Shown: positions 1 through 64,000 of the stretch, piece by piece | How positions within the stretch are numbered: position 1 is the first letter of the stretch | How the letters are laid out: every line of letters starts with the position of its first letter | Assembly (NCBI GenBank): GCA_029775855.1 | Contig: JARVJZ010000006.1 | Location: 96,001 to 160,000 of the forward strand | Source of the DNA: Nitrososphaeria archaeon | GTDB lineage: Archaea > Thermoproteota > Nitrososphaeria > Nitrososphaerales > JAAOZN01 | DNA: 64,000 nt | Reading direction: 5' to 3' | Notes under the pieces: model-generated | Told to the model about the DNA's origin: nothing | Databases searched by the model: none | The model's input: only the letters and a program-made list of their open reading frames with translations | Translations under genes and position numbers: made by a program

Positions 1-756
1 CGCTCCGAACCGCTCAATGTATCCCTTAGCTAGAACATCCCACACTTCTCTGTATCCGCCTTTAAAGCTAGACCTACCTTGAAGCCAGATGAAGTGGGCT
101 TCGTCTCTGATCTGACTCCATTCTTCAGAGATAAAATGCCAACTAGCACGCTGTAAACTTAGCAGATGAATCGTAAAGACAGTTGGACAAAAGTATCTTC
201 TATCTTCTAACTCTTGCTTGACAGCTATACCAGCGGGAACGCTATGCCAGTCGTGTATATGTAATATGTGCGGTAGCTTATCCAGAGCGCTGTTTACGCA
301 GAGTTGAACTACGTAAGCTCTTAATCCTCTAGCAAACAGAGCCATCTTTTCATATGTGATATCATGATCATAAATTATTTGATTATCTAGCCAGCGGCTT
401 GTGGCTGGGTCAGCACCCTCGAATAGATAGTAATCTACGTTATCCAGACTACCGTGCTCCAAAGCTATTCTATATGGGTAGATGTTTCTGTCCTCGCCTA
501 CTCTGTAGCCTACAGCTAAATAATTAGGCACCTCACTAAGATTATACTTCGCCCGGATAGATGGTATTAGGTGGCTGCCGTGGCTTGGCATGAACACACT
601 TACCTGATGTTTTCGCGCCAATATTCGTGCTAGGTTGTAGACCGCTACACCTAGCCCTCCTACAGAAGCTAAGCCTTGACATTCGAAGCTCAGCATCCAG
701 ATGTTCTTATCTACTTCGAGATCGTCTGGCACCCACGCGCTAGCTGTTCTTCGCAT
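1..756 (-). CDS. glgA: Glycogen synthase (GT5, crenarchaeal type), truncated at window edge; absent from ORF track
   Basis: Manual translation from ATG at 756: MRRTASAW...WMLSFECQGLASVGGLGVAVYNLA...VSVFMPSHG...HIHDWH...VFTIHLL, open to base 1. Confidence 0.85.
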   Translation of the reverse strand, partial: MRRTASAWVPDDLEVDKNIWMLSFECQGLASVGGLGVAVYNLARILARKHQVSVFMPSHGSHLIPSIRAKYNLSEVPNYLAVGYRVGEDRNIYPYRIALEHGSLDNVDYYLFEGADPATSRWLDNQIIYDHDITYEKMALFARGLRAYVVQLCVNSALDKLPHILHIHDWHSVPAGIAVKQELEDRRYFCPTVFTIHLLSLQRASWHFISEEWSQIRDEAHFIWLQGRSSFKGGYREVWDVLAKGYIERFGA

Positions 757-815
757 AACCTTTTCTGCGTGCACACTAGTTTAGGGACTTTTTATTGTTT
801 ACCGAGCTTCCTTCA

Positions 816-1477
816 GATGCGTATCAAGGATTACCTCCTATATGTAGTTATACAATATGAGGTGGCTTACGATGAACACTTTTATGGATTTGAGGATTGA
901 GTTGATGGGGGCTATTCCCAAATCTCATGGTCCTCTTCTTCACTGTATCAAAGAACCTCTCTACACTATTCCTCACACCGAACCTTTCATACCTCCACTT
1001 CTCTAACTCATTCAAAGCCCAGCTGTACCAAAGCCCTCTATCCACTGTTATCAGAGGCTTACTTTCACAGCACTCTCGCATATCGTTTAGGAACATGTAT
1101 GCATCCAGCGCACTTCTCGTATAAGATATTCTTACAGCCAAACATCTTCCATATCCACATCTCCGGCTATCCATAAGAAGAATACATGACCTCAATCTTC
1201 AACAGCTACTTTGGCCCTATGCTTCTTCTCAGGCTTGGTATAGCTTTAGCTACCCTCCTGCACCATAACCTGACAGCCTCATTAGAAACTAGGAAAGGTG
1301 GCTGCAGACTTCCTATAAGATAAACGTGAGAAGGATAGGTAAGATGCTAGAACCTTGATGAATAGAGGAAACCTACCCACCTGAACACCTTAGAAGATCT
1401 GACCATCTTTATAAGCTCAAACCACACCCTCATAATAATGAGTAGGAAAGGCTGACTCATAATTCTTGATAAGCATC
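816..1477 (-). mobile_element. Degenerate IS6-family insertion sequence (662 bp)
   Basis: Terminal inverted repeats GATGCGTATCAAGGATTA (816-833) and revcomp GATGCTTATCAAGAATTA (1460-1477), 16/18 identical; flanked by direct repeat CTTCCTTCA (807-815, 1478-1486); internal DDE fragments. Confidence 0.85.
848..1460 (-). pseudogene. IS6-family DDE transposase, frameshifted and with internal stops
   Basis: Fragments in different frames: MSQPFLLIIMRV..., VSNEAVRLW..., ITVDRGLWYSWAL...FGVRNSVERFFDTVKKRT. Confidence 0.8.
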
Positions 1478-1581
1478 CTTCCTTCATAGCAAGGTTTAAA
1501 TAAGGTACTTGGGGAGAGGTATGTGGTCGTTTTGAGAGGGAAGTTTTAGTGACCGCATAGGCTCGAGTGTGATTGTAAAAT

Positions 1582-1848
1582 ATGCAAGAAGAAGATGTAG
1601 AAAAAGAAAAAATTGTTGGGTTTAGAGTATCCGACCACATCTACGTTCCCAAACACGAAATACTATCCGAAGAAGAAGCAAAAGAACTACTACAAAAAGT
1701 ACATGCAAAACCAGAGCAACTCCCCTACATACACATTTCAGACCCCGTAGTTAGAGAAATAGGCGCCAAACCTGGTCAGATACTTAAGATAACACGCAAA
1801 AGTGAGACTGCTGGCGAATCAGTCTACTATAGATACGTGGTGGAGTGA
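1582..1848 (+). CDS. rpoH: RNA polymerase subunit Rpo5 (H)
   Basis: HIYVPKHEIL, QLPYI..SDPV, KITRKSETAGESVYYRYV. Confidence 0.97.
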   Translation: MQEEDVEKEKIVGFRVSDHIYVPKHEILSEEEAKELLQKVHAKPEQLPYIHISDPVVREIGAKPGQILKITRKSETAGESVYYRYVVE

Positions 1849-4800
1849 ATGAGTCAAGAATTATTGGACAGCTGGGTTGTTCTTCAAGACATACTTGAGA
1901 GAGAGGGTGTTGCTAGACAGCATCTTAACTCCTATAACGAATTTATCGAAAAGCAGCTACAGAGCATAGTAGATGAAGTTGGAGCAATAGATGTTGAGAC
2001 ACCAACTGCAGCCTATAAAGTAAGATTAGGCAGAGTTAGACTTGGTCAGCCTAGAGTAGTGGAAAGGGATGGCTCAATTAGCAACATACAGCCTCTTGAA
2101 GCACGCCTAAGAAACCTAACCTACGCTTCACCAATCTACCTAGAGATGATGATTGAAGAAAACGGAATCATAAAAGATTCACAATTCCACCACATAGGTG
2201 ACCTACCAGTGATGGTCAAATCAAACCTATGTGTACTGAGCAGAATTCCTGAGGAGCAACTTATAGAGCTTGGTGAAGACCCCAAAGACCCTGGAGGATA
2301 CTTTATAATAAACGGCAGCGAAAGAGTGATTATAGGGCTAGAAGATCTTTCACCTAACAGGATTCTTGTAGATGTAGAGAAGCAGAGCGGCTCTACGCTC
2401 TACGTTGCTCGAGTCTATTCATCTATAATAGGGTATAGATCCAAGCTTGAGGTAATTCTGAAGCAAGATGGGTCAATTGTAGTTAAGCTGCCGACTTCGC
2501 CGGTAGAGCTACCGCTAGTAATTGTTATGCGTGCTTTAGGAATTGAAGTAGATAAGGATATAGCTGAGATTATATCTTTAAAGCCGGAAATACAAGACTT
2601 CTTAGAGGTTTCATTTGAAAAAGCATCAGATGCTCTAACTCAGCATGAGGCTTTAATCTACATAGGGAACCGTGTAGCCCACGGTATGATTGACGAGTTA
2701 AGGATGAAAAGAGCTGAGACACTCCTAGACTGGGGCCTCCTCCCACACATCGGCAAGACAGCAAACGAGCGCTACAGCAAAGCAGTATTTCTTGGCGAAG
2801 TGGTATGTAAGCTGCTTGAGTTGAGGTTGGGGTGGATTCAACCAGATGACAAAGATCACTATGGAAACAAGGTTATAAAGTTCGCTGGGCAGCTGCTCGC
2901 AGACCTCTTTAGAACCGCCTTCCGCAATCTTATACGTGACGTAAAGTATCAACTTGGGAGAATGGGGCAGAGAAGGGGAACTAACGTGATCGGCGCAGCG
3001 ATAAGACCCGGTATAATAACTGATAAGTTAAGGAACGCCATAGCGACTGGGAACTGGGGCAAAGGTAAGGTTGGGATAACACAACTTCTAGACCGAACCA
3101 ACTACCTTTCAACAATAAGCCACCTTAGGAGGATACAGTCTCCTTTAAGTAGAGGGCAACCTAACTTCGAGGCAAGAGACCTCCACTCCACACACTTTGG
3201 TAGAATCTGCCCTAACGAGACACCTGAAGGATCTAACTGTGGATTAGTCAAGAACTTGGCGCTTTCAGCCTTAATATCTATTGATGTTCCTCAAGAGGAT
3301 ATTATAAACAAGCTATTCGAGCTAGGTGTTCAAAATATAAAGGATGCATCTGCAGACCTTAAGAGGGATGGATGCAAGGTTTTCGTTGAGGGAAAGTTTA
3401 TAGGTTTTGTTGAAGATGGAAACACTCTTGTTAAAAACTTTAGGGAACTTAGGCGTGAGGGGCAGATACACCCACACGTTAGCATATACTACTATGTTCC
3501 TAAACATCCTAAAGCATCTAGACGCATATATGTCAACACCAGTTCTGGTAGAGTTTTGAGACCGCTTATCGTTGTGAAGAACGGAAAACCTTTACTCACA
3601 AGCGAGCATATAAGTAAGATATTAACAAAAGAGCTCAGTTGGCGCGATCTTCTACACAGCGGTGTTATAGAGCTTATCGATGCAAATGAAGAAGAAAACA
3701 CCTACATAGCCATCAAACCCGATGAACTCACAGACAAGCATACCCATCTTGAACTCCATCCAGCAGCCATCCTAGGTGTCACAGCTTCGATTATACCTTA
3801 TCCTGAGCACAATCAATCACCACGCAACACATATGAGGCAGCGATGGCGAAACAGTCTCTAGGCTTCCTCTCACCGATTCTTCCGTTTAATACATATGTT
3901 AGACAACACTTTATGGTTTACCCCCAACGCCAGTTAGTCAAGACCAAAGCCGCAGATCTACTCAACCTTAACGAAAGACCTACTGGTCAGAATTTCGTTG
4001 TAGCAGTCCTCTCTTACGAAGGATACAATATAGAGGATGCGGTAATCATGAACAAATCTTCGATTGACAGAGGGTTAGCTAGATCGTTCTTCTATAGACT
4101 ATACGAAGCAGAGGCAAAACAATACCTTGGGGGCATGAAAGACAACTTTGAAATACCTACACCAGACGCTAATGTTAGAGGATATCGTGGAGAAAAGTAT
4201 TACCGCCTACTTGAATCTGATGGCGTCGTAGCACATGAATCTATAGTGTCTGGAGGAGATGTAATAATCGGCAAAACAAGCCCACCTAGGTTCATGGAAG
4301 AATATAAAGAATTTGAAATTAAAGGGCCGTATAGGCGTGACACATCTATAAGCATCAGACCTTCTGAGTCTGGTGTTGCTGACGCTGTCTTCGTGACTGA
4401 AAATGTTGACGGCGAGAAGATGTACAAAGTTAGAGTTAGAGATCTAAGGATACCTGAGATAGGCGATAAGTTTGCTTCAAGGCATGGTCAGAAGGGTGTA
4501 GTTGGGATGGTCTTCAGACAAGTTGATATGCCTTATACTGAGGAGGGCATAGTTCCTGACATAATAATCAACCCACACGCTTTCCCTTCGAGAATGACTG
4601 TTGGACAGTTCATAGAATCTATAGCTGGTAAGGCTGCTGCACTCCGTGGAAGAGAAGTCGACGGCACCGCATTTGTAGGAGAGAAGGTTAAAGACTTGGA
4701 GCAGATCCTAATTTCATATGGCTTCAAGCCTTCTGGGAAGGAGGTTATGTATGACGGAAGAACTGGTAAGAAGTTTGTAGCTGATATATTCATAGGTGTA

Positions 4801-5199
4801 GTCTACTACCAAAAGCTACATCACATGGTTGCTGATAAAATACATGCAAGAGCAAGAGGGCAAGTTCAGATGTTGACCAAGCAGCCTACTGAAGGTAGGG
4901 CAAGGGGAGGAGGACTTAGATTTGGAGAGATGGAGAGAGATTGCCTAATAGCTTACGGCACTTCAATGGTTCTAAAAGATAGACTTCTAGACGAAGCTGA
5001 TAAGACAGAAATCTATGTATGCGAGGAGTGCGGGCTGATAGCATATTACGATGCAAGGACTAGAAAGTATGTATGTAGGCTCTGTGGCGAAAAGGCAAAC
5101 ATTTCGAAGGTAGTTATGGCTTACGCCTTCAAACTTTTACTCCAAGAAATGATGAGCCTAAACATAGCTCCTAGACTTAAATTAAAAGAGAAGGTGTGA
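1849..5199 (+). CDS. rpoB: RNA polymerase subunit Rpo2 (B), unsplit
   Basis: GDKFASRHGQKG, GGLRFGEMERD, C-terminal Zn finger; 1116 aa. Confidence 0.99.
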   Translation: MSQELLDSWVVLQDILEREGVARQHLNSYNEFIEKQLQSIVDEVGAIDVETPTAAYKVRLGRVRLGQPRVVERDGSISNIQPLEARLRNLTYASPIYLEMMIEENGIIKDSQFHHIGDLPVMVKSNLCVLSRIPEEQLIELGEDPKDPGGYFIINGSERVIIGLEDLSPNRILVDVEKQSGSTLYVARVYSSIIGYRSKLEVILKQDGSIVVKLPTSPVELPLVIVMRALGIEVDKDIAEIISLKPEIQDFLEVSFEKASDALTQHEALIYIGNRVAHGMIDELRMKRAETLLDWGLLPHIGKTANERYSKAVFLGEVVCKLLELRLGWIQPDDKDHYGNKVIKFAGQLLADLFRTAFRNLIRDVKYQLGRMGQRRGTNVIGAAIRPGIITDKLRNAIATGNWGKGKVGITQLLDRTNYLSTISHLRRIQSPLSRGQPNFEARDLHSTHFGRICPNETPEGSNCGLVKNLALSALISIDVPQEDIINKLFELGVQNIKDASADLKRDGCKVFVEGKFIGFVEDGNTLVKNFRELRREGQIHPHVSIYYYVPKHPKASRRIYVNTSSGRVLRPLIVVKNGKPLLTSEHISKILTKELSWRDLLHSGVIELIDANEEENTYIAIKPDELTDKHTHLELHPAAILGVTASIIPYPEHNQSPRNTYEAAMAKQSLGFLSPILPFNTYVRQHFMVYPQRQLVKTKAADLLNLNERPTGQNFVVAVLSYEGYNIEDAVIMNKSSIDRGLARSFFYRLYEAEAKQYLGGMKDNFEIPTPDANVRGYRGEKYYRLLESDGVVAHESIVSGGDVIIGKTSPPRFMEEYKEFEIKGPYRRDTSISIRPSESGVADAVFVTENVDGEKMYKVRVRDLRIPEIGDKFASRHGQKGVVGMVFRQVDMPYTEEGIVPDIIINPHAFPSRMTVGQFIESIAGKAAALRGREVDGTAFVGEKVKDLEQILISYGFKPSGKEVMYDGRTGKKFVADIFIGVVYYQKLHHMVADKIHARARGQVQMLTKQPTEGRARGGGLRFGEMERDCLIAYGTSMVLKDRLLDEADKTEIYVCEECGLIAYYDARTRKYVCRLCGEKANISKVVMAYAFKLLLQEMMSLNIAPRLKLKEKV

Positions 5200-5203
5200 G
5201 AAA

Positions 5204-8200
5204 ATGGTAGAAGAAGGTGTTAAAGCGGTCTCTGCTATAAAATTCTCAGTTTTTTCACCAAATGAGATTAGAAAATATTCTGTGACAGAAATCTCAGCCC
5301 CTGAAACATATGATGAAGATGGCATGCCAGTCACAGGCGGACTTATGGACAGTAGACTTGGAACTCTAGAGCCGGGGCAAAAATGTGCAACTTGTGGTAA
5401 CACCGCTGCTAGATGCCCGGGGCATTTTGGGCATATTGAGTTAGCTGAACCAGTCCTACACATATCCTTCGTAGATGATATTAGAAAGATACTAGTTTCA
5501 ACCTGTAGGTCGTGTGGAAGGCTTCTGCTTCCTCAAGAAGCTATTGATGAATATAGGGCTAAGTTGTCAGAGAATAAACCGTACGCGCCTTCTCTTGCTG
5601 AAGAGATAACTAAGGAGATTCTGGCTAAAACTAAAAAAGTCAAGGTATGCCCGCATTGCGGAAAACCTCAGTATGAAATTGAGTTTACTAAACCTACTAC
5701 CTTCCATGAAATTACAGAATGGGGTGGTGCTACGCGCCTACTCTCAGTAGCCATACGCGAAAGGCTTGAGAGAGTGCCAGATGACGATCTTAGGCTCTTA
5801 GGGTATGACCCTTCATCAACTAGACCTGAGTGGTTTGTTCTGCAGGTTCTTCCAGTGCCTCCCGTCAACGTAAGGCCTTCTATTACTTTAGAGTCAGGTA
5901 TAAGATCTGAAGATGATTTAACACATAAAATCGTTGATATACTGAGGGTTAATCAGAGGGTTAAAGAGAGCAAGGAGTCTGGCACTCCACCTTTGATAGT
6001 GCAAGACTTGGTTGATTTGCTTCAGTATCAAGTTACAACCTATTTTGACAATGAGGTCTCGGGAATACCTCAAGCGCACCACCGTTCAGGTAGACCCCTA
6101 AAGACGCTAAGCCAAAGGTTAAAGGGTAAAGAGGGGCGATTTAGAGGAAGCCTATCTGGGAAAAGAGTTGACTTCTCAAGTCGAACAGTGATCTCTCCAG
6201 ATGCTAATTTAGATATATGCGAAGTCGGTGTCCCCTATGAGGTTGCGAAGAAGCTAACTATACCTGAGCGTGTAGCTCCTTGGAACATAGAGTTTTTGAG
6301 GAAACTTGTTCTTAATGGTCCGGATAAGCATCCTGGGGCTAATTATATAATTAGGCCCGATGGTGTAAAGATTCGTCTAGACTATGCTTCAGACCGTTCT
6401 GCTATAGCTGAGAGTTTAGGTTTAGGCTATGTGGTTGAGAGACATCTGATGGATGGGGATATTGTGCTATTTAACAGACAACCTTCGCTGCACAGAATGT
6501 CTATAATGGCGCATTATGTTAAAGTTTTACCCTACCGCACATTTAGGCTTCACCCAGCGGTATGCCCACCCTATAATGCAGACTTCGACGGCGATGAAAT
6601 GAATCTGCATGTGCCTCAAAGCGAAGAGGCTAGAGCAGAGGCACTCATGCTTATGAGGGTTCAAGATCAAATAATATCGCCTAGATACGGTGGACCTATC
6701 ATAGGTGCCATACGCGACTATCTTACTGCTGCATATCTTTTGACTCATGATTCGACTAGATTGACTAAAGAAGAGTTTACGAATCTGGCTTTGGCTGGAG
6801 GGTATGTTGGTGAGCTACCTGAGCCGGTTGAAAAGACACCTGAACCGCTTTACAGCGGTAAGCAGCTCTTCTCACTGTTTTTACCTAAGGACTTTAACTA
6901 TGTTATGGCTTCTAAATGGGCTAAAGGTAATGTTAAGGATGTTGTAGTTAAGAACGGCGAGCTGATCAGTGGTGTCATAGATAGGGCTTCTATAGGTGCT
7001 GAAGAACCTAATAGCTTACTACATCGAATAACAAAGGATTACGGCACAGAAGAAGCGAGAAGGTTCTTAAACGCTATTCTCTCAGTTTTGAGGGCATACA
7101 TAACGAGAAGAGGGTTCACCTATGGATACGACGACCTCAATCTATCAAGCGATGTTCTGCAGAAGATAGAAGAAGCAATAAAGGAGGCATATAATGAAGT
7201 GGCTAAGCTCTTTACCCTCTACGAAAAGAAGCAACTTCCTTTGGCTCGCGGCTTATCGCCTGAAGACGCTCTTGAACTCTACATAGTAAATGAACTTCAG
7301 AGGGCAAGAGATAGAGCTGGAAGAATAGCTGACAAAGCCTTCCCACCACACAACCCAGGTGTAATTATGGCTAGAACTGGAGCAAGAGGCTCTCTGCTCA
7401 ACATAGGGCAGATGTCCGCATCTTTAGGGCAGCAGTCTGTGCGTGGGCGTAGGATAGAGAAAGGCTATCAAGATAGGGCTCTTCCGCATTTTATGCCTGG
7501 TGAACGGTCTCCTGACGCGAAAGGATTTGTTAAGTCTAATTATAGGGATGGGTTATCACCTGTTGAATTTTTCTTCCACGCGATGGGTGGGCGTGAAGGG
7601 CTTGTAGATACCGCGGTTAGAACTCAGCAGAGCGGGTATATGCAGCGTAGACTTGTTAACGCTATGGAGCATCTTAGAGTTGAATATGATCTGAGTGTAA
7701 GAGACCCCTATGGGCACATTATTCAATTTGTATACGGTGAGGATGGCATAGACCCTGCGAAGAGCGACCACGGTATGGCGGTCAACATACCTAGACTTGT
7801 GGATACAGAAGCACTCATATCAAAACCTTCTAAGCCGGCTTCAGAAGAAGAAGTCAACAAGATCATTAAGAAATATGTTAAAGTATTTAACCCCCGTTTA
7901 ATTCAAGAATTGCAAGCAGCGCTCAAAGAAAACCCACTTAACAAAGAATCTATTGAAAACGTCTGTAAACGCATAGTTGAACTGATTAAAAAGGCTACGG
8001 TTGAACCTGGAGAAGCGGTTGGTGTAGTTGCAGCACAATCGGTAGGTGAACCCGGCACTCAGATGACTCTGAGAACCTTCCACTTTGCTGGTGTTAGAGA
8101 AAAGGATGTCACCTTGGGCTTACCTCGTCTAATAGAGTTGGTTGATGCGAGGAAACAACCTAGCAAAGCATCCATGACAGTTTACATAGATCCCAAATAC

Positions 8201-9067
8201 GCTGCGGCTGCGCTTAAGAGGGCTGAAGAGGAGAATAAGAGCAGATGGGCTGAGTTGAAGCCTGAGGAGCTGGAGCAAGAGAAGAATAAGATATTAAACC
8301 AGGTCGCACTTAAGGTTGCTAAGCAGATTCTATTCACTAAAGTTAACGATCTAGTAGCCAACGCTGAAGTTGACTACACAAATGAGGCAATTGTAATAAA
8401 AGTTGATAGAGATAAACTTGCTGAAAGGGACTGCACACTGGAGGAACTAAAGAAGGTAGTAGAAACTGGTAAACGCAAAGTCGAAATCGACGAGGAAAAC
8501 GCTGTTTTGAGGGTTTACTTAGAGGGGCTAGACATAATCGGCTTAAACATCCAACTAGATAAAATACTGAATATGAAAGTTAAAGGCATACCAAACATCA
8601 GCAGAGTGACTGTTGAAAAAGAAGGACAGGAATGGGTCATAAGAACTTCAGGCTCAAACTTCTCAAGAACACTTAAAGTTGAAGGAGTAGACGCTACCAG
8701 AACCATAACCAACAACATCTTCGAAATAGCTCAAGTGCTAGGCATAGAAGCTGCCAGAACAGCGCTAGTAAAGGAGATCATGAGCACACTCGACGAGCAA
8801 GGACTTGAAGTAGACATTAGACACATCTATTTAATAGCTGATCTAATGACGGCAAAGGGCTCTGTACAACAGATAGGTAGGCACGGCATAGCAGGCACAA
8901 AGACCAGCGTGCTTGCAAGAGCTGCCTTTGAGATAACAGTACCAACGATAGCTGAAGCATCAGTTAAAGGTGAAGTGGAGGAACTTAGAGGTGTAACAGA
9001 GAATGTAATTGTAGGTCTGACGATACCAGTAGGCACAGGTATGGTAGACCTCTTTATGCAGAGTTGA
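5204..9067 (+). CDS. rpoA: RNA polymerase subunit Rpo1, A' and A'' fused
   Basis: NADFDGD catalytic motif plus GEPGTQMTLRTFH and RAAFE motifs of A'' in one 1287-aa ORF. Confidence 0.99.
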   Translation: MVEEGVKAVSAIKFSVFSPNEIRKYSVTEISAPETYDEDGMPVTGGLMDSRLGTLEPGQKCATCGNTAARCPGHFGHIELAEPVLHISFVDDIRKILVSTCRSCGRLLLPQEAIDEYRAKLSENKPYAPSLAEEITKEILAKTKKVKVCPHCGKPQYEIEFTKPTTFHEITEWGGATRLLSVAIRERLERVPDDDLRLLGYDPSSTRPEWFVLQVLPVPPVNVRPSITLESGIRSEDDLTHKIVDILRVNQRVKESKESGTPPLIVQDLVDLLQYQVTTYFDNEVSGIPQAHHRSGRPLKTLSQRLKGKEGRFRGSLSGKRVDFSSRTVISPDANLDICEVGVPYEVAKKLTIPERVAPWNIEFLRKLVLNGPDKHPGANYIIRPDGVKIRLDYASDRSAIAESLGLGYVVERHLMDGDIVLFNRQPSLHRMSIMAHYVKVLPYRTFRLHPAVCPPYNADFDGDEMNLHVPQSEEARAEALMLMRVQDQIISPRYGGPIIGAIRDYLTAAYLLTHDSTRLTKEEFTNLALAGGYVGELPEPVEKTPEPLYSGKQLFSLFLPKDFNYVMASKWAKGNVKDVVVKNGELISGVIDRASIGAEEPNSLLHRITKDYGTEEARRFLNAILSVLRAYITRRGFTYGYDDLNLSSDVLQKIEEAIKEAYNEVAKLFTLYEKKQLPLARGLSPEDALELYIVNELQRARDRAGRIADKAFPPHNPGVIMARTGARGSLLNIGQMSASLGQQSVRGRRIEKGYQDRALPHFMPGERSPDAKGFVKSNYRDGLSPVEFFFHAMGGREGLVDTAVRTQQSGYMQRRLVNAMEHLRVEYDLSVRDPYGHIIQFVYGEDGIDPAKSDHGMAVNIPRLVDTEALISKPSKPASEEEVNKIIKKYVKVFNPRLIQELQAALKENPLNKESIENVCKRIVELIKKATVEPGEAVGVVAAQSVGEPGTQMTLRTFHFAGVREKDVTLGLPRLIELVDARKQPSKASMTVYIDPKYAAAALKRAEEENKSRWAELKPEELEQEKNKILNQVALKVAKQILFTKVNDLVANAEVDYTNEAIVIKVDRDKLAERDCTLEELKKVVETGKRKVEIDEENAVLRVYLEGLDIIGLNIQLDKILNMKVKGIPNISRVTVEKEGQEWVIRTSGSNFSRTLKVEGVDATRTITNNIFEIAQVLGIEAARTALVKEIMSTLDEQGLEVDIRHIYLIADLMTAKGSVQQIGRHGIAGTKTSVLARAAFEITVPTIAEASVKGEVEELRGVTENVIVGLTIPVGTGMVDLFMQS

Positions 9068-9074
9068 GTTAAGT

Positions 9075-9395
9075 ATGAGCGAAAGAGAGCTGGGGTTAAT
9101 ACTCTCAAAAGCTGTCAAGACGGGCAAATGTGTCCTTGGGCTTAAAGAGGTTCAGAAGTCAGTACGAGGTTCTAAGATAGTGATCTATTCAACCCTTGCT
9201 CCCAAAGATAAACTCAAAACCCTAATCGAAGCATGTCGAGCTGCAAATGTACCAACACTACCATATAACAAAAAGCCTTTTGAGTTAGGTTTACTATGTG
9301 GTAAGAGGTTTAGAGTTTCAGCTTTGGCTATAAAGTCGGCTGGAGATGCTGATCTTACACCATTACTTGCCGCACAAGAAAGGGAGAAGATGTAG
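9075..9395 (+). CDS. rpl30e: 50S ribosomal protein L30e
   Basis: AVKTGK..LG, ELGLLCGK.FRVSALAI...GD; canonical position after rpoA. Confidence 0.93.
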   Translation: MSERELGLILSKAVKTGKCVLGLKEVQKSVRGSKIVIYSTLAPKDKLKTLIEACRAANVPTLPYNKKPFELGLLCGKRFRVSALAIKSAGDADLTPLLAAQEREKM

Positions 9396-9451
9396 CTATG
9401 CTTAAATTTATCTTCTGTATGAGTGTATTTGTTGGTTAAGGTAGTGAAGGA

Positions 9452-9904
9452 GTGGGCATGGCTGCACAGAGAATCAAGTTAACATCTGAAGAACTAGGAT
9501 TAATGTCTCTTTTTCAAAATGTGACTGGCGCTGGAGTTAGAGACTGTGTCATAGACAACAAGAATGGGCGAGTCATCTATGTGGTTAACCCAGGGGAGAT
9601 GGGAAAGGCTATAGGCAAAAATGGTATAGTTGTTAAGACGCTTCAGAAGCTGGTAGGTAAACCTGTTGAACTCGTTGAATACTCTGAAGATCCTAAGACC
9701 TTTATCAAGAACGCTCTTGACCCAAAGCATGTTATTGATGTGCGTCTTACAGAGAAGCTGGATGGGTCGAAGATAGCGGTAGTTGTAGTGGCTGCTAAAA
9801 AGAAGAGCGCAGTCGTTGGTAGAAATGGTAAGAACGCTGAGAAGGCTAGACTTTTAGCTAAACGCTACTTTCAAATCTCAAATGTTCATATAGTTTCACA
9901 GTAA
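9452..9904 (+). CDS. nusA: NusA-like KH-domain transcription factor
   Basis: GKAIGKNG and VGRNGKN KH motifs; canonical synteny. Confidence 0.95.
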   Translation: MGMAAQRIKLTSEELGLMSLFQNVTGAGVRDCVIDNKNGRVIYVVNPGEMGKAIGKNGIVVKTLQKLVGKPVELVEYSEDPKTFIKNALDPKHVIDVRLTEKLDGSKIAVVVVAAKKKSAVVGRNGKNAEKARLLAKRYFQISNVHIVSQ

Positions 9905-9917
9905 GGAGGCTATATAC

Positions 9918-10706
9918 TCATAAACCTTCGTCTAAGAAGGCTAAGACTACTTTAGCGAAATACTCCGGCATCTGATCCACCAGAGCAACTGTGCCACCTA
10001 CAATTGGCAACATTTCACTGTTCTTTATGGCGTTTGCCACACGCTGCATATGTGGATAAGAGAAGGGGTCTTCAGTGCCGCAGATTACTAATGTGGGGCA
10101 TTTTACAAGAGGCGCTTTATCCTCCATCCTATAGTTTGAGACAGCGATGTGCCCTTCAAATGCTTTTTCTCCAGCTTTGATGGCGTCGACTATAAAGCGC
10201 ATAAGTAGATCTGGTCTATTTGGAGGGTAGAATGGTTGCCTACCTCGCCATAACTCAATTAAATGTGAACCATCCTCTTTTATTTCATAGTAGTCTATGA
10301 CTTTTTTGCCTTTCCTTCTACGCCTCTCTTCTTCATCTATGTATGGTATGGCTGATAATACAAGCTTCTCTACACGCTCAGGGTAGCTTGCAGCAACCTC
10401 GAGGGCTATTACTCCTCCTGTGTGATGCCCAACTAAACTCGCCTTTTCGATACCAATATGATTTAAGAAGGTGATAACACCTTGGGCATAATCTTCTATG
10501 CTGCAGCTCTTTTTTGGCTTATATGAATCTCCGAATCCTATTGTGTCCATAGCTATAGCGTGATACCTTTGTCCAATTATAGGTAGAACATCTAGGTATT
10601 CGTCTGAAGACCTTGGTGTCTGATGGAGCAGTAAAACGGGTTTACCTACCCCATCTTCTCGATAATGTATCTGCCCTTCTGCGGTATCTACAAACCCCCT
10701 CCGCAT
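9918..10706 (-). CDS. Alpha/beta-hydrolase fold protein with non-canonical GHHTG nucleophile elbow
   Basis: LLLHQ, MDTIGFGDS, LVGHHTGG, PTLVICGTED. Confidence 0.85.
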   Translation of the reverse strand: MRRGFVDTAEGQIHYREDGVGKPVLLLHQTPRSSDEYLDVLPIIGQRYHAIAMDTIGFGDSYKPKKSCSIEDYAQGVITFLNHIGIEKASLVGHHTGGVIALEVAASYPERVEKLVLSAIPYIDEEERRRRKGKKVIDYYEIKEDGSHLIELWRGRQPFYPPNRPDLLMRFIVDAIKAGEKAFEGHIAVSNYRMEDKAPLVKCPTLVICGTEDPFSYPHMQRVANAIKNSEMLPIVGGTVALVDQMPEYFAKVVLAFLDEGL

Positions 10707-10821
10707 AGTTAGACTAAGCCATCAAAGAATAGATAAACTTACGCATCTCTGTTAATGCTTAACTAAAGGTATATATGAGGGGGTTATCGTCAGCTAGTGT
10801 GGTTTAGGGCGAAAGGTAACC

Positions 10822-10992
10822 TTGGGCTTGAGAAATTTCATAACTTCGGCTTGGCAGACGCTGAAGCTAGCTAAGAAGTCCAGTAGAGAGGAGTTCCTAC
10901 TCTACCTTAAACTAGTGTTTTTAGGACTTTTTGCAGTGGGAAGTGTAGGTTTCTTAATCCTCTTTGTAAGTGCTCTTATAAAATTAGGCTAA
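10822..10992 (+). CDS. secE: Protein translocase SecE/Sec61-gamma (56 aa; below ORF-track cutoff)
   Basis: TTG start; MGLRNFITSAWQTLKLAKKSSREEFLLYLKLVFLGLFAVGSVGFLI...; directly upstream of spt5. Confidence 0.9.
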   Translation: MGLRNFITSAWQTLKLAKKSSREEFLLYLKLVFLGLFAVGSVGFLILFVSALIKLG

Positions 10993-11006
10993 GATAGGAT
11001 GGTAAA

Positions 11007-11492
11007 TTGGATCAATCTAAAAGTGGAGCAGCTGTAGGTTCAAGGTTCTTCGCGGTCAAGACTACGGGAGGGCAAGAAAAGACCGTGGCTAACTATGCTT
11101 ACAACACGCTTATTCGGAGACCTAAGCCAATATACTCTATTCTTGTATTAGAGGGTGTGAGGGGATATGTTTTATTTGAAGCACCTAATGCGCAAGTAGT
11201 TATCGAGACGGTCACGGGATTCAAACATGTGAGGAGCACAGTTCAGGGGATGATGCTCTTTAGCGACATAGAGAGGTTCCTCGTGTCAAAACCAACTATA
11301 TCTGAGTTGAATGTTAACGATATTGTTGAAATAGTTGCAGGTCCATTCAAAGGCATGAAGGCGAGGATAGATAGGCTAGAGGTCTCTAGAGGAGAAGCCA
11401 CAATAGTCTTACTTGACGCACCATATCAACTCCCTGTCACTGTTGACGCTAACTATTTGAAGCTACTTAAGAAGACAGAAAGAGGAGAATAA
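11007..11492 (+). CDS. spt5: Transcription elongation factor Spt5/NusG
   Basis: AVKTTGGQEK, GYVLFEA, KOW motif VEIVAGPFKG. Confidence 0.97.
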   Translation: MDQSKSGAAVGSRFFAVKTTGGQEKTVANYAYNTLIRRPKPIYSILVLEGVRGYVLFEAPNAQVVIETVTGFKHVRSTVQGMMLFSDIERFLVSKPTISELNVNDIVEIVAGPFKGMKARIDRLEVSRGEATIVLLDAPYQLPVTVDANYLKLLKKTERGE

Positions 11493-11495
11493 GAT

Positions 11496-11984
11496 ATGGG
11501 TGAGCAGAAGACCGTCATGGCGTTAATAGTCGGCGGAGAAGCTAACGCAGGCCCACCATTAGGCCCAGCGCTAGGTCCTCTTGGGGTCAATGTTATGGCT
11601 GTAGTCAAGAAGATCAATGAAGCTACAAGCAGCTACAAAGGGATGAGAGTCCCAGTTAAGATAACGGTAGACACAGAGACGAAGAGTTTCGAAGTAGAAG
11701 TAGGCACACCTACTACATCAGCGCTGCTTGTTAAGGAGGCTGGGATAGAGAAAGGCGCGAGCAACCCTAAAGCTAACTTCGTAGGCAACTTAACTAGAGA
11801 GCAGGTAGTTTCGATAGCAAAGGTGAAGATGGGAGATTCATATGCGTCTAAGCTTAAGTCAGCGGTAAAAGAGGTTCTAGGCTCTTGTGTGAGCATGGGA
11901 ATAAAGGTTGGAAACAAAGATCCTAGAGAAGTGCTAAAGGAAGTCGATAGTGGTGGGTGGGACGACATACTATCTAAGGGATAA
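11496..11984 (+). CDS. rpl11: 50S ribosomal protein L11
   Basis: GPPLGPALGPLGVN, GSCVSMG. Confidence 0.98.
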   Translation: MGEQKTVMALIVGGEANAGPPLGPALGPLGVNVMAVVKKINEATSSYKGMRVPVKITVDTETKSFEVEVGTPTTSALLVKEAGIEKGASNPKANFVGNLTREQVVSIAKVKMGDSYASKLKSAVKEVLGSCVSMGIKVGNKDPREVLKEVDSGGWDDILSKG

Positions 11985-12041
11985 CAAGCTTTTATAACCC
12001 CAGTTTAGCCACACCACATACATTAAAGAGGGTGTTTAAGA

Positions 12042-12689
12042 ATGCTGAATGCTGAGAGCGTAAAGCAGCTCGTTCAAGAAGCTAGGAGGAAAGCTGCTAA
12101 AAGAAACTTTAATCAAGCCTTTGAGCTTATCTTAACATTTAAGGATCTGAATCCTAAGCAGCCCATAAACATAAATGAGATTGTCTTTCTTCCGCATCCC
12201 TTTGAAAAAAGACCTAAGATCTGTGTGATTGCTTCTGGCGACTTTGCTTTAAGGGCACGCAATTCGGGTGCTGATCTCGTCATAGAAGGTGACGAGTTGG
12301 ATAGGCTTGCTAACCAGAAGAGAGAGATTAGAAAGCTCGCTTCGAACTATGACTTCTTCTTGGCTGAGGCTTCGCTTATGCCGAAGGTGGGTAAGATTCT
12401 TGGGCAATATTTTGGTCCAAGAGGGAAGATGCCTACTCCTATAGCTCCTAATGCTCCGTTAGAGCAGATCTTGGAGAGATATCGTAGTGCTGTTAGAGTT
12501 AGGAGTAGAAATCAGCTCGCTGCAGCTTGTAAAGTTGGTGATGAGAAGATGGCTGACGAGAGAATCATAGATAACGCTTTAGCTGTGGCTGATGCGGTTG
12601 TTAAGAAGCTACCTTTAGGTTTAAAGAATATTGGTGGGGTGCTTGTAAAGCTGACTATGAGCCCCCCAGCCGCCTTTAAGGTTAAGTGA
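12042..12689 (+). CDS. rpl1: 50S ribosomal protein L1
   Basis: KRNFNQ, GPRGKMP, KLTMSP. Confidence 0.97.
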   Translation: MLNAESVKQLVQEARRKAAKRNFNQAFELILTFKDLNPKQPININEIVFLPHPFEKRPKICVIASGDFALRARNSGADLVIEGDELDRLANQKREIRKLASNYDFFLAEASLMPKVGKILGQYFGPRGKMPTPIAPNAPLEQILERYRSAVRVRSRNQLAAACKVGDEKMADERIIDNALAVADAVVKKLPLGLKNIGGVLVKLTMSPPAAFKVK

Positions 12690-13558
12690 TGAATATGTCT
12701 AAAGTTAGACTTGAATACCCAGCAAGAAAAGTAGAGGCATTAACTAAGCTTGAAGAGCTGATCTCACATTCAAGCGTTATAGCTTTAGCTAAGCTGAATA
12801 AGGTAAGAGCTTCCCAGCTGATGAATCTTAGAAAGAAGCTAGCTGGTCAAGTTCAATTTCTGGTTGCTAAGAATAATCTGGCTAAAAAGGCGTTAAAGAA
12901 GCTTAAGAACTCTGAGGACTTCTTGAATCTCCTTGAAGGGCAGAATCTGCTTATATTTACAAACATGAACCCCTTTAAACTTAGTTTGATTTTGGAGAAG
13001 AATAAGGTGTATCTCCCCGCACGCGCTGGCGATGTCGCTACAGATCCCATAATGGTGCCTGCTGGCAACACAGGTTTACCCCCTGGGCCAGTATTAAGTG
13101 AGTTTAAGGAGTGTGGTGTGCCTACTAGGATAGATAGTGGAAGCATATGGGTTGCTAAAGATACGGTAGTTAGACAGAGAGGTGAGGTTATTTCTCTTAA
13201 GCTTGCTAGTCTGCTTGCTAAGCTTGGTATAAAACCGATTAGAGCGGGCATATCGATATACGCTGCTTATACAGATGGTATGATATTACGCGAAGAAGAT
13301 CTAAGGCTTGACTTGGAGGAATATAGTAAGCAGATTAGCGGGTTGCATTCTCAAGCTTTGGCTCTGGCGGTTGAGGTAGGTTATGCTTGTAGGGAGAGCT
13401 TACCGCTGATTATAGTTAAAGCTGTGCAGCAGAGTGTTGCGTTAGCCTTCTCAGCCGGCTATCCAGCTGATAAATCGACGACAGAAAGGATTATTGGTGA
13501 TGCGTATCTGAAGGCGTCAGCTTTAATGAAAGAGCTTGCTAAGAGGGGGTATTCTTAA
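12686..13558 (+). CDS. rpl10: 50S ribosomal protein L10/P0, lacking acidic C-terminal tail
   Basis: VAKNNL, PARAGDVA, VPAGNTGLPPGP; ends ..ELAKRGYS. Confidence 0.96.
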   Translation: MMNMSKVRLEYPARKVEALTKLEELISHSSVIALAKLNKVRASQLMNLRKKLAGQVQFLVAKNNLAKKALKKLKNSEDFLNLLEGQNLLIFTNMNPFKLSLILEKNKVYLPARAGDVATDPIMVPAGNTGLPPGPVLSEFKECGVPTRIDSGSIWVAKDTVVRQRGEVISLKLASLLAKLGIKPIRAGISIYAAYTDGMILREEDLRLDLEEYSKQISGLHSQALALAVEVGYACRESLPLIIVKAVQQSVALAFSAGYPADKSTTERIIGDAYLKASALMKELAKRGYS

Positions 13559-13566
13559 GAGGGGTT

Positions 13567-13881
13567 TTAGCCGAAGAGCGAAGCTAGACCAGCTAGCGCT
13601 TCTTCTTCACCCTTCTTTTCCTCTTCCTTCTTCTCTTCTTTAGCTGGTGCAGCCGGTGCTTGTGTTGGTGCTTGTGCTGGAGCTGCTGGTGCTGTGATAG
13701 GTGTTAGCGTTGCGTTCTTTAATGCTTCCTCGATGTTGATTTCTGAGAGAGCTGAGACTAATGCCTTTACCTTTACTTCGTTAGGGGTTATACCCGCTGC
13801 TGCGATTACCTTCTTTATATTTTCTTCATTTATAGGCTGCTGTAGCCTATGCAGGAGCAGAGCAGCGTATATGTATTCCAT
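13567..13881 (-). CDS. rpl12: 50S ribosomal stalk protein L12/P1
   Basis: [11 protein letters not shown], Ala/Pro hinge, [14 protein letters not shown]-terminus. Confidence 0.98.
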
Positions 13882-13998
13882 AGACCTTCGTCATCTGCTC
13901 GGGGATGCGGGTTGACTATTTAAGAGTTTTGAGCATCATAAACCTATCCTTAGAAGCGCATCAACCTAATTGGAAAATGAGTCGCTAACCTGAGAATC

Positions 13999-14793
13999 TT
14001 AGGTTGACTTATCACTCTGCTCTAAAAGGGAAGTCTTCATCCGCTCTTTGTGTGCGGCTACACATTTACTTAGGTCTATCTTCTTGAACTCGATGCCAAG
14101 TAAAGTGGCAAGCCTACTTGCTTCTGAGCTGATGGATGGGGCGGCGATTATCCCTCTGACAGAGGCGCCTTTACCCTTGAAGCCTGACAGATATTTGTAT
14201 GCCTGCTTCACAGCTTTTACATCAACAGTCCTCCTCTTAACTTCAACTATAGTGTATCTACCTTGGTTGTCATAGCCGGTAAAGTCAGCTACTCCTGCGT
14301 CGATTCGGCGTTGCTGAGAAAGTATTCTAAATCCTGGCTCTAATATATCTGGATTTGAGGATATGGTCTCATACATTTCGTCTTCGCTTAGGTGCATCTC
14401 GAATTCCGCTTCATCTACAAGCTTTAGGCTTGTTAGCAGCGTGATGTCTCTAAAGGAAATAGTAAGTGTTTCTTGATGCTCCTTCCTATAAGATTTGATA
14501 ACCAAGAGCCCGCCTTCCTGTTTAATTGTAAATATGCTTCCGGGAGGCTGCCAGTTTACAGCTTCAAATCCTTTTGCTCGATGTATGAGCAGTGAGCCGT
14601 CTTGCTTTATTAGTAGTACCCGCTCTCCCCAATCGAGTTTAGATGCTGCTCGCCCAACATAATCTACTTTACATAATCCAGTGACTATGATAAAGCGCTT
14701 TTTTGATAGGGATTCTTTTAGTAGGTTGTATGCGTCTTCTACCGTTGGTTGAAGAATCCAGCTGACTTTTTCATTCAACCCTACACTTAACAC
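13999..14793 (-). CDS. nucS: Mismatch-specific endonuclease NucS/EndoMS
   Basis: CKVDYVGRAASKL, LLIKQDGSLLIH, VNWQPPG, D...IVEVKR. Confidence 0.93.
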   Translation of the reverse strand: MLSVGLNEKVSWILQPTVEDAYNLLKESLSKKRFIIVTGLCKVDYVGRAASKLDWGERVLLIKQDGSLLIHRAKGFEAVNWQPPGSIFTIKQEGGLLVIKSYRKEHQETLTISFRDITLLTSLKLVDEAEFEMHLSEDEMYETISSNPDILEPGFRILSQQRRIDAGVADFTGYDNQGRYTIVEVKRRTVDVKAVKQAYKYLSGFKGKGASVRGIIAAPSISSEASRLATLLGIEFKKIDLSKCVAAHKERMKTSLLEQSDKST

Positions 14794-14835
14794 ATAATTT
14801 GGCTAAAAGGCTTATCTGCTTAACATATTCAACTT

Positions 14836-15543
14836 ATGAAGGGAGTAAAAGTGGGCGCAAGTGTCTTCAGCATCCCCACTGGCGTCAGAGGTTTAGATAA
14901 AATGCTGTTAGGCGGTCTACAACTAGGCACCGTATCCGACTTCTTTGGCGTCAGCGGGGTAGGTAAGACACAGCTATGCCTACAAGTCTCAGCTTTAACC
15001 GCGGCTCCAAAAGAGAAGGGCGGGTTAGACTCACTAGTATTATATGTCGATCCAACCGGCTCTTTTAGACCAGAGCGGCTTAAGGAGTTAGCTGAAGCGC
15101 GTAATTTAGACGCTAACAAGGCGCTCTCGCAGATATATGTGTATGAACCTAGGGTGATGGAGGAGCAGATAGCTTTGCTTAACCAAATTAAGAAGATGGA
15201 TAGAAAACCTATGCTGGTTGTTGTCGATAGTGTTGCAGAACTTTTTTTAGCAAGCGAAGACGCTTCTATAAGAGGCATGTTAGGCAGACATCTGCATTCG
15301 CTCTGCTTAACAGCCCTAAAGGATAATATGGCTTTCCTTTTAACTAATTCTGTGAGGACAAGATTAGACAAAGGGGGCTTAACTGTTGAAGCTGGAGGAA
15401 ACATTATGGCTCAAGGCGCACACTTTAGAATAAAACTATCTAAAAAGTTGGAGAGGCTGTTTTCAGCTGAGGCTGTTCAACCACCTCTAAGACCTAGAGA
15501 AGTGTATTATAAGATTACTACTGCTGGGTTGGTTGACGCTTAA
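14836..15543 (+). CDS. RadA/Rad51 paralogue lacking N-terminal domain (RadB/aRadC-like)
   Basis: IPTG...LD.ML.GG, Walker A GVSGVGKTQ, YVD..GSFRPERL, Walker B VVVDS. Confidence 0.85.
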   Translation: MKGVKVGASVFSIPTGVRGLDKMLLGGLQLGTVSDFFGVSGVGKTQLCLQVSALTAAPKEKGGLDSLVLYVDPTGSFRPERLKELAEARNLDANKALSQIYVYEPRVMEEQIALLNQIKKMDRKPMLVVVDSVAELFLASEDASIRGMLGRHLHSLCLTALKDNMAFLLTNSVRTRLDKGGLTVEAGGNIMAQGAHFRIKLSKKLERLFSAEAVQPPLRPREVYYKITTAGLVDA

Positions 15544-15895
15544 ATTGGATACCTTAGATCCGGCTACGGAGCAGTTTCTTGCATACATATTGGCTAAACG
15601 CTATAGTGAGGCTAAGGATATTGTGTTGAACACTTCTCTGTGGTCTGGTTCAGAGAGGTTAATCGGTAGGAGGGCTGGTTGTTTAGGTCTTATCTCGAAG
15701 ATTGCTCAGAGGGCAGATGATTTTTTTAACACTCAGTGGTTTGCCGAGTTAAAACAGATGCTTCTTAGACTTCAATCATCATTTGACTGCGACGAATTTG
15801 AGAAGGGCTACATCGATGTCTGGCTAAAGTTCATCGACAATAGTTTAAGCGGCGAAGAAGAGGGTGTTAAGGAGAATCCAAGTGAAGAGGAATAG
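15533..15895 (+). CDS. Hypothetical protein
   Basis: 120-aa ORF coupled to the stop of the RadA paralogue; plausible helical composition. Confidence 0.6.
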   Translation: MTLKLDTLDPATEQFLAYILAKRYSEAKDIVLNTSLWSGSERLIGRRAGCLGLISKIAQRADDFFNTQWFAELKQMLLRLQSSFDCDEFEKGYIDVWLKFIDNSLSGEEEGVKENPSEEE

Positions 15896-16129
15896 CATTA
15901 TGAAGCTACCCAAGCCATGTGTGTAGATCTTGCGTAAACTAACCCCTAAATTTTTGAATATTTGGTATCTTGCTGCGTAGCTCGTCAACGCATAAACCGC
16001 TAGTGCCAAGATCACACCTCTATATGCTTCTGGTTGATTCACACCAATAAACCCTAGTAGGGTTGCAAGTATCCCAGCGGCAACCCCAGCAGCAACTCTA
16101 AGCCAATACAGTTTATCTAACGGTGTCAA
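15845..16129 (-). CDS. EMC6/Rab5ip-like three-TM membrane protein (probable TTG start at 16129)
   Basis: LYWLRVAAGVAAGIL...G.ILALAVY...IYTHGLGSFIMLFLFTWILLNTL resembles the EMC6/RCAF1 pattern. Confidence 0.7.
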   Translation of the reverse strand: MTPLDKLYWLRVAAGVAAGILATLLGFIGVNQPEAYRGVILALAVYALTSYAARYQIFKNLGVSLRKIYTHGLGSFIMLFLFTWILLNTLFFAA

Positions 16130-16178
16130 GCAGCGCTGTTTTCGAACACCACCTATATATCCCTTAACCCCCTTTGAG

Positions 16179-18104
16179 TTGGCTGTGGAGCTCTCTGGAA
16201 TAGACCTTGCAAGAGTGGTTGCTGAGCTTAATGCTGCGCTCAACGACTATTATGTGAATAGCATAGGCTCTGTTGACGATGTAACTTGGCTTATCCGGCT
16301 GCACCACTCAACCAATCCAGAGAAGAGGCTAATAATTTCATTAAACAAAGGCATATGGCTCACATCTTATGAGGTGCCAACGAAGCCTCCAGATGCTTTT
16401 TCAGCGCATCTTAGAGAATATCTTCTCAGAGGGCGTTTTTTAAAAGTAGAGCAGCCTGATGTTGAAAGGCTGGTTAAGATTTGGTTTACGGTTGATGGTT
16501 TAGGAAGGGTGCTTGTAGCAGAGTTTTTTGGAGGGGGAAACCTACTTGTCCTTGATGCTGAAGAGCGTATACTAACCTTATTTAGGAAGATAGATGTGAG
16601 ACATCGAAGACTTGCTCAAGGTTTGCAATATGTGCCGCCGCCTCCTCGAGGTAAGAACCCCTTTACAGCACATGAAGATATTTTAAAGGATGTAGCAAGC
16701 AGCGATTTAGAGATCGCAAGATACCTTGGTAGAGAACTTGCATTATCGCGCAAATATGTTGAGGAGGTTCTACGCAGAGCCGATATCGATCCTAAGGCTC
16801 GAAGCCTCAACAAAGAGCAGAGCGTTAAGCTACGCGATGCTCTCATTAATCTAAAGGATTTAATCTTTGGAGCAGAGTCTAAGCCTACTATACTACTTAA
16901 GGATGGGAAGCCTATAGATGCTTCTCCCTTCAAGCTCACAACATACTCTGTAGAGGATTATAGACACACAGACAGCTTTATTGAAGCGGTGGATGAGGTT
17001 CAGACTTTAAGCCTACTTGAGGAACTTAAAAAGAAAGAAGAGGAGCCGACTCAAAGAAGAATAGAGGAGCTGAACAGAGCACTTGAAGCGCAAGCAAAGA
17101 GCAGACTGGAATTAGAGAAGCAGGCTAAAAAACTTCGTGAAATAGCTACGGCTCTAAGAAGCGCTGCTTCAGAAAGCAAAGACCTACCAACAATTCTTAC
17201 AACACTCGGAGTAGAATATACACAAAGCAAAGGAGACTACATAGAGGTTAAGGAGTTTACTGAACCCATCAAGATCCCAAAGACATCATCTACCGTGAGC
17301 GCAGCCTCCGTGATCTTCGATGCCGCGAAAGTTTTAGAATCTAAAATAAGGGCTATCAAAGAGGCGGAGAAAAGCCTCTTTGAGAAAAAGGCGCTTCTAC
17401 TCACCAAAGCCGCTAAGGAAGAAACCAAGCCATTAAAGCGTATCAGAGTCAAGAAGTGGTTTGAGAGATATAGGTGGTTCTACACATCAAAAGGGCTGCT
17501 AGCAGTTGGAGGTAGGGATGCTGCTTCGAATACAGTGATACTCAGAAGATACCTTCAAGAAGATGATATAGTATTTCACGCAGACATACACGGCTCACCC
17601 TTCTTTATACTTAAAGGCGGCGCAGAAGCAAATGAAGAGAGTATAAGAGAGTGCTGCGAAGCTGTAGCTGCATACAGCTCAGCTTGGAAGGCGGAGCTCA
17701 CAGCGGTTGATGTCTACTGGATAAAACCAAATCAGATCAAGTTCACCGGCCCTTCCGGCACATACCTACCTAAAGGCGCATTCTTAATTGAAGGCGCAAA
17801 GAATTGGGTTAAGAATGTAAAGGTGTATGCTGGTGTTGGTCTTACTATCTTAGACGAAGAGATTGTAGTGGTTGGCGGACCTCCAAGCGCTCTTAAAGCG
17901 AATAGCATAGCATATGCGACGCTAGTTCCGGAAAAGGGCAAAGTGAGCGAAACCGCTAAGCGGGTTAAGAGCGGGTTGATTGCAGCAGTAGGTCGGGAGT
18001 TAGGATTGAGGGTTAAAGAGATACCCTTAGACGACTTCATAAGAGCTCTGCCTAATGGAGGAGGAAAGGTTACTTCAATAAATTTAGGGGAGCAAAAGTC
18101 TTAA
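16179..18104 (+). CDS. rqcH: Ribosome quality-control factor Rqc2/RqcH (NFACT)
   Basis: EQ.DVER, AEFFGGGNL, WFERYRWF, GGRDA..N, FHADIHGSP, YLPKGAF. Confidence 0.92.
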   Translation: MAVELSGIDLARVVAELNAALNDYYVNSIGSVDDVTWLIRLHHSTNPEKRLIISLNKGIWLTSYEVPTKPPDAFSAHLREYLLRGRFLKVEQPDVERLVKIWFTVDGLGRVLVAEFFGGGNLLVLDAEERILTLFRKIDVRHRRLAQGLQYVPPPPRGKNPFTAHEDILKDVASSDLEIARYLGRELALSRKYVEEVLRRADIDPKARSLNKEQSVKLRDALINLKDLIFGAESKPTILLKDGKPIDASPFKLTTYSVEDYRHTDSFIEAVDEVQTLSLLEELKKKEEEPTQRRIEELNRALEAQAKSRLELEKQAKKLREIATALRSAASESKDLPTILTTLGVEYTQSKGDYIEVKEFTEPIKIPKTSSTVSAASVIFDAAKVLESKIRAIKEAEKSLFEKKALLLTKAAKEETKPLKRIRVKKWFERYRWFYTSKGLLAVGGRDAASNTVILRRYLQEDDIVFHADIHGSPFFILKGGAEANEESIRECCEAVAAYSSAWKAELTAVDVYWIKPNQIKFTGPSGTYLPKGAFLIEGAKNWVKNVKVYAGVGLTILDEEIVVVGGPPSALKANSIAYATLVPEKGKVSETAKRVKSGLIAAVGRELGLRVKEIPLDDFIRALPNGGGKVTSINLGEQKS

Positions 18105-18139
18105 GAGAGAGGGTAAGATACAGCATTGGTTGGACAACA

Positions 18140-18727
18140 TTGGCTTCAGAGCCTATGATTAGGACGAAGATCCTTGTAAGGGAAGTCATGAACAGCCCAG
18201 TGATAACCGCAGATGTTGACGAATCTGTTAAAGATGCTGCTAAGAAGATGGCGCGCTTTAAGATAGGTAGCGTAGTAGTCACTAAAGATGGCAAGCCTTT
18301 AGGTATAGTTACTGAAGGTGACATCGTGAGGAAGGTTGCAGCAGAAGACCTTAAACCCAGCAAAGTGAAGCTCAGCGAAATTGTCTCCAAACCTCTATAC
18401 ACAATAGATGCTGAAAGCGATGTTACCGAAGCAGCAAAGATGATGCGCAGACTTAACATAAAGAAGCTTGGCGTCACATACAAGAATGAGCTTCTAGGCA
18501 TAGTCACTACATCAGACCTAAATGCCGTCACACCTGAACTTATAGGTCTGTTGTCTGAGAAGGTTAAAATCACTACAGGTGAATCGCTTAGGATTAAAGG
18601 TCCTCTCGCCGGCTACTGTGACTCGTGCGGCGAATGGTCAGATATGCTTGTTGAAGTAGATGGGCGGTTCCTATGTGAAGACTGCAGAGCTGAAGTTGTG
18701 CACGAACCCGCAGAAGCTCCTGAATAA
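18140..18727 (+). CDS. CBS-pair protein with C-terminal Zn finger
   Basis: GIVTEGDI and GIVTTSDL CBS motifs; CDSC...CEDC. Confidence 0.9.
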   Translation: MASEPMIRTKILVREVMNSPVITADVDESVKDAAKKMARFKIGSVVVTKDGKPLGIVTEGDIVRKVAAEDLKPSKVKLSEIVSKPLYTIDAESDVTEAAKMMRRLNIKKLGVTYKNELLGIVTTSDLNAVTPELIGLLSEKVKITTGESLRIKGPLAGYCDSCGEWSDMLVEVDGRFLCEDCRAEVVHEPAEAPE

Positions 18728-18742
18728 TAGCTGCGTGTTAAC

Positions 18743-19582
18743 ATGATTAAAGTATCTGATTACATGACACCTATTGTAGCTATAGCTTCTCCTCAAGATA
18801 CTCTTGCAGCCATTAGAAACATTATGCTTAGAAGACGCGTTGGAAGAGTCCCAGTCGTTGATGGAAGTAGACTTGTTGGTATAGTAAGCCGAACAGACCT
18901 AGCTTTAGCATTAAGACCGAATGGGCCAGCTTGGCGCCGTAGACCACTCGAATACACTAGTGTATGGGAGATCATGTCGAAACCTGTCATAACGATCTCT
19001 GTAAATGAGTCTATATCTAAGGCTGCTGAAACTATGTTAAATAGTGGTGTGACAGGGCTTCCTGTATTAGATGATGACAAGATCGTTGGGATGATTACTA
19101 CAAGTGATTTAACGAGGTGCCTTAAGGAGCATGGAGACCCGTCTAAAAAGGTTAAGGAGCATATGTGTGTAGAGGTCGCTGTGGCTAAACCACTCCATCC
19201 AATTAGTCGAGTCATCAAGATTTTGGTTAAATCACCTAGCCACAGAGTTATCGTTGTAGATGCTGAAGGCAGACCTATAGGTATAGTTACACCCACAGAT
19301 CTAGCTTTTGTTAGAGTATCTGCTGGAAGCTCGAAGAGCAAAGTAGTTTATGACAGCGAGGCGCCCAAAAGGAGTAGAAAGATAGAGTTTCTGGGGCTGA
19401 CCTACGCCAAAGATGTCATGAGGAGCCCAATACATTTTATATCTGAAGAGGCGTCAGTAGTAGACGCTGCATCTCTAATGAGCAGCGCCAAGATAGGAGG
19501 CTTGCCAGTATTAGATAAGAAGAAGAATTTATCCGGACTCTTTTCTAAGATAGAGGTTTTAAGACTTGTCAAAGATCTTTAG
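18743..19582 (+). CDS. Four-CBS-domain protein
   Basis: GIVSRTDL, GMITTSDL, GIVTPTDL, GLPV motifs. Confidence 0.9.
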   Translation: MIKVSDYMTPIVAIASPQDTLAAIRNIMLRRRVGRVPVVDGSRLVGIVSRTDLALALRPNGPAWRRRPLEYTSVWEIMSKPVITISVNESISKAAETMLNSGVTGLPVLDDDKIVGMITTSDLTRCLKEHGDPSKKVKEHMCVEVAVAKPLHPISRVIKILVKSPSHRVIVVDAEGRPIGIVTPTDLAFVRVSAGSSKSKVVYDSEAPKRSRKIEFLGLTYAKDVMRSPIHFISEEASVVDAASLMSSAKIGGLPVLDKKKNLSGLFSKIEVLRLVKDL

Positions 19583-20405
19583 TCTTGAATCCAAGCTCTC
19601 TGAACTACATCTTGAAACTGCTTATCTTGTAAGTAAGGCGCAGAAGATTCCTATGGTTATAGAAGTTATGAGGAGATATGATGTAGATAGAGTGATAGTA
19701 GTCTCAGACTCTAAGTTAGTTGGTGTGGTTACAGTCAAAGACATATTCTCCAAGATCTCTTCAAAGAGGATGAGCAGACTTTCACCCACATCACTTTCCG
19801 TAGCAGCCTTCACTTCACCCAATATAATCACAGCACACCCCGAAGATACCGCTCTACAGGCTGCTGAAAGGTTACTTGAATATAACATAGCTGCGTTGCC
19901 TGTGGTAGGAAATGATGGAGTGGTGAGGGGGTTAGTGACGAAGTTGCTGCTTGTTCCTCTGATGGTTAAATCAAGTATGTGTTGTAGAGACTTTATGCAG
20001 CCACCTTTTGTAGTTGTTGGCTTGAGGTCTAAGCTTTCTACCGCCCTTGAGAAGCTCAGCAACACACCTATCCGTGAGCTTGTGGTGGTTGAAGGTGATA
20101 AGCCTGTTGGGATTATAAGTGAGCGTGAAGCTGCTTTCACATTATTTAACCTTTTGAGAGTTGAGCAGATAAGGCACTTTGACACCTTCATCAAGAGGCT
20201 TCTTGTGCTGGATGCTATGAGGGGGCTTACAGCAGCGTTAAGCGGCGAAGAGAGTGTAAAAGAGGCCGCTAAAGTTATGAGGAGCATCCGGGTCAACACC
20301 TTACCCATAGTTAAGAACGATAAGATAGTTGGTTTAGTAAATAGGGACAACATATTCGAGAGACTTCTGAAGCTAGAGGTAGAAGAAAGAGGGGGTAAGG
20401 TGTAA
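19566..20405 (+). CDS. Four-CBS-domain protein
   Basis: GVVTVKDI, ALPVV, GIISERE, GLVNRDNI. Confidence 0.88.
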   Translation: MSKIFSLESKLSELHLETAYLVSKAQKIPMVIEVMRRYDVDRVIVVSDSKLVGVVTVKDIFSKISSKRMSRLSPTSLSVAAFTSPNIITAHPEDTALQAAERLLEYNIAALPVVGNDGVVRGLVTKLLLVPLMVKSSMCCRDFMQPPFVVVGLRSKLSTALEKLSNTPIRELVVVEGDKPVGIISEREAAFTLFNLLRVEQIRHFDTFIKRLLVLDAMRGLTAALSGEESVKEAAKVMRSIRVNTLPIVKNDKIVGLVNRDNIFERLLKLEVEERGGKV

Positions 20406-20406
20406 T

Positions 20407-20874
20407 ATACCGCTGAGATTCCTTGTAGACTCTATGCACGGCAGCTTAGCCAGAAAGCTAAGACTCTACGGCTACGATGTATCATACAACACCAACCTAG
20501 ACGATAAGGCTCTCATAAGTAAGGCTGCTGAGGAGGACAGATGGCTCCTAACCTCTGACCGAAACCTCTACTTAACAGCATTAAAAAGAGGGGTAAAAGC
20601 CTGCTTACTCTTAGGCAAGGATGACGCAAGTAGAGCTGCTGAAGTATTCAAGAAGATTGGTTTAGAGCCGCCTACATTAAAGCCTGAAACTTCAAGATGC
20701 CCAATCTGTAATGGGCTGCTTCAAATCTGTAGCCCAGAAGAGGTTGAGGTTAAGCACAAGCCTAAGAGCACATACTATAAATGTGTAGTCTGCGGTAAAC
20801 TCTACTGGATAGGAAGCCATTGGCCCAGAATTGTGGGCTTCGATAGGCGTCTAAGGCAGCTCCTTAAGACTTAA
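20407..20874 (+). CDS. Mut7-C (PIN-like) RNase domain protein with Zn ribbon; start codon uncertain
   Basis: RFLVDSMHGSLARKLRLYGYD, LLTSD, SRCPICNG, CVVCGKLYWIGSHW; conserved FLVD lies upstream of the first ATG (20434). Confidence 0.85.
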   Translation: MPLRFLVDSMHGSLARKLRLYGYDVSYNTNLDDKALISKAAEEDRWLLTSDRNLYLTALKRGVKACLLLGKDDASRAAEVFKKIGLEPPTLKPETSRCPICNGLLQICSPEEVEVKHKPKSTYYKCVVCGKLYWIGSHWPRIVGFDRRLRQLLKT

Positions 20875-20900
20875 AGGAGACCCTAGCTGGTGAAGATGCG

Positions 20901-21518
20901 ATGATCGAGCTTAGTGACGAAGAAGGCGAATTGCTTGTAAAAACGGCTAGAAGAGCAGCTGAAGAGTATGTAGTCAGCAGAAGAAGACTGAAAGTAGGCG
21001 AGGAATTTCAGAAAAGGTTCAGCGAGAAATTAGGTGTATTCGTTACGATAAACACATTAAAAGGAAAGGAGCATGAACTCAGAGGATGTATAGGGTTAGT
21101 TCAACCAAAAATACCCTTAAGCGAAGCGCTAATCGAAGCAGCTATAAGCGCAGCCACAGAAGACCCACGCTTTGAACCTATCAAACCCCAAGAACTCAAC
21201 AACCTAATCTTTGAAGTAAGCGTTTTAACACCGCCTGAGAGACTCAAAGCAGCATCACCGAGAGAGTATCTTAACTTGATAAAGATAGGAAGAGATGGCT
21301 TGATAGTCGAATACAGATTTCTAAGCGGGCTTCTACTTCCTCAAGTCCCAGTCGAAGAAGGTTGGGATGTTGAACAATACCTTTCATACGCCTGTATGAA
21401 GGCTGGTGCACCACCTGACATCTGGCTTCTGCCGGAGACAAAGCTCTACCGCTTTGAGGCAGTGGTCTTTGCTGAAGAAGAGCCGAATGGTAGGGTTATT
21501 AGGAGAAGGCTGGTTTGA
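20901..21518 (+). CDS. AMMECR1 domain protein (TIGR00296-type)
   Basis: GVFVT, LRGCIG, EDPRF, EVSVLT, GLLLPQV. Confidence 0.93.
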   Translation: MIELSDEEGELLVKTARRAAEEYVVSRRRLKVGEEFQKRFSEKLGVFVTINTLKGKEHELRGCIGLVQPKIPLSEALIEAAISAATEDPRFEPIKPQELNNLIFEVSVLTPPERLKAASPREYLNLIKIGRDGLIVEYRFLSGLLLPQVPVEEGWDVEQYLSYACMKAGAPPDIWLLPETKLYRFEAVVFAEEEPNGRVIRRRLV

Positions 21519-21533
21519 GGGGAAAGACTTGGC

Positions 21534-22703
21534 TTGAAAAGAGTCTATTTCCCCATCTTCGGTTCAGGTCTTGGTCACGCTGCTAGAATGGTTACTTTAG
21601 CTTCGAGGCTTGTTGCACTAGGATTTGAAGCAGCTTTCTCCTCATACTATGAAGCAGCTGATTATGTGGAGCAGAAGGGCTTCCTCTGCTTTAGAGTGCC
21701 TAGGTTAGATGTAGGTTGGACAGCGTCAGGAAAATTTGAAGGGCTTTTAAAGACCTCTAAGAGACTGCCTTGGCATATAGCCACATTTATCCGTCAAACA
21801 GTAATAGAGAGAAAGATTATGCAGAGTTGGAAACCAGATCTTGTCATCTCAGATTCACGCCTTTCTGCGGTTATAGCTGCTAAGACCTTGGGTTTAAGAT
21901 GCTTTGTAGTCACTAATCAGCTGCGTATACTTCTACCACCTAAGAAGAGAAGTAAGCGTACAAAGCCCATCGAACGCTTCCTCAACGAGATCTTAGGTAA
22001 ACTGTGGAATTTAGCCGACAGAATCTTCTTCCCAGACCTACCGCCACCATACACCATTTCTGAGGAGAATCTGTGGTGGGTTTCTGCTGTGAGGAAAAAA
22101 GCTGAGTATATTGGTTTTCTTGTTCAACCAACCAAGAAGAGTAGAGAGGAGCTCGAAGAGAGTCTCCGTAAAACTGGGTTAAACATAGATAAGCCTATAG
22201 TCTTTATTCACATAAGCGGGCCAGCATTTACAAAGCCAGCGCTTCTAAGAAAACTCCTTAAAGCTGCAACACTACTAAAGGATTTTCAAGTAGTTATATC
22301 TGAAGGCAGAACCAAAGGGAGCACAGAAGTTAAAAGATTAGATTCAATCTACTACTTTGAATGGTGCCCGATAAGTGAAGACCTTATGCAGATTTCAGAC
22401 ATACTTGTGGTTAGGGGAGGGCATTCAACCCTTGGCTCAGCTCTTCTGCTTGGAAAGCCTATGCTTATAATACCGATAGCAGACCATAGTGAACAATTTA
22501 GCAACACATTTAAAATGGTTAGGCTCGGTGTGGCTCTTTGGCTCGACCCGCTTGAGTCAAATCCTGAAGACATCTGTGAAGCTGTACATACGCTTCATGG
22601 TGATGGCGCCTATAGGAGTAGAGTTTCAGTTCTTTCACAGTTAGCTTCAAAGTATGATGGGTTAAGTAGGTTTACTGATGCAGTTCTTGAGGCGTTAAGA
22701 TAA
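21534..22703 (+). CDS. GT-B glycosyltransferase (GT28/MurG-like)
   Basis: GSGLGHAAR, PDLVISD, RGGHST, IP...HSEQ..N. Confidence 0.85.
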   Translation: MKRVYFPIFGSGLGHAARMVTLASRLVALGFEAAFSSYYEAADYVEQKGFLCFRVPRLDVGWTASGKFEGLLKTSKRLPWHIATFIRQTVIERKIMQSWKPDLVISDSRLSAVIAAKTLGLRCFVVTNQLRILLPPKKRSKRTKPIERFLNEILGKLWNLADRIFFPDLPPPYTISEENLWWVSAVRKKAEYIGFLVQPTKKSREELEESLRKTGLNIDKPIVFIHISGPAFTKPALLRKLLKAATLLKDFQVVISEGRTKGSTEVKRLDSIYYFEWCPISEDLMQISDILVVRGGHSTLGSALLLGKPMLIIPIADHSEQFSNTFKMVRLGVALWLDPLESNPEDICEAVHTLHGDGAYRSRVSVLSQLASKYDGLSRFTDAVLEALR

Positions 22704-23834
22704 ACTATCTACAATTTCGTGTGCGTCTAAAAGACCCTTCACCACTTCTAGCCTTACAACATCTTTCCAAGCATCTCTTGCAGCGTCCTCTAAACTTGAA
22801 AGAGTTCTTCCAGAAGCGTCTAACATACTTAACCTACATTCGTTTAAATCAATCTGAAGCTTAGAGTGAAGACCTATCATACGCGCGTAACACAGCATCT
22901 CATCATTAGTCAAGAAGGATGCTGGTGAGAACATGGTAACTGATTCTCTACAAGCTCTTTCAACAACATTCGTTGCGCTACCCCCTAGGATAAGCGGCAA
23001 AGAGACAGCCTTAACATTAGTCTCTTTAGCCGCTTTAAGGGCTAATGTTGCTGTAAACTCAAACCAACTATAGCTTCCATCCCCAGTTCTATAACGATTT
23101 GCTGCATCAACATAGAACACTTGAACAATCTTTTTAGGCATACATCGTCTGAGCAGAGTAAAGACTTCAAAGGAGTGGTATAGCAGCTTAGAGGAGGGTT
23201 GAGGTTGGCTGATGATAATATATTTAGCGTCAAATCCAGCTCTTTGCGTAAGCCAAGCGTTCACCAGAGACCTCACTGTAGGTTCAACCACTATTATGCA
23301 TTCCCCTAAAGAGCCGCAGGGAAGCCCACAGGAGCCTAGATAGCGGTGAGTGAAGATGTATGCGTCTTCTTTTGTGACTAGAGTGTAGACAACCTTATCG
23401 GGCTTCTTCTCATCTGGTTTAGCGCCTCTATCACTAACTTCACCTATGAGTATAGATGTTGCTAGAGATTCTAGATCTTTGGGTTCAAAGTTTAGGTTTT
23501 GGGTTGTCTCAACTTTAACCATAAAACGCTCTTTCTCAAAGATACCTTTTTTACCCATTCTCACTATGGCTTGCAGAACTTCGTCAAATTCTGGATTTAC
23601 TCTTTCAGCCAAAGCCACATAAGCTACGCCAGAGAATCTGGATATAGTTTCAGCAACCTCAACTAGGTTTTGGGCTTCTACCTCTATGATATCCCCCTTT
23701 ACTTTAATCGAATACTTTGAATCCGTAAAGGATGGTAAAGACTCTATTAGTAGATGCTTCAACAAATCTATCTGGGCAGCAGTCTCAGCTGAAGGTTTGA
23801 CGACGCAGCGCATAAGCAAGGTAAGCCTAACCAT
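22695..23834 (-). CDS. THUMP-domain, ThiI-like protein with degenerate PP-loop
   Basis: ThiI-like layout (..SRFSGVA.., THUMP, GLPCGSLG), but SGGxDS is replaced by EPTVRS. Confidence 0.7.
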   Translation of the reverse strand: MVRLTLLMRCVVKPSAETAAQIDLLKHLLIESLPSFTDSKYSIKVKGDIIEVEAQNLVEVAETISRFSGVAYVALAERVNPEFDEVLQAIVRMGKKGIFEKERFMVKVETTQNLNFEPKDLESLATSILIGEVSDRGAKPDEKKPDKVVYTLVTKEDAYIFTHRYLGSCGLPCGSLGECIIVVEPTVRSLVNAWLTQRAGFDAKYIIISQPQPSSKLLYHSFEVFTLLRRCMPKKIVQVFYVDAANRYRTGDGSYSWFEFTATLALKAAKETNVKAVSLPLILGGSATNVVERACRESVTMFSPASFLTNDEMLCYARMIGLHSKLQIDLNECRLSMLDASGRTLSSLEDAARDAWKDVVRLEVVKGLLDAHEIVDSLS

Positions 23835-23866
23835 CCTTATAAGAATCTACTTAACCTTACCTAAAC

Positions 23867-25171
23867 TTGGAGGTAGGTAGATTGAGTCAAGTCGAGATTT
23901 CAGAGGCCTTTCAGCTGCCTGAAGGCTCAGCGGTTAAACTTAGAGGCTGGGTGGCTTCGAAGTCAGAGGTGGGTGGCATAATCTTCATCACTTTAAGAGA
24001 CGGCACAGGATACATTCAAGCAGCGGGTAAGAAGGGAGTTATTGGTGAAGAAGATTTTCAGAGACTAAAGCGGGTTACAAAAGAAACAGCGGTTGAGTTG
24101 GAGGGAAGCATAAGGGTAGATAAGAGGGCGCCAAAGGGAAGAGAAGTAGCCATAAAATCTCTGAGTATTATAGCTTTGGCTGATAAATGGCCTATAACTA
24201 AAAGCGCCGTTAAATCAACATCATTCCTTTATGACTATAGGCACCTCTCAATAAGAGGGCGTAAGGCTTCAGCTGTAATCAAGATAAGATGGGGCATCAT
24301 GAAAGCGGCGATAGAATTCTTCTCGCAGCGTGGCTACTGCCTAATAAGCTCGCCTACAATAGTTCAGTCGGCTTGCGAGGGAGGGGCTACGCTTTTTGAA
24401 CTCGACTACTTTGGTCAAAAAGCTTACCTTAGTCAAAGTGCACAATTTTATGAAGAGGCTGCGATTTGTGCATTAGGGAAGGTTTTCATTCTTCAACCAG
24501 CATTTAGAGCAGAGAAGTCTAAGACACCAAAGCATCTCACTGAATTTTGGATGATAGAAGCAGAAAAGGCATTCATGGATCAAGAGGAGAATATGAAGCT
24601 CCAAGAAGACCTTATTACATACATCTGCAACAGAGTGGTGGAAGATTGTAAAGAGGAACTGGAGGTGCTTGGGCGAAGATTTAAGCCTCCTGAACCGCCT
24701 TTCCCACGCATAACCTATGATGAAGTTTTGAAGTTCGCGTCTGAGCAGAATCTAGGCTTCAAATGGGGTGAAGACATTCCAACAGTGGTGGAAACGCTAC
24801 TCTCTAAGAGCCAGACCAAACCATTCTTCATAACAGACTACCCTTTGAGCGCAAGAAGTTTCTACCATATGACTAAGCCTGATAACGAAAACATAACTCT
24901 TTCAGCAGACCTAATTGCACCAGAGGGGCATGGTGAAATAGCTACTGGCGGGCAAAGAATACACGACTACCAAACCTTGCTTAAAAGAATAGAGTCCCAA
25001 GAACTGCCGATGGAGAACTTCAGATGGTACCTTGAACTAAGAAGATATGGTATGCCCCCTCACTCTGGCTTTGGAGTAGGTGTAGAAAGGCTTACTAAGT
25101 GGGTCGCTGGGTTAAAACATATAAGGGCTGCAAGCCTATTTCCACGCACACCAACCAGAGTCAACCCCTAA
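23867..25171 (+). CDS. asnS: Asparaginyl-tRNA synthetase
   Basis: LRGWV, LRDGTG, YLSQSAQFY.EA, FRAEKS.T.KHLTEFW, PHSGFG.GVERL (AsnRS-type motif 2). Confidence 0.85.
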   Translation: MEVGRLSQVEISEAFQLPEGSAVKLRGWVASKSEVGGIIFITLRDGTGYIQAAGKKGVIGEEDFQRLKRVTKETAVELEGSIRVDKRAPKGREVAIKSLSIIALADKWPITKSAVKSTSFLYDYRHLSIRGRKASAVIKIRWGIMKAAIEFFSQRGYCLISSPTIVQSACEGGATLFELDYFGQKAYLSQSAQFYEEAAICALGKVFILQPAFRAEKSKTPKHLTEFWMIEAEKAFMDQEENMKLQEDLITYICNRVVEDCKEELEVLGRRFKPPEPPFPRITYDEVLKFASEQNLGFKWGEDIPTVVETLLSKSQTKPFFITDYPLSARSFYHMTKPDNENITLSADLIAPEGHGEIATGGQRIHDYQTLLKRIESQELPMENFRWYLELRRYGMPPHSGFGVGVERLTKWVAGLKHIRAASLFPRTPTRVNP

Positions 25172-25172
25172 G

Positions 25173-26135
25173 CTACTTAGATTTAAGACGAGCAACCTCC
25201 TCAGCAACCTTTATAGCCTTTTGAGCGACTTCAACAGCATTACTCCCAAATATGTATGCTGATGGCTCTATCCAATATCCACCAGCATCTACAAACACTT
25301 CTGGTAGAGGTTCACCTCGCTTACCAAGGTTCAACACCTCCTCTATAACACGAGTCTGAGCCATATTTGCGTTGGTTGGTGTCTCACGCCTATCGAATAT
25401 GTAGACGCTGAAACCCAGCTTTGTAAACGCACCTCTTACAAACCTATTATACGCAATGTTTATGGCTGCACGAACATCGGGATTAACACGCATCGCTGCG
25501 AGCAAAACAGAAGCTAGATGCTCCGAGGCGCCAAACTCAGGAGGCATAAAGGCTCTTGGCATACCCTCAACCTTAGATATGCGCCCGGGTATACCAGCGA
25601 CATCTTTGACGCTCTTAGCATTAGGTGTTGCTTCAACTATATTAACTAAGACTTCAGGTATAACTTCACTAAACTCCTTTGATGCATGGATAAGGTTCAG
25701 TGCAGCCTTTAAGTTGCTTAAAGCAACATACCGTTTATCTACAGTTGGGAGACCCTTTGAATAGAGTTGGATACATATATCACATCCTTCTGCTTGTAAA
25801 CTTGGAAACCTAAGCTTATGCAGCGTGCAAACCGAGCCTTGACACTTTAGGGTTGTGCATAGGGTGCAGATGCCTTTTACCGCCTCAGAGTATGATAAAT
25901 TGCCTGAGGCTAGACCCGAGGCGAGCCATTTTGATAGAGCAACAACTTCTTCTGAATAGAGAGGTTCATTCTTATCTATCTGCTGTTTAAGGTATCCGCT
26001 TACCGCTGGCTGTGTTACACCTACCATCTCAGCTATCTTGGCTTGGCTTAAACCTTTTGCCTTCAGATCTTTGGCTACGAGGGCTCTGATGAGTGGTAGA
26101 AGGTCTTTTATGGCTACTTCACAAGGAGGCTTCAT
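25173..26135 (-). CDS. thiR: ThiR-type transcriptional regulator (HTH + ThiN-like domain); start revised to ATG 26135
   Basis: KPPCE, HTH SQAKIAEMVGVTQPAVSGY, Cys cluster, ThiN-like IPEV..N...DVAGIPGRI...FGASEH; divergent from cytX-thiDN. Confidence 0.85.
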   Translation of the reverse strand: MKPPCEVAIKDLLPLIRALVAKDLKAKGLSQAKIAEMVGVTQPAVSGYLKQQIDKNEPLYSEEVVALSKWLASGLASGNLSYSEAVKGICTLCTTLKCQGSVCTLHKLRFPSLQAEGCDICIQLYSKGLPTVDKRYVALSNLKAALNLIHASKEFSEVIPEVLVNIVEATPNAKSVKDVAGIPGRISKVEGMPRAFMPPEFGASEHLASVLLAAMRVNPDVRAAINIAYNRFVRGAFTKLGFSVYIFDRRETPTNANMAQTRVIEEVLNLGKRGEPLPEVFVDAGGYWIEPSAYIFGSNAVEVAQKAIKVAEEVARLKSK

Positions 26136-26138
26136 CAA

Positions 26139-26165
26139 TATAACCGATTTATCAACAATGTTATA
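26139..26165. promoter_or_regulatory. Tandem imperfect palindromes, putative ThiR operators overlapping the TATA box
   Basis: TATAAC-CGA-TTTATC (26139-26153) and ATCAAC-AAT-GTTATA (26151-26165), both fitting TATAAC-N3-GTTATA; TTATAA about 26 nt upstream of cytX. Confidence 0.6.
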
Positions 26166-26191
26166 AGCTGATCGCTCTTGGACTTCTGTGG

Positions 26192-27499
26192 ATGAAGATC
26201 CGTAAGCCTCCTGAATGGGGCATAACGCCTGTGCCTCCGAGTCAGAGGATACTTCGCCCAATAGATTTAGCGGTCTTCTGGACTAGCTTGGGGACGGGGC
26301 TGCTGGTTTACCAAGCTGGTGCGCTTCTTGTGCCTTCTTTAGACTTCTTAACATCATTTCTAGTGATTACAGTAGGCACAGTCATAGGAACCTTGCCGCT
26401 TGCTTTGGCTGGTATGATAGGTGGGAAGTGTGGAGTACCTACCATGGTTTCGCTACGCCCAGCCTTCGGTATACGGGGCTCCTACTTTCCAACTTGGCTT
26501 AATGTTGCGCAGCTCGTAGGCTGGGGCACATTGGAGATAGTGGTGATGGCTAAGGCTGGTGACCTCATTTTATCCACTACTACTGGGTTCTCAGCATATT
26601 GGCTTTGGGTAATCATCTTCACAATCTTCACGATAATTATGGGTATAGGGGGACCTTTGATGGTTGTTAAGCAGTGGCTTGAAAGATTCGCCTTCTGGCT
26701 TCTCTACGGCTCAGCAGCTTGGGTAACCTTTTGGGCTCTTCAGAATGGAGGTTTAAGCAGAGTTATGGGCGCCAAGGCTGAAGGCGGGTTGCCTCTTCTA
26801 ATGGCTCTTGACATTGTAATAGCGATGCCTCTATCTTGGATGCCTCTTGCAGCAGACTACAATAGGTTTGCGAGCACAGCAAAAGGTGGCTTTTTAGGCA
26901 CCTACTTAGGGTTTATAGTAGGAAACATCTCAGGATACACAATAGGAAGCATACTCATATTAGCCACTGGTTCAGCTGATATAGTTGGTTCTTTCGGCTA
27001 CCTATTTCTCGGAGCACCAGCCCTACTACTTATCTTAGTTTACGAGTTGGATAACTGCTTTGCAGATGTGTACTCAGCAGCGGTCTCGGTGCAAAATAAT
27101 CTACCTAAGTTAAAGCAGTGGACGCTCATCGTGTTCATAGGCGGCTTATGCGCAGCATTAGCTCTATTCATCAACATCGAAAACTATGTCTGGTTCCTAC
27201 TCTGGATAGGCGCAACATTCTCACCAATCTTTGGCGTCGTATTGAGCGACCACTACATCTTAGCGAAGCAGAAGTTTGATGTAGAGCATCTATATATCAA
27301 AGGCGGCAGCTACTGGTATACTAAAGGTGTTAACATCTCAGCAATAGTTTCTTGGGCCGCTGGATTCATAATGTATGTAGCTATAACAACATACATATCT
27401 TGGTTAGGTGCTACTATACCCAGCATGCTCACGGCAGCAGCCCTTTATGTAATCTTTGTTAAGATGGCTAGGCGTAAGCAGTTAGTGGTGAGGGTGTAG
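26192..27499 (+). CDS. cytX: NCS1-family hydroxymethylpyrimidine transporter CytX
   Basis: About 12 hydrophobic segments; [23 protein letters not shown]; adjacent to thiD. Confidence 0.85.
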
Positions 27500-27505
27500 G
27501 TTTCT

Positions 27506-28876
27506 ATGGAAGATGTTGCAAGAGCACTTACAATAGCCGGCTCAGATTCTGGTGGAGGAGCGGGTATACAAGCAGACCTTAAGACATTTGCAGCCCTTGG
27601 AGTATATGGGATGTGTGTAATTACAGCAGTAACGGCGCAGAACACGACTGGCGTTTCAGCGGTTCAGCCTATAGATGATGAGGTGGTTAGGGAGCAGATT
27701 AGAGTGGTTGTTTCAGATATTGGTGTTGACGCTGTGAAGACTGGTATGCTTTACAGCCGTGGAATAATTGAGGTTGTTGCTGATGAACTCGAGAACATCA
27801 AGGCACCTCTGGTTGTAGATCCGGTTATGGTGGCTAAGAGCGGCGCTCGGTTGCTTAAAGAGGATGCTGAAGAAGCGTTGATAAAAAAGATACTCCCCTT
27901 GGCAACAGTCGTAACCCCCAACTTAGATGAAGCTGCTCGGTTAGCTGGGTTAAGCATTAAGAGCTTAGAGGACGCTGAGGAGGCTGCAAAGAAGATAGCA
28001 ACCCTAGGGCCGAAGGCGGTAGTGGTTAAAGGTGGGCATTTGGATTTAGAGGAGAGTGTGGATACATTATATTATAATGGTGTAGTAAGAAAGTATGCTT
28101 CAAAGAGGGTGAGTGGAGGCACACATGGCACTGGATGCACCTTCGCCTCAGCCATAGCAGCACTCTTAGCCAAAGGATATGACATCTTCTCTGCAGTAGA
28201 GGAGGCAAAACGCTTTGTAGCAGACGCTATCTTACACAGCCCTAAAGTTGGTAGAGGCGTTGCACCAGTATCACCCTTAGGTAAGACTGTGCTCTACGCT
28301 GAGAAGATGAAAGTTCTAGAGAGCGTAGGAGAAGCGGTAAACTTACTTGAAAACAACTCAGCCTTTGCAGACCTCATACCCGAATGCCAAACCAACATAG
28401 CTATGGCTCTACCGCAACCAAAGAAACTAGAGGACATCGCTGCCATCCCAGGAAGGATTGTAAACGCCATGGGTAAGGTCAAGGCTTCTGGCTGCCCAAA
28501 ATTTGGCGCATCGAGACACCTCGCATCAACTCTGCTTGCTATCTCAGAATACACACCTTTGGTTAGAGCCGCTCTGAACATAAGATTTGACGAACGGATT
28601 TTGGATGCTGCGCGTAAATTAGGCTATTTATGCTCAGAGTATGATAGGTCAAAGGAGCCTCCCGAAGTAAAGGCTGCTGAAGGCGAGACAACCAAATGGG
28701 GCGCAAGAGAGGCGGTGAAGAGCATAGGCGCAGTACCAGATATAATATTTCATAGAGGTGATGTTGGAAAAGAGGCTATGATAGTCATATTAGGTAGGGA
28801 TGCTGTTGAAGCTGTTCATAAAGCTCTAAAGATCTTAACTCAATACAAAAATTTGAAAGAGTGTAGTAAAAGTTAA
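27506..28876 (+). CDS. thiDN: Bifunctional HMP(-P) kinase / thiamine-phosphate synthase ThiDN
   Basis: [25 protein letters not shown]; C-terminal ThiN IPECQTN...PGRI...FGASRH. Confidence 0.95.
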
Positions 28877-28912
28877 TAGACCTATCATATATAGTGTGCC
28901 CAGTGTATCCAA

Positions 28913-31444
28913 ATGGTTTCTAATGATTCTGATGTAAAGATATGCTATGTTAGCGGCGGGTTATGTGGTCATTCACGCTCCGGACCTCCTATGGAGGTTC
29001 ATGTTAAGGATGGTAAGATCATTAGGGTGCTGCCCTTCCGAGTACCGGATGAAGTTAGACTCTATAAGATCAAGACGAGCAAAGGCGAGTTCACAAGACC
29101 CAGGAGAACTGTGCCAGCAGCATTTATGCTCGCTCACAAAAAGAGAGTGGATTCGCCGAATAGATTAAAGTATCCTTTGAAGAGAGTGGATTGGAGCCCT
29201 GAAAATAGGAACCCTCAGAATAGGGGTAAGAGTGGATATGTTAGGATAAGCTGGGATGAAGCTATAGAAATAATCGTTAACGAGATCAAAAGGATAAAGG
29301 AGGTTTACGGCACAACCGAAGCGGTTTTGGTGCAAGCTGATGGGCATGGTCAATCAGGGCTGCTGCACACATTCCATTGTTACGGCCACTATCTATTCGA
29401 CAAGCTAGGAGGCTACACCTCACAAGTGAGGAACCCAGACAGCTGGGAAGGCTACTACTGGGGCGCAAAGCATGTATGGGGCTTCGATGCTCAAGTAGGT
29501 GAGCCGATTCAAGACGCGATCTTTGATGACATCTTAGAGAATTGTGAGATGCTGATATTCAGCGGCTGCGACCCTGAAACTACGCCAGCAGGCTTCGCTG
29601 GGCAGATAGGCACAATAATGTGCAGATGGATAAAACAGGCTGGAATAAAGATCGTTGGTATATCGCCTGACTTAAATTACGCTGAAGCCGTGCACGCTGA
29701 TAAATGGATACCCATTAAACCCAACACAGACGCAGCCTTATACTTGGCGATAGCATACACTTGGATCAAAGAGGACACATACGACAAGAAGTTTGTGCAG
29801 ACACACTGCATCGGCTTCGAAGAATTCAAGAAGTATGTTTTAGGTGAAGAAGATGGTGTTCCAAAGACACCAGAGTGGGCTGAGAGAATCTGTGGAGTGC
29901 CTGTTGAGACGATAAAGGCGCTTGCAAGAGCTTGGGCTAAGAAGAGAACATCCCTAGCAGTATTCTTCGGAGGACCTAAGATAAGGGGGCCTTATTGTAG
30001 TGAGGTTGCGAGGATAGAAGCGATAGTCTTATCTATGCAAGGACTTGGTAAGCCGGGTAGGCAATTCTTTAGATTTTGGTATAGGCTTGGCTTAGGCTGT
30101 AAGAAGCTTTCGCCTATACCTAGATATCCTGAGGTGGATGCTGAGGGGACTCCTCCGAACTTTGCTGAACCTTATGTATATATGCCTCCAACCAGCAGAT
30201 CTTTCGTTATTAAAACGCTGGTGCCAGAAGCTATTCTTAATCCTCCTGTTAGTTGGTATTGTGCCGGCTCTATTATTTGCCCTCGTGAAGATCAGTTCAC
30301 CAAATACACCTTCCCACCTTCAAAAGATCATCCTGGTATACATATGATTTGGAACGAGAATGCTTGCTGGACTGCTTGCTGGAGCAACGGCTATAAGATG
30401 ATTGAGGCTTTAAGGAGCGAGAAGATAGATTTTGTAGTCGGTATACATCCCTGGTTGGAGAATGATCTGCTGTATGCTGACCTTATACTTCCAGCCCAGA
30501 CCATATTTGAGCATGATGACATAGTTCCAGTGAATCATACAGATATTGTAGGTTTGGTTTATCAAGATAAGTGCATAGAGCCTGTTGGTGAATCTAAGAG
30601 CGACTATGAGATACACCGCCTTATAGCTGAGAAACTTGGTATCGGCGATGCGTTTCCACCGCCTGAGGAGGCGTTAAAGAAAGCCTATGAGAAGACATTG
30701 GCAGCTAAGAAGATGAGTTGGGAGGAGTTCAAGAAGAAGAAGGTTGTGATCTACGACTGCCCAACTCCAGAGGAGTGGGAAGAAATTAAGAGGAAGTATA
30801 ATGTTAAGCCTGGGTTGACTTGGTTCTATGAAATGCCTGAGGGTAAGGGTTTGGAGACACCAACTGGGAAACTTGAATTCTACTCTACGGGTCTTGCCGA
30901 GCACTTTCCAGACGATAAAGAAAGACCACCTTTACCACGCTATTTGCCTCATGGTGAAGCACATCAAGAGAGCTTAAGTCATCTTAGGGCTGAGAAGTAC
31001 CCTCTGCTTCTTATGTCTAACCATCCAAGGTGGAGGCTTCACTCTCAAGGCGATGATATATCTTGGACAAGAGAGATACCTACCTGCAAAGTTAAAGGGT
31101 CTGATGGCTACCTCTATGAGCCTCTTTGGATTCACCCTATAGATGCTGAGAAAAGGGGTATAAAGAGCGGAGATGTAGTTATGATATTTAACGAGCGCGG
31201 CGTGGTTCTTGGAGGCGCATATGTGACTGAGAGGATAATGCCTGGCACGGTATACATGGATCACGGTGCTAACCATGATCCAATAGAAGATAAAGTAGAT
31301 AGAGGTGGATGCATAAATCTGATAGCGCCACCGCCTCACGAGAAGAGAATTGCGGGGATGGAGGTTAGGGTTCCAGAGATGTGCGCAAGCGGCTATTTGG
31401 TTGAAGTTCAAAAGTTGGATGAAGATTATCTGGTAGGTGAGTAA
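28913..31444 (+). CDS. Mo-bisPGD oxidoreductase, pyrogallol transhydroxylase alpha-like (DMSO reductase family)
   Basis: SPNRLKYPLKRVDW...RNPQNRGKSGYVRISWDEA, NPDSWEG (Ser ligand), HPRWRLHSQGD; no Tat leader. Confidence 0.85.
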   Translation: MVSNDSDVKICYVSGGLCGHSRSGPPMEVHVKDGKIIRVLPFRVPDEVRLYKIKTSKGEFTRPRRTVPAAFMLAHKKRVDSPNRLKYPLKRVDWSPENRNPQNRGKSGYVRISWDEAIEIIVNEIKRIKEVYGTTEAVLVQADGHGQSGLLHTFHCYGHYLFDKLGGYTSQVRNPDSWEGYYWGAKHVWGFDAQVGEPIQDAIFDDILENCEMLIFSGCDPETTPAGFAGQIGTIMCRWIKQAGIKIVGISPDLNYAEAVHADKWIPIKPNTDAALYLAIAYTWIKEDTYDKKFVQTHCIGFEEFKKYVLGEEDGVPKTPEWAERICGVPVETIKALARAWAKKRTSLAVFFGGPKIRGPYCSEVARIEAIVLSMQGLGKPGRQFFRFWYRLGLGCKKLSPIPRYPEVDAEGTPPNFAEPYVYMPPTSRSFVIKTLVPEAILNPPVSWYCAGSIICPREDQFTKYTFPPSKDHPGIHMIWNENACWTACWSNGYKMIEALRSEKIDFVVGIHPWLENDLLYADLILPAQTIFEHDDIVPVNHTDIVGLVYQDKCIEPVGESKSDYEIHRLIAEKLGIGDAFPPPEEALKKAYEKTLAAKKMSWEEFKKKKVVIYDCPTPEEWEEIKRKYNVKPGLTWFYEMPEGKGLETPTGKLEFYSTGLAEHFPDDKERPPLPRYLPHGEAHQESLSHLRAEKYPLLLMSNHPRWRLHSQGDDISWTREIPTCKVKGSDGYLYEPLWIHPIDAEKRGIKSGDVVMIFNERGVVLGGAYVTERIMPGTVYMDHGANHDPIEDKVDRGGCINLIAPPPHEKRIAGMEVRVPEMCASGYLVEVQKLDEDYLVGE

Positions 31445-32276
31445 GGTGGGTAAGGTTCTCATTATAGATGTTTCTGAATGCGTAGGATGCTACTGCTGCC
31501 AAATAGTATGTAAAGATGAACATGTTGGAAACGATTGGTCACCTTACGCTAAACCTCAACCCGACACTGGTCACTTCTGGCTTAAAGTAGATGAAATGGA
31601 GCGGGGTACCATACCTAAAGTTAAGGTCACATATACCCCGATCTTATGTATGCACTGCGACAACGCACCTTGCATACCAGCGTGTCCAGACAACGCCATA
31701 GTGAAGAGAGAGGACGGTATAGTGCTCATAAAACCGGAGAAGTGTAGTGGCTGCAAACTCTGCTTAGACGCTTGCCCATACGGTGTGATCTACTTTAACA
31801 GCGAATTGAACATCGCTCAAAAATGCACTCTCTGTGCACACCTCCTTGATAAAGGCTGGAGTGAGACAAGGTGTGTAGGCGCTTGCCAACGCGAAGCGCT
31901 TATATTAGGAGAGGAGGGTGACCCTAAGATCAAAAGTTTAATTGAGAAGAGTGAGGTGTTCCACCCAGAGTATGGAACTAAACCTAGGGTCTATTATCTT
32001 AACTTGCCCAAGCCGTTTATAGCTGGGACCATAGTAGATTCATCTATTAGGGAATGTGTTGAGGGAGCTACGGTGGTTGCCTTGGATCTAGTTGAGGGTG
32101 TGAGGCATCAAACGGTTTCAGACGAGTTCGGGGACTTCTGGCTTAGGGATTTAAAGTGGATGCACCGATACCTAATTGAGGTATCTAAGGAAGGCTATGC
32201 TTCAAAGAAGGTTTGCGTAGTCCATACTGCTAAGGATGTGAATCTAGGCACGATAACCCTAACTAAACTCATTTGA
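31437..32276 (+). CDS. Fe-S subunit, transhydroxylase beta-like, with C-terminal beta-sandwich domain
   Basis: CVGCYCCQIVCKDEHVGNDW, CMHCDNAPC, CSGCKLCLDACPYG, KCTLCAH; SDEFGDFW tail. Confidence 0.87.
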   Translation: MSKVGKVLIIDVSECVGCYCCQIVCKDEHVGNDWSPYAKPQPDTGHFWLKVDEMERGTIPKVKVTYTPILCMHCDNAPCIPACPDNAIVKREDGIVLIKPEKCSGCKLCLDACPYGVIYFNSELNIAQKCTLCAHLLDKGWSETRCVGACQREALILGEEGDPKIKSLIEKSEVFHPEYGTKPRVYYLNLPKPFIAGTIVDSSIRECVEGATVVALDLVEGVRHQTVSDEFGDFWLRDLKWMHRYLIEVSKEGYASKKVCVVHTAKDVNLGTITLTKLI

Positions 32277-33733
32277 CCATCTATAGTGGGATAGGTTTGT
32301 CTTTCCTATTTAGGAGAAAGACAGTAAGCACAGCTCTGAAGGTTTATCCGCCTAACTTTCAGGTGGAGTCTGGTAGGAGTGTGACATTAAAGGCTCATCT
32401 GAATCCTGAGAAGGCGCCTGTGGAGCGTGTTGAGTGGCGTTTAGAGGGTTTAGGTATACTTTCTGAATCAAAGGGTCCTTCCACTGTGTATACTGCGCCT
32501 AATGTAGAGCAGGAGACTAAAGTTAGGGTTGTAGCGTCTTTCCCTAAGATGAGTGAATACTTAGAGAGCTCATCTTATGCTGAGGGTGTGATCTTACCTT
32601 CTGGCTTGGCTGCTAAGTCTTCTACATTTCTTACAATATCTCCTATAAGTTTTTCGATAAATGCAGGTGAAAACATTGATTTAACAGCTGTTTTGACAGA
32701 CATGCAAGGAAATCTCTTAGGCAGTAAAGAGATCGTGTGGTTCATACAACCTCAACTAGGCAAATTAACACCAACATCAAACAACACAGCAGTATACACC
32801 GCACCTAAAGTAGATGTTGAAAACCAAATCTTAATCAAAGCAGTCTTTCAAGGCGATGAGCAGCACCTACCTTGTGAAGGTGTCTCAATAGGCTTAGTGA
32901 CGCCACCTACACTTAACGACGAATACATACTCAGCTTTAGTAGGGCAGAGGTATCAAACCTTAAGATCGATGGTGGAGCTGAGGTTGATGGTGTAAGGGT
33001 TGTTAGGATCAGTGTTGACTTGCTTGAAATATCTGATATGAGGATAAGTAGAGTGAATCTATCCTCGCAAAGCGGAGTTCTACAGAAGGTTGAGATATAC
33101 GCAACACGCCTCACAGCGCGCATACCAGATTCAGACAAGGGGTTAGATGTTAAAGGCGAAGATGATATACATCTTAACGCTTCTGAAGCCAGCTTAGATA
33201 ACGGTGTAATCTACTTTGTGAAGATGAGTTGTCTAAGTGGGGAATTAACTCAACCTGAAGTTTTAGGGCGGTATGCTGGTGGAGATGAGCCATACCTACC
33301 TATATTACTTACGACATCAAACATAACTATGGATAGGGGCTTTTCAGTTACAGGACCAGAGACATATGGCATGTTGGAGAATAAAGCTACTAAGATACTC
33401 TGCGGGAGAATCTCTGCATCAAACTTCTTCTTAAAATGCCCTAGCAGATACAGCTTAGATAGAGAGGGAAATAATCACGAGTTTGTTGAAAAGTGGGCTC
33501 TAAACGCTTCATCAGCAGCAATAGAGGATGCTGAGATATATGCAATATACTTCAAGGTAAGAGCCCTATTGGTATGGAGAGTTAAGGCTACTGGAGAAGA
33601 GTATATCCCAAGCATAATACCAGAAGGCCTCCACAGAGGAGAAAAAGCGCCGATAAACGAGGCGGATGTGGACATAATCTACCTCAAAGCCACTAAACTA
33701 AAGGTCAATAACGCATCATTCACTTTAAAGTAG
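32273..33733 (+). CDS. Hypothetical protein with two Ig-like repeats and a repeated beta-rich C-terminal region
   Basis: Repeats ..W...LG.L....T.VYTAP.V (x2); VEIYAT / AEIYAI repeat. Confidence 0.7.
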   Translation: MTIYSGIGLSFLFRRKTVSTALKVYPPNFQVESGRSVTLKAHLNPEKAPVERVEWRLEGLGILSESKGPSTVYTAPNVEQETKVRVVASFPKMSEYLESSSYAEGVILPSGLAAKSSTFLTISPISFSINAGENIDLTAVLTDMQGNLLGSKEIVWFIQPQLGKLTPTSNNTAVYTAPKVDVENQILIKAVFQGDEQHLPCEGVSIGLVTPPTLNDEYILSFSRAEVSNLKIDGGAEVDGVRVVRISVDLLEISDMRISRVNLSSQSGVLQKVEIYATRLTARIPDSDKGLDVKGEDDIHLNASEASLDNGVIYFVKMSCLSGELTQPEVLGRYAGGDEPYLPILLTTSNITMDRGFSVTGPETYGMLENKATKILCGRISASNFFLKCPSRYSLDREGNNHEFVEKWALNASSAAIEDAEIYAIYFKVRALLVWRVKATGEEYIPSIIPEGLHRGEKAPINEADVDIIYLKATKLKVNNASFTLK

Positions 33734-36068
33734 AGCGATTCTTCAACAACCAAAAGACCTTCTCAGGGGTTATAGGAAGACTGGTAACCCTAACCCCTAT
33801 AGCATCCTTAACACCATTACCTATAGCTGGCGCTATAGGCAGAACCCCTAGCTCGCCTACCGAGCGTGAGCCGAAAGGCCCAGGCCCTATGCCGCTCTCT
33901 AGAATTGTAGTTTCTATGTTAGGTGTCTCAGATATAGATGCTATTAGGTAATCCATAAAGGTGCCGTTGAAGATCTGCCCTTCTTCTATAACAAGTTCTT
34001 CAAAGAGAGATGTGCTGAAACCCATCCAAGCACCTCCCTTTAGCTGCCCCTCTACTAAAGCGGGGTTGACCGCTCTACCTACATCGGCTATAACTTTGAT
34101 GTTCAAGACCTTTATTGACCCACTTTCCGGGTCTACTGCTAAGTCTACTGCTGCGCAGATAGGCGTGTATTCTAGTGCTACTCTAGGCTTGGATGCTTGC
34201 CCTGTTTCTGGGTCTATCTCCGCTAAATCTTCGTAGAAGAAGCCTCTGCCTAGCAGTAGGCCTGTTTGCTCTATGTATGCTCCACCCATGGGTCCTGCTG
34301 TGAAGAGGGTTTCGAGGGGTATCTCTTCAGTTGTATTTTCTGACTCTACCTTCAACTTTCCGTTGCTGAATGATATTTTATCTTTTGGTTTAGAGAGGAT
34401 TTTGGAGGCTGCTTCGACTATCTGCCCCTTAAGATCTTTGACTGCTGCCAGCACGGCATTACCTAACTGGACGAGCTGCCTACTTCCGCTTGAGCCTGGT
34501 GATATAGGCGTTAGGAGGGTATCTGACGAGATCACCCTAACTTTGCTGAGTGGTATATTGAACTCTTTAGCAACGATCTGAGCAAGCCCAGTAAATGTCC
34601 CTTGACCTATGTCTGTAGCGCCGATGTAGAGGTCGATGGTTAGATCTTCGTTTAGGCGTATAAGTGCTACGCTTGGATAGGTTATGTCACATTGATGCTT
34701 CGCTATGGCTACACCCCGACCTACAACCCAACCGTCTATGGGGCTCTTTGGTTTTGGGTTTTCATCTAAGAGCTTCTTTAATGTGTTTATGCAAAGCCTC
34801 ATTGTATCGCTGTGTATCTTCTCTCCTATACAGCTCACATCGCTATCCTTTAAGATGTTTTTCAGCCTAAGTTCTAAGGGGTCTATGTTAAGCCTCTGAG
34901 CGATTTCGTTCATCTGAGACTCTATAGCCCAATATATTTGTGTTGAACCGAAGCCTCTGAACGCGCCTCCTTGAACCTGATTTGTGTAGACTCGATAGAT
35001 GTCTGCCTTAAAGTTAGGTATATTGTAGACTGAGCTTATGGCGTAGATTGCGTTTCTTACAACTACATTCCCAGCTACAGAGTATGCTCCGCCGTTATAT
35101 ACTATGCTCATTACTCTACCAATTATCCGCCCATCTTTAGTTACAGCATCACTTAACTTAATCTCTGCCTGGTGGCGTGTAGTTGTATACATTAGGTCTT
35201 CAAGCCTCGACAAAACGAGCTTAACAGGCCTACCCTGAGTCTTTAGGGCTAGGGCTGCTACTATCGGCTCATACACAGCTGCACCTCGATTACCAAAACC
35301 TCCACCAACATGCTTTGGCACTATGACTCTAATCTTCTGCTCCGGAATCTCTAAAGCGTCTGAAATCTCTTTTCTGGTTCTAAATGGTGTTTGCCCTGAG
35401 GTGTAGATTGTAAGGGAACCATCTGGCTCCTGTTTCGCTATAATAGATGTGGGTTCAAGTTGTGCGTGCTGCACCGCTTGCGTTGTATAAGTGTTAGTGA
35501 TGATAAAATCTGCTTGTTTGAATGCTTCTTCTACATCGCCAAACCTTATCTTTTGCAAAGCCGATACATTCGGTTTATTAGGTGTTAAAGCAACCCTATA
35601 CAGCTTTGACTTCAGCCGCTTGTAGCGCGATAGATCCTCATGCACAACTGTAGGAGGCTCTTCAAGTAAGGCCTCTTTGAAGTCAAAGAGAGGTGTAAGA
35701 GGTTCATACTCAACATCGACCAACTCACAAGCTGCAAAAGCTATGTCAAAAGACTCAGCAGCTACAGCTACTACAGGCTCTCCAATATACCTAACCTTAC
35801 CCCTTGCAAGTATAGGTGTGTCTAGTAGCCCTCTACCGTGCAGCCCCTTCGGCACATCTTCTGCAGTGATTACAGCAACTACGCCGCTAAGTGATGTGGC
35901 TCTACTTGTGTCCACCTTTTTTATGAGGGCGTGTGGTAATGGGCTCCTCTTTAAGCACGCATAGAGCATATAAGGTAGGGTGATGTCAGTTGTATACACT
36001 GCTTTACCAGTAACCTTCTCTAATCCATATAGATTGGGTGCGCGACTTAAATTGTTCATCTTAAACAT
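33720..36068 (-). CDS. Xanthine dehydrogenase-family molybdopterin large subunit (stand-alone)
   Basis: EKVTGKAVY..D, VGGGFG, AFRGFG, DIGQG, EGQLKGG, SVGE. Confidence 0.92.
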   Translation of the reverse strand: MFKMNNLSRAPNLYGLEKVTGKAVYTTDITLPYMLYACLKRSPLPHALIKKVDTSRATSLSGVVAVITAEDVPKGLHGRGLLDTPILARGKVRYIGEPVVAVAAESFDIAFAACELVDVEYEPLTPLFDFKEALLEEPPTVVHEDLSRYKRLKSKLYRVALTPNKPNVSALQKIRFGDVEEAFKQADFIITNTYTTQAVQHAQLEPTSIIAKQEPDGSLTIYTSGQTPFRTRKEISDALEIPEQKIRVIVPKHVGGGFGNRGAAVYEPIVAALALKTQGRPVKLVLSRLEDLMYTTTRHQAEIKLSDAVTKDGRIIGRVMSIVYNGGAYSVAGNVVVRNAIYAISSVYNIPNFKADIYRVYTNQVQGGAFRGFGSTQIYWAIESQMNEIAQRLNIDPLELRLKNILKDSDVSCIGEKIHSDTMRLCINTLKKLLDENPKPKSPIDGWVVGRGVAIAKHQCDITYPSVALIRLNEDLTIDLYIGATDIGQGTFTGLAQIVAKEFNIPLSKVRVISSDTLLTPISPGSSGSRQLVQLGNAVLAAVKDLKGQIVEAASKILSKPKDKISFSNGKLKVESENTTEEIPLETLFTAGPMGGAYIEQTGLLLGRGFFYEDLAEIDPETGQASKPRVALEYTPICAAVDLAVDPESGSIKVLNIKVIADVGRAVNPALVEGQLKGGAWMGFSTSLFEELVIEEGQIFNGTFMDYLIASISETPNIETTILESGIGPGPFGSRSVGELGVLPIAPAIGNGVKDAIGVRVTSLPITPEKVFWLLKNRSTLK

Positions 36069-36229
36069 GCTTCACCTATTTTGTGGGTTAACTTTTAATT
36101 ATACTTTAATAATAGCAACTAAATTAATTACTATTATCGTGTAAACGGTAGAAAGCTAGATGTAAAAGAATTATTAGCGCGTTTTAAAAATTGCAATTAA
36201 ATCCTTATATGAGGAATCGCAATAATAGA

Positions 36230-37939
36230 ATGTTAGAGTTGGAGGTTTATAGCCACGACATATTAATTATCGGCGCCGGTCTTGCGGGTCTCAGAGCAGC
36301 AATCGCAGCTGCAGAAGTAAGCAAAAACTTGGACATCGCGGTAATCTCAAAGGTGTATCCAATGAGGTCTCACTCAGTCTGCGCCCAAGGGGGCACAGCA
36401 GCGGTAATGAGAGAGGGCGATAGCCACGATCTACACGCTTATGATACCGTCAAAGGAAGTGACTTCTTAGCAGACCAAGATGTTGTAGAATTCTTTGTAA
36501 AAAGAGCAAGTGTAGAACTTGTGAAGCTGGAGCATTGGGGTATGCCTTGGAGCAGAACAGAAGATGGAAAGATAGCTCAAAGAGCGTTTGGTGGGCATAG
36601 CTTCAATAGAACATGTTATTCAGCAGATCTTGTGGGTTTTCAAGAAATGCACACGCTGTATGGGCGCGCCTTAGCATATGACAACATAGGCTTCTATGAC
36701 GAATGGTTCGTTACATCTCTGATAGCTGAAGAGGGACAAGCAAAGGGTGTAACAGCTATAGAACTCAAAACAGGAAGAATGAGCGCGTTCAGGGCGAAGG
36801 CGATAATAATGGCAACTGGAGGAGCCTGCAGAATATACCGTTTCACAACCTATTCACACACAGCCACAGGCGACGGTATGGCTATAGCCTATAGGGCTGG
36901 TGCACCTCTTGAAGATATGGAGTTCGTTCAATTCCATCCAACAGCGCTTGTGCCAAGCGGTGTATTAATAACTGAAGCAGCCCGTGGAGAAGGCGGCTAC
37001 CTCCTAAACAGCAAAAAAGAGCGTTTTATGGAAAAGTATGCAAAGGAGAAGATGGAACTGGCGCCACGCGACATAGTATCAAGGGCTGAAATGACCGAGA
37101 TAATGGAGGGAAGAGCATACACTGGACCAGATAGACCCTACATAGCCCTTGATCTAACACACTTAGGCGAGGAAAAGATAAACGAACGCCTCCCGTTTAT
37201 ACGCGAAGTAGCGCAGAGGTTAATAGGCGTAGACCCGGTTCATGAGCATATACCAGTAGCACCCGCTGCACACTACTCTATGGGCGGTATATCTGCGAAC
37301 ATAAGGACAGCAACGCCTTTGCCTCATCTATTTGCAGCTGGCGAATGTGCTTGCCTTAGCCTACACGGCGCCAACAGGTTGGGCTCTAACTCTACAGCGG
37401 AATGTCTGGTTTTTGGTGCTGTAGCTGGTGAAGAAGCAGCAAAACTTGCGCTTTCCTCAACGCTCCCAAGTCTACCTAGCGATAAGCTTAGAGAAGAAGA
37501 GAAGCGTGTCTTTGACCAAGTTTTGGGAAATGAAGGCGGTGAGAGGATCTCAGAGATTAGAAGACAAATGATGAATATTATGGATGATAAAGTATGGATC
37601 TTTAGAGACGAGCATGGATTAGCAGAAGCGGTTAAGGCGATAAGAGCCTTAAAGGAGAAGTTTAGAAGGGCTAAAGTTGAAGACACTTCAAGAGTGTTTA
37701 ATTTAGGTTTGGTAAACGCTCTTGAACTGGACTTTATGCTTGATTTAGCCGAGGTTACAGCCTTCTCAGCGTTAAACAGAAGAGAGTCAAGAGGGGCACA
37801 TTCAAGAATAGATTACCCCAAGCGTAATGATACGGATTGGCTTAAACACACCTTAGCCTACCACACACCAGACGGACCGAAATTAGAATATATGCCAGTA
37901 ACCATAACGAAGTGGAAACCTGTCGAAAGAAAGTATTGA
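36230..37939 (+). CDS. sdhA: Succinate dehydrogenase/fumarate reductase flavoprotein (start probably ATG 36230)
   Basis: [16 protein letters not shown] (covalent FAD His), [30 protein letters not shown]. Confidence 0.95.
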
Positions 37940-37953
37940 AGGAGGTTAAGCTT

Positions 37954-39459
37954 TTGGTGGAAGAGAAGATAATCACACTTAATGTGCAGCGATATCAACC
38001 AGAGAAAGGGCAGTTCACGACATCAACATATAGGATTCCTGTGAAAAAGGGAATGACACTACTCGACGCTCTACTATATGTGCGAGACAACATAGATGGG
38101 ACATTAACCATCAGACACTCTTGCAGAATGGGCATCTGCGGAAGCTGCTCAGTAATAGCTAATGGCAAACACCTTCTAGCTTGCTATACACAAGTCCTTG
38201 ACTTAGGTTCAGACACCATAACTGTTACTCCGATGCAGAACCTCCCCATGATAAGAGATCTAGTCCCAGACCTAAAACCATTCTTTGATAAGTATAAACC
38301 GATTCAACCCTACCTCATAAAACCAGATAAAGATATGCTTATGGAAGCAGAGTTCACACAGAAGCCTGAAGAACTCAAAAAGTATTGGAATACAACACTC
38401 TGTATAAAATGCGGACTCTGCTACTCCGCTTGCCCAGTCGTCAAATCTAACCCAGATTTCCCTGGGCCTGCTGCTACCACAACACTATACCGCTTCACAA
38501 TAGATAGTAGGGACAGCGGTGGAGAAGCTAGGCTTCAGCATACAGGTCCTTGGCTATGCTACTATTGTGGGGACTGCTCTATAAGCTGCCCTAAAGGAGT
38601 TGAACCCGCTGAGTCAATTATGTCTATGCGGCGGCATCTAATAACCAACTACGATTGGACGGGGATCTCACGCATGCTCTACAATTCAAAGAAAGCATCG
38701 ATAATATTCACATTAGGTTTAGCACTACTAACACTGCTCTTAGTCTGGTTCCTACACGGACCTATAATTACAGATAGAATTGAACTCACAACATTCGCAC
38801 CAATCGAAATTGTGCACAACGGCGGAATAATATACGGTTTGCTACTTGCTGCTCTACTACTTAGCAACCTCGGTAGAATGTATTGGTTCACTGTGAAGAA
38901 GAGAACTAACGGAAAGCATATACCATTAAGCACCTACTTCAAAGCGTTAAAACATGTGGTCTCAGAGTTTCTAGCACAAGCAGGCTACTCCAGATGCACA
39001 CCAAAACGCGCTTGGATCAACCACTTAATACTCATGTGGGGTTACACAAGCCTATTCATACTATTTGCAATTCTGCTGCCTTACACACTAGTTAATACTA
39101 TACTTCCCTTGAGCAACCCACTGCGTTTAGCAGGCTACTTTGGCTTCACAGCTTTAACATATGCTACCCTCTACGCCATCATAGGAAGAGTTAGAAAGAA
39201 GGAGGAGTTTAGGAAATACTCACACCACACAGATTGGATGTTCCTAATACTACTCTTACTCACATCCATAACAGGTATATTAATTCACATATTCATAGCG
39301 CTCAACTGGCCTCTTCCAACCTACATAATCTTCGCCATACACCTTGCTGTAGTCGTGCCGCTACTTGCTGAAGTGCCCTTCGGCAAATGGACTCACCTCG
39401 CCTACAGACCTTTCGCACTCTACTTTAATAGACTCAAAAGAGAAGCGGGCATCCAATAA
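37954..39459 (+). CDS. sdhB: SdhB/FrdB Fe-S subunit fused to a QmoC/NarI-like membrane domain
   Basis: SCRMGICGSC..LAC, CIKCGLCYSACP, CYYCGDCSISCP, then about 7 hydrophobic helices ending PFGKWTHLAYRP; SD GGAGG before TTG 37954. Confidence 0.85.
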   Translation: MVEEKIITLNVQRYQPEKGQFTTSTYRIPVKKGMTLLDALLYVRDNIDGTLTIRHSCRMGICGSCSVIANGKHLLACYTQVLDLGSDTITVTPMQNLPMIRDLVPDLKPFFDKYKPIQPYLIKPDKDMLMEAEFTQKPEELKKYWNTTLCIKCGLCYSACPVVKSNPDFPGPAATTTLYRFTIDSRDSGGEARLQHTGPWLCYYCGDCSISCPKGVEPAESIMSMRRHLITNYDWTGISRMLYNSKKASIIFTLGLALLTLLLVWFLHGPIITDRIELTTFAPIEIVHNGGIIYGLLLAALLLSNLGRMYWFTVKKRTNGKHIPLSTYFKALKHVVSEFLAQAGYSRCTPKRAWINHLILMWGYTSLFILFAILLPYTLVNTILPLSNPLRLAGYFGFTALTYATLYAIIGRVRKKEEFRKYSHHTDWMFLILLLLTSITGILIHIFIALNWPLPTYIIFAIHLAVVVPLLAEVPFGKWTHLAYRPFALYFNRLKREAGIQ

Positions 39460-39541
39460 CACCCTAAAGTCATTGAAGCGTAAAACTATGATGCTCAAAG
39501 TATTTTAATTCTTCTACCGATAATAAAGAGGTGAGAGAAGA

Positions 39542-40291
39542 TTGATTAAACGCATCCACATATTAGATTGCGGCACACTTGAAATAGACATGTCATACTT
39601 TACTTGGAAGGTGAACATAGGCAAACCATACCGCTTTCCAGTTTGGTGCACCTACGTGGAGAGCGACGAAGCTAAGATTATGATAGATACTGGCTACAAC
39701 CTTGAAAACGCCTTACAATACTACAGCTGGGAGAAGCCTCAGCAGAGTGAAGAGCAGAGGCTTGACAAACAACTAGCTCTAATCGGTGTGAAGCCAGAAG
39801 ATATAGATATCGTGGTTATAACACACCTCCACTTCGACCACGCAGGCTACCTCTACCTATTCAAGAACGCTAGAATAATCGTGCAAAAAGAGGAGCTAAG
39901 ACATGCCTATGTGCCTGAGCCGTTTGAAGCGATAGGCTACAGCAGACCAACCTTTGACATACCAGGGTTAAAATGGGAGTGTGTTAGCGGAGACCAAAAG
40001 ATAGTCGATGGGCTTAGAACCGTCTTAGCCCCTGGGCACAGCGCTGGGCATCAGATACCCATTATAGATAGTAAAGAGCTTAACACAATAATAATTGAAA
40101 GCGACGTTATAAGCACACGCGCCAACCTAGAGAAGCACATAGTAGGTGGAATACATCTAGACCCGATGGCTCAATACGAATCTATGCTTAAACTTGAGAG
40201 AATCGCCAAAGAGACTGGGGGGAAGATATTTCTAGCGCATGACACTGAATTCTATAACACGCTTAAACGTGGTAAAGAGTATTATACTTAA
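39542..40291 (+). CDS. Metallo-beta-lactamase-fold lactonase, 4-pyridoxolactonase-like
   Basis: THLHFDH, PGHSAGH; RFPV, IDTGY, EKPQQ, PEPFEAIGYS and HLDP..SM resemble Mesorhizobium 4-pyridoxolactonase as recalled. Confidence 0.75.
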   Translation: MIKRIHILDCGTLEIDMSYFTWKVNIGKPYRFPVWCTYVESDEAKIMIDTGYNLENALQYYSWEKPQQSEEQRLDKQLALIGVKPEDIDIVVITHLHFDHAGYLYLFKNARIIVQKEELRHAYVPEPFEAIGYSRPTFDIPGLKWECVSGDQKIVDGLRTVLAPGHSAGHQIPIIDSKELNTIIIESDVISTRANLEKHIVGGIHLDPMAQYESMLKLERIAKETGGKIFLAHDTEFYNTLKRGKEYYT

Positions 40292-40338
40292 GACATTGGA
40301 CTAAGGAGGTCAGCGGATTCGTAAGAGTCCTAGTCAAG

Positions 40339-40587
40339 ATGTTGGGGTTGGGAATATTTACAGAGGGAGAAAACGAGGTTATTGTAGATGCTTATGACGT
40401 CTTTGGTGTGATAGAGGCTCTAAAGAACAAATATCCACTCTTTAAAGAGAAGTTATGTGACCCAAGAACTGGTAGACTATATCCTGGGTTCGACATATTC
40501 GTGAATGAGCATCCTACATTGGATGAGAAGCATGTGTTAAAGGACGGGGACGTTGTAACTATAGTTCCGATCTTTGCTGGTGGATAA
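40339..40587 (+). CDS. MoaD/SAMP ubiquitin-like sulfur carrier
   Basis: IFVNE...LKDGDVVTIVPIFAGG C-terminal diglycine; next to AOR. Confidence 0.88.
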   Translation: MLGLGIFTEGENEVIVDAYDVFGVIEALKNKYPLFKEKLCDPRTGRLYPGFDIFVNEHPTLDEKHVLKDGDVVTIVPIFAGG

Positions 40588-40649
40588 TAGAAAAGAGCTT
40601 ATAATGGGGAATTAAAATCTAATATAGATGCAGATAGGTTGAGTCTAAA

Positions 40650-42524
40650 TTGAGCGATTTTAAATACAAAGGCTACTGCTCTAAACTGCTGAGAGTAAAT
40701 CTAACTTCACAAACCGCTTCTGAAGAACCTTTGAATGAATCTGATGTAGAAAGATTTATCGGTGGTAGAGGACTTGGCGCGAAGATACTTTTTGACGAAG
40801 TCAAAGAAGGCGTTGAACCCCTAAGCCCAGAAAACAAGCTCATAATAACCACTGGACCATTAACGGGAACGAGGGTACCTACTAGTACAAACCGCTTTGT
40901 AATTACAACAAAATCTCCTCTAACAGGTATCTACGGCTTTTCAGTTTCAGGAGGAGCATTTGGCTTAGAGTTAAAGAAGGCTGGATACGATGGATTAGTG
41001 ATAGAAGGCAAAGCGAATAAACCAACATACTTACAGATAGAAGATGGAGAACTACATTTTAGAGACGCAGGCTGGCTCTGGGGCATACCAGTATTCGAAG
41101 CAACCAGGCTTCTGAGAGAAACCTTAGGTTATGACTACAGAACAATAATGATAGGCCCTTCTGGGGAGAAGTTGGTTAAGATCGCAGGCATAATTTCAGA
41201 CGACCGAAGAGCATCAGCAAGGTGTGGTGTTGGAGCGGTAATGGGCTCAAAGCTACTAAAGGCAGTGGCGGTCAAAGGCTCAAAAGAATACACATTTGCA
41301 GACCCCGCTAAATTCGACGAAGCGTTAAAAGAAGCATTCAAGAACATTGGGATACAACCCGGCCCATGGAAGGAGTTCAGACAGACAGGCACCCAATCTG
41401 GGCCGATAAAGAACAACGCTTGGGGTATCTTACCTACAGCTAACTGGCGTGAATCTGTATTCGATAAAGCTGCTGAAATAAGCTACCCTCTGTTAAGAGA
41501 GAGGTTTGTCGTCAAAGATACTGGCTGTAACCAGTGCCCGATAAGATGCACAAAACTAACCTTGGTTAAGGATGGGCCTTATGCTGGTGCTGCAACTGAT
41601 GGGCCTGAGTATGAGACGATTTACGCGTTTGGCAGCGCTTGCAAGATAGGTGACCCGAGACCTATTATAGCGGCTGATATGCTCTGTGACGATCTAGGGC
41701 TTGATACCATGTCTACTGGGCTTACTATAGCTTGGGCTATGGAGGCTCTTGAGAAGAATGCTATCTCAAAGAGCGAGTTGGATGGGTTAAATTTGAGATT
41801 TGGGAGCGACGAAGGACTGCTGAACGCTATCAAGAAGATGGCTTATAGGGATGGAGCATTAGGCAAACTACTTTCAGATGGCGTAAGAGAGGCTGCTAGA
41901 AAGGTTGGGAAAGGCTCCGAAAGCTATGCTATGCACGTTAAGGGTCTTGAGATAGGAGGTTATGACCCAAGAGGCTCAAAGGGGCAGGGATTAGTGTTGG
42001 CTGCTGGTTCAAGAGGCGGATGCCATCACGCATATGGTGTGGCTTCCTTTGTTGAAATACCTCAAGGTACTGCTACAAGCGCTAAAGGAAAGGGGTTGCT
42101 CGTTAAGGGAACATTAAGGGTTAGGGTTATGATAGATTCATCCCCTTTATGCGCCTTCGCAGCATCCAGGGTGCCACCGCCGCTGCTGGCTAGATTAATT
42201 TCAGCTGCCACTGGAATGGAGATGCAGCTCTCTGATTTGGAGAGAGCTGCTGATAGAATAGCGACACTCGAAAGAGCATATAACGCTAGAGAAGGGGTAA
42301 GAAGGGAGCATGACACTCTGCCGGATAGGTTGCTAAAGGAAGCTGTGCCAGATGGGCCGAACAAAGGTGCGGTTCTTACACCTGAAGAACTTGAACTTAT
42401 GAAGACAGAGCTCTATGAAGCCATGGGTTGGGATACTTCTACTGGCATACCTAAGAGGAGCACGCTGGAGGCTTTAGGGTTGGCTGATGTAGCTTCAGAT
42501 CTAGCTAGGGCTGGATGTCTGTAG
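40650..42524 (+). CDS. aor: Tungsten aldehyde:ferredoxin oxidoreductase family (AOR/WOR)
   Basis: IGGRGLG, KSPLTG, GAVMGSKLLKA, CNQCPIRC, GPEYET, DDLGLDT, RGGCH. Confidence 0.93.
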   Translation: MSDFKYKGYCSKLLRVNLTSQTASEEPLNESDVERFIGGRGLGAKILFDEVKEGVEPLSPENKLIITTGPLTGTRVPTSTNRFVITTKSPLTGIYGFSVSGGAFGLELKKAGYDGLVIEGKANKPTYLQIEDGELHFRDAGWLWGIPVFEATRLLRETLGYDYRTIMIGPSGEKLVKIAGIISDDRRASARCGVGAVMGSKLLKAVAVKGSKEYTFADPAKFDEALKEAFKNIGIQPGPWKEFRQTGTQSGPIKNNAWGILPTANWRESVFDKAAEISYPLLRERFVVKDTGCNQCPIRCTKLTLVKDGPYAGAATDGPEYETIYAFGSACKIGDPRPIIAADMLCDDLGLDTMSTGLTIAWAMEALEKNAISKSELDGLNLRFGSDEGLLNAIKKMAYRDGALGKLLSDGVREAARKVGKGSESYAMHVKGLEIGGYDPRGSKGQGLVLAAGSRGGCHHAYGVASFVEIPQGTATSAKGKGLLVKGTLRVRVMIDSSPLCAFAASRVPPPLLARLISAATGMEMQLSDLERAADRIATLERAYNAREGVRREHDTLPDRLLKEAVPDGPNKGAVLTPEELELMKTELYEAMGWDTSTGIPKRSTLEALGLADVASDLARAGCL

Positions 42525-42544
42525 CAAGTTAGCAGATGCTTGTG

Positions 42545-43492
42545 TTAACGCGTCTTCCGCTCACGGAGTATCTTTATTAGATATTCGTCTCTTAGCTTCA
42601 TCACTTCGCTTGCCGACCTCTTTGACCAGTCGTAAAAGCCTTTACCAGTCTTCACACCGAATTCGTTTCTCTCAACCATCTGCTTGACGATATTATGGGG
42701 CTCGGTTGAGTTGTCAAGATCCTTATAGACTATTTTAGAAACTGCATAAAGTATGTTTACACCTGAGAGGTCAACTAGGTCAAAGACACCTAAAACTGGA
42801 AAGCGTGTGCCGAGTGTTTCTTTTATGACCGTATCTATATCCTCTGGTGTGGCTACACCCTTCTCTACAAGAGAAGTTGCTTCCCTTATGATAGCATATA
42901 GGATTCTTATTCCAATCTGACCAGGAATATCTTTGTTCACTACAACAGGCTTTTTCCCGACCTTCTCAAGCAGAGCTTTAGCGGTCTGAATGGTTGCATC
43001 TGAAGTCTTCTCACCTCTAACTATCTCTACAGCTTGAAGTAAGGTTGGTGGGTTCCAGAAATGCGTTCCAACCACCTTATCTGGGCGGTTTGTTGCTGAG
43101 GCTAGTAATGTTATGGGAATGCCTGAAGTGTTGCTTGCAAGAATTGTATGTTGAGGTGCTGATTGATCTAATGTTGTAAAAACACTTCGTTTAACATCGA
43201 CATTCTCTGTGACAGCTTCGACTACAAAGTCTGCACCCCTACCGGCTTCTTTAAGGTCTAAGATTGGGCAGATGTTTGATAGAGCGGCTTTGGCTTCGCT
43301 TTCACTTAGAAGCCCGTATTGAGTAAACTTCTTCAGATCAGATTCTATTGATGAAAGAGCATTGTCAAGTAGAGTCTTATTCACATCATTTAGTAGCACC
43401 TTGTAGCCGGCTTGAGCGAAAACTTGTGCTATACCATGCCCCATAAGGCCAGCTCCTACAACCGCGACTGTTTTAATCTGGTTTAGAGACAT
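42545..43492 (-). CDS. 3-hydroxyacyl-CoA dehydrogenase-family NAD-dependent enzyme (possible FHMPC dehydrogenase-like)
   Basis: GAGLMG, EAVTE..K, SNTSGIPIT, HFWNP, GVKTGKGFY. Confidence 0.85.
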   Translation of the reverse strand: MSLNQIKTVAVVGAGLMGHGIAQVFAQAGYKVLLNDVNKTLLDNALSSIESDLKKFTQYGLLSESEAKAALSNICPILDLKEAGRGADFVVEAVTENVDVKRSVFTTLDQSAPQHTILASNTSGIPITLLASATNRPDKVVGTHFWNPPTLLQAVEIVRGEKTSDATIQTAKALLEKVGKKPVVVNKDIPGQIGIRILYAIIREATSLVEKGVATPEDIDTVIKETLGTRFPVLGVFDLVDLSGVNILYAVSKIVYKDLDNSTEPHNIVKQMVERNEFGVKTGKGFYDWSKRSASEVMKLRDEYLIKILRERKTR

Positions 43493-43599
43493 AAGCTAGC
43501 GTATAGGAAAATTAAGTATTTTAACACTCACTTAATTTGTTGGCGTCAACAGATTTTAGAGGCATAGATATTTTACCTTGTCTAATATATGGTAGCACT

Positions 43600-44430
43600 G
43601 TGAGCGGGCGCTCATCAGAAGAAGAGAAGATTATTGATGCATTAAGGGACTTTGGTCTAACACGCCTACAGGCTGAGGTCTACTTAACATTAAGAAGACT
43701 GGGCTCAGCATACGCAAGGGAACTCATAGCAGAGTTAAAGGCTAACAGAGTTGACATCTACCGTGCATTACGAACCTTACGCAACCTTGAATTGGTAGAG
43801 GTTCAATTAGGTAATCCTACTCGTTTTCAGAGTGTAGCGCCGAGAAACGCGATTGAAGCGCTACTTAATAGAAAAGAAGAAGCGTTGGCAAATCTAAAAG
43901 AGCGAGGTAAAGAAATCTTACCAAAGCTTGAAGCTCTAACACAAGAACCTAAGGCTTTCACACGCACTGAGAAAAGACTATTCTTAAGGCTGCTTTCAGG
44001 TGCACAAGTCTTTCGTAGAGTAGCTGACTTGGTTAAAGATGCTAGGTATGTGTTGAAGATGATTTCTCCTCGAGGGCTCTATTTACACTGGCAGTCTGGG
44101 ATATATGATGCTGAAACCCTTAGTGTGCAGCGTGGGGCTAAGATAAGAATACTAACTTACATCGGTAAGCAGAATGTTGAATGTGTAAGGGAGTATTCCA
44201 ATATAGCTTCTATACGCCACTTGGATGATCTAGCAGCCAGAATAAGGTATATAGTTGTAGATGAAAATCAGCTCGTTTTACCAGTTTCTTCTCCCCCGCA
44301 AGGTTTAAAAGATCCGGTTGTAATTTGGAGTAATAGTTCAACCCTAATAGACAGTTTACTACACGACTTCGACGCTGCTTGGATGAAGGGCGTAGATGCT
44401 GAGAAACGGATAAATGAACTTTGTAAGTAA
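43600..44430 (+). CDS. TrmB-family transcriptional regulator (start probably GTG 43600)
   Basis: FGLT..QAEVY..L, R.DIYRAL..L..LV wHTH; C-terminal IVVDE...W effector domain. Confidence 0.85.
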   Translation: MSGRSSEEEKIIDALRDFGLTRLQAEVYLTLRRLGSAYARELIAELKANRVDIYRALRTLRNLELVEVQLGNPTRFQSVAPRNAIEALLNRKEEALANLKERGKEILPKLEALTQEPKAFTRTEKRLFLRLLSGAQVFRRVADLVKDARYVLKMISPRGLYLHWQSGIYDAETLSVQRGAKIRILTYIGKQNVECVREYSNIASIRHLDDLAARIRYIVVDENQLVLPVSSPPQGLKDPVVIWSNSSTLIDSLLHDFDAAWMKGVDAEKRINELCK

Positions 44431-44483
44431 ACATATGCTACACTACCTACACTTTTACCTAACATCAACTTATCTCCGAAAAT

Positions 44484-45368
44484 ATGCGCTCAACGCTCAG
44501 AAGCTACCTAACCAACAACTTTACATTTGACTACATAGACATAAATCTGATAAAACCATCAAAAATCAACATAAGAAAAGAATTAGGCGACATAAATGGC
44601 CTTATGGCTTCTATAAAAGCGAACGGCTTACTACAACCTATAACAGTCCGCATTTGCGGCGAATATTTTGAAGTGGTTGCCGGTAATAGAAGGCTTGAGG
44701 CTTGTAAGCGACTGAGATGGGCAACCATACCTTGCTTTGTTAAGGATGTAGATGATAAAACAGCGTTCGAGTTATCATTAATAGAAAATGTGCAGCGTAG
44801 AACCCTAAACCCGCTTGAGGAAGCTGAAGCATTCAAACAATATGTGGACGGATATGGATGGGGTGGAATAACAGATCTAGCACATAAGATAGGCAAAAGC
44901 GTTGAGTATGTGTCACATAGACTAAAGCTGCTCGAACTACCTAAAGATGTGCAGAATAAGCTAATCAGCGGCCAGCTTTCACCGAGCTGTGCACAAGAAT
45001 TACTTTGGGTAGAAGACGATGATGCCCGAACTCAGTTAGCATCAACCACCGTCGAGTTAAAGATGTCCACCAAAGAACTTAGATCAGCTGTTAAACTGAT
45101 TAAAAGCGGGTTGAGCGTATCAGAGGCACTACTAGACTTAAGAGAAAATCAATTTAAAAGAAGTGAAGAGTGGGAACAGAAGGTAAAGGTGCTTGAAGAA
45201 GCCATCCTCATCCTCAGAATATGCTTAGTACGCTTCGATGATGTAGTGAAGAAAGCAGCCAAATACCCTAAACTTAGGTCAATGCTCCTAAAAAAGCGGT
45301 ACACAATACATAAACTGATTGACAGCGTCATATACGAGAAAAAAAGAATAGAGAAGGGTTGCGGCTAG
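44484..45368 (+). CDS. Solo ParB/Spo0J-family protein
   Basis: SIKANGLLQPI.VR, VVAGNRRLEAC, ENVQR..LNPLEEA, HTH LAHKIGKSVEYVSHRL. Confidence 0.9.
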   Translation: MRSTLRSYLTNNFTFDYIDINLIKPSKINIRKELGDINGLMASIKANGLLQPITVRICGEYFEVVAGNRRLEACKRLRWATIPCFVKDVDDKTAFELSLIENVQRRTLNPLEEAEAFKQYVDGYGWGGITDLAHKIGKSVEYVSHRLKLLELPKDVQNKLISGQLSPSCAQELLWVEDDDARTQLASTTVELKMSTKELRSAVKLIKSGLSVSEALLDLRENQFKRSEEWEQKVKVLEEAILILRICLVRFDDVVKKAAKYPKLRSMLLKKRYTIHKLIDSVIYEKKRIEKGCG

Positions 45369-46354
45369 CTGAAGTAAGGTATTACATACTCCTTACACAC
45401 CTTAGGCGTAAGCCAAGGATCAGGACTTATTTCAGCCCAGATTACAGTAGATACACCAACCTTGGCATACTCCTCGAATCTGCTTATGATTTGCTCTGGC
45501 TTTGATGCAATGTTGAATGCTGCGATAAGCACATCATCTCTTACAAGGGCTGAACGGCTTTCGATTACACGCGGATCTTGTGTGATTGAGTAGCACTCTG
45601 GTATTAGAACACCTCCGTATAGCCTCGCCTTTTTAAGGGCTTGCTCAAAGTCTGGGTGGTAAGATGTATCTACGAAAGCCATCTTCTCCATCTTATCTGG
45701 ATCTTTACCGGCCTCTCTTGCTGCTGAGTTGAAGGCGGGTAGGATTACGGATTTGAAGTAGTCTGGCGGACCAAGGCTTAAGATCCCATCACAGTATTTA
45801 CCAGCGATCTTAGCCATCTTTACACCTCCAGCTACACCAATCAATGGTATGGGTTGCTTTGGTTTGTCATAAAGGTAGAAGAAAGTTTTGAAGTATCTTC
45901 CTTTGAATGTGAAGTAGTCTTGACTTGTCCAACACTTCTTAATCAGCTGTATAGCCTCTTCAACCCTTGCCACACGCTCAGCATTACTTGGCCACACGCC
46001 AGTAACGGTATTTTCATTCATGGCTTCTCCTGTACCAACATGTAGCCCCACCCTACCTTCGTGCAGAATAGCCATAGTGGCTGTCTGCAAAGCTACATCA
46101 ACGGGATGATTTCTTAAACCTAGAGGCGCAACCATGTAGTGGCAAGCAATCTTGCTGGTGCGCTGTAGATAGGCTTCTGTCATTATGTTTGCTGCTGAGC
46201 AGTGTCCATTAGTGTGGTGCCAAGGTAGCGTATGATCTCCTTCCCACAGTAGGTCGAAGCCTGCATCTTCATATAACGGGACTCTCTTTAGTATGTCGAC
46301 TGGATCGTATTCGACTATAACTGGGCATATACCTATCTTGAGTTTTTTGGGCAT
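45365..46354 (-). CDS. LLM-class, probably F420-dependent dehydrogenase (FGD/Adf-like)
   Basis: DHTLPWHH.GH, VGTGEAMNE. Confidence 0.85.
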   Translation of the reverse strand: MPKKLKIGICPVIVEYDPVDILKRVPLYEDAGFDLLWEGDHTLPWHHTNGHCSAANIMTEAYLQRTSKIACHYMVAPLGLRNHPVDVALQTATMAILHEGRVGLHVGTGEAMNENTVTGVWPSNAERVARVEEAIQLIKKCWTSQDYFTFKGRYFKTFFYLYDKPKQPIPLIGVAGGVKMAKIAGKYCDGILSLGPPDYFKSVILPAFNSAAREAGKDPDKMEKMAFVDTSYHPDFEQALKKARLYGGVLIPECYSITQDPRVIESRSALVRDDVLIAAFNIASKPEQIISRFEEYAKVGVSTVIWAEISPDPWLTPKVCKEYVIPYFS

Positions 46355-46430
46355 AGTTTTTCACAACACTATCATAGTGGTTCGTTTTAGGATTTACGGT
46401 TGAAGAAAGACTTAGCTGACCGTTAAGGTT

Positions 46431-47342
46431 ATGTTAGGCTATGAGGAGCCTCTTTTTGATATGGGAAGTTTACCGCCGTTTGAATATCTTGAGCCATCAA
46501 CCTTACAGTATGCTCTATACATCCTTAACCGCTACGGAGAATCAGCAAGTATCTTGGCTGGAGGCACAGACCTACTTGTTCAGATGCGCGATGGGAAGAA
46601 GACGCCAAAATATGTCGTGAATATCAAAAAAATCCCGCAGTTAGAAGGCATTAGACTTGAAAACGAAGGCGTAGTGATAGGTGCATTAACTACAGTCAAC
46701 AAAATACACGAATCAAACCTTATCAAAGAAAAGTTTCCAGCGCTCCATCAAGCAGCTGGCGTATTAGCATCATATCAAGTGAGAAACAGAGCCACAATAG
46801 GAGGAAATCTCTGCAACGCTTCTCCGGCAGCTGACCTAGCACCTCCACTTCTAATCTACGAAGCAAAGCTGAAGATAGCTGGATTGAAAGGAGAAGATGA
46901 GGTGCCTATAAAGCGCTTCTTCTTAGGACCAGGTAAAACGGTTATAGAGCAGGGGATGATTCTAAAGGAGATCTACATCCCGACCCCTAAAGAACACACA
47001 TACAGTATTCACCTAAAGTTTGGAGAGCGAAGAGCGATGGAGTGTGCAATAATTAATGTAGCCGCATCGATAAGTATTGGAGACAGCATATGCGAAGATG
47101 CGAAGATAGCCTTAGGTTCCGTGGCACCAACACCTATTAGGTCTGAGAATGCTGAGGCTGAGTTGCGTGGAAAGAAGTTAGATGAAGAGGTGATAAAGAG
47201 AGCGGCTGAAGCGGCAGCAAAAGACAGTAAACCAATAAGTGACATTCGTGCTTCTGCAGAGTATAGAAGGGAGATGGTAAAGGTTTTTGTAAGAAGAGCC
47301 TTACATTCACTCATGATAGAGAGTAATATGGGGAATAGATAG
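46431..47342 (+). CDS. XDH/CoxM-like FAD-binding subunit
   Basis: LAGGTDL, QVRNRATIGGNLCNASPAAD, PISDIRASAEYR. Confidence 0.93.
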   Translation: MLGYEEPLFDMGSLPPFEYLEPSTLQYALYILNRYGESASILAGGTDLLVQMRDGKKTPKYVVNIKKIPQLEGIRLENEGVVIGALTTVNKIHESNLIKEKFPALHQAAGVLASYQVRNRATIGGNLCNASPAADLAPPLLIYEAKLKIAGLKGEDEVPIKRFFLGPGKTVIEQGMILKEIYIPTPKEHTYSIHLKFGERRAMECAIINVAASISIGDSICEDAKIALGSVAPTPIRSENAEAELRGKKLDEEVIKRAAEAAAKDSKPISDIRASAEYRREMVKVFVRRALHSLMIESNMGNR

Positions 47343-47350
47343 GTGAAATT

Positions 47351-47833
47351 ATGAAACAGCGTATAAAACTTTTTGTAAACGGCGAAGCATATGAAGTATA
47401 CACCGAACCCAACAGAACACTACTAGATGTTCTAAGAGAAGACCTAGAGTTAACAGGCACAAAAAGAGGCTGTGACTCAGGGGAATGCGGTGCATGCACA
47501 GTACTTCTAAACGGTAAACCAGTAAACTCCTGCCTAATACTAGCACCAGAAGTAGATGGGCAGAGCGTAGTCACGATAGAAGGAATAAGCAAACCTAACC
47601 TACCCCTACATCCAGTGCAAGAAGCGTTCATCGAAAAATGGGCTATACAATGCGGCTTCTGCACACCTGGCATGGTAATTTCCGCTAAAGCGCTTTTAGA
47701 TCGAAATCCAGAGCCTTCTGAGGAGGAGATTAAGCTGGCTTTAGCGGGTAATCTATGTAGATGTACGGGTTATGTGAAGATTGTTGAAGCGGTTAAGGCT
47801 GCTGCTGAAAAGATGAAGGAGGGAAGAAGTTGA
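47351..47833 (+). CDS. XDH/CoxS-like 2x[2Fe-2S] subunit
   Basis: GCDSGECGACTV..NSC, QCGFCTPG, GNLCRCTGY. Confidence 0.95.
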   Translation: MKQRIKLFVNGEAYEVYTEPNRTLLDVLREDLELTGTKRGCDSGECGACTVLLNGKPVNSCLILAPEVDGQSVVTIEGISKPNLPLHPVQEAFIEKWAIQCGFCTPGMVISAKALLDRNPEPSEEEIKLALAGNLCRCTGYVKIVEAVKAAAEKMKEGRS

Positions 47834-50118
47834 CTGTTCAAATAAGTCGAGAGAGTCTAATAGGGAAGTCTTTAACCAGAGTTGACGCGTTAGAGAAGGT
47901 TACTGGTAGAGCAGTTTACGGAGACGACATCAAAATGACAGGCTTGCTCTACGGTAAGATTCTAAGAAGCCCAAAAGCGCATGCAAAGATCAAGAGGATT
48001 GATGTATCTAAGGCACTTGCTCTTGAAGGCGTTAAAGCTGTGGTGACTGGTAAAGACGCACCTTTCCGTGGTGGCGAAGCCTTAAGGGACCAACCTTTCC
48101 TCGCAATAGATAAGGTTAGATTTGTTGGCGAGCCTGTTGCTGCTGTTGCTGCTGTAGATGAGAGAATAGCTGAGGAGGCGATAAAGCTAATTGAAGTTGA
48201 ATACGAGGATCTGCCAGCTGTGTTTGATGTTATGGACGCGCTGAAGCCAGACGCCCCAATAATACATGAGGAGCTTCACACATATGAGCACATACCTATC
48301 GTGCAGCCAGTCCCTGGAACTAACATCTGCGCAAAATTTGAGTTTGAAAGAGGCGATTTAGAGAAGGGGTTTGCTGAAGCTGATGTAGTCATCGAAGACA
48401 CTTTCACATTTGCACCTTCACACCACGGTCAAATAGAGCCATTTATGGCTATAGCCCAAGTTGACTACAACGGTAGAATAACAGTCTGGGTTCCTAACGA
48501 TGCACCAAGCAGACTCAGAAAGGATCTCTCAGACGCTATGAAGATACCTCAAGACAGAATACGCGTTATATCACCGCCTTATATGGGCGGAGGCTTTGGC
48601 GGAAAAGGTGGGCTCAAAGTTGAAATGGTATGCATAGCCCTAGCCATGAAGACAGAATGCAGACCAGTAAAGATTAGGCTAACAAGAGAAGAAACCTTTG
48701 AAGCAACACTCACTAGGCACGGCGCAGTATGCTGGGTAAAGATGGGCGCTAAAAAAGATGGACGCATAGTGGCTTGCCACTCTAAACTCTACTACAACAC
48801 AGGAGCATACGCTGAAAAAGGACCTACAGTGACGCTCCATGGCTGCGAATCTGGAGTTGGACCGTACGACATACCTAACATCAAGGTTGAAGGATATTGT
48901 GTTTATACGAATAGACCAGTCGCAGGAGCACTAAGAGGGTATGGGCTACCTCAATCCTCTTGGGCTCATGAGTCGCTTGTTGATATGCTTGCTCATAAAC
49001 TTGGGTTAGACCCGCTGGAGATAAGGCTCAAAAACGCTCTGGTTGAAGGCTCAATCAACCCTATCAGAGGTGATGAGCTGTTTAGCGTCGGGTTAAAAGA
49101 GTGTCTTGAGAAGGCTGCGAAGGCTATTGACTGGTATAAAAAGAGACCGCCAAATAGGGGTGTAGGCATAGCCTGTGAATACAAAGCTACAAAGACACCA
49201 TCAGGTTCAACAGCCTTTGTAAGGATCGAACAAGACGGGAGCGTTGAGGTAGTAACAAGCAGCGTTGAAATAGGTCAAGGAGTCAGAACCATACTCACAC
49301 AAATAGTGGCAGAGGAGCTGGGCGCATCACCGAACATGATCAAAGTTACCGTCCCAGATACAGATTACACGCCATTCGACGCTTCAACCACAGCAAGCAG
49401 AACCACCTTCCACATGGGTAATGCGGTAAGAGAAGCTGCTAGAGATGCTAAAAAGCAGCTTCTTGAACTAGCGTCCAAACTCTACGGCATCAGCCCAGAG
49501 AGGCTAGATACTTGGGATGGCAAAGTCTTTCCGAAAGAAGGAGGGAAGGAGATGAGCTTCAGAGAAGTTATTACAAGCCACTATAGGGCAGGGTTAAGCA
49601 TACTTGGACGAGGCTCATACTACCCGAATATACCAGGCACACTCTTCTCAGCACATAGCGTATTCTACATGTATGCTGCGCACGCAGTAGAAATTGAAGT
49701 AGATCCTGAGACTGGCGTAATCACGATTTTAAAGTATGCTGCTGCGCATGATGTGGGCAGAGCTATCAACCCCAAGGCTTGTGAGGGGCAGATAGAAGGT
49801 GGTGTATTACAGGGAATAGGCTCAACGCTCTACGAGGAGATACTATTTGATGATAAAGGGGTTATGCTCAACCCTAATTTCAGAGACTATAAGATGCCTA
49901 CAAGCATGGATATGCCTAAAGTTATTCCGATAATAGTAGAGGCTCCGCATAAAGAAGGGCCGTTTGGGGCAAAAGGCATAGGCGAAATAACACTAGTCCC
50001 TGTGTCTCCAGCTATAGCTAACGCGCTCTTTAACGCCATAGGTGTTAGGATAAAGGATCTTCCACTTACAGCCGAAAAAGTTTACTTTGCTATCAAGAAG
50101 CAGAAAGGAGGGAATTAA
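47830..50118 (+). CDS. XDH-family molybdopterin large subunit
   Basis: MGGGFGGK, GALRGYG, EIGQG, EGQIEGG, AKGIGE. Confidence 0.93.
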   Translation: MTVQISRESLIGKSLTRVDALEKVTGRAVYGDDIKMTGLLYGKILRSPKAHAKIKRIDVSKALALEGVKAVVTGKDAPFRGGEALRDQPFLAIDKVRFVGEPVAAVAAVDERIAEEAIKLIEVEYEDLPAVFDVMDALKPDAPIIHEELHTYEHIPIVQPVPGTNICAKFEFERGDLEKGFAEADVVIEDTFTFAPSHHGQIEPFMAIAQVDYNGRITVWVPNDAPSRLRKDLSDAMKIPQDRIRVISPPYMGGGFGGKGGLKVEMVCIALAMKTECRPVKIRLTREETFEATLTRHGAVCWVKMGAKKDGRIVACHSKLYYNTGAYAEKGPTVTLHGCESGVGPYDIPNIKVEGYCVYTNRPVAGALRGYGLPQSSWAHESLVDMLAHKLGLDPLEIRLKNALVEGSINPIRGDELFSVGLKECLEKAAKAIDWYKKRPPNRGVGIACEYKATKTPSGSTAFVRIEQDGSVEVVTSSVEIGQGVRTILTQIVAEELGASPNMIKVTVPDTDYTPFDASTTASRTTFHMGNAVREAARDAKKQLLELASKLYGISPERLDTWDGKVFPKEGGKEMSFREVITSHYRAGLSILGRGSYYPNIPGTLFSAHSVFYMYAAHAVEIEVDPETGVITILKYAAAHDVGRAINPKACEGQIEGGVLQGIGSTLYEEILFDDKGVMLNPNFRDYKMPTSMDMPKVIPIIVEAPHKEGPFGAKGIGEITLVPVSPAIANALFNAIGVRIKDLPLTAEKVYFAIKKQKGGN

Positions 50119-51111
50119 ATGAGGTTCGGAGTAAGGCTGCCTAACTCAGGCCCCCTAGCGAGCAGAAAATCAATCGTTGAAGCAGCAAAGACAGCAGAAG
50201 CCTTAGGCTACGACTCCATTTGGGTGCACGACCATATTGTCTGGGGAACAGAGCAGCATAGAACACACCTCTCAGCAGGCTCAGCCGAAGCCTTAACTGA
50301 ACAGCAGCTACCCAACTTCTACGAATCTCTAACAACACTATCTGTCTTGGCTGGTATGACCGAGAGAGTAAAGCTCGGTGTAGCAGTCATCATACTCCCA
50401 CTTAGAAACCCAGTGGTCTTAGCCAAGCAAACCTCAGTCTTAGATGTGTTGTCAGAGGGCAGGTTCTTGATGGGAGTAGCCCCTGGAGCCCCTAAGATAA
50501 CTGAAAAAGAGTTCGAGGCTGTTAATGTACCATACCACGAGAGAGGTAAGATAACTGATGATTACATTAAAGCCATCAAAGCTATCTGGACTATGCCCCT
50601 AGCAACATACAGCGGCAAATATGTCTCATTTAAAGAACTACAGATCTTTCCTAAACCCCTTCAGAAGCCACATCCACCCATACTAATAGGTGGAGGAGAG
50701 AGGGGGCTAAGCGAAAAAGCATTCAAAAGAGCCTCTGAACTTGGCGAAGGCTGGATACCAGCCTACTTAACTGAAGAAGAGTTGACGGAAGGTGTCAAGC
50801 GGCTTAGAGAGATGACCGCAGCAGCGGGCAGAACAGTTAAGATGATAGTTGGGTTAGAGATGTTCACAAGCATAGATAGCGTAGAAGAGAAGGCTCTAAA
50901 CGCAGCCAAACAAACATTGACCACAAACTTCTCCTCACTCGAAGAAGGGTTAAGGAGAAGCTTTGTCGGCACACCAACCCAAATATCTAAGCGGCTGGAG
51001 GGTTATAGAGCAGCAGACTACTTTGAGTTAAAGTTCATCTATCCAAGCGTAGAGCGGTTTAAAGAGATGCTGAAGCTCTTCGCTGAGACAATCTTAAAAT
51101 CGTTCAACTAA
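50119..51111 (+). CDS. LLM-class flavin/F420-dependent oxidoreductase (Rv2161c-like)
   Basis: GYDSIWVHDH, LPLRNPVVLAK, PKPLQKPHPPILIGG. Confidence 0.87.
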   Translation: MRFGVRLPNSGPLASRKSIVEAAKTAEALGYDSIWVHDHIVWGTEQHRTHLSAGSAEALTEQQLPNFYESLTTLSVLAGMTERVKLGVAVIILPLRNPVVLAKQTSVLDVLSEGRFLMGVAPGAPKITEKEFEAVNVPYHERGKITDDYIKAIKAIWTMPLATYSGKYVSFKELQIFPKPLQKPHPPILIGGGERGLSEKAFKRASELGEGWIPAYLTEEELTEGVKRLREMTAAAGRTVKMIVGLEMFTSIDSVEEKALNAAKQTLTTNFSSLEEGLRRSFVGTPTQISKRLEGYRAADYFELKFIYPSVERFKEMLKLFAETILKSFN

Positions 51112-51134
51112 AAAAATTTGGGGGAAGCCTTAGC

Positions 51135-52148
51135 CTAGTAGGGTATCACTACCTTACCATCTTTTATTATTAGTCTACCATCGACTTCAATAGTAGGATC
51201 TCTTATCGTCGCGTCAATATGTGACTTGCTGACATTCTTGCCTCCTGGATAAGCGCTGTGGTTATCTCCTAATGCTAGGTGGATAGTGCCGAGCATACCC
51301 TTCTCTGACAAAGTGCCATATTTTTCAAGGTGCCCCGTTCCTATAGAGAACTCCGCAACAACATTTGCGTTTGCGTCAGAACCTTCGATGACCCTCTTCA
51401 GGTGTGCTGCTTCAGCGCCTCCTTTGAAATCGATTGCACGCCCATCCTTTACATACACTTGGATAGGCTCTTTCAACCCAAAGGGTGCGACGATATTCAT
51501 TACACCGTCTGCAACATACACACCGTTCGCTGAGTCCTCAACGGCTGCGAAGGCGATCTCGCCCCAGAGGGGCATAGGACCCATCATCACACCTTTTTCT
51601 CTTATTGGTGTGACTAGAAGAGGAGGTCTCCCTTTTATGGAAAGAGTCAGATTAGTCCCTTTTGCAGCGGTGATCTTAATCTTGTCTGCACCTTCAAACG
51701 CTTTAACTAAGGCTTCAGTCCTCCTCTGCACTTGCAATATGTCATCTACTGTGAGACCCCAGGTGCCCAAACCTTCCTCTACCGAAGCAATCTTAGCTTG
51801 ATTATCCACCGCAGTCCTAACAGCCTTAGTGTGAGCAAACCTATGCGCAAAATCTATGTTAGTCTTGATTATCACAACATCTGAAGATGTTACCGCACCA
51901 AAGACATTCTTAGGAGGCTCGGGAATACCCGGCGCTAAAAGACCTCTAGCAACTTGAGAAGATATATCGAGCACTATAACATCGCCACCAGCAGCGTTAG
52001 CAGCCGCGGCTAAGGCTTCTGCTTCAAGCCTATGCTCTGCATCCATAAGCACCGTGACTACTTCCCCCGGTTGAACACGGTATCCTTGTGTGATGCAGAC
52101 CGTCGCTTCTTTGAGTGCTGTGATGAATGAGGTCATATGCATCAACAT
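51135..52148 (-). CDS. Peptidase M29/AmpT-like metallohydrolase (COG2309; same fold as NicX)
   Basis: P.GEI, AEFSIG, GTIHLALGDN...GG...SHID....PT. Confidence 0.8.
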   Translation of the reverse strand: MLMHMTSFITALKEATVCITQGYRVQPGEVVTVLMDAEHRLEAEALAAAANAAGGDVIVLDISSQVARGLLAPGIPEPPKNVFGAVTSSDVVIIKTNIDFAHRFAHTKAVRTAVDNQAKIASVEEGLGTWGLTVDDILQVQRRTEALVKAFEGADKIKITAAKGTNLTLSIKGRPPLLVTPIREKGVMMGPMPLWGEIAFAAVEDSANGVYVADGVMNIVAPFGLKEPIQVYVKDGRAIDFKGGAEAAHLKRVIEGSDANANVVAEFSIGTGHLEKYGTLSEKGMLGTIHLALGDNHSAYPGGKNVSKSHIDATIRDPTIEVDGRLIIKDGKVVIPY

Positions 52149-52182
52149 AAGTTAGAGTTTAGGTTTTATTTAAATCAGTCCA

Positions 52183-52548
52183 CTAATCTTGCGCTACTGT
52201 AGGTGGATACTCAGGGTAAGAAAAGACGTAAACCATAGTGACATCGTCTTCGCCGTCGTTGACTACTGCGTGTGCTATGTTTGGTGGTATATATAGCGCG
52301 TCTCCTGCTTCAAAGTAGACGTAGCCGTTATCAAGCTCTAGCTTACCTTTTCCTGATATGACGAAGCAGAGTTCCTCTTCGCTATGTGTAAGCTTTTTTG
52401 TCTTGGTTTTCGGTTTGAAAGTTGAGTAGCCAAGCATACATTTTTTTGAACCGGCTAATTTTGAGGTTATGAGTTCTTGGACCCAGCTACCTCCCGCTAA
52501 TTCTGTGCGTCTACCTGAGCCTAGTTTTACCACTTTTATGCTGCTCAA
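52183..52548 (-). CDS. Cupin domain protein
   Basis: HSEEELCFVISGKG, GDALYIPPNIAHAVVN. Confidence 0.88.
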   Translation of the reverse strand: MSSIKVVKLGSGRRTELAGGSWVQELITSKLAGSKKCMLGYSTFKPKTKTKKLTHSEEELCFVISGKGKLELDNGYVYFEAGDALYIPPNIAHAVVNDGEDDVTMVYVFSYPEYPPTVAQD

Positions 52549-52570
52549 CTAACTGTTGCCTCTACGGCGA

Positions 52571-53011
52571 CTATTTTTTCTCCGTTGTAACCTCTTTTGT
52601 CCAGTAGAAGGGTTTGCCTTCTCTTACTTTTTGCTCTTCGTCTTCCGCTGCAAGCACCGCATCCATCCCACTGTCTACCCAAGTGGACCAACCAGCAAGC
52701 CAAGTGCAGAGTTCAACAGCTTCTTCAACTTCCTTCGCTGTTGCGCCGAGCCTTACTGCTCTTCTGGCGTGGCTCTTTCCACCTTCACCGCGTCCAAGAG
52801 CGACTTCAACAGCGACGATAATTAACTCCTTGATCTTTTCTGGTAAAGCGCCTTCAGGAGCACCTTTAGGTTTGAGTGTTGCTTTTCTCATTGTGACGAA
52901 GCCTCTGAGCAACTCAGGATTATATCGGTCCATAGCTTCGAAGACTGGATGTATTCTACCGAACTTCTCCATCAAATACTCTTTAATATCCTCATCCATT
53001 ATTATCAACAC
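52571..53011 (-). CDS. Carboxymuconolactone decarboxylase (CMD)-family protein without CxxC
   Basis: GALPEKIKELI.VA, HARRAVRLGAT.KEV.EA. Confidence 0.85.
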   Translation of the reverse strand: MLIIMDEDIKEYLMEKFGRIHPVFEAMDRYNPELLRGFVTMRKATLKPKGAPEGALPEKIKELIIVAVEVALGRGEGGKSHARRAVRLGATAKEVEEAVELCTWLAGWSTWVDSGMDAVLAAEDEEQKVREGKPFYWTKEVTTEKK

Positions 53012-53128
53012 TTTGTCTTTTTCTCTAAGATTTAAGTTTAAAAGGGCTTATAGAGCGGCATCACAACAGTAATTACCTAACTCGCAAAAACCTTAATTTG
53101 AATGTTTACCAGCATCAAATGATCAAAG

Positions 53129-54250
53129 TTGGCAGGATGGCTTGCACGGAGAAATGTTAGGTTGCTTATGACTCCTGGTCCAGTGGAGGTTTCCCCTAGG
53201 GTGTTAGCGGCTTTATCTTCTCCTCAGATATATCACTACTACCCTGGCTTCATAGATTTCTTTGAGGATACTGTTGAGAAGGTTAAGCGGGTCTTTCAGA
53301 CGAAGCAGGATGTTATCTTGATGCAAGGTGAAGGAGTACTTGGCTTAGAGGCTGCTGTGGCTAATATCATTGATCCAGGTGATAAGGTCTTGGTCTGCGA
53401 CTCAGGGCCGTTTGGCAAGTGGTTTAGGGTCTATGTTGAGAATTATGGCGGTGTGGCTGTTGAGGCTTCGGTTGATCCTCGTGAAGTTATGGATGTTGAG
53501 TTGGTTAAGAGAGTGATGGATGATCATAAAGATCTAAAGGCTCTGACTATAGTTCACTGTGAGACACCTTGCGGCACCCTAAATCCAGTTGGAGAGATCT
53601 GTAGAGAGGCTAAGAAGCGCGGATTAATAACGATTGTGGATGCAGTAGCATCCCTAGGTGGAGTGGAGGTTAAGCCGGATGATTGGGGTATTGATGTTTG
53701 CATCTCAGCCTCTCAGAAATGCATCTCATCAACAGCAGGATTAACATTAATGACAGTTAGTCAAAATGCTTGGCAAGCTATGGAAGCTAAGAAGAAGCCG
53801 CTAAGAAACTCTTACCTCAGCATCTTAGATTACCGAGAGACTTGGCTTAAGCAGAAACGCTTCCCCTTCACGCCGCTTGTAGCAGAAGTCTATGCGTTAA
53901 ACGAGGCTGTATCCGAGCTGCTGGAGGAAGGGCTTGAGCAGTCATTTAAGAGGCATCGCGAGGCTGCTGAGCTATGTAGAAGGTACAGTAGGGAGATTGG
54001 GCTGACTCTATGGCCTAAGAAGGATGAGTATGCATCAAACACGGTTACCGCTGTAGAGGTTCCAACTCAATACTCTGACAAGACGATAGTTGAGCATATG
54101 GCTGAGAAATATGGTGTGCTGATAGGCGGAGGATACGGTGAAACAAAAGGTAGAGTGCTAAGGGTAGGACATATGGGATACCAAGCTACCACAGCGAACA
54201 TAATCACAACTATGGAAGCGCTCCGGTTAACACTCAGAGACCTTAGCTAG
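53129..54250 (+). CDS. Class V aminotransferase, pyridoxamine-pyruvate aminotransferase-like
   Basis: MTPGP, GEGVLGLEAA, HCETP.G, DAVAS.GG, SQKC, SILD, FPFTP, G.GETKG...RVGHMG. Confidence 0.8.
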   Translation: MAGWLARRNVRLLMTPGPVEVSPRVLAALSSPQIYHYYPGFIDFFEDTVEKVKRVFQTKQDVILMQGEGVLGLEAAVANIIDPGDKVLVCDSGPFGKWFRVYVENYGGVAVEASVDPREVMDVELVKRVMDDHKDLKALTIVHCETPCGTLNPVGEICREAKKRGLITIVDAVASLGGVEVKPDDWGIDVCISASQKCISSTAGLTLMTVSQNAWQAMEAKKKPLRNSYLSILDYRETWLKQKRFPFTPLVAEVYALNEAVSELLEEGLEQSFKRHREAAELCRRYSREIGLTLWPKKDEYASNTVTAVEVPTQYSDKTIVEHMAEKYGVLIGGGYGETKGRVLRVGHMGYQATTANIITTMEALRLTLRDLS

Positions 54251-54252
54251 AT

Positions 54253-54993
54253 TTATTCTAGCGCAAAGAGCTGAAGCGCGTTTCTCCCCAGCACAAGCTC
54301 TAATTCTTTTTCAGATAAATCTGCCACCATAACCTTCGTGAGTTCTACAGCATAGTGGTGGAAGGGCACATCAGAACCCCAGAGGACTCGTTCAGCACCC
54401 AACATCTTCACTGCTTCAAGAATCTTAGTATGCATAGGCATCCCTGATGGTTCAAGGTAGATGTTCTTTCTTCTAGAAGCGACTTCTAAACTGCCGTTTA
54501 TGTACACTATGTGACCGTGTCCCATATGCCCCAACACTATAGGCACATTGTTGAATTTTTCAGCCAAGGGTTCATAGCTCCAAGGCAGTGTGAAGGGGGG
54601 ATGCCCACAGTGGGCAAGAACCCTCCAACCAGCATCCTTAACTAAACACATAACTTCATTCAACACTTCTGGCGTAGGTAGGTAGCCGTCAAGTAGAGGG
54701 TGAAGCTTCACGCCAACAAACTTGGGGTCATTTAGATGCTTTTCAAGAAACTTTATGGTTTTAGAATCCTTCGGGTTCGCCCAGACCATTCCATACAGCT
54801 CTTTATGCGCTTTAACAGCCTTTTCAACACTCTCATTGTCGGATGTAAAGATGATTGCTCTTTTGATGTTATATTTGTTAAGAGATTTAATTATCTCATC
54901 TGCGCTCAGCTTAACGTTGAAAATTGGGTAGATGCCTATGTGAGCATGGGCATCAACTATGCTGAACCTTTTACCTAAATCTTTAATCTCCAA
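54253..54993 (-). CDS. Amidohydrolase_2 family metalloenzyme
   Basis: DAHAH, GVKLHP, HCG, GHMG, LWGSD.PF. Confidence 0.88.
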   Translation of the reverse strand: MEIKDLGKRFSIVDAHAHIGIYPIFNVKLSADEIIKSLNKYNIKRAIIFTSDNESVEKAVKAHKELYGMVWANPKDSKTIKFLEKHLNDPKFVGVKLHPLLDGYLPTPEVLNEVMCLVKDAGWRVLAHCGHPPFTLPWSYEPLAEKFNNVPIVLGHMGHGHIVYINGSLEVASRRKNIYLEPSGMPMHTKILEAVKMLGAERVLWGSDVPFHHYAVELTKVMVADLSEKELELVLGRNALQLFALE

Positions 54994-55191
54994 GCGATGT
55001 TATATTGTGATAGGTTTTAATTATTCTTTTAGAGGCAGGGTATAAAACAATTGAAGCAATTTAATATATAGGAGCTGACGATTTATTGTTACTTCTACAT
55101 AACACGGTACTTATAAATGCAGATTTATTTAGAGCAAACTTTTGAGCATAAAGTTTAAAGTCATATACTACCAACCAGATAGCTACCGAAT

Positions 55192-56403
55192 ATGCCATCT
55201 AAAGAACTTCGTAAGAAGGAAATAGGCGTGTCTACAGCTGTCGCGGTTGGCGCAATAATAATCATCGCAATTATAGCTGGTGTTGCAGGCTACTTTGGTG
55301 GTGCTGGGCAAGTAGTAACAACAACCGTAACTGAGCGTCAAACAACAACAGCAACAGTAACACAGACAGCAGCAGCCCAAACCATAACACAAACAGTAAC
55401 ACAAACGGTAGCTGGGGAAGGAGTATTAGGCAGAAAGTTGAAGGTAGCGGTAATAGTGCCTGGCAGAGCGAACGACTACGGTTGGAACCAGGAGGGTGTA
55501 GAGGGATTAAGGAAAGTTGCATCAAAGTTTGGTGCAGAATTCTCATTTAGTGAGGGACTAGGTTACGGTGAACCACCACTTCGGGCTATGGAAGATTACA
55601 TTAGAAAGGGATATGATCTGGTAATAGGCCACGCTGGCGGCTATAGAGAGTTCGTCCTAGAGGCAGCTAGAACTGGTAAAATAGGCACAAGTAAGGTTCT
55701 GATCGTAAGCGAGGCTAAAGAGGGTGAGGAGGAGAAGGATGTAGTTCCAGGCAAGGTTGGAACCTACTCATTCGTAGTCTGGGCCGCTTCATACCCAGCG
55801 GGCTACCTCGCTGGTCTAATGACTAAATCTAACGTTGTAGGTATAGTTCAATCTGTTGAGACGGATATCAACTGGATCAGGCAGAGCGCAGCATTTGCAC
55901 AAGGACTTAAAGCAGCTAATCCTAAAGCTAAGCTACTCTTTACAGTTGTAGGCTCATATGAAGACCCGGCGAAAGGGAAAGAGTTTACCGCTGCGCAGAT
56001 CGGGCTTGGTGCTGATGTGATCTTTGGGCAAGGTGATGGCACATCTTTCGGCATAATGGATGCCTGCAGGGATGCTGGAGTTTGGTTTATCGATGTGATA
56101 GGTGATAAGAGGGCTATAGATGAGAAAGGCATACTATTAACTTCTGTACTCTGGGACTTCTCGAAGGCATATGAGCAAGCTCTGATAGACATTTATAATG
56201 GTGAATTCGGTAAACATAACTATTATATGTCGCATGCGAACCAAGCAATCTACTTACTCACCCTAAACCCGAAGGTACCAGCTGATATAGCTACAAAGGT
56301 AAGTGAAGTTAGCAGGAAGATTCAAGCTGGAGAGATCAAAGTGAAGATTCCAGATAACATCGAGGATCTACACGCCATATTCAGGGAACTCGGCTACGAG
56401 TAG
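55192..56403 (+). CDS. BMP/PnrA-family ABC substrate-binding protein, N-terminal membrane anchor
   Basis: ND.GWNQ.G..GL, GYDLVIGH, AG.MTKSN.VG, GADVIF; hydrophobic N-terminus plus Thr-rich linker. Confidence 0.9.
   Translation: MPSKELRKKEIGVSTAVAVGAIIIIAIIAGVAGYFGGAGQVVTTTVTERQTTTATVTQTAAAQTITQTVTQTVAGEGVLGRKLKVAVIVPGRANDYGWNQEGVEGLRKVASKFGAEFSFSEGLGYGEPPLRAMEDYIRKGYDLVIGHAGGYREFVLEAARTGKIGTSKVLIVSEAKEGEEEKDVVPGKVGTYSFVVWAASYPAGYLAGLMTKSNVVGIVQSVETDINWIRQSAAFAQGLKAANPKAKLLFTVVGSYEDPAKGKEFTAAQIGLGADVIFGQGDGTSFGIMDACRDAGVWFIDVIGDKRAIDEKGILLTSVLWDFSKAYEQALIDIYNGEFGKHNYYMSHANQAIYLLTLNPKVPADIATKVSEVSRKIQAGEIKVKIPDNIEDLHAIFRELGYE
55312..55410 (+). repeat. Low-complexity Thr/Val/Gln linker (TVTQT repeats)
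   Basis: Repeated ACAGTAACACA/ATAACACAAAC units encoding VTTTVTERQTTTATVTQT...TITQTVTQTV. Confidence 0.75.
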
Positions 56404-56452
56404 CCGAGCCCATATTTTTCTTTTTCAAGTGTTGATTAGGTGTTTGAGTAAT

Positions 56453-57577
56453 ATGGTTAAAGTTTATAATGAAGATAAAAAAGATTTAAGCAGATTGAGT
56501 AAGGAAGGTTTAGCCATAGAGGCGAAGGTAAGCCCTATTAGTGTATTGGTATCTTCAATTAAGCCTGCTCTTTCAACGATTATAGGTATAGTAGGTGGTA
56601 TGGCCGCTGGCTCCATAGTGCTTTGGTTAACAGGTTTTGATCCGGGATATGTTTACTATACGATCTTTGCGCAAGCTTGGGGCACGTCCTTCGGTGTAGG
56701 TAAGATGTCTATTACGATGATGCCTCTTCTGATAATAGGTGTTGGGCTGCTCTTTTGCTTTAAAGCTGGAACTTGGAATATAGGTGCACAAGGGCAGATG
56801 ATCTTAGGCGCACTTTTCGCTAATGTGGCTGGGTATGCTTTTGGGCCTCTGCCGGCGCCTATTCTTATACCTATTGTGCTTATCGCAAGCATAGTTGGTG
56901 GTTTACTCTGGATTCTTCCAGCTGCTGTTATGAAGGCTAAGTGGGGGATAAATGAAGTCGTTACTACTATGCTTTTCAACTTCTTAGGGATATTTTTGCT
57001 GATGTATCTTGTTAAGAGCCCACTTAGATATCCAAAGGAATATCATCCAATCACACAGCCAATCTACCCTTCAGCGCAGCTCCCTATGCTCCCTGGTGTT
57101 CCTATTCACAGTGGTCTAATTATCGGGTTAGCGCTTGCCATCTTCACATATATCTTCTTTACAAAGACAACATTAGGCTTTCAATTCAGAATAATAGGGA
57201 GCAACTTGAAAGCTGCCAGATACGCTGGGCTACGCATACCTTGGCTAATCTTTTACTCCTTAATCATTAGCGGTGCAATATGTGGGTTAGCTGGTGGGGT
57301 TCAGCTCTCCGGTACTATGCGCTTTCTCGACCCAGACTGGGTCCCTTGGTACGGTTTTCAAGCGGTACCTCTAGTCTTCTTAGCTAGGTTAAACGCGATA
57401 GCACTAATACCCTTCTCATTCTTCTTCGCGTCCTTACTCATAGGAGGTGATCTAATGCACAGGATAGTTGGTCTACCAGTATTCTTTGTGGATGTAATCT
57501 TCGGCTTGATGCTCATACTGTTCGCTGCTTCTGAATCTATCAAATACGTCAGGCTAAAGAAGCGGGGTGCAAAGTGA
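56453..57577 (+). CDS. ABC transporter permease (nucleoside/CUT2 type)
   Basis: WNIGAQGQ, INEVVTTM.FN, G.N.KAARYAG, SGA.CGLAG. Confidence 0.9.
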   Translation: MVKVYNEDKKDLSRLSKEGLAIEAKVSPISVLVSSIKPALSTIIGIVGGMAAGSIVLWLTGFDPGYVYYTIFAQAWGTSFGVGKMSITMMPLLIIGVGLLFCFKAGTWNIGAQGQMILGALFANVAGYAFGPLPAPILIPIVLIASIVGGLLWILPAAVMKAKWGINEVVTTMLFNFLGIFLLMYLVKSPLRYPKEYHPITQPIYPSAQLPMLPGVPIHSGLIIGLALAIFTYIFFTKTTLGFQFRIIGSNLKAARYAGLRIPWLIFYSLIISGAICGLAGGVQLSGTMRFLDPDWVPWYGFQAVPLVFLARLNAIALIPFSFFFASLLIGGDLMHRIVGLPVFFVDVIFGLMLILFAASESIKYVRLKKRGAK

Positions 57578-58527
57578 TCCCTATGATAGACCCTATCTTA
57601 ACGATGTTCATAACATTCATATTAGCCAGCATGCTTAGAGTAGCAACGCCAATCTTACTTGCAGCTTTAGGCGAATGCTATGTGGAGAATGCTGGGATAC
57701 TTAACCTAGGTATAGAGGGGATAATGCTCTTCTCAGCCTTTACGAGCTTTTTAGGGGCAGTAGCAACCAACTCGAGTCTCATAGGGCTGGGGGTGGGTTT
57801 ATGCACCGGTCTGGTCTTAGCGTTGATCTTAGCGGTTCTCTATGTTACTCTTAAATCAGACCAGATCGTTGTGGGCATAGCCTTCTCTTTATCAGCGATA
57901 GGTTTCACAAGCCTATACTTCAGAATACTCTATGGAACTACACTACCTAGGCTCCCAGTTAAAGAGTGGATTGTGACTGTTCCTCAACTTGCAGATGTAC
58001 CGATTATAGGTAGAGTGTTCTTTAATCAACCATTCATGGTTTATGTGAGCATCGCTTTGGTCCCCATCTTCTACTATATTCTCTACAGAACACGCTTTGG
58101 GCTAAAGGTCAGAACACTTGGTGAAAACCCAGTAGTTGCAGACACAGCAGGGGTCAACGTCTTCCTCTACCGCTACATAGTTATGCTCATAGGCGGAATG
58201 CTCGCTGGCGTAGGTGGGGCATACTTATCGCTCTACCAAGTTTCACTCTTCCAAGACAACATGATCCAAGGCCGAGGATATGTAGCTATAGCGATAGTTA
58301 TGTTCGCCAGATGGAACCCTCTAAAGATCTTAGCTGGAGCGCTGCTCTACGGTGGAGCAGAAGCCTTTGCGGGTGCAATACAAGCACTAGGATACCTACG
58401 CACAATACCTGCAGAAATAGTTCTTATGCTGCCTTATCTAATAACTATTGTTGGGCTTGTTGTGCTTGCTCGGCGTGCACGCTTCCCACCAGCATTTGCA
58501 AGACCATATAGGAGGGAGATGAGATGA
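57574..58527 (+). CDS. ABC transporter permease (nucleoside/CUT2 type)
   Basis: ATPILLAALGE, GILNLGIEG.ML, GENP..AD..G, GRGYVAIA. Confidence 0.92.
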   Translation: MIPMIDPILTMFITFILASMLRVATPILLAALGECYVENAGILNLGIEGIMLFSAFTSFLGAVATNSSLIGLGVGLCTGLVLALILAVLYVTLKSDQIVVGIAFSLSAIGFTSLYFRILYGTTLPRLPVKEWIVTVPQLADVPIIGRVFFNQPFMVYVSIALVPIFYYILYRTRFGLKVRTLGENPVVADTAGVNVFLYRYIVMLIGGMLAGVGGAYLSLYQVSLFQDNMIQGRGYVAIAIVMFARWNPLKILAGALLYGGAEAFAGAIQALGYLRTIPAEIVLMLPYLITIVGLVVLARRARFPPAFARPYRREMR

Positions 58528-60047
58528 GTAAAGAAGACTATGCTGTGCAGATGAGAGGCATAACAAAAACCTTCCCAGGGGTAGTGGCGAACAAAAATGT
58601 TGATTTAGATTTAAGGAAGGGTGAAATACACGGGCTTTTAGGTGAAAACGGTGCAGGCAAAACAACTCTAATGAACATACTATCCGGATTCTACAAACCA
58701 GATGAAGGAGAGATATATGTTGAAGGAAAGCGTGTTAAGATGCATTCACCTAAAGACGCGCTTAAGCTCGGTATAGGCATGGTTTACCAACACTTTACAC
58801 TGGTTCCAGAATTCAAGGTAGTCGAAAACATCATGCTCGGTATGGATGTAGTAGGGAAGAAGCTGAGCCTAAAAGCAACAGCTAACCTAATAGAAGAGCA
58901 GGCTAAACAACTTGGCTTTACAGTAGACCCTTGGAGCAAAGTAGCAGATCTATCCTTAGGCGAGCAGCAGAAAGTAGAGATTCTCAAAGTTCTCCTACGC
59001 GGAGCCAAAGTAATTATATTAGACGAACCGACCTCGGTATTAGCACCGGTAGAAATAGCGGGCTTATTCAACGTGTTAAAGCAGCTCGCATCTCAAGGCA
59101 AATCGATTGTTTTTATCACACATAAGCTTAATGAAGTTATGGAGATCTGCGACAGAATAACCGTGCTCAGAAGTGGAATGAAGATAGGAACGTTAAACAG
59201 AAGTGAAATTGCATCAACATTAGATATCATAAAGATGATGTTTGGCGTAGAGGCTGAACCGGCACTTGCAGCAGAAGTTCCAAAAGAACTAGGTAAAGAA
59301 GTTCTAAAAGTAGAGAATCTCGTTGTTGAAAGTGACAGAGGAATAGACGCCGTCAAAGGAGTCTCATTCACAATAAGGGAAGGGGAGATTTTAGGGCTAG
59401 CAGGTATAGATGGAAATGGTCAAAAAGAACTCGCTGAAGCTCTGTCTAGAATAAGAAGCGTAAAGTCTGGAAAAATATACTTCAAAGGGGAAGACGTCAC
59501 AGCTCTTAGCCCAGCAGATCTTTACTTAAAGGGAGTCACATACATAACCGATGACAGAATAAGTGAGGGGTTAATCCAAGACTTTACTTTAGCCGAGAAC
59601 GTGGTGCTAAAAGACTTTAGAAAAAATGGTGTAAAACGTGGTTTATTTATCGACTGGAAGAAGATCACAGAAAACGGGCGGAAACTCGCCGAAGAATACG
59701 AGTTAGCCGCAGCAAAGCCAAACTCATTAGTCCAAACACTTTCAGGTGGCACACAGCAGAAGCTACTTGTAGCTAGGGAGATAGGCGGCGACGCATCACT
59801 TATAATTGCCAATCAACCAACACACGGAGTTGACGCAAAGACTACAGCATACATTAGAAAGAAGCTGATAGAAAGCGCCGCTAAAGGCGCTGCTGTGCTC
59901 CTAATCTCTAACGATTTAGATGAGATATTCAGCTGCAGCAACACAATAGCGGTAATATACGAAGGCAGGATTCTTGGCATCTTAGATAGACAAAGCGCCA
60001 CAAGAGAAAATGTAGCTTACCTTATGATAGGTGTAAAGAAGGATTAG
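58524..60047 (+). CDS. ABC transporter ATPase, two fused NBDs
   Basis: GENGAGKT, ILDEPT, LSGGTQQK, QPTHGVD. Confidence 0.95.
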   Translation: MSKEDYAVQMRGITKTFPGVVANKNVDLDLRKGEIHGLLGENGAGKTTLMNILSGFYKPDEGEIYVEGKRVKMHSPKDALKLGIGMVYQHFTLVPEFKVVENIMLGMDVVGKKLSLKATANLIEEQAKQLGFTVDPWSKVADLSLGEQQKVEILKVLLRGAKVIILDEPTSVLAPVEIAGLFNVLKQLASQGKSIVFITHKLNEVMEICDRITVLRSGMKIGTLNRSEIASTLDIIKMMFGVEAEPALAAEVPKELGKEVLKVENLVVESDRGIDAVKGVSFTIREGEILGLAGIDGNGQKELAEALSRIRSVKSGKIYFKGEDVTALSPADLYLKGVTYITDDRISEGLIQDFTLAENVVLKDFRKNGVKRGLFIDWKKITENGRKLAEEYELAAAKPNSLVQTLSGGTQQKLLVAREIGGDASLIIANQPTHGVDAKTTAYIRKKLIESAAKGAAVLLISNDLDEIFSCSNTIAVIYEGRILGILDRQSATRENVAYLMIGVKKD

Positions 60048-60088
60048 CAGTTAAATAAGAGGATTAAGCTAAGAGTAAATAGGTTAAA

Positions 60089-61117
60089 TTGGAGAGTATG
60101 AAAGCAGCGGTATTTAGAGGGGTAAACAACCTCTCGGTAGAAGATAGACCTATACCAGAAATCAGAAGCCCTAACGATGTTCTACTTGAAATATACGGCT
60201 GCGGCATCTGCGGCACAGATCCAAAAATAATAGCTGGGGAGCACCCCGTGGTGCCCGGAATAATACTTGGCCATGAATATGCTGGCACGGTTGTAAAAGT
60301 AGGAGAGAAGGTGAAGAACGTTAAACCTGGGGACCGTGTAACCGTTGATGTTGATATTAAATGCGGCGAATGCTACTACTGCAAGACTGGGAGAGAGAAC
60401 CTATGCCAGAACATCAAGACCCTAGGTGAGCATCTTGATGGGGGATATGCAAAATATAATGTTTCACCGGCGCAAACACTTTACAAGATCCCAGATGATA
60501 TGTCATTTGAAGCTGGTATAATGGCTGGACCAATATCTTGCGTGGTTAACGGTGTGAGGAGGGCTCAGATTAAGCCTGGAGACACTGTGGTTATTATTGG
60601 CGCAGGACCTATGGGGCTGCTCTACCTTCAACTGCTTAAAGACAGTGAAGCAAGCAAGGTTATTGTCTGCGAGATTAAAGATAAGCGCATCGAAGATGCG
60701 AAGCGCTTCGGCGCTAAAATAGTAATAGACCCCAAGAAAGAAGAGCCGGCTGAAGTTGTTAAGAGTTTGACTGATGGTAGAGGGGCTGATGTAGTTATAG
60801 AAGCCGCAGGCAACCCAACAGCAACTAGACAAGCGCTCTCTATGGTAGGCAGAGGAGGTAGGATAGTGCTATTCGGCATAAACCCTCAAGGCCAAGAGGT
60901 TCCGATACAACCATTTGACATAACCTTTAGGCAGATAGAGATAGTGGGTAGCTTCATCTCAAACTACACCTTCCACGCAGCGGTGGACCTCTTAAGCGCA
61001 GGTAAATTTGATACACATAATTTCATTACGCACCGAGTCAAAATTACAGATATCCACAGAGGTATGGATCTAATGCGTAGAGGTGAATGCATAAAAGTCA
61101 TGGTGATACCAGAGTAG
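60089..61117 (+). CDS. Zn-dependent medium-chain alcohol dehydrogenase
   Basis: CGICGTD, GHE, CGECYYC..C, GAGPMG. Confidence 0.9.
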   Translation: MESMKAAVFRGVNNLSVEDRPIPEIRSPNDVLLEIYGCGICGTDPKIIAGEHPVVPGIILGHEYAGTVVKVGEKVKNVKPGDRVTVDVDIKCGECYYCKTGRENLCQNIKTLGEHLDGGYAKYNVSPAQTLYKIPDDMSFEAGIMAGPISCVVNGVRRAQIKPGDTVVIIGAGPMGLLYLQLLKDSEASKVIVCEIKDKRIEDAKRFGAKIVIDPKKEEPAEVVKSLTDGRGADVVIEAAGNPTATRQALSMVGRGGRIVLFGINPQGQEVPIQPFDITFRQIEIVGSFISNYTFHAAVDLLSAGKFDTHNFITHRVKITDIHRGMDLMRRGECIKVMVIPE

Positions 61118-61272
61118 TTGCTGGGCTAATATAATAGGTCTTGATCTAGTAAAACCGAAAGAAGTATCATCAACCAATATTACTTAATGGGTTTGGAGTC
61201 TTGGCACTGTATAGCGGTTGATAATGTTAACCTTTGGAGAGAGTGTAGTTAAGTATTCAAAAATTTTGTATT

Positions 61273-61381
61273 TAAGTTTAAACTTATATTTGTTTTAATC
61301 AAAGGTGCAGCAGAGATTAAGATTATGAATATTGGATTGGATAAGAGTCTTATAGATGTTTAACATCTAAAATCTTGATTT
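61273..61381. promoter_or_regulatory. Cluster of perfect palindromes upstream of the fumarase genes
   Basis: TAAGTTTAAACTTA (61273-61286), ATAAGA-G-TCTTAT (61341-61353), TAGATGTT-T-AACATCTA (61353-61369), AAATC-TT-GATTT (61370-61381). Confidence 0.5.
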
Positions 61382-62261
61382 GATAAGCAAACTCGTGGTA
61401 AAGTCGACAGTTAAAGAACTTTTGAGGATAGCTTCTGTGGAGCTGCCCAATGATGTGAAGATGGCTTTAAGAGCTGCTTACGAGCGTGAGGTTGATGCTG
61501 TGCCTAAGATGCAGCTTAAAGCTATACTCGACAACATCGATCTTGCTGAAAAGACGGGTATTCCTATGTGTCAGGATACTGGCATTCATGTGGTGTATGT
61601 TAAGTGGGGTGATGTTGATGTTGAGGATTTGGAGGAAGCAGTAAGGGAGGGGGTTGCGGAGGCTACATCTTCTATACCTCTTCGCCCCAACGCTGTGCAT
61701 CCCCTAACTCGAAAGAACCCTGGCACGAATGTCGGTTTGCATATGCCCTATATACACATCGATAAAACAAAGGAGAAGTTCTTGGAGATCACGGTTATGC
61801 CTAAGGGGTTTGGTGCTGAAAATATGAGTGCTTTAGCGATGCTAACCCCAGCACATGGACTCAAAGGTGTTAAGGAGTTTATTCTGCAGACGGTTGTGAA
61901 GGCTGGCGGCAACCCTTGCCCACCTGGCATACTTGGTATTGGGATTGGTGGGACGGCTGATGTCGCTATGAAGCTCGCTAAGGAGGCTCTGCTTCGTCCA
62001 CTTGGCTCTAGAAATCCTGATCCAGAGGTGGCTAAGTTGGAGGAGGAACTTCTTGAAGCGTTGAACGGCTTAGGCATAGGTCCTATGGGTTTAGGTGGTA
62101 AGACCACTTTGCTTGGTGTTAACATCGAGGTAGCCTACACTCATACGGCTGGGTTGCCTGTTGCTGTGAACTATCAGTGTTGGGCTGCTAGGCGTGCTTC
62201 TGCTAGAATATACCCTGATGGTAGGGTGGAGTATACTTCACATAGGAAGAAGGAGGTGTGA
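61380..62261 (+). CDS. fumA: Class I Fe-S fumarate hydratase/tartrate dehydratase, alpha subunit
   Basis: PMCQDTG, PKG.G.EN, GNPCPP, GIGPMGLGG, CWAARR. Confidence 0.9.
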   Translation: MISKLVVKSTVKELLRIASVELPNDVKMALRAAYEREVDAVPKMQLKAILDNIDLAEKTGIPMCQDTGIHVVYVKWGDVDVEDLEEAVREGVAEATSSIPLRPNAVHPLTRKNPGTNVGLHMPYIHIDKTKEKFLEITVMPKGFGAENMSALAMLTPAHGLKGVKEFILQTVVKAGGNPCPPGILGIGIGGTADVAMKLAKEALLRPLGSRNPDPEVAKLEEELLEALNGLGIGPMGLGGKTTLLGVNIEVAYTHTAGLPVAVNYQCWAARRASARIYPDGRVEYTSHRKKEV

Positions 62262-62268
62262 AGATAGT

Positions 62269-62868
62269 TTGGCTGAGTATAGGCTTACTACTCCGCTTGA
62301 CGATGATGTTGTTAGAAGTCTGAGTATAGGGGATATAGTTTACCTTACAGGCATAATCTACACTGCACGAGACGAAGCGCATATACATATCTTAGAAGAT
62401 TTAAGGCGTGGTCGTGAACTTAAGATATCTTTGAGGGGTGCGGTGATCTACCACTGTGGCCCTATTCTCAAGCGTGTAAATGGGGGGTGGAGGGTGTTAG
62501 CTGCTGGGCCGACGACGAGTTCAAGAATGAATCCGCTTGAACCAGAGTTTATCGAGAAGACCGGCGTGAAAGGTGTGATAGGGAAGGGTGGTATGTCTAA
62601 GCCTGTAGTTGAAGCTTTAGCTAAGCACGGGGCGGTTTACTTATCTTTCACAGGCGGTGCTGCTGTGCTAGCTGCAAACGGGATAAAGGCGGTTAAAGGT
62701 GTTTACTATGAGGAGCTCGGTATGGCTGAAGCTGTTTGGGTGTTTGAAGTTAAAGACTTTGGTCCACTGATAGTTGGGATAGATGCGAAGGGTAACTCAA
62801 TATTTGAGAAGGTGGGCTTGGAGGTTCAGCAGAACATTCAAAGAGTTAGGGAGAAGCTGAGCATCTAG
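62269..62868 (+). CDS. fumB: Class I fumarate hydratase, beta subunit (start TTG 62269)
   Basis: YTARDEAH, YHCGP, AGPTTS.RM, IGKGGM, LGMAEA. Confidence 0.9.
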   Translation: MAEYRLTTPLDDDVVRSLSIGDIVYLTGIIYTARDEAHIHILEDLRRGRELKISLRGAVIYHCGPILKRVNGGWRVLAAGPTTSSRMNPLEPEFIEKTGVKGVIGKGGMSKPVVEALAKHGAVYLSFTGGAAVLAANGIKAVKGVYYEELGMAEAVWVFEVKDFGPLIVGIDAKGNSIFEKVGLEVQQNIQRVREKLSI

Positions 62869-62873
62869 TTGGG

Positions 62874-63872
62874 TTAAGCGATTCTATAGAGCCTATGTCT
62901 AGCGTCTCTTAGATCTTGTGATCTCTTAATAAGACCTTTACTTAGTAGGAGCCTTAGTGCAAGCCTCGTGGTTCTAGGAGGTAATAGTGTCTTCTCTGAG
63001 ATCTCCCTCTGCCCTAATGGACCTTCGTATTCAAGCGTCTTTAAAACCAGCTTGGCGCTTGGAGGCATTTTGAGGAGTTCTTCAGCTAGCTTAACCTTGC
63101 GCTTAATCTTGTTTTGGGTAGCCGATGCGCCTATTAGCCTCACAATTTTGGCTGGCGTTGACGCTTTCTTTGCTTTTACTGTATTCTCAGCCTTAACTCT
63201 TACTATACCATCTAGGACAACTTCGCAGTCATATCTGCTGTTGATTTCGCTGATCTCTATGGTTGAAGAGTCATTTACAACAAGTGGTCTGCGCGTCACA
63301 TCAACCGAGTTCACGGGCACAAGAAGAAAGACAGCGGCTTTTTGATGCACCATAGGCCCTCCTGCTGACATAGCGTAGGCGGTTGAGCCGGTGGGTGTAG
63401 CTAGTATAAGACCATCGCCGTAATCCCTCCAAATGGTTTCACCGTCAACTTTGAGGAGGTATTCTATGAAGGAGGCGCTTCGGGTTGGGAAGATGGCTAC
63501 TTCGTTTAACACTGGAGGCAGGTTTCTGTCATCAACTAGCACTTCAAGTCTGGTCGCTTCTTCTATCTGGTAGTTGGATGACGCTATATCTTGCAGAGAT
63601 TGTTTAAAGTTTGAGATACCTACCTCTGTTAGAAAACTTTCTCCATCAGCTTCGCTTACACCTAGCACAGGTATGCTTTCTGAACCGAGCTTCTGGAACA
63701 CTCTAAGCACATCACCATCTCCGCCTACGACAAGGATCATGTCGTATGCTTTAATGTTCTCAACTGTAGGTGCTTCTGCAACTTGATGTGTGAAGCCTAG
63801 TTTCTGAAGCGTCTCAGAGACCTCTCTTATAACTGGTCCTATTCGCCTCCTAGGTATTACTAGTATCTGCAT
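62874..63872 (-). CDS. nadK: NAD kinase fused to C-terminal winged HTH
   Basis: VGGDG, LNE, GDG.I.ATPTGSTAY.MSAGGP; tail MPPSAKLVLKTLEYEG...RTTRLAL..L...DARHRLY. Confidence 0.88.
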   Translation of the reverse strand: MQILVIPRRRIGPVIREVSETLQKLGFTHQVAEAPTVENIKAYDMILVVGGDGDVLRVFQKLGSESIPVLGVSEADGESFLTEVGISNFKQSLQDIASSNYQIEEATRLEVLVDDRNLPPVLNEVAIFPTRSASFIEYLLKVDGETIWRDYGDGLILATPTGSTAYAMSAGGPMVHQKAAVFLLVPVNSVDVTRRPLVVNDSSTIEISEINSRYDCEVVLDGIVRVKAENTVKAKKASTPAKIVRLIGASATQNKIKRKVKLAEELLKMPPSAKLVLKTLEYEGPLGQREISEKTLLPPRTTRLALRLLLSKGLIKRSQDLRDARHRLYRIA

Positions 63873-64000
63873 GGCTGGCTCCTTTTAGAGTCTAACTGTT
63901 AGGTTCGATTAATGTCTTTTGTGATTTGCTTATTAGCCTTTTGGCTTAATGGAGGTGAGGCTTATTTTCTTCCCGTTAAGCCGATGGATATAACGCCGTA

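Follow-up and report, generated by a model that had tools for sequence, protein, structure and literature searches.

A 64,000-nucleotide stretch of DNA from a Nitrososphaeria archaeon (GCA_029775855.1 JARVJZ010000006.1:96001-160000), referred to as the window, carries a cluster of catabolic genes (Table 1). Scanning 29 ORFs against Pfam, together with a comparison with PDB relatives, confirmed the gene families listed in an earlier reading of this DNA (the sequence-only reading), and the gene content of the span 28913-62868 matched that first description. The claimed absence of bacterial-type oxygenases also held, as the scan of the 29 ORFs revealed neither a GMC oxidase nor an MHPC-oxygenase-type flavoprotein. 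The host archaeon does not oxidise ammonia, and a same-genus relative of it is titled 'Nitrososphaerales'.

Table 1. Features of the locus, in window coordinates
Feature	Position	Strand	Basis
Molybdopterin enzyme, transhydroxylase-like	28913-31444		Pfam; best solved relative is pyrogallol hydroxytransferase large subunit
4Fe-4S beta subunit, partner of the molybdopterin enzyme	31437		Pfam
XDH-family Mo large subunit 1; candidate ring hydroxylase or aldehyde oxidoreductase	33720-36068	-	MoCoBD_1, MoCoBD_2, Ald_Xan_dh_C
SdhA, SdhB (complex II)	36191, 37912		Pfam
4-pyridoxolactonase-like MBL-fold lactonase	39542-40291	+	NCBIfam, PDB
Putative MoaD/ThiS-like small protein, 82 aa, upstream of AOR	40339-40587	+	C-terminus ...IFAGG
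Tungsten-type aldehyde:ferredoxin oxidoreductase (AOR)	40650-42524	+	AFOR_N, AFOR_C (Pfam)
3-hydroxyacyl-CoA-dehydrogenase (3HCDH)-fold NAD enzyme; candidate FHMPC/4-pyridoxate dehydrogenase	42545-43492	-	
TrmB-family regulator, genus-specific	43537-44430	+	TrmB (Pfam)
ParB/Noc-like DNA-binding protein	44484-45368	+	ParB_N, HTH_ParB (Pfam)
LLM oxidoreductase 1 (LLM1)	45365-46354	-	Bac_luciferase (Pfam)
Three-subunit XDH-family Mo hydroxylase	46431-50118	+	Pfam
 FAD subunit	46431-47342		
 2Fe-2S subunit	47351-47833		
 Mo subunit	47830-50118		
LLM oxidoreductase 2 (LLM2); candidate ring reductase or monooxygenase	50119-51111	+	TIGR03619
NicX-family protein ('M29-like'), M29 aminopeptidase metal ligands kept	51135-52148	-	Fold, profile, Pfam
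Single-domain cupin	52183-52548	-	Cupin_2 (Pfam)
Carboxymuconolactone-decarboxylase-family (CMD) protein	52571-53011	-	CMD (Pfam)
Pyridoxamine-pyruvate-aminotransferase (PPAT)-like class-V aminotransferase	53129-54250	+	NCBIfam, PDB, tree
Metal-dependent Amidohydro_2 enzyme	54253-54993	-	PF04909 (Pfam)
BMP-family ABC importer	55192-60047	+	Pfam
 Binding protein	55192-56403		
 Permeases	56429-57577, 57574-58527		
 Double ATPase	58524-60047		
Zn-dependent alcohol dehydrogenase (Zn-ADH); candidate pyridoxine or pyridoxal dehydrogenase	60089-61117	+	ADH_N, ADH_zinc_N
Class-I fumarase, two parts	61380, 62194		Pfam

The whole of 28913-62868 had been proposed as one unit, but the island is narrower, with a core comprising 39542-61117 plus 33720-36068. 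The transhydroxylase-like trio (28913-33733), complex II and fumarase do not accompany it. The molybdopterin enzyme scored 465 bits against the pyrogallol hydroxytransferase large subunit and 239 against DMSO reductase, and no counterpart of the trio adjoined the aminotransferase in any of 45 loci of at least 6 kb, the sole exception being a weak match (26 %) for the Fe-S subunit. SdhAB and fumarase, likewise proposed as pathway parts, are the genome's only copies and still border the locus in a relative (L019, L020) that lacks 39519-53126, so we do not count them as such. The TrmB gene shares 73 % identity with its counterpart in the same-genus genome G003 and occurred in none of the 45 other loci, whilst the ParB-like protein displayed 29-32 % matches to longer proteins in two loci (L017, L023).

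Three genes had been put forward as B6 markers, and two of them, the aminotransferase and the lactonase, matched B6-catabolic models best. The aminotransferase scored 358 bits against NF046070, pyridoxamine-pyruvate transaminase (cut-off 600), followed by BhcA at 219. Its best PDB match was 2z9u (246 bits), which we take to be the PPAT of M. loti despite the database title 'Aspartate aminotransferase'; AGTs scored at most 189 bits, and PucG was third-best with 188. In a tree of 105 rows it fell within a 57-row clade that joins, with an SH-aLRT of 98, a 15-row clade containing the PGAP-named PPAT of a Rhizobium daejeonense plasmid. AGT-family genes of Haloferax, Halomicrococcus and Peptoclostridium lay outside both clades, as did a separate generic AGT paralog from the host genome itself (G000:C3); the neighbourhoods of these outside genes are unrelated. 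The phylogeny that had been called for thus groups 53129 with PGAP-named PPATs and apart from generic AGTs, albeit at only ~38 % identity to the PGAP-named PPAT. Glu68 and Lys197, presumably PPAT-typical residues, were present in 24/33 and 33/33 outgroup rows, respectively, and are not diagnostic of pyridoxamine specificity.

The lactonase displays an HLHFDH motif and scored 223 bits against NF047925, 4-pyridoxolactonase (cut-off 325), compared with 142 for AiiA, the next model; in the PDB, the 4-pyridoxolactonase 3aj3 reached 152 bits and AHL lactonases no more than 111. Its orthologs were restricted to G001, G003, L017 and L023, only two of the 45 loci carrying the gene outside the genus, and many of its metagenome homologs bear the JGI name 4-pyridoxolactonase. 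The third marker, 42545, was no closer to FHMPC dehydrogenase than to 3-hydroxybutyryl-CoA dehydrogenase (HBD), scoring 266 bits for HBD and 239 for FHMPC_DH in NCBIfam, and 210 and 203 bits for 6aa8 and 4om8 in the PDB. Its assignment as FHMPC dehydrogenase is ambiguous; the family adjoins the PPAT-like gene in 7/45 loci, and Pfam detected no thiolase, hydratase or acyl-CoA dehydrogenase in the island. The sole NCBIfam match of the binding protein 55192 was NF047927, 'putative B6 ABC SBP' (260 bits, cut-off 400), a model so labelled and probably defined from genome context, so this match does not add evidence separate from that for the PPAT. The protein shares 37 % identity with its counterpart in a Rhizobium B6 cluster. 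B6-catabolic models therefore top the results for 53129, 39542 and 55192, all at scores under the curated NCBI equivalog cut-offs.

Several redox enzymes accompany these genes. The lone XDH large subunit adjoins neither an FAD nor an Fe-S subunit of its own; its best NCBIfam models were 4-hydroxybenzoyl-CoA reductase alpha and XdhA, both under their cut-offs, and orthologs (60-61 % and 48 %) adjoin the PPAT-like gene in L017, L023 and L051. The subunits of the three-part hydroxylase have orthologs beside that gene in four further loci (L026, L028, L033, L039) at 49-52 %, 64-70 % and 69-71 %, and the hydroxylase is missing in the close relative L022. The AOR has 46-49 % orthologs within bacterial-type clusters (L049, L052, L056) and three paralogs elsewhere in the genome (39-40 %); the 82-aa protein encoded upstream of it looks MoaD-like, judged by its Gly-Gly C-terminus only. 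Zn-ADH was most similar to threonine and inosose dehydrogenase models, under their cut-offs, and 72-74 % orthologs adjoin the PPAT-like gene in L031 and L040. Both LLM enzymes had been labelled F420-type. LLM2, whose family occurs in 9/45 loci, does pass TIGR03619, an F420-dependent LLM subfamily (200 bits, cut-off 167); LLM1, with 66-67 % orthologs in L017 and L023, reached 145 bits against its best model, TIGR03557 (cut-off 210). A search of this 98 %-complete genome found no CofD, which is required for F420 synthesis, and the F420 supply is therefore doubtful.

The protein at 51135 had been described as an M29-like hydrolase. Foldseek searches with a predicted model (mean pLDDT 74) instead returned NicX (7cup, 7cn3) as the best matches (TM 0.73-0.75, E 2e-20), ahead of PepS, AmpS and AmpT (TM 0.61-0.65). 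Profile comparison with the PDB also found NicX (E 1e-4), and Pfam PF26233 (NicX) was found on its cluster. By its modelled fold, 51135 belongs to the pyridine ring-cleaving NicX family, an assignment new to this analysis; the nearest solved relative is an O2-dependent dioxygenase. The family acts on pyridine rings (PMC7910607). The neighbouring cupin, most similar in the PDB to small DddK-type cupins, accompanied the PPAT-like gene most consistently (17/45 loci, compared with 16/45 for the NicX-family gene and 8/45 for CMD). Residues of the Amidohydro_2 enzyme (DxHxH, H98, H128, H156 and D208) are invariant, and the top Foldseek matches of its model (pLDDT 91) were mostly dihydroxybenzoate, 5-carboxyvanillate and IDCase decarboxylases (TMq 0.68-0.76). 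It therefore looks like an ortho-hydroxyaryl-acid decarboxylase, a role likewise new to this analysis. The pathway, described as likely O2-independent, may yet need O2: the NicX relative is a dioxygenase, CofD is missing, cytochrome bd is encoded in the genome and one carrier, G322, with four COX1 matches, is aerobic. For the NicX-family protein itself, we slightly favour a hydrolytic, O2-independent role.

Neighbourhoods were compared across the 45 loci, which represent few independent lineages (about seven) and include 25 from the 53129 clade and 15 around generic relatives. The NicX-family gene (15/25), cupin (16/25) and BMP binding protein (11/25) recurred within the 53129 clade, and none was present in the 15 generic loci. 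The same-genus G003 keeps the gene order of 38714-53048 and 53168-61111 at ~77 % nucleotide identity, and distant lineages repeat much of the set, indicating clustering beyond chance and a neighbourhood conserved over long distances. The NicX-family gene and cupin often share one same-strand run with the PPAT-like gene (L052-L056). In five loci of the clade (L030, L038, L048, L057, L060), the flanking sequence, up to 10 kb per side where the contig reached that far, contained no further island gene; L038 displayed a weak 26 % Fe-S match, and L048, L057 and L060 paralog-level XDH/LLM matches of ~29-36 %. In L019/L020, only the PPAT-like gene, ABC importer and Zn-ADH remain at the locus; 39519-53126 is absent and the Amidohydro_2 gene is shortened. 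Many uncultured archaea and anaerobic bacteria contain related islands. UbiD, a PreA-like Fe-S flavoprotein, two AORs and a ferredoxin are encoded in five loci of bacterial type, in place of which archaeal loci have Amidohydro_2, LLM and XDH genes. UbiD stands in for Amidohydro_2 in these five loci and the two were not found together in any locus. A bacterial version of the island, new to this analysis, uses UbiD, PreA-like and AOR enzymes, a non-orthologous replacement keeping the chemistry. Importers also vary: BMP importer genes occur in 11-13 of the 45 loci, with the BMP-ABC type assigned in 13, and an ECF vitamin-type importer is complete in seven and represented by two of three genes in three more. 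Contigs from a sediment RNA-Seq library, at least 95 % alike, were found on 28 of 30 bins of 41500-61400, to which DNA carry-over may have contributed.

PdxS was not found in any of five carriers (G000, G001, G003, G035, G322), nor PdxJ in G000, G003 and G322, whereas G002, of the same genus, encodes PdxS but has no ortholog of any of the three tested markers. Three lineages underlie this pattern, and PdxS is missing from 16 of 41 relatives anyway; the distributions of ThiC and CofD do not follow it. The host genome yielded no known gene for PLP synthesis, and the host seems unable to make vitamin B6. Given a genome without PdxS and PdxJ, the importer, aminotransferase and ADH may serve B6 salvage as well, a role absent from the first reading. 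Just upstream of the island lies an HMP salvage pair, CytX-like and ThiDN (26192-28876); ThiDN (27506-28876) is the genome's only strong match to Phos_pyr_kin, the HMP/pyridoxal kinase family. ThiC is absent from the host genome, whilst G003 has ThiC and keeps the whole island.

We lean towards interpreting 39542-61117, with the lone XDH large subunit, as a modular island that imports and degrades B6 vitamers or 3-hydroxypyridines very closely related to them. The original proposal of B6 catabolism passed most tests, with the exception of the third marker, the span, and the roles given to transhydroxylase, complex II and fumarase. Gene families, best-hit relations, the clade, synteny and presence/absence patterns are observed; all substrates, and the order of steps after pyridoxal, are what we infer. 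In module 1 (53129-61117), the BMP-type importer would bring in vitamers, the PPAT-like enzyme would convert pyridoxamine and pyruvate to pyridoxal and alanine, and Zn-ADH would oxidise pyridoxine or pyridoxal; this module by itself could also supply salvage to PLP. In module 2 (39542-53011), pyridoxal may become 4-pyridoxate via the lactone and 4-pyridoxolactonase-like enzyme or directly by AOR, which could convert pyridoxal and/or a 5-formyl intermediate to the acid, with 5-hydroxymethyl oxidation by the 3HCDH-fold enzyme, AOR or XDH-family enzymes. The Amidohydro_2 decarboxylase would remove the carboxyl ortho to the ring hydroxyl of an ortho-hydroxy pyridine dicarboxylate, and an XDH-type hydroxylase would add a hydroxyl next to the nitrogen, giving a 2,5-dihydroxypyridine pattern, and/or an LLM enzyme would reduce the ring. 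The NicX-family metalloenzyme may then open the ring or cleave an amide product, with cupin and CMD completing breakdown. As B6 is scarce in nature, a role as growth substrate is not obvious.

The retention of only the PPAT-like gene, importer and Zn-ADH in L019/L020, the missing PdxS and PdxJ, and the nearby ThiDN would also fit an arrangement in which these three functions supply pyridoxal for PLP and the adjacent 39542-53011 degrades another N-heterocycle (nicotinate or a different hydroxypyridine, for instance); nicotinate-type routes typically feature the NicX family, XDH-type hydroxylases and CMD. We consider this split unlikely. The NicX-family gene and the cupin, which accompany the PPAT-like gene most steadily, are not needed for salvage, in which 4-pyridoxate leads nowhere; the lactonase matches a B6-specific model best; and Rhizobium clusters with a PGAP-named PPAT carry NicX-like and CMD genes too. 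Less probable again is a non-B6 aminomethyl- or hydroxymethyl N-heteroaromatic substrate (the thiamine pyrimidines HMP and aminomethyl-pyrimidine, or a pyridine alkaloid), with the PPAT-like enzyme an ordinary PLP-dependent amine:pyruvate transaminase. Such a substrate would accommodate the sub-threshold B6 scores, the modest identity to the PGAP-named PPAT, PreA-like (dihydropyrimidine-dehydrogenase-type) and XDH-type enzymes that fit pyrimidines too, and the CytX-like/ThiDN pair beside an absent ThiC. Yet the island is kept in G003 despite ThiC, PdxS absence tracks the island, and the binding protein resembles its bacterial B6-cluster counterpart. Moreover, a 4-pyridoxolactonase-like enzyme requires neighbouring hydroxymethyl and carboxyl groups, found in B6 derivatives and not in HMP, and the NicX family acts on pyridine rings (PMC7910607).

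Purine or nucleoside catabolism, previously the main alternative, would have the BMP importer take up nucleosides, XDH act on purines, a PucG-like aminotransferase participate and amidohydrolases open the ring. The BMP family does include the nucleoside binders PnrA/TmpC, two XDH-family enzymes are present and PucG is among the better PDB matches of 53129, but we regard this explanation as very improbable. The binding protein matches PnrA/TmpC poorly (45 bits), the aminotransferase scores higher with 2z9u than with PucG, and no uricase, allantoinase, allantoicase, ureidoglycine/ureidoglycolate enzyme or nucleoside phosphorylase was found among the 29 ORFs; the conserved partners (NicX family, cupin, UbiD and AOR) are foreign to a purine pathway.

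A B6 island at this locus can be compared with the Rhizobium B6 clusters, which comprise pyridoxine 4-oxidase, PPAT, an MBL lactonase, CMD, a NicX-annotated dioxygenase and a BMP ABC importer, and have five families in common with this stretch, the CMD genes being only weakly similar (pairwise E 7e-6). The island most likely takes up and degrades B6-type pyridines with enzymes unlike those of the known bacterial B6 pathway, and is probably a new variant of B6 catabolism and salvage in archaea and anaerobes.

Pfam searches of 29 ORFs (28913-63872) bore out almost item by item the gene list of the sequence-only reading, which had proposed a catabolic island for vitamin B6. Of the three enzymes by which that reading had recognised the pathway, two matched B6-specific models best and the third did not. 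The aminotransferase (53129) was closest to the NCBIfam equivalog for pyridoxamine-pyruvate transaminase (PPAT; NF046070) at 358 bits, which is below the curated cut-off of 600 and 139 bits above the next family, BhcA (219 bits). Against the PDB it scored 246 bits with 2z9u, listed as 'Aspartate aminotransferase' and which we take to be the Mesorhizobium loti PPAT, and at most 189 bits with alanine-glyoxylate-type aminotransferases (AGTs). The MBL lactonase (39542) likewise matched the 4-pyridoxolactonase family NF047925 best (223 bits, cut-off 325; AiiA 142), scored 152 bits with the 4-pyridoxolactonase 3aj3 and at most 111 with AHL lactonases, and retained the MBL zinc motif HxHxDH, its HLHFDH aligning with HFHFDH of 3aj3. 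The sole NCBIfam match of the BMP binding protein (55192) was NF047927, 'putative B6 ABC transporter substrate-binding protein' (260 bits, cut-off 400), and it shared 37 % identity with its counterpart in a Rhizobium B6 cluster. Two of the markers and the binding protein thus point to B6, all at sub-equivalog level. The 3HCDH-fold enzyme (42545) scored higher with 3-hydroxybutyryl-CoA dehydrogenase (266 bits) than with FHMPC dehydrogenase (NF042925; 239 bits, cut-off 500) and nearly alike with 6aa8 and 4om8 in the PDB (210 and 203 bits); as judged from its sequence it is uninformative as a B6 marker. Some metagenome homologs had already been named PPAT or 4-pyridoxolactonase automatically by JGI.

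We placed 53129 in a tree of 105 class-V aminotransferases (quick IQ-TREE, LG+G4, SH-aLRT support only). Besides the window protein and the host genome's own paralog, the tree took in 14 homologs from databases and, for each of 89 further loci, the single best full-length match, with at least 320 residues aligned. Two of the rows were genes of Rhizobium plasmids, one of which PGAP names PPAT, and AGT-family genes of Haloferax, Halomicrococcus and Peptoclostridium were also included. The window protein fell within a 57-row clade that joined a 15-row clade containing the Rhizobium PPATs to form a 72-row group (SH-aLRT 98), outside which lay the generic AGT-family rows and the host paralog. The phylogeny suggested by the sequence-only reading therefore groups 53129 with PPATs and apart from generic relatives, in a tree with just two reference PPATs, both named by model rather than assay, and with several long branches flagged. 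Haloarchaeal and Peptoclostridium plasmid matches (37-41 % identity) were dismissed as island homologs, being AGT-family genes in unrelated neighbourhoods, and served as outgroups. A residue signature for PPAT was also sought and rejected. Glu68 and the Schiff-base Lys197, presumably the residues for specificity towards unphosphorylated pyridoxal, were invariant in the 72 clade rows and were also present in 24 of 33 and 33 of 33 outgroup rows, respectively, so that Glu68 does not discriminate; Gln66 and Ser231 were common to the window protein and the Rhizobium PPATs and differed in most outgroup rows, and no residue set separated the groups cleanly.

Orthologs of 53129 are scarce among relatives: they were present at 53 % identity or more in 4 of the 41 genomes of the order sample and at E of 1e-90 or below in 2 of the 401 genomes of the phylum sample, the host (G000) included in both counts, and a genome-contig search with the single protein returned a same-genus contig only. 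A pattern scan of metagenome contigs yielded 80 loci; 45 loci of at least 6 kb were analysed, 44 from the scan and one (L017) from the genome G322. These comprised 25 loci of the window clade, 5 of the sister clade and 15 of generic relatives, and are not independent, representing about seven lineages. The check on neighbourhood conservation came out in favour of the island: three genes recurred within the window clade, the cupin (16 loci), the NicX-family (M29-like) gene (15) and the BMP binding protein (11), and each of them was found in none of the 15 generic loci. None of the partner genes were seen in five window-clade loci (L030, L038, L048, L057 and L060). The occurrence of further partners is listed below.

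Features in and next to the proposed island, with their occurrence among the 45 loci around PPAT-like genes (single positions are those by which genes are named in the text)
Feature	Position	Strand	Loci (of 45)	Remark
ThiN-like protein	25173-26261	minus		
CytX-like putative HMP transporter	26192-27499			270 bits, cut-off 310
ThiDN HMP/HMP-P kinase	27506-28876			563 bits, above cut-off 528
Trio: pyrogallol-hydroxytransferase-like Mo enzyme, 4Fe-4S beta subunit with CarboxypepD_reg domain, 486-aa protein	28913-33733			
Transhydroxylase-like large subunit			0	
486-aa neighbour			0	
Lone XDH large subunit	33720-36068			
SdhB with QmoC-like part	37912-39459			
Lactonase	39542		2	module 2 (39542-53011)
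AOR	40650		6	module 2
3HCDH	42545		7	module 2
NicX-family (M29-like)	51135			module 2
Cupin	52183			module 2
CMD	52571		8	module 2
PPAT-like aminotransferase	53129			module 1 (53129-61117)
Amidohydro_2	54253		7	
BMP binding protein	55192			module 1
Zn-ADH	60089		5	module 1
XDH large subunit			9	
XDH FAD subunit			7	
LLM1			3	
LLM2			9	
TrmB			0	

Comparison of close relatives delimited the island. The gene order from SdhB to the Zn-ADH was wholly conserved in G003, of the same genus. In L019 and L020, SdhB was joined directly to the aminotransferase, 39519-53126 was missing and the Amidohydro_2 gene was truncated, and L022 was without the XDH trio. Two sets of genes that had been counted as island parts find no support as such. 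The transhydroxylase-like pair belongs to a trio that does not travel with B6-type loci; its molybdopterin enzyme has pyrogallol hydroxytransferase (4v4c) as best solved relative (465 bits versus 239 for DMSO reductase), and the 486-aa protein had no match in NCBIfam and was only weakly similar to Ig-like domains. The complex II genes sdhAB and fumarase are single-copy in G000 and are most readily taken as chromosomal flanks. They were matched in a few loci: matches at 72-87 % identity next to the PPAT-like gene were confined to the close relatives L019 and L020, and two generic loci (L077 and L079) gave matches at 34-49 % identity. SdhB carries a fused C-terminal portion matching QmoC (133 bits, residues 164-505), an unusual membrane-anchor arrangement for complex II. 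A thiamine-pyrimidine salvage group (25173-28876) lies directly upstream of the island, and its ThiDN is the only strong Phos_pyr_kin-family match in G000. Within the island, a small ORF with a Gly-Gly end sits upstream of the AOR gene. A shared operator for the TrmB regulator was sought among 9-mers common to the intergenic stretches, where only AAGTTTAAA recurred (3 of 12); it resembles a promoter-type A/T box and therefore gives no regulon evidence for TrmB. RNA-Seq contigs of a sediment library, at least 95 % alike, lay on 28 of 30 bins of 41500-61400, which is compatible with transcription of this region, not proof of it. Contig depth varied among genes and cannot rank them, the bins without cover in run X1 (43492-44155 and 46148-46811) carry no meaning, and runs X2 and X3 contributed small shares only.

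The metagenome loci revealed two versions of the island. A bacterial-type version was identified in L049, L052, L053, L054 and L056, of which L049 and L053 are cut by contig ends. Its order in L052 and L056 comprised ferredoxin, AOR, PPAT-like, a PreA-like Fe-S flavoprotein, UbiD, 3HCDH, NicX-family, cupin, AOR and a BMP ABC importer. The version in archaea instead carried luciferase-like oxidoreductases (LLM), Amidohydro_2, XDH and CMD, sometimes the lactonase, and either a BMP importer or an ECF vitamin-type transporter. In L026 (7836-11133), and similarly in L025, L027-L029, L033, L039 and L040, the latter takes the position of the BMP importer directly next to the PPAT-like gene. It is made up of a double ATPase in fused form, a T component, and an S component that belongs to the ECF-ribofla_trS family and may represent a new B6-type specificity. 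In L017 (17398-19122) and L023 (8281-9825), a FAD enzyme of the CrtO/phytoene-desaturase/amine-oxidase type adjoins the PPAT-like gene; the genes of these two loci are most like those of 'Candidatus Caldarchaeum' MAGs, and G000 has only a 34 % relative of the FAD enzyme elsewhere, on contig C1.

UbiD (5 loci) and Amidohydro_2 (7 loci) never occurred in the same locus, and this mutual exclusion fits one shared decarboxylation step. The matching step of the known B6 pathway removes the carboxyl beside the 3-hydroxyl of a pyridine dicarboxylate. The Amidohydro_2 protein (54253; PF04909, 94.8 bits) has invariant D14, H16, H18, H128, H156 and D208, corresponding to the HxH, His, Asp metal set, and its predicted model (pLDDT 91) has the barrel of the amidohydrolase superfamily. 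Its top Foldseek matches were mostly dihydroxybenzoate, 5-carboxyvanillate, IDCase and ACMSD decarboxylases. By predicted barrel fold, metal ligands and these fold neighbours it would probably belong to the ACMSD/LigW type, although it matches lactonases (4do7, LigI) and the uncharacterised 3cjp about as well, so that decarboxylation is a tentative assignment for its reaction.

The protein that had been called an M29-like hydrolase (51135) proved closest to NicX, a dioxygenase, both by fold and by Pfam, with the M29 metal ligands aligned in part. Its predicted model (pLDDT 74) matched NicX best (TM 0.73-0.75, E 2e-20), followed by M29 aminopeptidases (TM 0.61-0.65), and its database cluster carries PF26233, named NicX. 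A single-sequence PDB search gave no match, and a profile built from 12 members of its family found NicX first (E 1e-4). PF02073 matched the C-terminal half alone (39 bits, cut-off 27), and M29 enzymes are longer by about 75 residues. The Fe(II) ligands of NicX, as listed in the available text of PMC7910607, are His265, Ser302, His318 and Asp320; aligned via the Rhizobium NicX-type protein, these correspond to Glu266, Ala292, His310 and Asp312, so that two of four are kept. The NicX substrate residues His105, Glu177, His189 and Arg293 were not kept. Compared with the M29 metal-ligand set in the available text of PMC4661694, E266, H310 and D312 align with Glu319, His381 and Asp383 of PepS; three further invariant residues, E204, H290 and Y300, are spaced correspondingly and may complete the M29 site. 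A hydrolytic role of 51135 is plausible from these residues. A NicX-annotated gene is also found in the Rhizobium B6 clusters, so that a family of pyridine ring-cleaving enzymes is associated with B6 genes in two settings that differ greatly. Its range extends beyond the B6-type island, with paralogs at 27-36 % identity in G000 (C2:235959-236876), G001, G003, G008, G024 and G025, several of these relatives being without a PPAT-like gene.

The distribution of B6 biosynthesis genes bears on the substrate. PdxS was not found in any of the five genomes with a PPAT-like ortholog (G000, G001, G003, G035 and G322), nor PdxJ in the three carriers examined. G002, of the same genus, has PdxS, and the aminotransferase, the lactonase and the NicX-family gene all lack orthologs there. 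This pattern, which rests on three lineages in a sample where 16 of 41 relatives are without PdxS, independently ties the island to B6 and opens the possibility of a salvage role for module 1. ThiC and CofD are distributed differently from PdxS. A reading of the island as serving thiamine pyrimidines was also considered; the ThiC pattern was weighed, and we rank this reading low. PdxS, PdxJ, ThiC, CofD, AmoA and COX1 were not found in G000 (1.5 Mb, six contigs, 98 % complete) and cytochrome bd is present, a pattern suggestive of a small heterotroph that is non-nitrifying and auxotrophic for several vitamins, within an order that includes ammonia oxidisers.

The proposal that the route is independent of O2 found evidence on both sides. 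None of the oxygenase families of the bacterial B6 pathway occur in the island, the bacterial-type version includes the anaerobe-typical AOR, UbiD and PreA-like enzymes, and island-family members are found in MAGs labelled Bathyarchaeia, Anaerolineales and Thermodesulfobacteriota. Heme-copper oxidase subunit I was found in no genome of the host's genus; it is present in two relatives, the same two that have AmoA, and in G322. Against O2-independence stand the dioxygenase relative of 51135, the cytochrome bd of G000 and four COX1 matches in G322, whose locus L017 has almost all of the island. The alignment also shows a retained His/Glu/His set in the cupin that could bind iron. CofD (PF01933) was found in 32 of 41 relatives, including G003; with none found in G000, the host offers no recognisable F420 supply for F420-dependent LLM oxidoreductases, and the LLM enzymes may therefore be flavin monooxygenases.

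In sum, the island is real, conserved and modular, and most likely serves the import and breakdown, and also the salvage, of B6-type pyridines, as an archaeal and anaerobe variant of a known pathway type. We hold it possible, if rather doubtful, that the archaeal and bacterial islands together encode an undescribed O2-independent route of B6 mineralisation in anoxic sediments and hot springs, with B6 auxotrophs as carriers; the oxygen requirement and the steps after pyridoxal are here as we infer them. Under such a scheme aldehydes would be oxidised by the tungsten AOR, the ortho-hydroxy acid would be decarboxylated by UbiD or the ACMSD-type enzyme, and the pyridine ring would be hydroxylated with water by XDH-type enzymes and/or reduced by PreA-like or LLM enzymes. 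The ring would then be hydrolysed open by a NicX-family enzyme that keeps the dinuclear hydrolase site of an M29 ancestor, NicX dioxygenases being an aerobic offshoot of an older hydrolase family, and auxotrophic carriers would use imported B6 as both cofactor source and substrate. To our knowledge, B6 catabolism has been described in no more than a few bacteria, all aerobic, in which it depends on oxygenases. In the literature outside subscription journals we came upon no account of B6 catabolism in archaea or in anaerobes, and a preprint (10.64898/2026.01.20.700305) reports that archaea have no homologs of 4-pyridoxolactonase. If the island functions as suggested, B6 turnover would reach archaea and anoxic habitats, and the enzymology would include opening of 3-hydroxypyridine rings without the known oxygenases. 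NicX-family/M29-like proteins, now annotated as 'aminopeptidases', would gain a role, and the conserved gene set would be a metagenome marker for vitamin scavenging. The link between PdxS loss and island gain offers a way to test whether vitamin cross-feeding shapes small genomes of archaea.

Pathway I of M. loti MAFF303099 and Pseudomonas MA-1 comprises PPAT, pyridoxal 4-dehydrogenase, 4-pyridoxolactonase, 4-pyridoxic acid dehydrogenase, FHMPC dehydrogenase, HMPDC decarboxylase, MHPC oxygenase and AAMS hydrolase. The island shares with it a PPAT-clade aminotransferase, a 4-pyridoxolactonase-like enzyme, the 3HCDH fold of FHMPC dehydrogenase and a candidate decarboxylase for an ortho-hydroxy pyridine acid. 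Among the ORFs scanned there were no GMC oxidases, SDR/AKR pyridoxal dehydrogenase, class-II-aldolase-type HMPDC decarboxylase, MHPC oxygenase or alpha/beta-hydrolase AAMS hydrolase; in their place the archaeal host carries AOR, XDH-type hydroxylases, LLM, Amidohydro_2, NicX-family, cupin and CMD proteins.

Two Rhizobium plasmid clusters, L099 (R. daejeonense NZ_CP048425.1, 118872-149927) and L103 (Rhizobium sp. ACO-34A CP021372.1, 61476-92531), also depart from the textbook M. loti pathway and may represent an undescribed aerobic route through a dihydroxypyridine. Their content includes SDRs, a MmgE/PrpD protein and two amidases. In common with the island they have PPAT, MBL lactonase, a CMD-family protein, a NicX-annotated dioxygenase and a BMP ABC importer. 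Unlike the island, they are plainly aerobic, with pyridoxine 4-oxidase and an HpaB-type monooxygenase plus flavin reductase, hold amidases, and are without AOR, XDH, LLM and Amidohydro_2. Their NicX protein shares 27 % identity over 147 residues with 51135 and has His265, His318 and Asp320 intact, whereas the window protein has Glu266. Compared with Pseudomonas putida NicX itself (2,5-dihydroxypyridine 5,6-dioxygenase; 7cn3, 7cup), 51135 is alike in fold, size, PF26233 and HxD motif (H310/D312 for His318/Asp320), and both stand in a context of pyridine-ring catabolism with an XDH-type hydroxylase nearby. Anaerobic nicotinate fermentation in Eubacterium barkeri uses a Mo hydroxylase, a ring reductase and an enamidase. 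The substrate differs, and the reductase (LLM/PreA-like) and hydrolase (NicX/M29-like) candidates of the island belong to other families; the likeness lies in pathway logic, as the proposed O2-free route would similarly proceed by XDH-family hydroxylation with water, ring reduction and hydrolytic ring opening.

Follow-up and report, generated by a model that had tools for sequence, protein, structure and literature searches.

In one genus of hot-spring Nitrososphaerales, sdhA is followed by a single gene whose product joins an SdhB to a QmoC-type membrane domain, an anchor of a kind not described for complex II. We think it likely that the two encoded polypeptides form a complex II of two subunits, probably with two hemes, that works as a succinate:quinone oxidoreductase or a fumarate reductase, with a chimeric protein acting as both iron–sulfur subunit and membrane anchor. 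The membrane anchor is the basis on which complex II is sorted into types A–F, and SdhA plus SdhB is the textbook pair within the enzyme.

The sdhA–fusion locus and its two halves

The window (the whole 64,000-nt stretch of DNA analysed) carries sdhA and then a single 515-aa ORF on the + strand, an arrangement found again in a second genome of the genus. Residues are numbered on this ORF (37912–39459); the genome holding the window is G000 (98.4% complete), and G001, G002 and G003 are other genomes of the same genus. The features of the locus are:

36191–37939, + strand: sdhA/frdA flavoprotein subunit, 582 aa (FAD_binding_2, 2e-108; Succ_DH_flav_C, 1e-44; NF004724, 888 bits against a cut-off of 826)
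37912–39459, + strand: SdhB–QmoC chimera, longest ORF, 515 aa (Pfam and NCBIfam matches; AF2 model)
37940–37946, + strand: GGAGGT Shine–Dalgarno-like motif, immediately 3' of the sdhA stop (sequence)
37975–38286, + strand: [2Fe-2S] domain of SdhB, residues 22–125, Cys 71/76/79/91 (Fer2_3, E 3e-29; Cys in 7 of 7 fusions)
38401–38436, + strand: first CxxCxxCxxxCP motif, C164–P175, SdhB-derived (identity to G002 SdhB)
38527–38547, + strand: recombination junction, residues ~206–212, inside the 2x[4Fe-4S] ferredoxin domain (identity shift; bridging contigs)
38557–38592, + strand: second CxxCxxCxxxCP motif, C216–P227, QmoC/HdrC-derived (alignments; HdrC profile match)
38686–39456, + strand: HdrE/NarI-like membrane domain, residues 259–515 (qmoC model, alignment A1, DSSP of the AF2 model, hydrophobic segments, VIA-align)
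39542–40291, + strand: metallo-beta-lactamase (MBL)-fold gene, a conserved gene next downstream that we do not count towards the enzyme (Lactamase_B, 5e-23)

An earlier note on this DNA had described sdhA followed by one ORF of about 500 aa with no sdhC, sdhD or CCG anchor nearby. The ORFs are as it stated, and neither the ORF list nor Pfam searches of the neighbours revealed an sdhC/sdhD-like or CCG ORF adjoining the pair. Only one SdhA homologue was found in the genome (tblastn, single match). Judging from the sequence around the sdhA stop, the fusion gene probably begins at TTG 37954 or GTG 37957, 7–10 nt past GGAGGT; database calls of the gene run to 500–501 aa. The MBL-fold gene also adjoins the fusion in G001, and a 727-aa protein in the database carries both the fusion and an MBL-fold domain. 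A search of the window with Rfam gave 0 matches.

The N-terminal half is an SdhB, as previously proposed from its [2Fe-2S] motif. Pfam matched Fer2_3 at residues 22–125 (E 3e-29) and Fer4_8 at residues 163–230, and on residues 16–245 two SdhB models scored above their curated cut-offs (TIGR00384, 229.7 bits against 88; NF004616, 244.6 against 228). Membership of the SdhB/FrdB family is also borne out by cysteine ligands, with 12 Cys kept in all 7 fusion sequences, by fold, with FrdB 1kf6_B aligned over 234 residues (Z 23.2, rmsd 2.2, VIA-align; Foldseek E 1e-16), and by position directly downstream of sdhA. The [2Fe-2S] region (residues 21–140) is 79% identical to SdhB of the sister genome G002, and G000 contains one real SdhB.

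Both CxxC-type motifs carry four Cys (C164/167/170/174 and C216/219/222/226) in every one of the 7 fusions, including the last cluster motif, for which this had been claimed, and a [4Fe-4S] instead of a [3Fe-4S] at that last cluster is a reasonable reading. This replacement is generally taken to be standard in type E enzymes. The four-Cys third motif is not special to the fusion, because the type-E-like SdhB of the sister genome has one too.

The C-terminal half had been called QmoC/NarI-type, and the qmoC model NF038018 agrees, aligning residues 164–505 with positions 20–360 of its 360 (E 1.8e-38) at 133 bits, under its curated cut-off of 300. The HdrE-like transmembrane (TM) domain carries the family histidines; the neighbours are sdhA and the MBL-fold gene, in place of the HdrA-like qmoA and qmoB of a qmo operon. 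The NarI family Pfam model (PF02665) reached E 0.29 and 11.2 bits, below its gathering cut-off of 22.9, and Pfam found no Sdh_cyt, Fumarate_red_C/D or CCG domain in the 515-aa ORF. Ordinary SdhC/D in this half was rejected, with no Sdh_cyt in the protein or genome and no Fumarate_red_C in the genome.

The AF2 model of the fusion folds as one compact body (pLDDT 95.7, pTM 0.91) with six transmembrane helices and a C-terminal helix by DSSP, correcting an earlier count of about seven hydrophobic helices; a separate AF2 model of residues 199–515 from 15 sequences was poor (pLDDT 64.5) and was left unused. Four histidines, H282, H371, H477 and H495, are present in every row of alignment A1 (the C-terminal part of the fusion plus 14 stand-alone QmoC-like proteins, 15 rows in all) and in all 7 fusions. 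The earlier note had listed 'LIHIF' among its histidine residues, but the His of that stretch, H459, is kept only within the fusion clade.

In structural comparisons by VIA-align, the TM half matched EtfD 9ojn_A (Z 8.9, rmsd 4.6, 205 residues) and NarI 1q16_C (Z 8.0, rmsd 5.9, 172 residues), at Z-scores of 8–9 that are common for helical bundles. Sequence searches of the PDB returned no solved relative of the TM half, and NarI was not retrieved: the single fusion protein matched only SdhB/FrdB, other Fe-S or [2Fe-2S] chains and HdrC, and the match to 9ojn_A was limited to the Fe-S part. A profile of QmoC-like proteins matched HdrC chains (7bkb_C, E 8.5e-20) and other Fe-S chains, along with one marginal non-Fe-S match at TM-domain positions (3chx_B PmoA, E 0.33). 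H477 and H495 are spaced 18 residues apart, and passages of a preprint (bioRxiv 10.64898/2026.08.18.745454) give H233 and H251, likewise 18 residues apart, as the distal and proximal ligands of the NarI-family enzyme SaEMO.

A proposed electron path, heme and quinone

We propose a complex II of two polypeptides, the SdhA flavoprotein and the chimera. The SdhB-derived part ([2Fe-2S] domain and first Cys motif) would retain the surface facing SdhA, and the QmoC-derived part, from the second Cys motif onward, would retain its native contact with the HdrE/NarI-like six-helix domain. A join through the shared ferredoxin fold would therefore leave each of the two predicted [4Fe-4S] clusters with Cys ligands from both parent proteins. 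Electrons would pass from FAD to the [2Fe-2S] and the two [4Fe-4S] clusters, then to a proximal heme b (H371/H495) and a distal heme b (H477, probably with H282), and finally to a menaquinone-type quinone; the catalytic direction may be either. The enzyme would thereby match in function the di-heme succinate:menaquinone and quinol:fumarate reductases of type B, as a fused analogue whose anchor has an unrelated fold.

No other complex II anchor was found in the genome. Of the anchor families of types A–D, G000 was searched with Sdh_cyt (PF01127) and Fumarate_red_C (PF02300), and neither matched in the genome or in the protein itself. For type E, represented here by its CCG-domain SdhE, no CCG domain lies in or beside the gene; six CCG proteins are encoded elsewhere, none a close homologue of the sister's SdhE (best 43% identical to that of G002, in an Hdr-like cluster). 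For type F (Mycobacterium Sdh1), only the SdhB chain (7d6v_B / 7d6x_B) was among the fold-search matches.

Quinone-dependent partners are encoded in the genome, namely cytochrome bd subunit I (192.6 bits), a Rieske protein with cytochrome b, and NuoH (323 bits), as is a MenA-like prenyltransferase that scored below every curated cut-off (117 bits against 277; TIGR00751, 70.5 against 102). Given that score, and with no MqnA/MqnD found, we only infer that a quinone is used.

Heme supply bears on a different reading, in which the membrane domain does no more than tether the enzyme, or no longer carries hemes, and electrons pass from the last Fe-S cluster directly to quinone (heme-free, type D-like) or to another acceptor. 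HemB was found in 0 of 4 genomes of the genus, compared with 38 of 61 genomes overall, and hemC was not found in the 98.4%-complete G000, so heme would be either scavenged or missing from the membrane domain; moreover, MsEMO, a NarI-family enzyme, is described in passages of the same preprint (bioRxiv 10.64898/2026.08.18.745454) as being without the distal heme despite conserved His. However, all four family-invariant His are kept in the 7 fusions, and the fusion is under purifying selection, with a dN/dS between G000 and G001, one genome pair, of 0.099 in the TM domain, 0.077 in the SdhB part and 0.008 in the Fe-S segment (0.059 for sdhA). The gene set of the same genome also includes further heme proteins (cytochrome bd, cytochrome b, a second NarI-like protein and a heme o synthase that scored above its cut-off), and the cell must therefore obtain heme somehow. 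We consider the heme-free or tether reading unlikely. The apparent absence of heme synthesis despite at least four other heme-dependent proteins, the anchor domain of the fusion apart, is a second question raised by this genome.

Alternatively, the QmoC-derived part might still dock HdrA-like (QmoA/B-type) flavoproteins, linking succinate or fumarate to a bifurcating Hdr/Qmo-type module. HdrA-like proteins are the partners of the donor family: the closest stand-alone relative (L025, 59% identical) lies in an operon encoding FlpD, two HdrA-like proteins, a 96-aa protein and the QmoC-like protein, which makes the donor family a true Qmo-type complex. G000 does hold two HdrA-like genes (C1:332422-334374 and C3:149013-150896), but both are on other contigs within their own HdrC/HdrB/MvhD-like clusters, the N-terminal half of the QmoC Fe-S domain has been swapped for SdhB, and the fusion gene is translationally coupled to sdhA. 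Docking of this kind seems highly improbable to us.

For the two-subunit, di-heme enzyme that we favour, we see roughly an even chance that it represents a seventh structural class of complex II, defined by an SdhB-fused NarI/HdrE-type di-heme cytochrome b capable of transmembrane electron transfer and arisen within one archaeal genus. If so, the proton-motive force would power the oxidation of succinate by menaquinone of low potential, as a reverse redox loop, or energy would be conserved through fumarate respiration, and the locus would offer a naturally occurring, datable case of a respiratory enzyme exchanging a module.

Chimeric origin and distribution of the fusion

Identity profiles place the change of parentage inside the ferredoxin domain. 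Residues 161–180 are 70% identical to G002 SdhB, against 30–40% to five QmoC-like proteins. Across the junction, from residues 181–205 to residues 213–245, identity to SdhB falls from 56% to 33% and identity to QmoC-like proteins rises from 18–38% to 58–73%. By these identities the protein is a chimera spliced inside a two-cluster ferredoxin domain at residues ~206–212, and the crossover, mapped to nt 38527–38547, fits the earlier proposal of a join at a shared ferredoxin motif near 38520. We take it to have formed by recombination between an sdhB and a gene of the qmoC type, within the homologous two-cluster ferredoxin domains of the two. The fusion is 52–59% identical to stand-alone QmoC-like proteins. 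A simple fusion of neighbouring genes, with those proteins serving as SDH anchors elsewhere, was rejected: sdhA lay near none of 80 fetched QmoC-like loci (flanks of up to 8 kb on each side, some loci shorter). One of the 80 loci held a weak SdhB-like match (25% identity).

The possibility of an assembly chimera, pseudogene or gene-calling artefact, raised by the metagenome-derived genome and by a G003 gene broken over two contig ends, is for practical purposes refuted by intact full-length ORFs in G000 and G001 (89% identity), six 90%-identity database clusters from several sources (73–100% identity), two contigs (2169 and 1100 nt, runs X2 and X6, both other than the window's own) that cross the junction with 1 and 4 differences, a G003 piece (residues 1–314) that itself spans it, and a dN/dS of about 0.08–0.10 in both halves. 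The G003 match contains in-frame stops within the aligned region. Transcription is indicated by two contigs in one RNA library (X8), covering 10 of 30 bins, with neither contig across the junction.

The survey across genomes suggested by the earlier note yielded one 50%-identity cluster covering both halves, with no other cluster of SdhB–QmoC architecture among 1.84 billion cluster representatives. Within the genus, the fusion is present in 3 of 4 genomes. The fourth, G002, encodes sdhA, sdhB (320 aa) and a CCG protein (291 aa) in a type E-like arrangement, and this anchoring beside fusion-bearing sisters points to a recent swap of anchor; a heme-free CCG anchoring still found in a sister species would have been displaced by a cytochrome-b-type anchor. 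In a tree built on the SdhB part, the fusions group as a single clade (97/93) whose sister is type-E-like SdhB (100/99), with SdhB-CCG proteins outside. The chimera is restricted to this one clade and appears to have arisen once.

In 2023 Karavaeva and Sousa reportedly set out a view of complex II evolution in which anchors were attached several times, independently, to a soluble core of SdhA and SdhB. The present locus is a young, traceable anchor attachment, with sister species that differ in anchor type and yet keep SdhA 84% identical. It is a test case for how freely respiratory modules recombine, and it raises the question of whether succinate:menaquinone chemistry can be handled by a di-heme module of the NarI type. 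A literature search found no paper describing an SdhB–QmoC fusion, and an archaeal fusion survey (PMC11237513), in its main-text passages on succinate dehydrogenase, mentions only SdhA fissions.

Relation to known respiratory complexes

By its SdhA and SdhB parts, the locus is most closely related to type E complex II and TfrB-like SdhB-CCG fusions. Type E, known from Sulfolobus/Acidianus and Campylobacter MFR, consists of SdhA, SdhB, a CCG-domain SdhE and SdhF. SdhB-CCG proteins of 520–534 aa are the next outgroups and share the four-Cys second motif with type E-like SdhB and the fusion. Unlike type E, the fusion has no CCG domain inside or beside it, and the C-terminus of SdhB is replaced by a polytopic cytochrome-b-type domain; archaeal SDH is stated, in passages of bioRxiv 10.64898/2026.08.18.745454, to have no heme b TM domain.

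With QmoC, the fusion has the invariant His and the second Cys motif in common, whereas the first half of its Fe-S domain is SdhB-derived and its partner is SdhA, with no qmoA/qmoB adjoining. In QmoABC, the QmoC subunit combines an HdrC-like Fe-S domain with a di-heme cytochrome b of the HdrE type in one protein. QmoC binds two hemes b that are reducible by quinols, according to passages of PMC3333476.

In EtfD/EMO and HdrDE, a TM module of the same kind links an Fe-S chain on the cytoplasmic side with (methyl)menaquinone or methanophenazine, and no structure matched the fusion's TM half better than EtfD 9ojn_A. There, however, the catalytic partners are ETF or heterodisulfide. As far as passages of bioRxiv 10.64898/2026.08.18.745454 describe EMO, it shares the 18-residue spacing of two C-terminal His but has the reverse domain order, with its TM domain N-terminal.

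The working principle that we propose is that of type B, with two stacked hemes through which electrons would cross the membrane, towards menaquinone or away from it. Type B enzymes (Bacillus subtilis SQR, Wolinella succinogenes QFR) have one anchor polypeptide with two hemes b. In contrast to these, the fusion has a different anchor fold, with no Sdh_cyt match, and its anchor is covalently joined to SdhB.

A probable two-gene complex II

The Nitrososphaeria archaeon genome G000 (1.51 Mb, 6 contigs, completeness 98.4%) encodes a two-gene SdhA plus SdhB-QmoC unit that is under purifying selection and has no alternative anchor in the genome. The window covers C6:96001-160000 of this genome. The earlier note had described sdhA followed by one ~500-aa ORF, with no sdhC/sdhD or CCG-domain anchor nearby, and the ORF map and Pfam agree.

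Features of the unit and the gene downstream (window numbering)
36191-37939 (+), sdhA, 582 aa, flavoprotein of the SdhA plus fusion unit
37912-39459 (+), longest ORF of the fusion, 515 aa, which sets the residue numbering
39542-40291, MBL-fold (Lactamase_B) gene downstream of the fusion, conserved in genome G001

SdhA matches FAD_binding_2 (2e-108) and Succ_DH_flav_C (1e-44), exceeds the cut-off of NF004724 (888 versus 826 bits) and is the only SdhA homologue found by tblastn of the genome. Pfam assigns residues 22-125 of the fusion to Fer2_3 and residues 163-230 to a di-cluster Fer4 domain; Sdh_cyt, Fumarate_red_C/D and the CCG domain are all absent. The proposed SdhB N-terminus is borne out by NCBIfam models over residues 16-245 (TIGR00384, 229.7 bits, cut-off 88; NF004616, 244.6 bits, cut-off 228). 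The C-terminal half is QmoC-like, as claimed: the qmoC model NF038018 aligns over residues 164-505 (profile positions 20-360 of 360, E 1.8e-38), scoring 133 bits, below its cut-off of 300. A TcuB model also matches residues 215-504, and the Pfam NarI model reaches only E 0.29. GGAGGT lies immediately 3' of the sdhA stop, 7-10 nt 5' of in-frame TTG 37954 and GTG 37957, and database gene calls are 500-501 aa; the longest ORF therefore probably exceeds the actual protein by 14-15 residues.

Elsewhere in the genome, Sdh_cyt and Fumarate_red_C were not found, nor was a close SdhE; the best CCG protein (43% identical to SdhE of genome G002) lies within an Hdr-like cluster. Around the unit, 28913-33733 encodes a molybdopterin oxidoreductase (843 aa), then a 279-aa 4Fe-4S subunit that includes a CarboxypepD_reg-like domain, then a 486-aa protein without Pfam matches, and no membrane subunit adjoins this cluster. 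A xanthine dehydrogenase/aldehyde oxidase-type Mo subunit (33720-36068, -) is divergent from sdhA, and 40339-42524 (+) holds an 82-aa ORF with GG at its end, then aldehyde:ferredoxin oxidoreductase. Database protein P0286 (727 aa) carries an MBL-fold domain in frame with an SdhB-QmoC protein; the entry is a triple fusion or a gene call that reads through.

A splice inside the ferredoxin fold

We mapped the crossover by aligning the fusion with G002 SdhB and five stand-alone QmoC-like proteins.

Identity of the fusion to each parent type, by residue range
21-140: G002 SdhB 79%; QmoC-like proteins not compared
161-180: G002 SdhB 70%; QmoC-like proteins 30-40%
181-205: G002 SdhB 56%; QmoC-like proteins 18-38%
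213-245: G002 SdhB 33%; QmoC-like proteins 58-73%
301-515: G002 SdhB not meaningful (59 of 215 residues aligned); QmoC-like proteins 57-65%

The crossover is clean and falls at about residues 206-212 (nt 38527-38547), which locates the join suggested earlier at a shared ferredoxin motif near 38520. On this alignment, the first CxxCxxCxxxCP motif (C164-P175) is SdhB-derived, and the second (C216-P227), with the subsequent MRRxxxxxYDWTG stretch, is QmoC-derived; the QmoC-like family has an HdrC-like Fe-S domain (7bkb_C, E 8.5e-20). In SdhB and 2x[4Fe-4S] ferredoxins, each motif gives its final Cys to the cluster that the other motif forms. By analogy, both predicted [4Fe-4S] clusters would thus take ligands from two parent proteins. 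The seven fusion sequences all retain the 12 cluster Cys.

Misassembly at the junction had been raised as a danger and does not explain it. In genomes G000 and G001 the fusion is intact and full-length (89% identical), preceded in both by sdhA and followed in both by the MBL-fold gene; in G003 the gene is split across two contig ends, and the first piece (residues 1-314) spans the junction. Six 90%-identity clusters (496-501 aa, 73-100% identity), drawn from several sources, are present in a collection of 5.8 billion proteins. Contigs from two hot-spring metagenome runs of a study separate from the genome's likely source bridge the junction, one of 2169 nt (run X2; 38160-39459, 1 difference) and one of 1100 nt (run X6; 37890-38989, 4 differences). 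For the single pair G000 and G001, dN/dS is 0.077 in the SdhB part, 0.008 in the Fe-S segment plus linker, 0.099 in the TM domain and 0.059 in sdhA. Together, the genomic copies, database clusters, bridging contigs and dN/dS rule out an assembly artefact. Contigs of one RNA library on 37406-37610 and 37962-38455 are a weak hint of transcription.

Rarity and origin

Searching all 1.84 billion cluster representatives with HMMER yielded 5918 matches at E <= 1e-3. Among the best 150, which we inspected, P0002 alone (84% identical) spans query residues 21-514, the remainder covering either the SdhB or the QmoC half; an independent SdhB/QmoC fusion would score about the sum of both halves and should therefore have been listed. 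The survey across genomes called for by the earlier note, covering 61 related genomes, found the fused form in three of the four of one Nitrososphaerales genus and in none of the 57 of other families. Carriers are named as Nitrososphaerales or Thaumarchaeota archaea, and automatic annotation calls the protein 'QmoC' or 'SdhB'.

G002, the remaining genome of this genus, carries a type-E-like operon of sdhA, sdhB (320 aa) and a CCG protein (291 aa), its SdhA being 84% identical to that of G000. A midpoint-rooted tree built on the part derived from SdhB, with 21 of 22 rows retained, groups the fusions in a single clade (support 97/93) sister to G002-type SdhB (joint clade 100/99), with SdhB-CCG proteins of 520-534 aa outside. 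The fusion therefore arose once, and its ancestor was CCG-linked. The donor belongs to a genuine Qmo-type system; its nearest stand-alone relative (59% identical to the fusion) sits in an operon encoding FlpD, two HdrA-like proteins, a 96-aa protein and the QmoC-like protein (locus L025). A merger of neighbouring genes is ruled out, since none of the 80 QmoC-like loci fetched carries sdhA close by.

Membrane half, electron path and known systems

An AF2 model based on 92 aligned rows (pLDDT 95.7, pTM 0.91) upholds the multi-helix membrane domain of the earlier note and amends its count of about seven hydrophobic helices to six TM helices (260-281, 298-327, 365-387, 403-428, 439-463 and 467-490) plus a last helix at 492-511. 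A simple hydropathy scan gave five of the six in G000-type sequences, the sixth being seen in others. H282, H371, H477 and H495 are invariant across 15 rows (the fusion C-terminal part and 14 stand-alone QmoC-like proteins) and, with H302, H438, H439 and H459, are kept in all seven fusions. Assuming a cytoplasmic Fe-S domain and six TM helices, H371 and H495 would sit close to the cytoplasmic face, with H282 and H477 towards the outer one. H477 and H495 are 18 residues apart, the spacing of H187 and H205 in NarI. A preprint gives H233 (distal) and H251 (proximal), also 18 apart, as heme ligands of the NarI-family SaEMO (bioRxiv 10.64898/2026.08.18.745454).

The SdhB half of the model matches FrdB (1kf6_B, Z 23.2, rmsd 2.2, 234 residues aligned). 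Matches of the TM half to M. smegmatis EtfD (9ojn_A, Z 8.9, 205 aligned, model residues 283-507), CybB (5oc0, Z 8.3) and NarI (1q16_C, Z 8.0, 172 aligned) support an EtfD/NarI link short of proof, because Z under about 13 is common among helical bundles; the qmoC match at the level of sequence carries more weight.

Electrons would pass from FAD through [2Fe-2S] and two [4Fe-4S] clusters to a predicted heme bP (H371/H495), then through a predicted heme bD (H477, probably with H282), ending at a menaquinone-type quinone close to the outer face. In Bacillus type B SQR, a reverse redox loop makes succinate oxidation depend on membrane potential. With a low-potential quinone, succinate oxidation would require such a loop here, as the preprint discusses for EMO (bioRxiv 10.64898/2026.08.18.745454), and fumarate reduction by quinol would be downhill; sequence alone cannot tell the direction. 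QmoC, as described in PMC3333476, joins an HdrC-like Fe-S domain to an HdrE-like cytochrome b with two hemes reduced by quinols, and outer-face quinol binding is thought to hold for QmoC and NarI-type proteins.

G000 encodes several quinone-dependent components. One is cytochrome bd subunit I (192.6 bits), so a succinate-to-O2 chain is possible; heme-copper oxidase was not found. NuoH is present (323 bits), as is a Rieske protein adjoining cytochrome b; next to these two lie a Mo-oxidoreductase together with the 4Fe-4S subunit of that enzyme, and a second NarI-like protein. A MenA-like prenyltransferase falls under every curated cut-off, and MqnA/D were not found. No hemB was found in any of the four genomes of the genus, against 38 of 61 overall that have it, and hemC was not found in G000. 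As cytochrome bd, cytochrome b and a heme o synthase (279.8 bits, above its cut-off of 246) are nonetheless encoded, this suggests heme auxotrophy with scavenging, or a pathway that went unrecognised, and it weakens, without overturning, the case for heme binding by the fusion. This heme observation covers the whole genome and the regions C1:298000-312000 (locus L113), C1:268337-270872 and locus L114. Close to the end of a contig, a second NuoH-like stretch (C1:363087-363988) is broken by stops in three pieces (TGA, TAG, TAA); the intact copy is at C3:164506-165396.

The search matches also include SdhB fused to FrdC (P0207, 384 aa), molybdopterin oxidoreductase (P0223, 929 aa) and cytochrome c (P0257, 499 aa); SdhB is therefore a promiscuous module. 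P0152 and P0173 (334 and 337 aa) are SdhB proteins that carry two hydrophobic segments at the N-terminus. We found no published description of an SdhB-QmoC fusion in the literature, and a complex II survey or its supplements may list one; a 2026 preprint states that archaeal SDH lacks a heme b TM domain (bioRxiv 10.64898/2026.08.18.745454). The SdhAB of the locus descends from the type E lineage and is here joined to a QmoC module. The enzyme lacks the defining anchor feature of each of complex II types A-E, in keeping with the chimera outside the standard types first proposed; it differs from QmoC in falling below the QmoC cut-off and lacking its operon setting, and its likeness to the di-heme type B complex II lies in the proposed working principle.

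Follow-up and report, generated by a model that had tools for sequence, protein, structure and literature searches.

A succinate dehydrogenase iron–sulfur subunit fused to a QmoC-like cytochrome b domain: a putative two-subunit membrane-bound complex II in a hot-spring Nitrososphaeria archaeon

The window analysed here is a 64,000-nucleotide stretch from a metagenome-type assembly of a hot-spring Nitrososphaeria archaeon (GCA_029775855.1 JARVJZ010000006.1:96001-160000), and sdhA and the fused gene lie on its plus strand. The first gene of the locus encodes an SdhA/FrdA flavoprotein (36191..37939; 582 aa from TTG 36191). A reading made earlier from the sequence only had opened the locus at 36230; this position is an ATG at codon 14 of sdhA and a possible alternative start, but the reading frame itself opens at 36191. 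The protein scored 888.4 bits against NF004724 (cut-off 826), matched FAD_binding_2 and Succ_DH_flav_C, and contains the motifs HSVCAQGG (with His61), FHPT, RDIVSR, HYSMGG and GANRL, and thus includes the catalytic and covalent-FAD motifs. Its identity to the SdhA proteins of the other three species in the genus is 83.6–88.7%.

A 14-nt spacer carrying GGAGG leads from sdhA to a probable TTG start at 37954 (37940..37956). The GGAGG lies 7 nt upstream of this TTG, and the database cluster representative P0002 is the 501-aa form starting there, suggesting that the fused sdhB::qmoC gene probably occupies 37954..39459. The longest ORF, from GTG 37912, encodes 515 aa, and residues are numbered on this form unless P0002 numbering is named. 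The sequence-only reading had described one ORF of about 500 aa after sdhA with neither sdhC/sdhD nor a CCG-domain anchor nearby, and this description holds: the operon contains no CCG gene. Within the window, sdhA and the fused gene are followed by an MBL-fold gene and an AOR gene, and no QmoA/QmoB (HdrA-like) genes are neighbours.

The N-terminal half of the fused protein is SdhB, as had been proposed. The NCBIfam SdhB models PRK05950 (244.6 bits, cut-off 228) and TIGR00384 (229.7 bits, cut-off 88) were above their cut-offs on residues ~16–245, and the Pfam matches on the fused protein were Fer2_3 on residues 22–125 (3.2e-29) and Fer4_8 on residues 163–230 (1.3e-10). The [2Fe-2S] domain (residues 22–125; 37975..38286) contains the motif C71-x4-C76-x2-C79...C91. 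The SdhB-derived part of the dicluster domain (residues 126–205; 38287..38526) contains the first dicluster motif, C164IKCGLCYSAC174P (CxxCxxCxxxCP), and a GPAA...RF.IDSRD stretch, and aligns to E. coli FrdB (1kf6_B), the best solved-structure match of the SdhB half (3.3e-47). The protein therefore shows the family scores, the [2Fe-2S] motif, the two dicluster Cys motifs and the adjoining sdhA of an SdhB/FrdB member, with the second dicluster motif being of QmoC descent.

This second motif, PWLC216YYCGDCSISC226P, opens the QmoC-derived half together with the linker MRRHLITNYDWTG (residues 212–259; 38545..38688), which was assigned by its identity to the QmoC of G014, a genome of the same class. 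The linker includes MRR (239–241) and YDWTG (247–251), and R240, R241, Y247, D248, W249, T250 and G251 are kept in 88–100% of 119 family members. Four cysteines in the third cluster motif imply a [4Fe-4S] cluster. The sequence-only reading had counted these four cysteines correctly but had regarded them as unusual; they are not unusual in themselves, since type E SdhB, as reported in PMC2754724, and the SdhB of another species of the genus (G203) also have them. In the fusion, the four-Cys motif derives from the QmoC parent.

The remainder of the protein reads as a NarI/HdrE-like cytochrome b domain (residues 260–515; 38689..39456) on the evidence of the qmoC profile, an AF2 model and fold matches. 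The qmoC model NF038018 aligned residues 164–505 with profile positions 20–360 of 360 (E 1.8e-38), at 133 bits, which is below its cut-off of 300, and the TcuB model NF011607 aligned residues 215–504 at 38.5 bits against a cut-off of 524. Pfam gave no match on residues 250–515 at E <= 0.1, and PF02665 (Nitrate_red_gam) was not matched in the fused protein; among the precomputed matches listed, 4 of 120 homologues have PF02665. In the PDB sequence search with the protein and a 23-sequence profile, the best 60 of 102 matches covered only Fe–S domains (HdrC 2e-19 and FrdB 1.5e-10 being the best). About seven hydrophobic helices had been proposed, but we counted six transmembrane helices, the others being short or amphipathic, and the numbers of K+R in the loops are consistent with both termini being inside (N-in, C-in). 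Because Foldseek with the full-length model placed SdhB chains first, with 9ojn only at E 8.3e-3, the membrane domain was modelled alone (pLDDT 95.2, pTM 0.91). Among 48,161 chains, its top two fold matches were the membrane domain of EtfD (9ojn_A; Z 11.0, 218 aligned, rmsd 4.3) and NarI (1q16_C; Z 8.7, 169 aligned, rmsd 5.2), values of Z that lie below ~13, the safe range of the tool for helical bundles; the Foldseek E-values of the membrane model were likewise weak (9ojn 1.3e-2, NarI 0.64). The full-length model had pLDDT 45–74 over P0002 residues 141–220, which indicates moderate confidence in the chimeric dicluster domain. The expectation of a QmoC-type rather than an SdhC/D-type C-terminal half was supported, the alignment with the qmoC profile extending to the last profile position and the best fold matches being EtfD and NarI.

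The candidate haem ligands are H282 (38755-38757), H371 (39022-39024), H477 (39340-39342) and H495 (39394-39396). Among the 119 family members, H371 is conserved in all, H477 and H495 in 118 each, and H282 in 89; throughout the fusion clade, H371, H477 and H495 are all kept. Thus, three of the histidines named in the sequence-only reading, H371 (WINHL), H477 (AIHLA) and H495 (KWTHLAYRP), are conserved, but H459 (LIHIF) is found in only 57/119, and H282 (FLHGP) had been missed. The spacing of 18 residues between H477 and H495 equals that between H233 and H251 in EMO, as given in a preprint (10.64898/2026.08.18.745454), and the QmoC of sulfate reducers is reported to contain two haems b that are reduced by quinols (PMC3333476). 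The conserved candidate ligands predict that the membrane domain binds two haems b. As in QmoC, a domain with two clusters precedes six helices of cytochrome b type in which the His are conserved, except that the first cluster motif is SdhB-derived.

Up to about residue 205 the fused protein resembles SdhB, and from about residue 211 onwards it resembles QmoC. Identity to the unfused SdhB of G203 falls from 83.2% (residues 19–125) and 77.8% (161–178) to 51.9% (179–205) and 32.1% (215–245), while identity to the G014 QmoC changes from 33.3% (161–178) and 10.5% (179–205) to 64.5% (215–245) and then stays at 54–65% to the end. The parent of higher identity switches at residues 206–211 (38527..38544). 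The comparison of sequences therefore narrows the crossover to about six codons within a dicluster ferredoxin domain common to the two parents, in agreement with the earlier proposal of a joint at a shared ferredoxin motif near 38520. Each cluster motif occurs exactly once in the resulting chimeric domain.

The fusion is not a misassembly. Single contigs of runs X3 and X4 each span all of 37600-39500, and a contig of run X5 covers 38373-39080; these runs are other samples, none of which had been marked as a potential source, and all three bridge the crossover zone with no indels or joints at the junction. The gene is also present in full in G202, another species of the genus, with an uninterrupted frame, 89% identity and the same order (sdhA, fusion, MBL, small ORF, AOR). 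In a further species, G201, part of the gene lies at the end of one contig and part at the end of another, with residues 255–300 present on both, and the neighbours are the same. Against the G202 orthologue, dN/dS was 0.078 for the fusion and 0.06 for sdhA, and it ranged by segment from 0.008 (second motif and linker) to 0.099 (membrane domain), indicating that the fused gene is under purifying selection on both sides of the junction. One contig of an RNA-library run (X8) covers 37962-38455, which does not reach the junction and may be DNA carry-over, and so is not proof of expression.

Only one of 1.84 billion protein-cluster representatives covers both halves. Five further 90%-identity clusters (P0003–P0007) at 73–84% identity, together with the two further species G201 and G202, in which the gene order is the same, answer the suggestion that the fusion be sought in other genomes. 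In an exhaustive search, ten longer or multi-stretch matches were checked with Pfam, and none of the ten combined Fer2_3 with the membrane domain. Database names for such fused genes are "ferredoxin" or none, so annotation pipelines would conclude that the organism has no anchor for complex II.

Relatives without the fusion carry other anchors. In the genus, G203 has a type E operon, consisting of sdhA, sdhB (320 aa, with a four-Cys second motif) and a 291-aa CCG-domain protein, i.e. sdhE. In the class, G014 has sdhA-C-D-B, with two Sdh_cyt ORFs between sdhA and sdhB, as well as a separate qmoABC-like cluster. The stand-alone QmoC-like genes of the class (G014, G019 and G081) have, in 3/3 cases, two HdrA-like genes and one MvhD-like gene as neighbours, and the nearest SdhB relatives outside the genus have CCG domains fused or following. 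In the 98.4%-complete genome of the present organism, Sdh_cyt (PF01127) had no match, the control search being positive in 8 of 14 known genomes, and CCG-domain genes occur only elsewhere (C1, C2 and C3), beside HdrA/HdrC-like or ferredoxin genes. The claim that the enzyme lies outside the standard complex II types stands for types A–D, as it has no SdhC/SdhD anchor, and for type E, as it has six transmembrane helices and no CCG-domain SdhE; its further claim to be unclassified is not fully secured, since the full-text literature in which we found no description of an SdhB–QmoC or SdhB–NarI fusion did not cover the main complex II survey of 2023 (Karavaeva and Sousa).

We consider it likely that the two polypeptides encoded here form a membrane-bound member of the complex II superfamily, in which SdhA is paired with a natural SdhB–QmoC chimera that provides a dihaem electron path and arose by recombination within the genus. 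Its function is most likely that of a two-subunit membrane succinate/fumarate:quinone oxidoreductase. From the sequences, we infer its cofactor content, quinone site, direction and energetic coupling as follows. SdhA would carry the dicarboxylate site and FAD, and the chimera would retain from SdhB what serves SdhA, namely the [2Fe-2S] domain together with the first half of the dicluster domain. Electrons would pass from FAD through the [2Fe-2S], the [4Fe-4S] and a second [4Fe-4S] cluster to a proximal haem b, a distal haem b and quinone, with both [4Fe-4S] clusters ligated by Cys from both parents. The proximal haem would be held by H371 and H495 on the cytoplasmic side, and the distal haem by H477, probably with H282, on the outer side, where the quinone site would lie near the outer face. 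With electrons moving across the membrane in this way, the membrane potential would help to drive transfer from succinate to quinone. Such a reverse redox loop would be useful if the quinone has a low potential, and the opposite transfer, from quinol to fumarate, would be electrogenic. In support of this function, the genome has three UbiA-family genes, a class I fumarase and succinyl-CoA synthetase, besides a cytochrome bd quinol oxidase and a Rieske/cytochrome b pair; against it, MqnA/D were searched for and not found.

The direction of this reaction is the point on which a different reading carries some weight. The outer face is where anchors of the NarI/QmoC type normally oxidise quinol, as described in PMC3333476, and the fused enzyme may tentatively be seen as mainly a menaquinol:fumarate reductase, forming one half of an anaerobic electrogenic redox loop like that of NarGHI instead of serving as the succinate dehydrogenase of the TCA cycle. 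The good match of the SdhB half to FrdB fits this possibility, as do the neighbouring genes, which include AOR and other anaerobe-type enzymes, and the finding of haem-copper oxidase (COX1) in none of the four genomes of the genus. However, the HSVCAQGG motif of SdhA has Gln, not Glu, after the flavin His, which we take to be a succinate-oxidising signature in E. coli. An oxidative chain is also conceivable, as the genome encodes the cytochrome bd quinol oxidase. As complex II is reversible in vitro, the direction is a question of physiology and not of architecture.

An improbable reading is that the membrane domain is a haem-free tether, with quinone reduced directly from the third cluster or electrons delivered to another partner. 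Searches for tetrapyrrole synthesis genes point in this direction: none of the four genomes of the genus gave porphobilinogen synthase (ALAD, PF00490), and a search of the genome studied (G000) did not find HemC, so haem would have to be imported. The EtfD of M. smegmatis, the best fold match, is moreover described in a preprint (10.64898/2026.08.18.745454) as being without the distal haem although its His is kept. In opposition to this, three His are kept in 118–119 of 119 relatives and in all of the fusion clade, and the dN/dS of the membrane domain is low. The genome also encodes the cytochrome bd, a Rieske/cytochrome b pair and another NarI-like protein; cytochrome bd, cytochrome b and the NarI-like protein all need haem, which must therefore be available.

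We regard it as very unlikely that the QmoC half still docks HdrA-like (QmoAB-type) proteins and so links succinate/fumarate chemistry to flavin-based bifurcation or confurcation. In the genome, HdrA does occur in two clusters that also include HdrB/C-like genes, one cluster having an MvhD-like gene as well, and a stand-alone QmoC was not found. However, these HdrA genes have their own HdrB and HdrC genes alongside, SdhB sequence has taken the place of precisely those parts of QmoC that would face QmoB (its N-terminus and first cluster motif), and sdhA is translationally adjacent to the fusion. Hardly credible is an assembly or gene-calling artefact joining sdhB to a neighbouring qmoC, as might be suspected of a metagenome-type assembly when the G201 gene is broken over two contigs, because the contigs of three other samples and the G202 frame cross the junction uninterrupted, the open frame is under strong purifying selection on both sides, and a joining of neighbouring genes would leave two whole ferredoxin domains where only one copy of each cluster motif is seen.

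The two-subunit complex II that we favour resembles several known systems in part. Type E succinate:quinone oxidoreductase (SdhABEF of Sulfolobus/Acidianus and the G203 operon) has the same SdhA/SdhB lineage, with the G203 SdhA being 83.7% and its [2Fe-2S] domain 83.2% identical. Type E has no transmembrane helices, no haem and the CCG-domain SdhE as a monotopic anchor, whereas the fusion lacks SdhE and the C-terminal extension of SdhB and has a six-helix cytochrome b domain covalently attached. Type B complex II, such as the SQR of B. subtilis and the QFR of W. succinogenes, has one large dihaem anchor, in which two haems b stacked across the membrane couple the succinate/menaquinone reaction to the membrane potential, as proposed for the fusion. 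Its anchor, however, is of the Sdh_cyt/FrdC lineage (PF01127, absent from the matches in this genome) and a separate polypeptide, and its SdhB has a [3Fe-4S] cluster.

QmoC proteins, from the type II Qmo of Ammonifex/Vulcanisaeta-like organisms and the QmoC-like genes of the class, are 51–56% identical to the fusion from the second motif to the C-terminus and have the linker signature and the conserved His in common with it. QmoC is itself reported to be a fusion of an HdrC-like Fe–S domain with an HdrE-like cytochrome b (PMC3333476). The chimera differs in that its partner is SdhA, not QmoA/QmoB, and in that its first motif and entire N-terminal part are SdhB; its qmoC score is below the cut-off. 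TcuAB and EtfD/EMO, which are two-component or single-chain systems, likewise use a QmoC/NarI-like haem domain with Fe–S clusters to pass electrons from a flavoprotein to quinone, and tcuB is described as an FADH2:quinone oxidoreductase (PMC10468695). Unlike the fusion, TcuB and EtfD/EMO have no SdhB [2Fe-2S] domain, and EMO/EtfD contain CCG (non-cubane cluster) domains. A precedent for SdhB in one chain with a downstream module is provided by TfrB of thiol:fumarate reductase and by 521-aa SdhB–CCG fusions of Bathyarchaeia, which are 52–55% identical to the SdhB half; in these, the fused module is soluble and CCG/HdrB-like, not a membrane cytochrome, and the TfrB model gave 143.3 bits against a cut-off of 385.

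These comparisons suggest that the gene originated in this archaeal genus when a type-E-like sdhB recombined in frame with a qmoC, within the ferredoxin domain that is homologous in the two. The incoming qmoC sequence would have taken the place of both the 3' end of sdhB and the sdhE gene with its CCG domain; the donor and direction of the swap are read from the identities and from which relatives carry which anchor. We lean slightly towards a recent anchor swap that represents a seventh way to attach complex II, by which a haem-free, monotopic type E enzyme became a two-subunit enzyme with a transmembrane dihaem wire. If so, coupling to the proton-motive force would have changed within a single genus, the connector domains of respiratory Fe–S proteins would be recombination-compatible joints, and sister species with the type E enzyme and with the fusion would offer a ready comparison of the effect of the anchor on energy coupling.

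This study also provides insights into how complex II acquires its anchors. Complex II enzymes are sorted by their membrane anchors, and Karavaeva and Sousa reportedly found in 2023 that a soluble SdhAB core gained anchors several times independently. The present locus appears to record such a gain soon after it happened; both parental states persist in close relatives, type E in the genus and QmoABC with SdhACDB in the class. It suggests that an anchor may change by recombination inside the last Fe–S domain and not by recruitment of a new subunit, giving a membrane complex II of only two polypeptides. It would also provide a testable case for the effect of a dihaem NarI-type anchor on succinate/quinone energetics.

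Our analysis revealed a co-directional ORF pair on the forward strand (36191–39459, by ORF calling). The upstream ORF, starting at 36191, encodes a 582-aa SdhA/FrdA flavoprotein of the standard type: it scored 888.4 bits against NF004724 (cut-off 826), matched FAD_binding_2 and Succ_DH_flav_C in Pfam, and carries the motifs HSVCAQGG (flavin-His), FHPT, RDIVSR, HYSMGG and GANRL. The downstream ORF, ending at 39459, has 515 codons from GTG 37912 (the numbering used here) and 501 from the alternative TTG 37954. The latter, 14 nt past the sdhA stop, is probably the true start, because GGAGG lies 7 nt upstream of it and the database representative (P0002) is the 501-aa form.

Residues 16–245 of the second product are SdhB, matching Fer2_3 (3.2e-29) and Fer4_8 (1.3e-10) in Pfam, PRK05950 (244.6 bits, cut-off 228) and TIGR00384 (229.7 bits, cut-off 88); E. 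coli FrdB (1kf6_B) matches residues 18–238 (3.3e-47). Residues 164–505 match positions 20–360 of the 360-position NCBIfam qmoC profile (E 1.8e-38), which bears out the QmoC-type C-terminal half proposed in a sequence-only reading, at 133 bits, below the equivalog cut-off of 300. The Cys motifs quoted in that reading were all found in the protein, and the TcuB model gave a weak match to residues 215–504. By score, the protein is a true SdhB with a QmoC-derived module; it falls short of a QmoC equivalog both on score (133 versus 300 bits) and on partners.

The breakpoint was mapped by alignment with the closest single-module relatives, the SdhB of a species of the same genus (G203) and a QmoC-like protein of the same class (G014). 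Identity to the G203 SdhB was 83.2% over residues 19–125, where the G014 protein is not comparable. The values for SdhB and the QmoC-like protein, respectively, were 77.8% and 33.3% over residues 161–178 (first motif), 51.9% and 10.5% over residues 179–205 (GPAA...RF.IDSRD), and 32.1% and 64.5% over residues 215–245 (second motif and MRR). Residues 246–515 have no homology to SdhB and are 54–65% identical to the QmoC-like protein. This pattern is that of a chimera with a sharp breakpoint, and the crossover lies between DSRD (approximately residue 205) and TGPW (approximately residue 211), at nucleotides 38527–38544, no more than 25 nt from the previously suggested junction near 38520. The ferredoxin domain at the crossover is common to both parents, in line with the earlier proposal of a join at a shared ferredoxin motif; the QmoC-family profile matches both HdrC (2e-19) and FrdB (1.5e-10). 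Each cluster motif is present exactly once in the fusion product. Following the usual ferredoxin ligation pattern, each [4Fe-4S] cluster of the fusion would be ligated by Cys of both parental halves.

The fusion is real and under selection. The stretch occurs in runs from hot-spring metagenomes, and three of these, none flagged as a possible source run, contradict a misassembled junction: single contigs of two runs (X3 and X4) span all of 37600–39500 with 6–7 differences, a contig of a third (X5) spans 38373–39080, and no indels or joints were found in these contigs. A congener (G202) carries the complete gene (89% identical), and in another (G201) it is broken between two contig ends, with an overlap at residues 255–300; in both, the genes run sdhA, fusion, MBL-fold gene, 82-aa ORF and AOR. 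Five further 90%-identity clusters in public data are 73–84% identical to the fusion. Between the source genome (G000) and G202, dN/dS was 0.078 overall, 0.054 in the [2Fe-2S] domain, 0.094 in the SdhB-derived dicluster part, 0.008 in the QmoC-derived motif and linker, and 0.099 in the membrane domain, with approximately 0.06 for sdhA.

The taxonomic family comprises four species genomes, all in this one genus. In the fourth species, G203, the sdhA orthologue (83.7% identical) precedes a 320-aa sdhB that also has four Cys in the second motif, and next comes a protein of 291 aa that carries two CCG domains, making up a type-E operon. CCG domains also accompany the closest SdhB relatives beyond the genus, either fused to them or following them; judged from relatives' anchors, the fusion thus probably derives from an ancestral type-E state. 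All three stand-alone QmoC-like genes examined in the class adjoin two HdrA-like genes and an MvhD-like gene, and none was found in G000. A [NiFe] hydrogenase comes after these genes in G019 and G081; the order at both loci (L026, G019:C21; L027, G081:C33) is QmoC-like, two HdrA-like, MvhD, and hydrogenase small then large subunit, possibly encoding a membrane-linked Mvh-Qmo complex. G014 also carries sdhA, two Sdh_cyt ORFs and sdhB. With the fusion, type-E and Sdh_cyt forms all present, the class holds three different complex II anchor solutions. Among loci of class relatives holding both genes (L008–L023), 13 of 16 have a gap of 822–1362 nt from the sdhA end to sdhB, and the gap in G014 (L025), the sole genome checked by Pfam, holds the two Sdh_cyt ORFs, which suggests that sdhA-C-D-B may be a common gene order in this class.

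The survey across genomes suggested in the sequence-only reading was run on 201 sampled class genomes, including one unpublished (G132) on which no finding depends: 186 match the fusion at E ≤ 1e-10, and only G000 matches both halves. In a one-genome-per-species scan of 185,579 species, one of the 80 loci listed is full length (L038, from an uncultured Nitrososphaerales archaeon that may coincide with genus genomes already counted), and in the remaining 79 the match starts only at residue 97–150. Among the best 150 HMMER matches listed from 1.84 billion 50%-identity representatives, P0003 alone covers both halves and the other 149 cover one. The [2Fe-2S] and membrane domains were not found together in ten long or multi-stretch hits checked by Pfam. 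Two unusual SdhB fusions occur in public data (P0257 and P0224), one being a 499-aa protein in which a cytochrome c domain follows SdhB, and the other a 929-aa protein in which an SdhB-like [2Fe-2S] domain precedes a molybdopterin oxidoreductase.

By hydropathy and two AlphaFold models, the membrane domain has six transmembrane helices (260–281, 298–327, 365–387, 403–428, 439–463 and 467–486), rather than the approximately seven first counted, plus an amphipathic helix (339–355) and a C-terminal helix (494–511). The K+R counts (4 and 4 in inner loops; 1, 0 and 0 in outer loops) fit a cytoplasmic FeS domain and C-terminus. For the domain-only AlphaFold model (pLDDT 95.2, pTM 0.91), the best fold matches among 48,161 solved chains were the EtfD membrane domain of M. 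smegmatis (9ojn_A; Z 11.0, 218 aligned, rmsd 4.3) and E. coli NarI (1q16_C; Z 8.7, 169 aligned, rmsd 5.2), followed by other dihaem cytochromes b. Because Z values of 8.7–11.0 can arise by chance in helical bundles and the Foldseek E-values were weak, the putative NarI/QmoC-type fold assignment leans on the qmoC sequence match. The defining anchor features of complex II types A–D are lacking, with no Sdh_cyt, as are those of type E, with no CCG subunit and with transmembrane helices present.

Among 119 family members, H371 is kept in all, H477 and H495 in 118 each, H438 in 97, H282 in 89 and H459 in 57. Their positions put H371 and H495 close to the cytoplasmic side, H282 at the outward-facing end of helix 1 and H477 midway along helix 6. 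H477 and H495 are 18 residues apart, the spacing described for H233 (distal haem) and H251 (proximal haem ligand) of the flavoprotein-quinone system EMO (preprint 10.64898/2026.08.18.745454). QmoC of sulfate reducers binds two haems b reduced by quinols, with a quinone site thought to face the periplasm (PMC3333476).

Domain order and ligand conservation are established; along the path inferred from them, electrons would pass from succinate through FAD, [2Fe-2S], two [4Fe-4S] clusters, and proximal and distal haem b to quinone near the outer face, or in reverse. Since charge would cross the membrane, succinate-to-quinone transfer would use up membrane potential, and quinol-to-fumarate transfer would generate it. 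The fumarate/succinate potential is approximately +30 mV. Succinate oxidation at the expense of membrane potential would help only with a low-potential quinone; an E0' of approximately −75 mV is given for menaquinol (PMC3333476). Of the two directions, we consider succinate oxidation slightly more likely than fumarate reduction. Because the type-E enzyme lacks a transmembrane wire (PMC2754724; preprint 10.64898/2026.08.18.745454), the anchor swap should change energy coupling relative to the type E of the sister species.

The gene content of G000 fits a quinone-based chain, with cytochrome bd, a Rieske/cytochrome b pair, class I fumarase, succinyl-CoA synthetase, three genes of the UbiA family and a molybdoenzyme accompanied by a further NarI-like subunit; searches for MqnA/D and for a haem-copper oxidase found neither. 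At one locus (L032, G000:C1:298000-314000), an 860-aa molybdopterin oxidoreductase is encoded together with a Fer4_11 protein and, in the opposite orientation, a NarI-like membrane protein of 257 aa without a Pfam hit; the locus adjoins the Rieske and cytochrome b genes and may be a second quinone-linked module. Porphobilinogen synthase (hemB, PF00490) was found in none of the four genus genomes, nor hemC in G000, although two NarI-type proteins, cytochrome bd and Rieske/cytochrome b are all encoded there; this suggests that the organism is a haem auxotroph and has to import its haem. Next to the sdh operon lie, on one side, a xanthine-dehydrogenase-family molybdopterin subunit (33720–36068, reverse strand) and, on the other, all on the forward strand, an MBL-fold hydrolase (39542–40291), a small ORF of 82 aa that ends in GG and resembles MoaD/ThiS by eye (40339–40587), and an aldehyde:ferredoxin oxidoreductase (AOR; 40650–42524). 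A class I fumarate hydratase (61404–62204, forward strand; PF05681, 349 bits) lies in the window approximately 22 kb downstream of the sdh genes.

The design has precedents: SdhB is likewise tied to a downstream module in TfrB and the SdhB-CCG fusions, a QmoC/NarI-like domain links a flavoprotein to quinone in TcuAB and EtfD/EMO, and type B enzymes also have a dihaem anchor. A full-text literature search, with the 2023 complex II survey beyond its reach, found no case of SdhB fused to a NarI/QmoC-type cytochrome b. What appears to be new here is this combination, giving a putative two-polypeptide membrane complex II; it is not a new principle, and it is of clear interest for bioenergetics.
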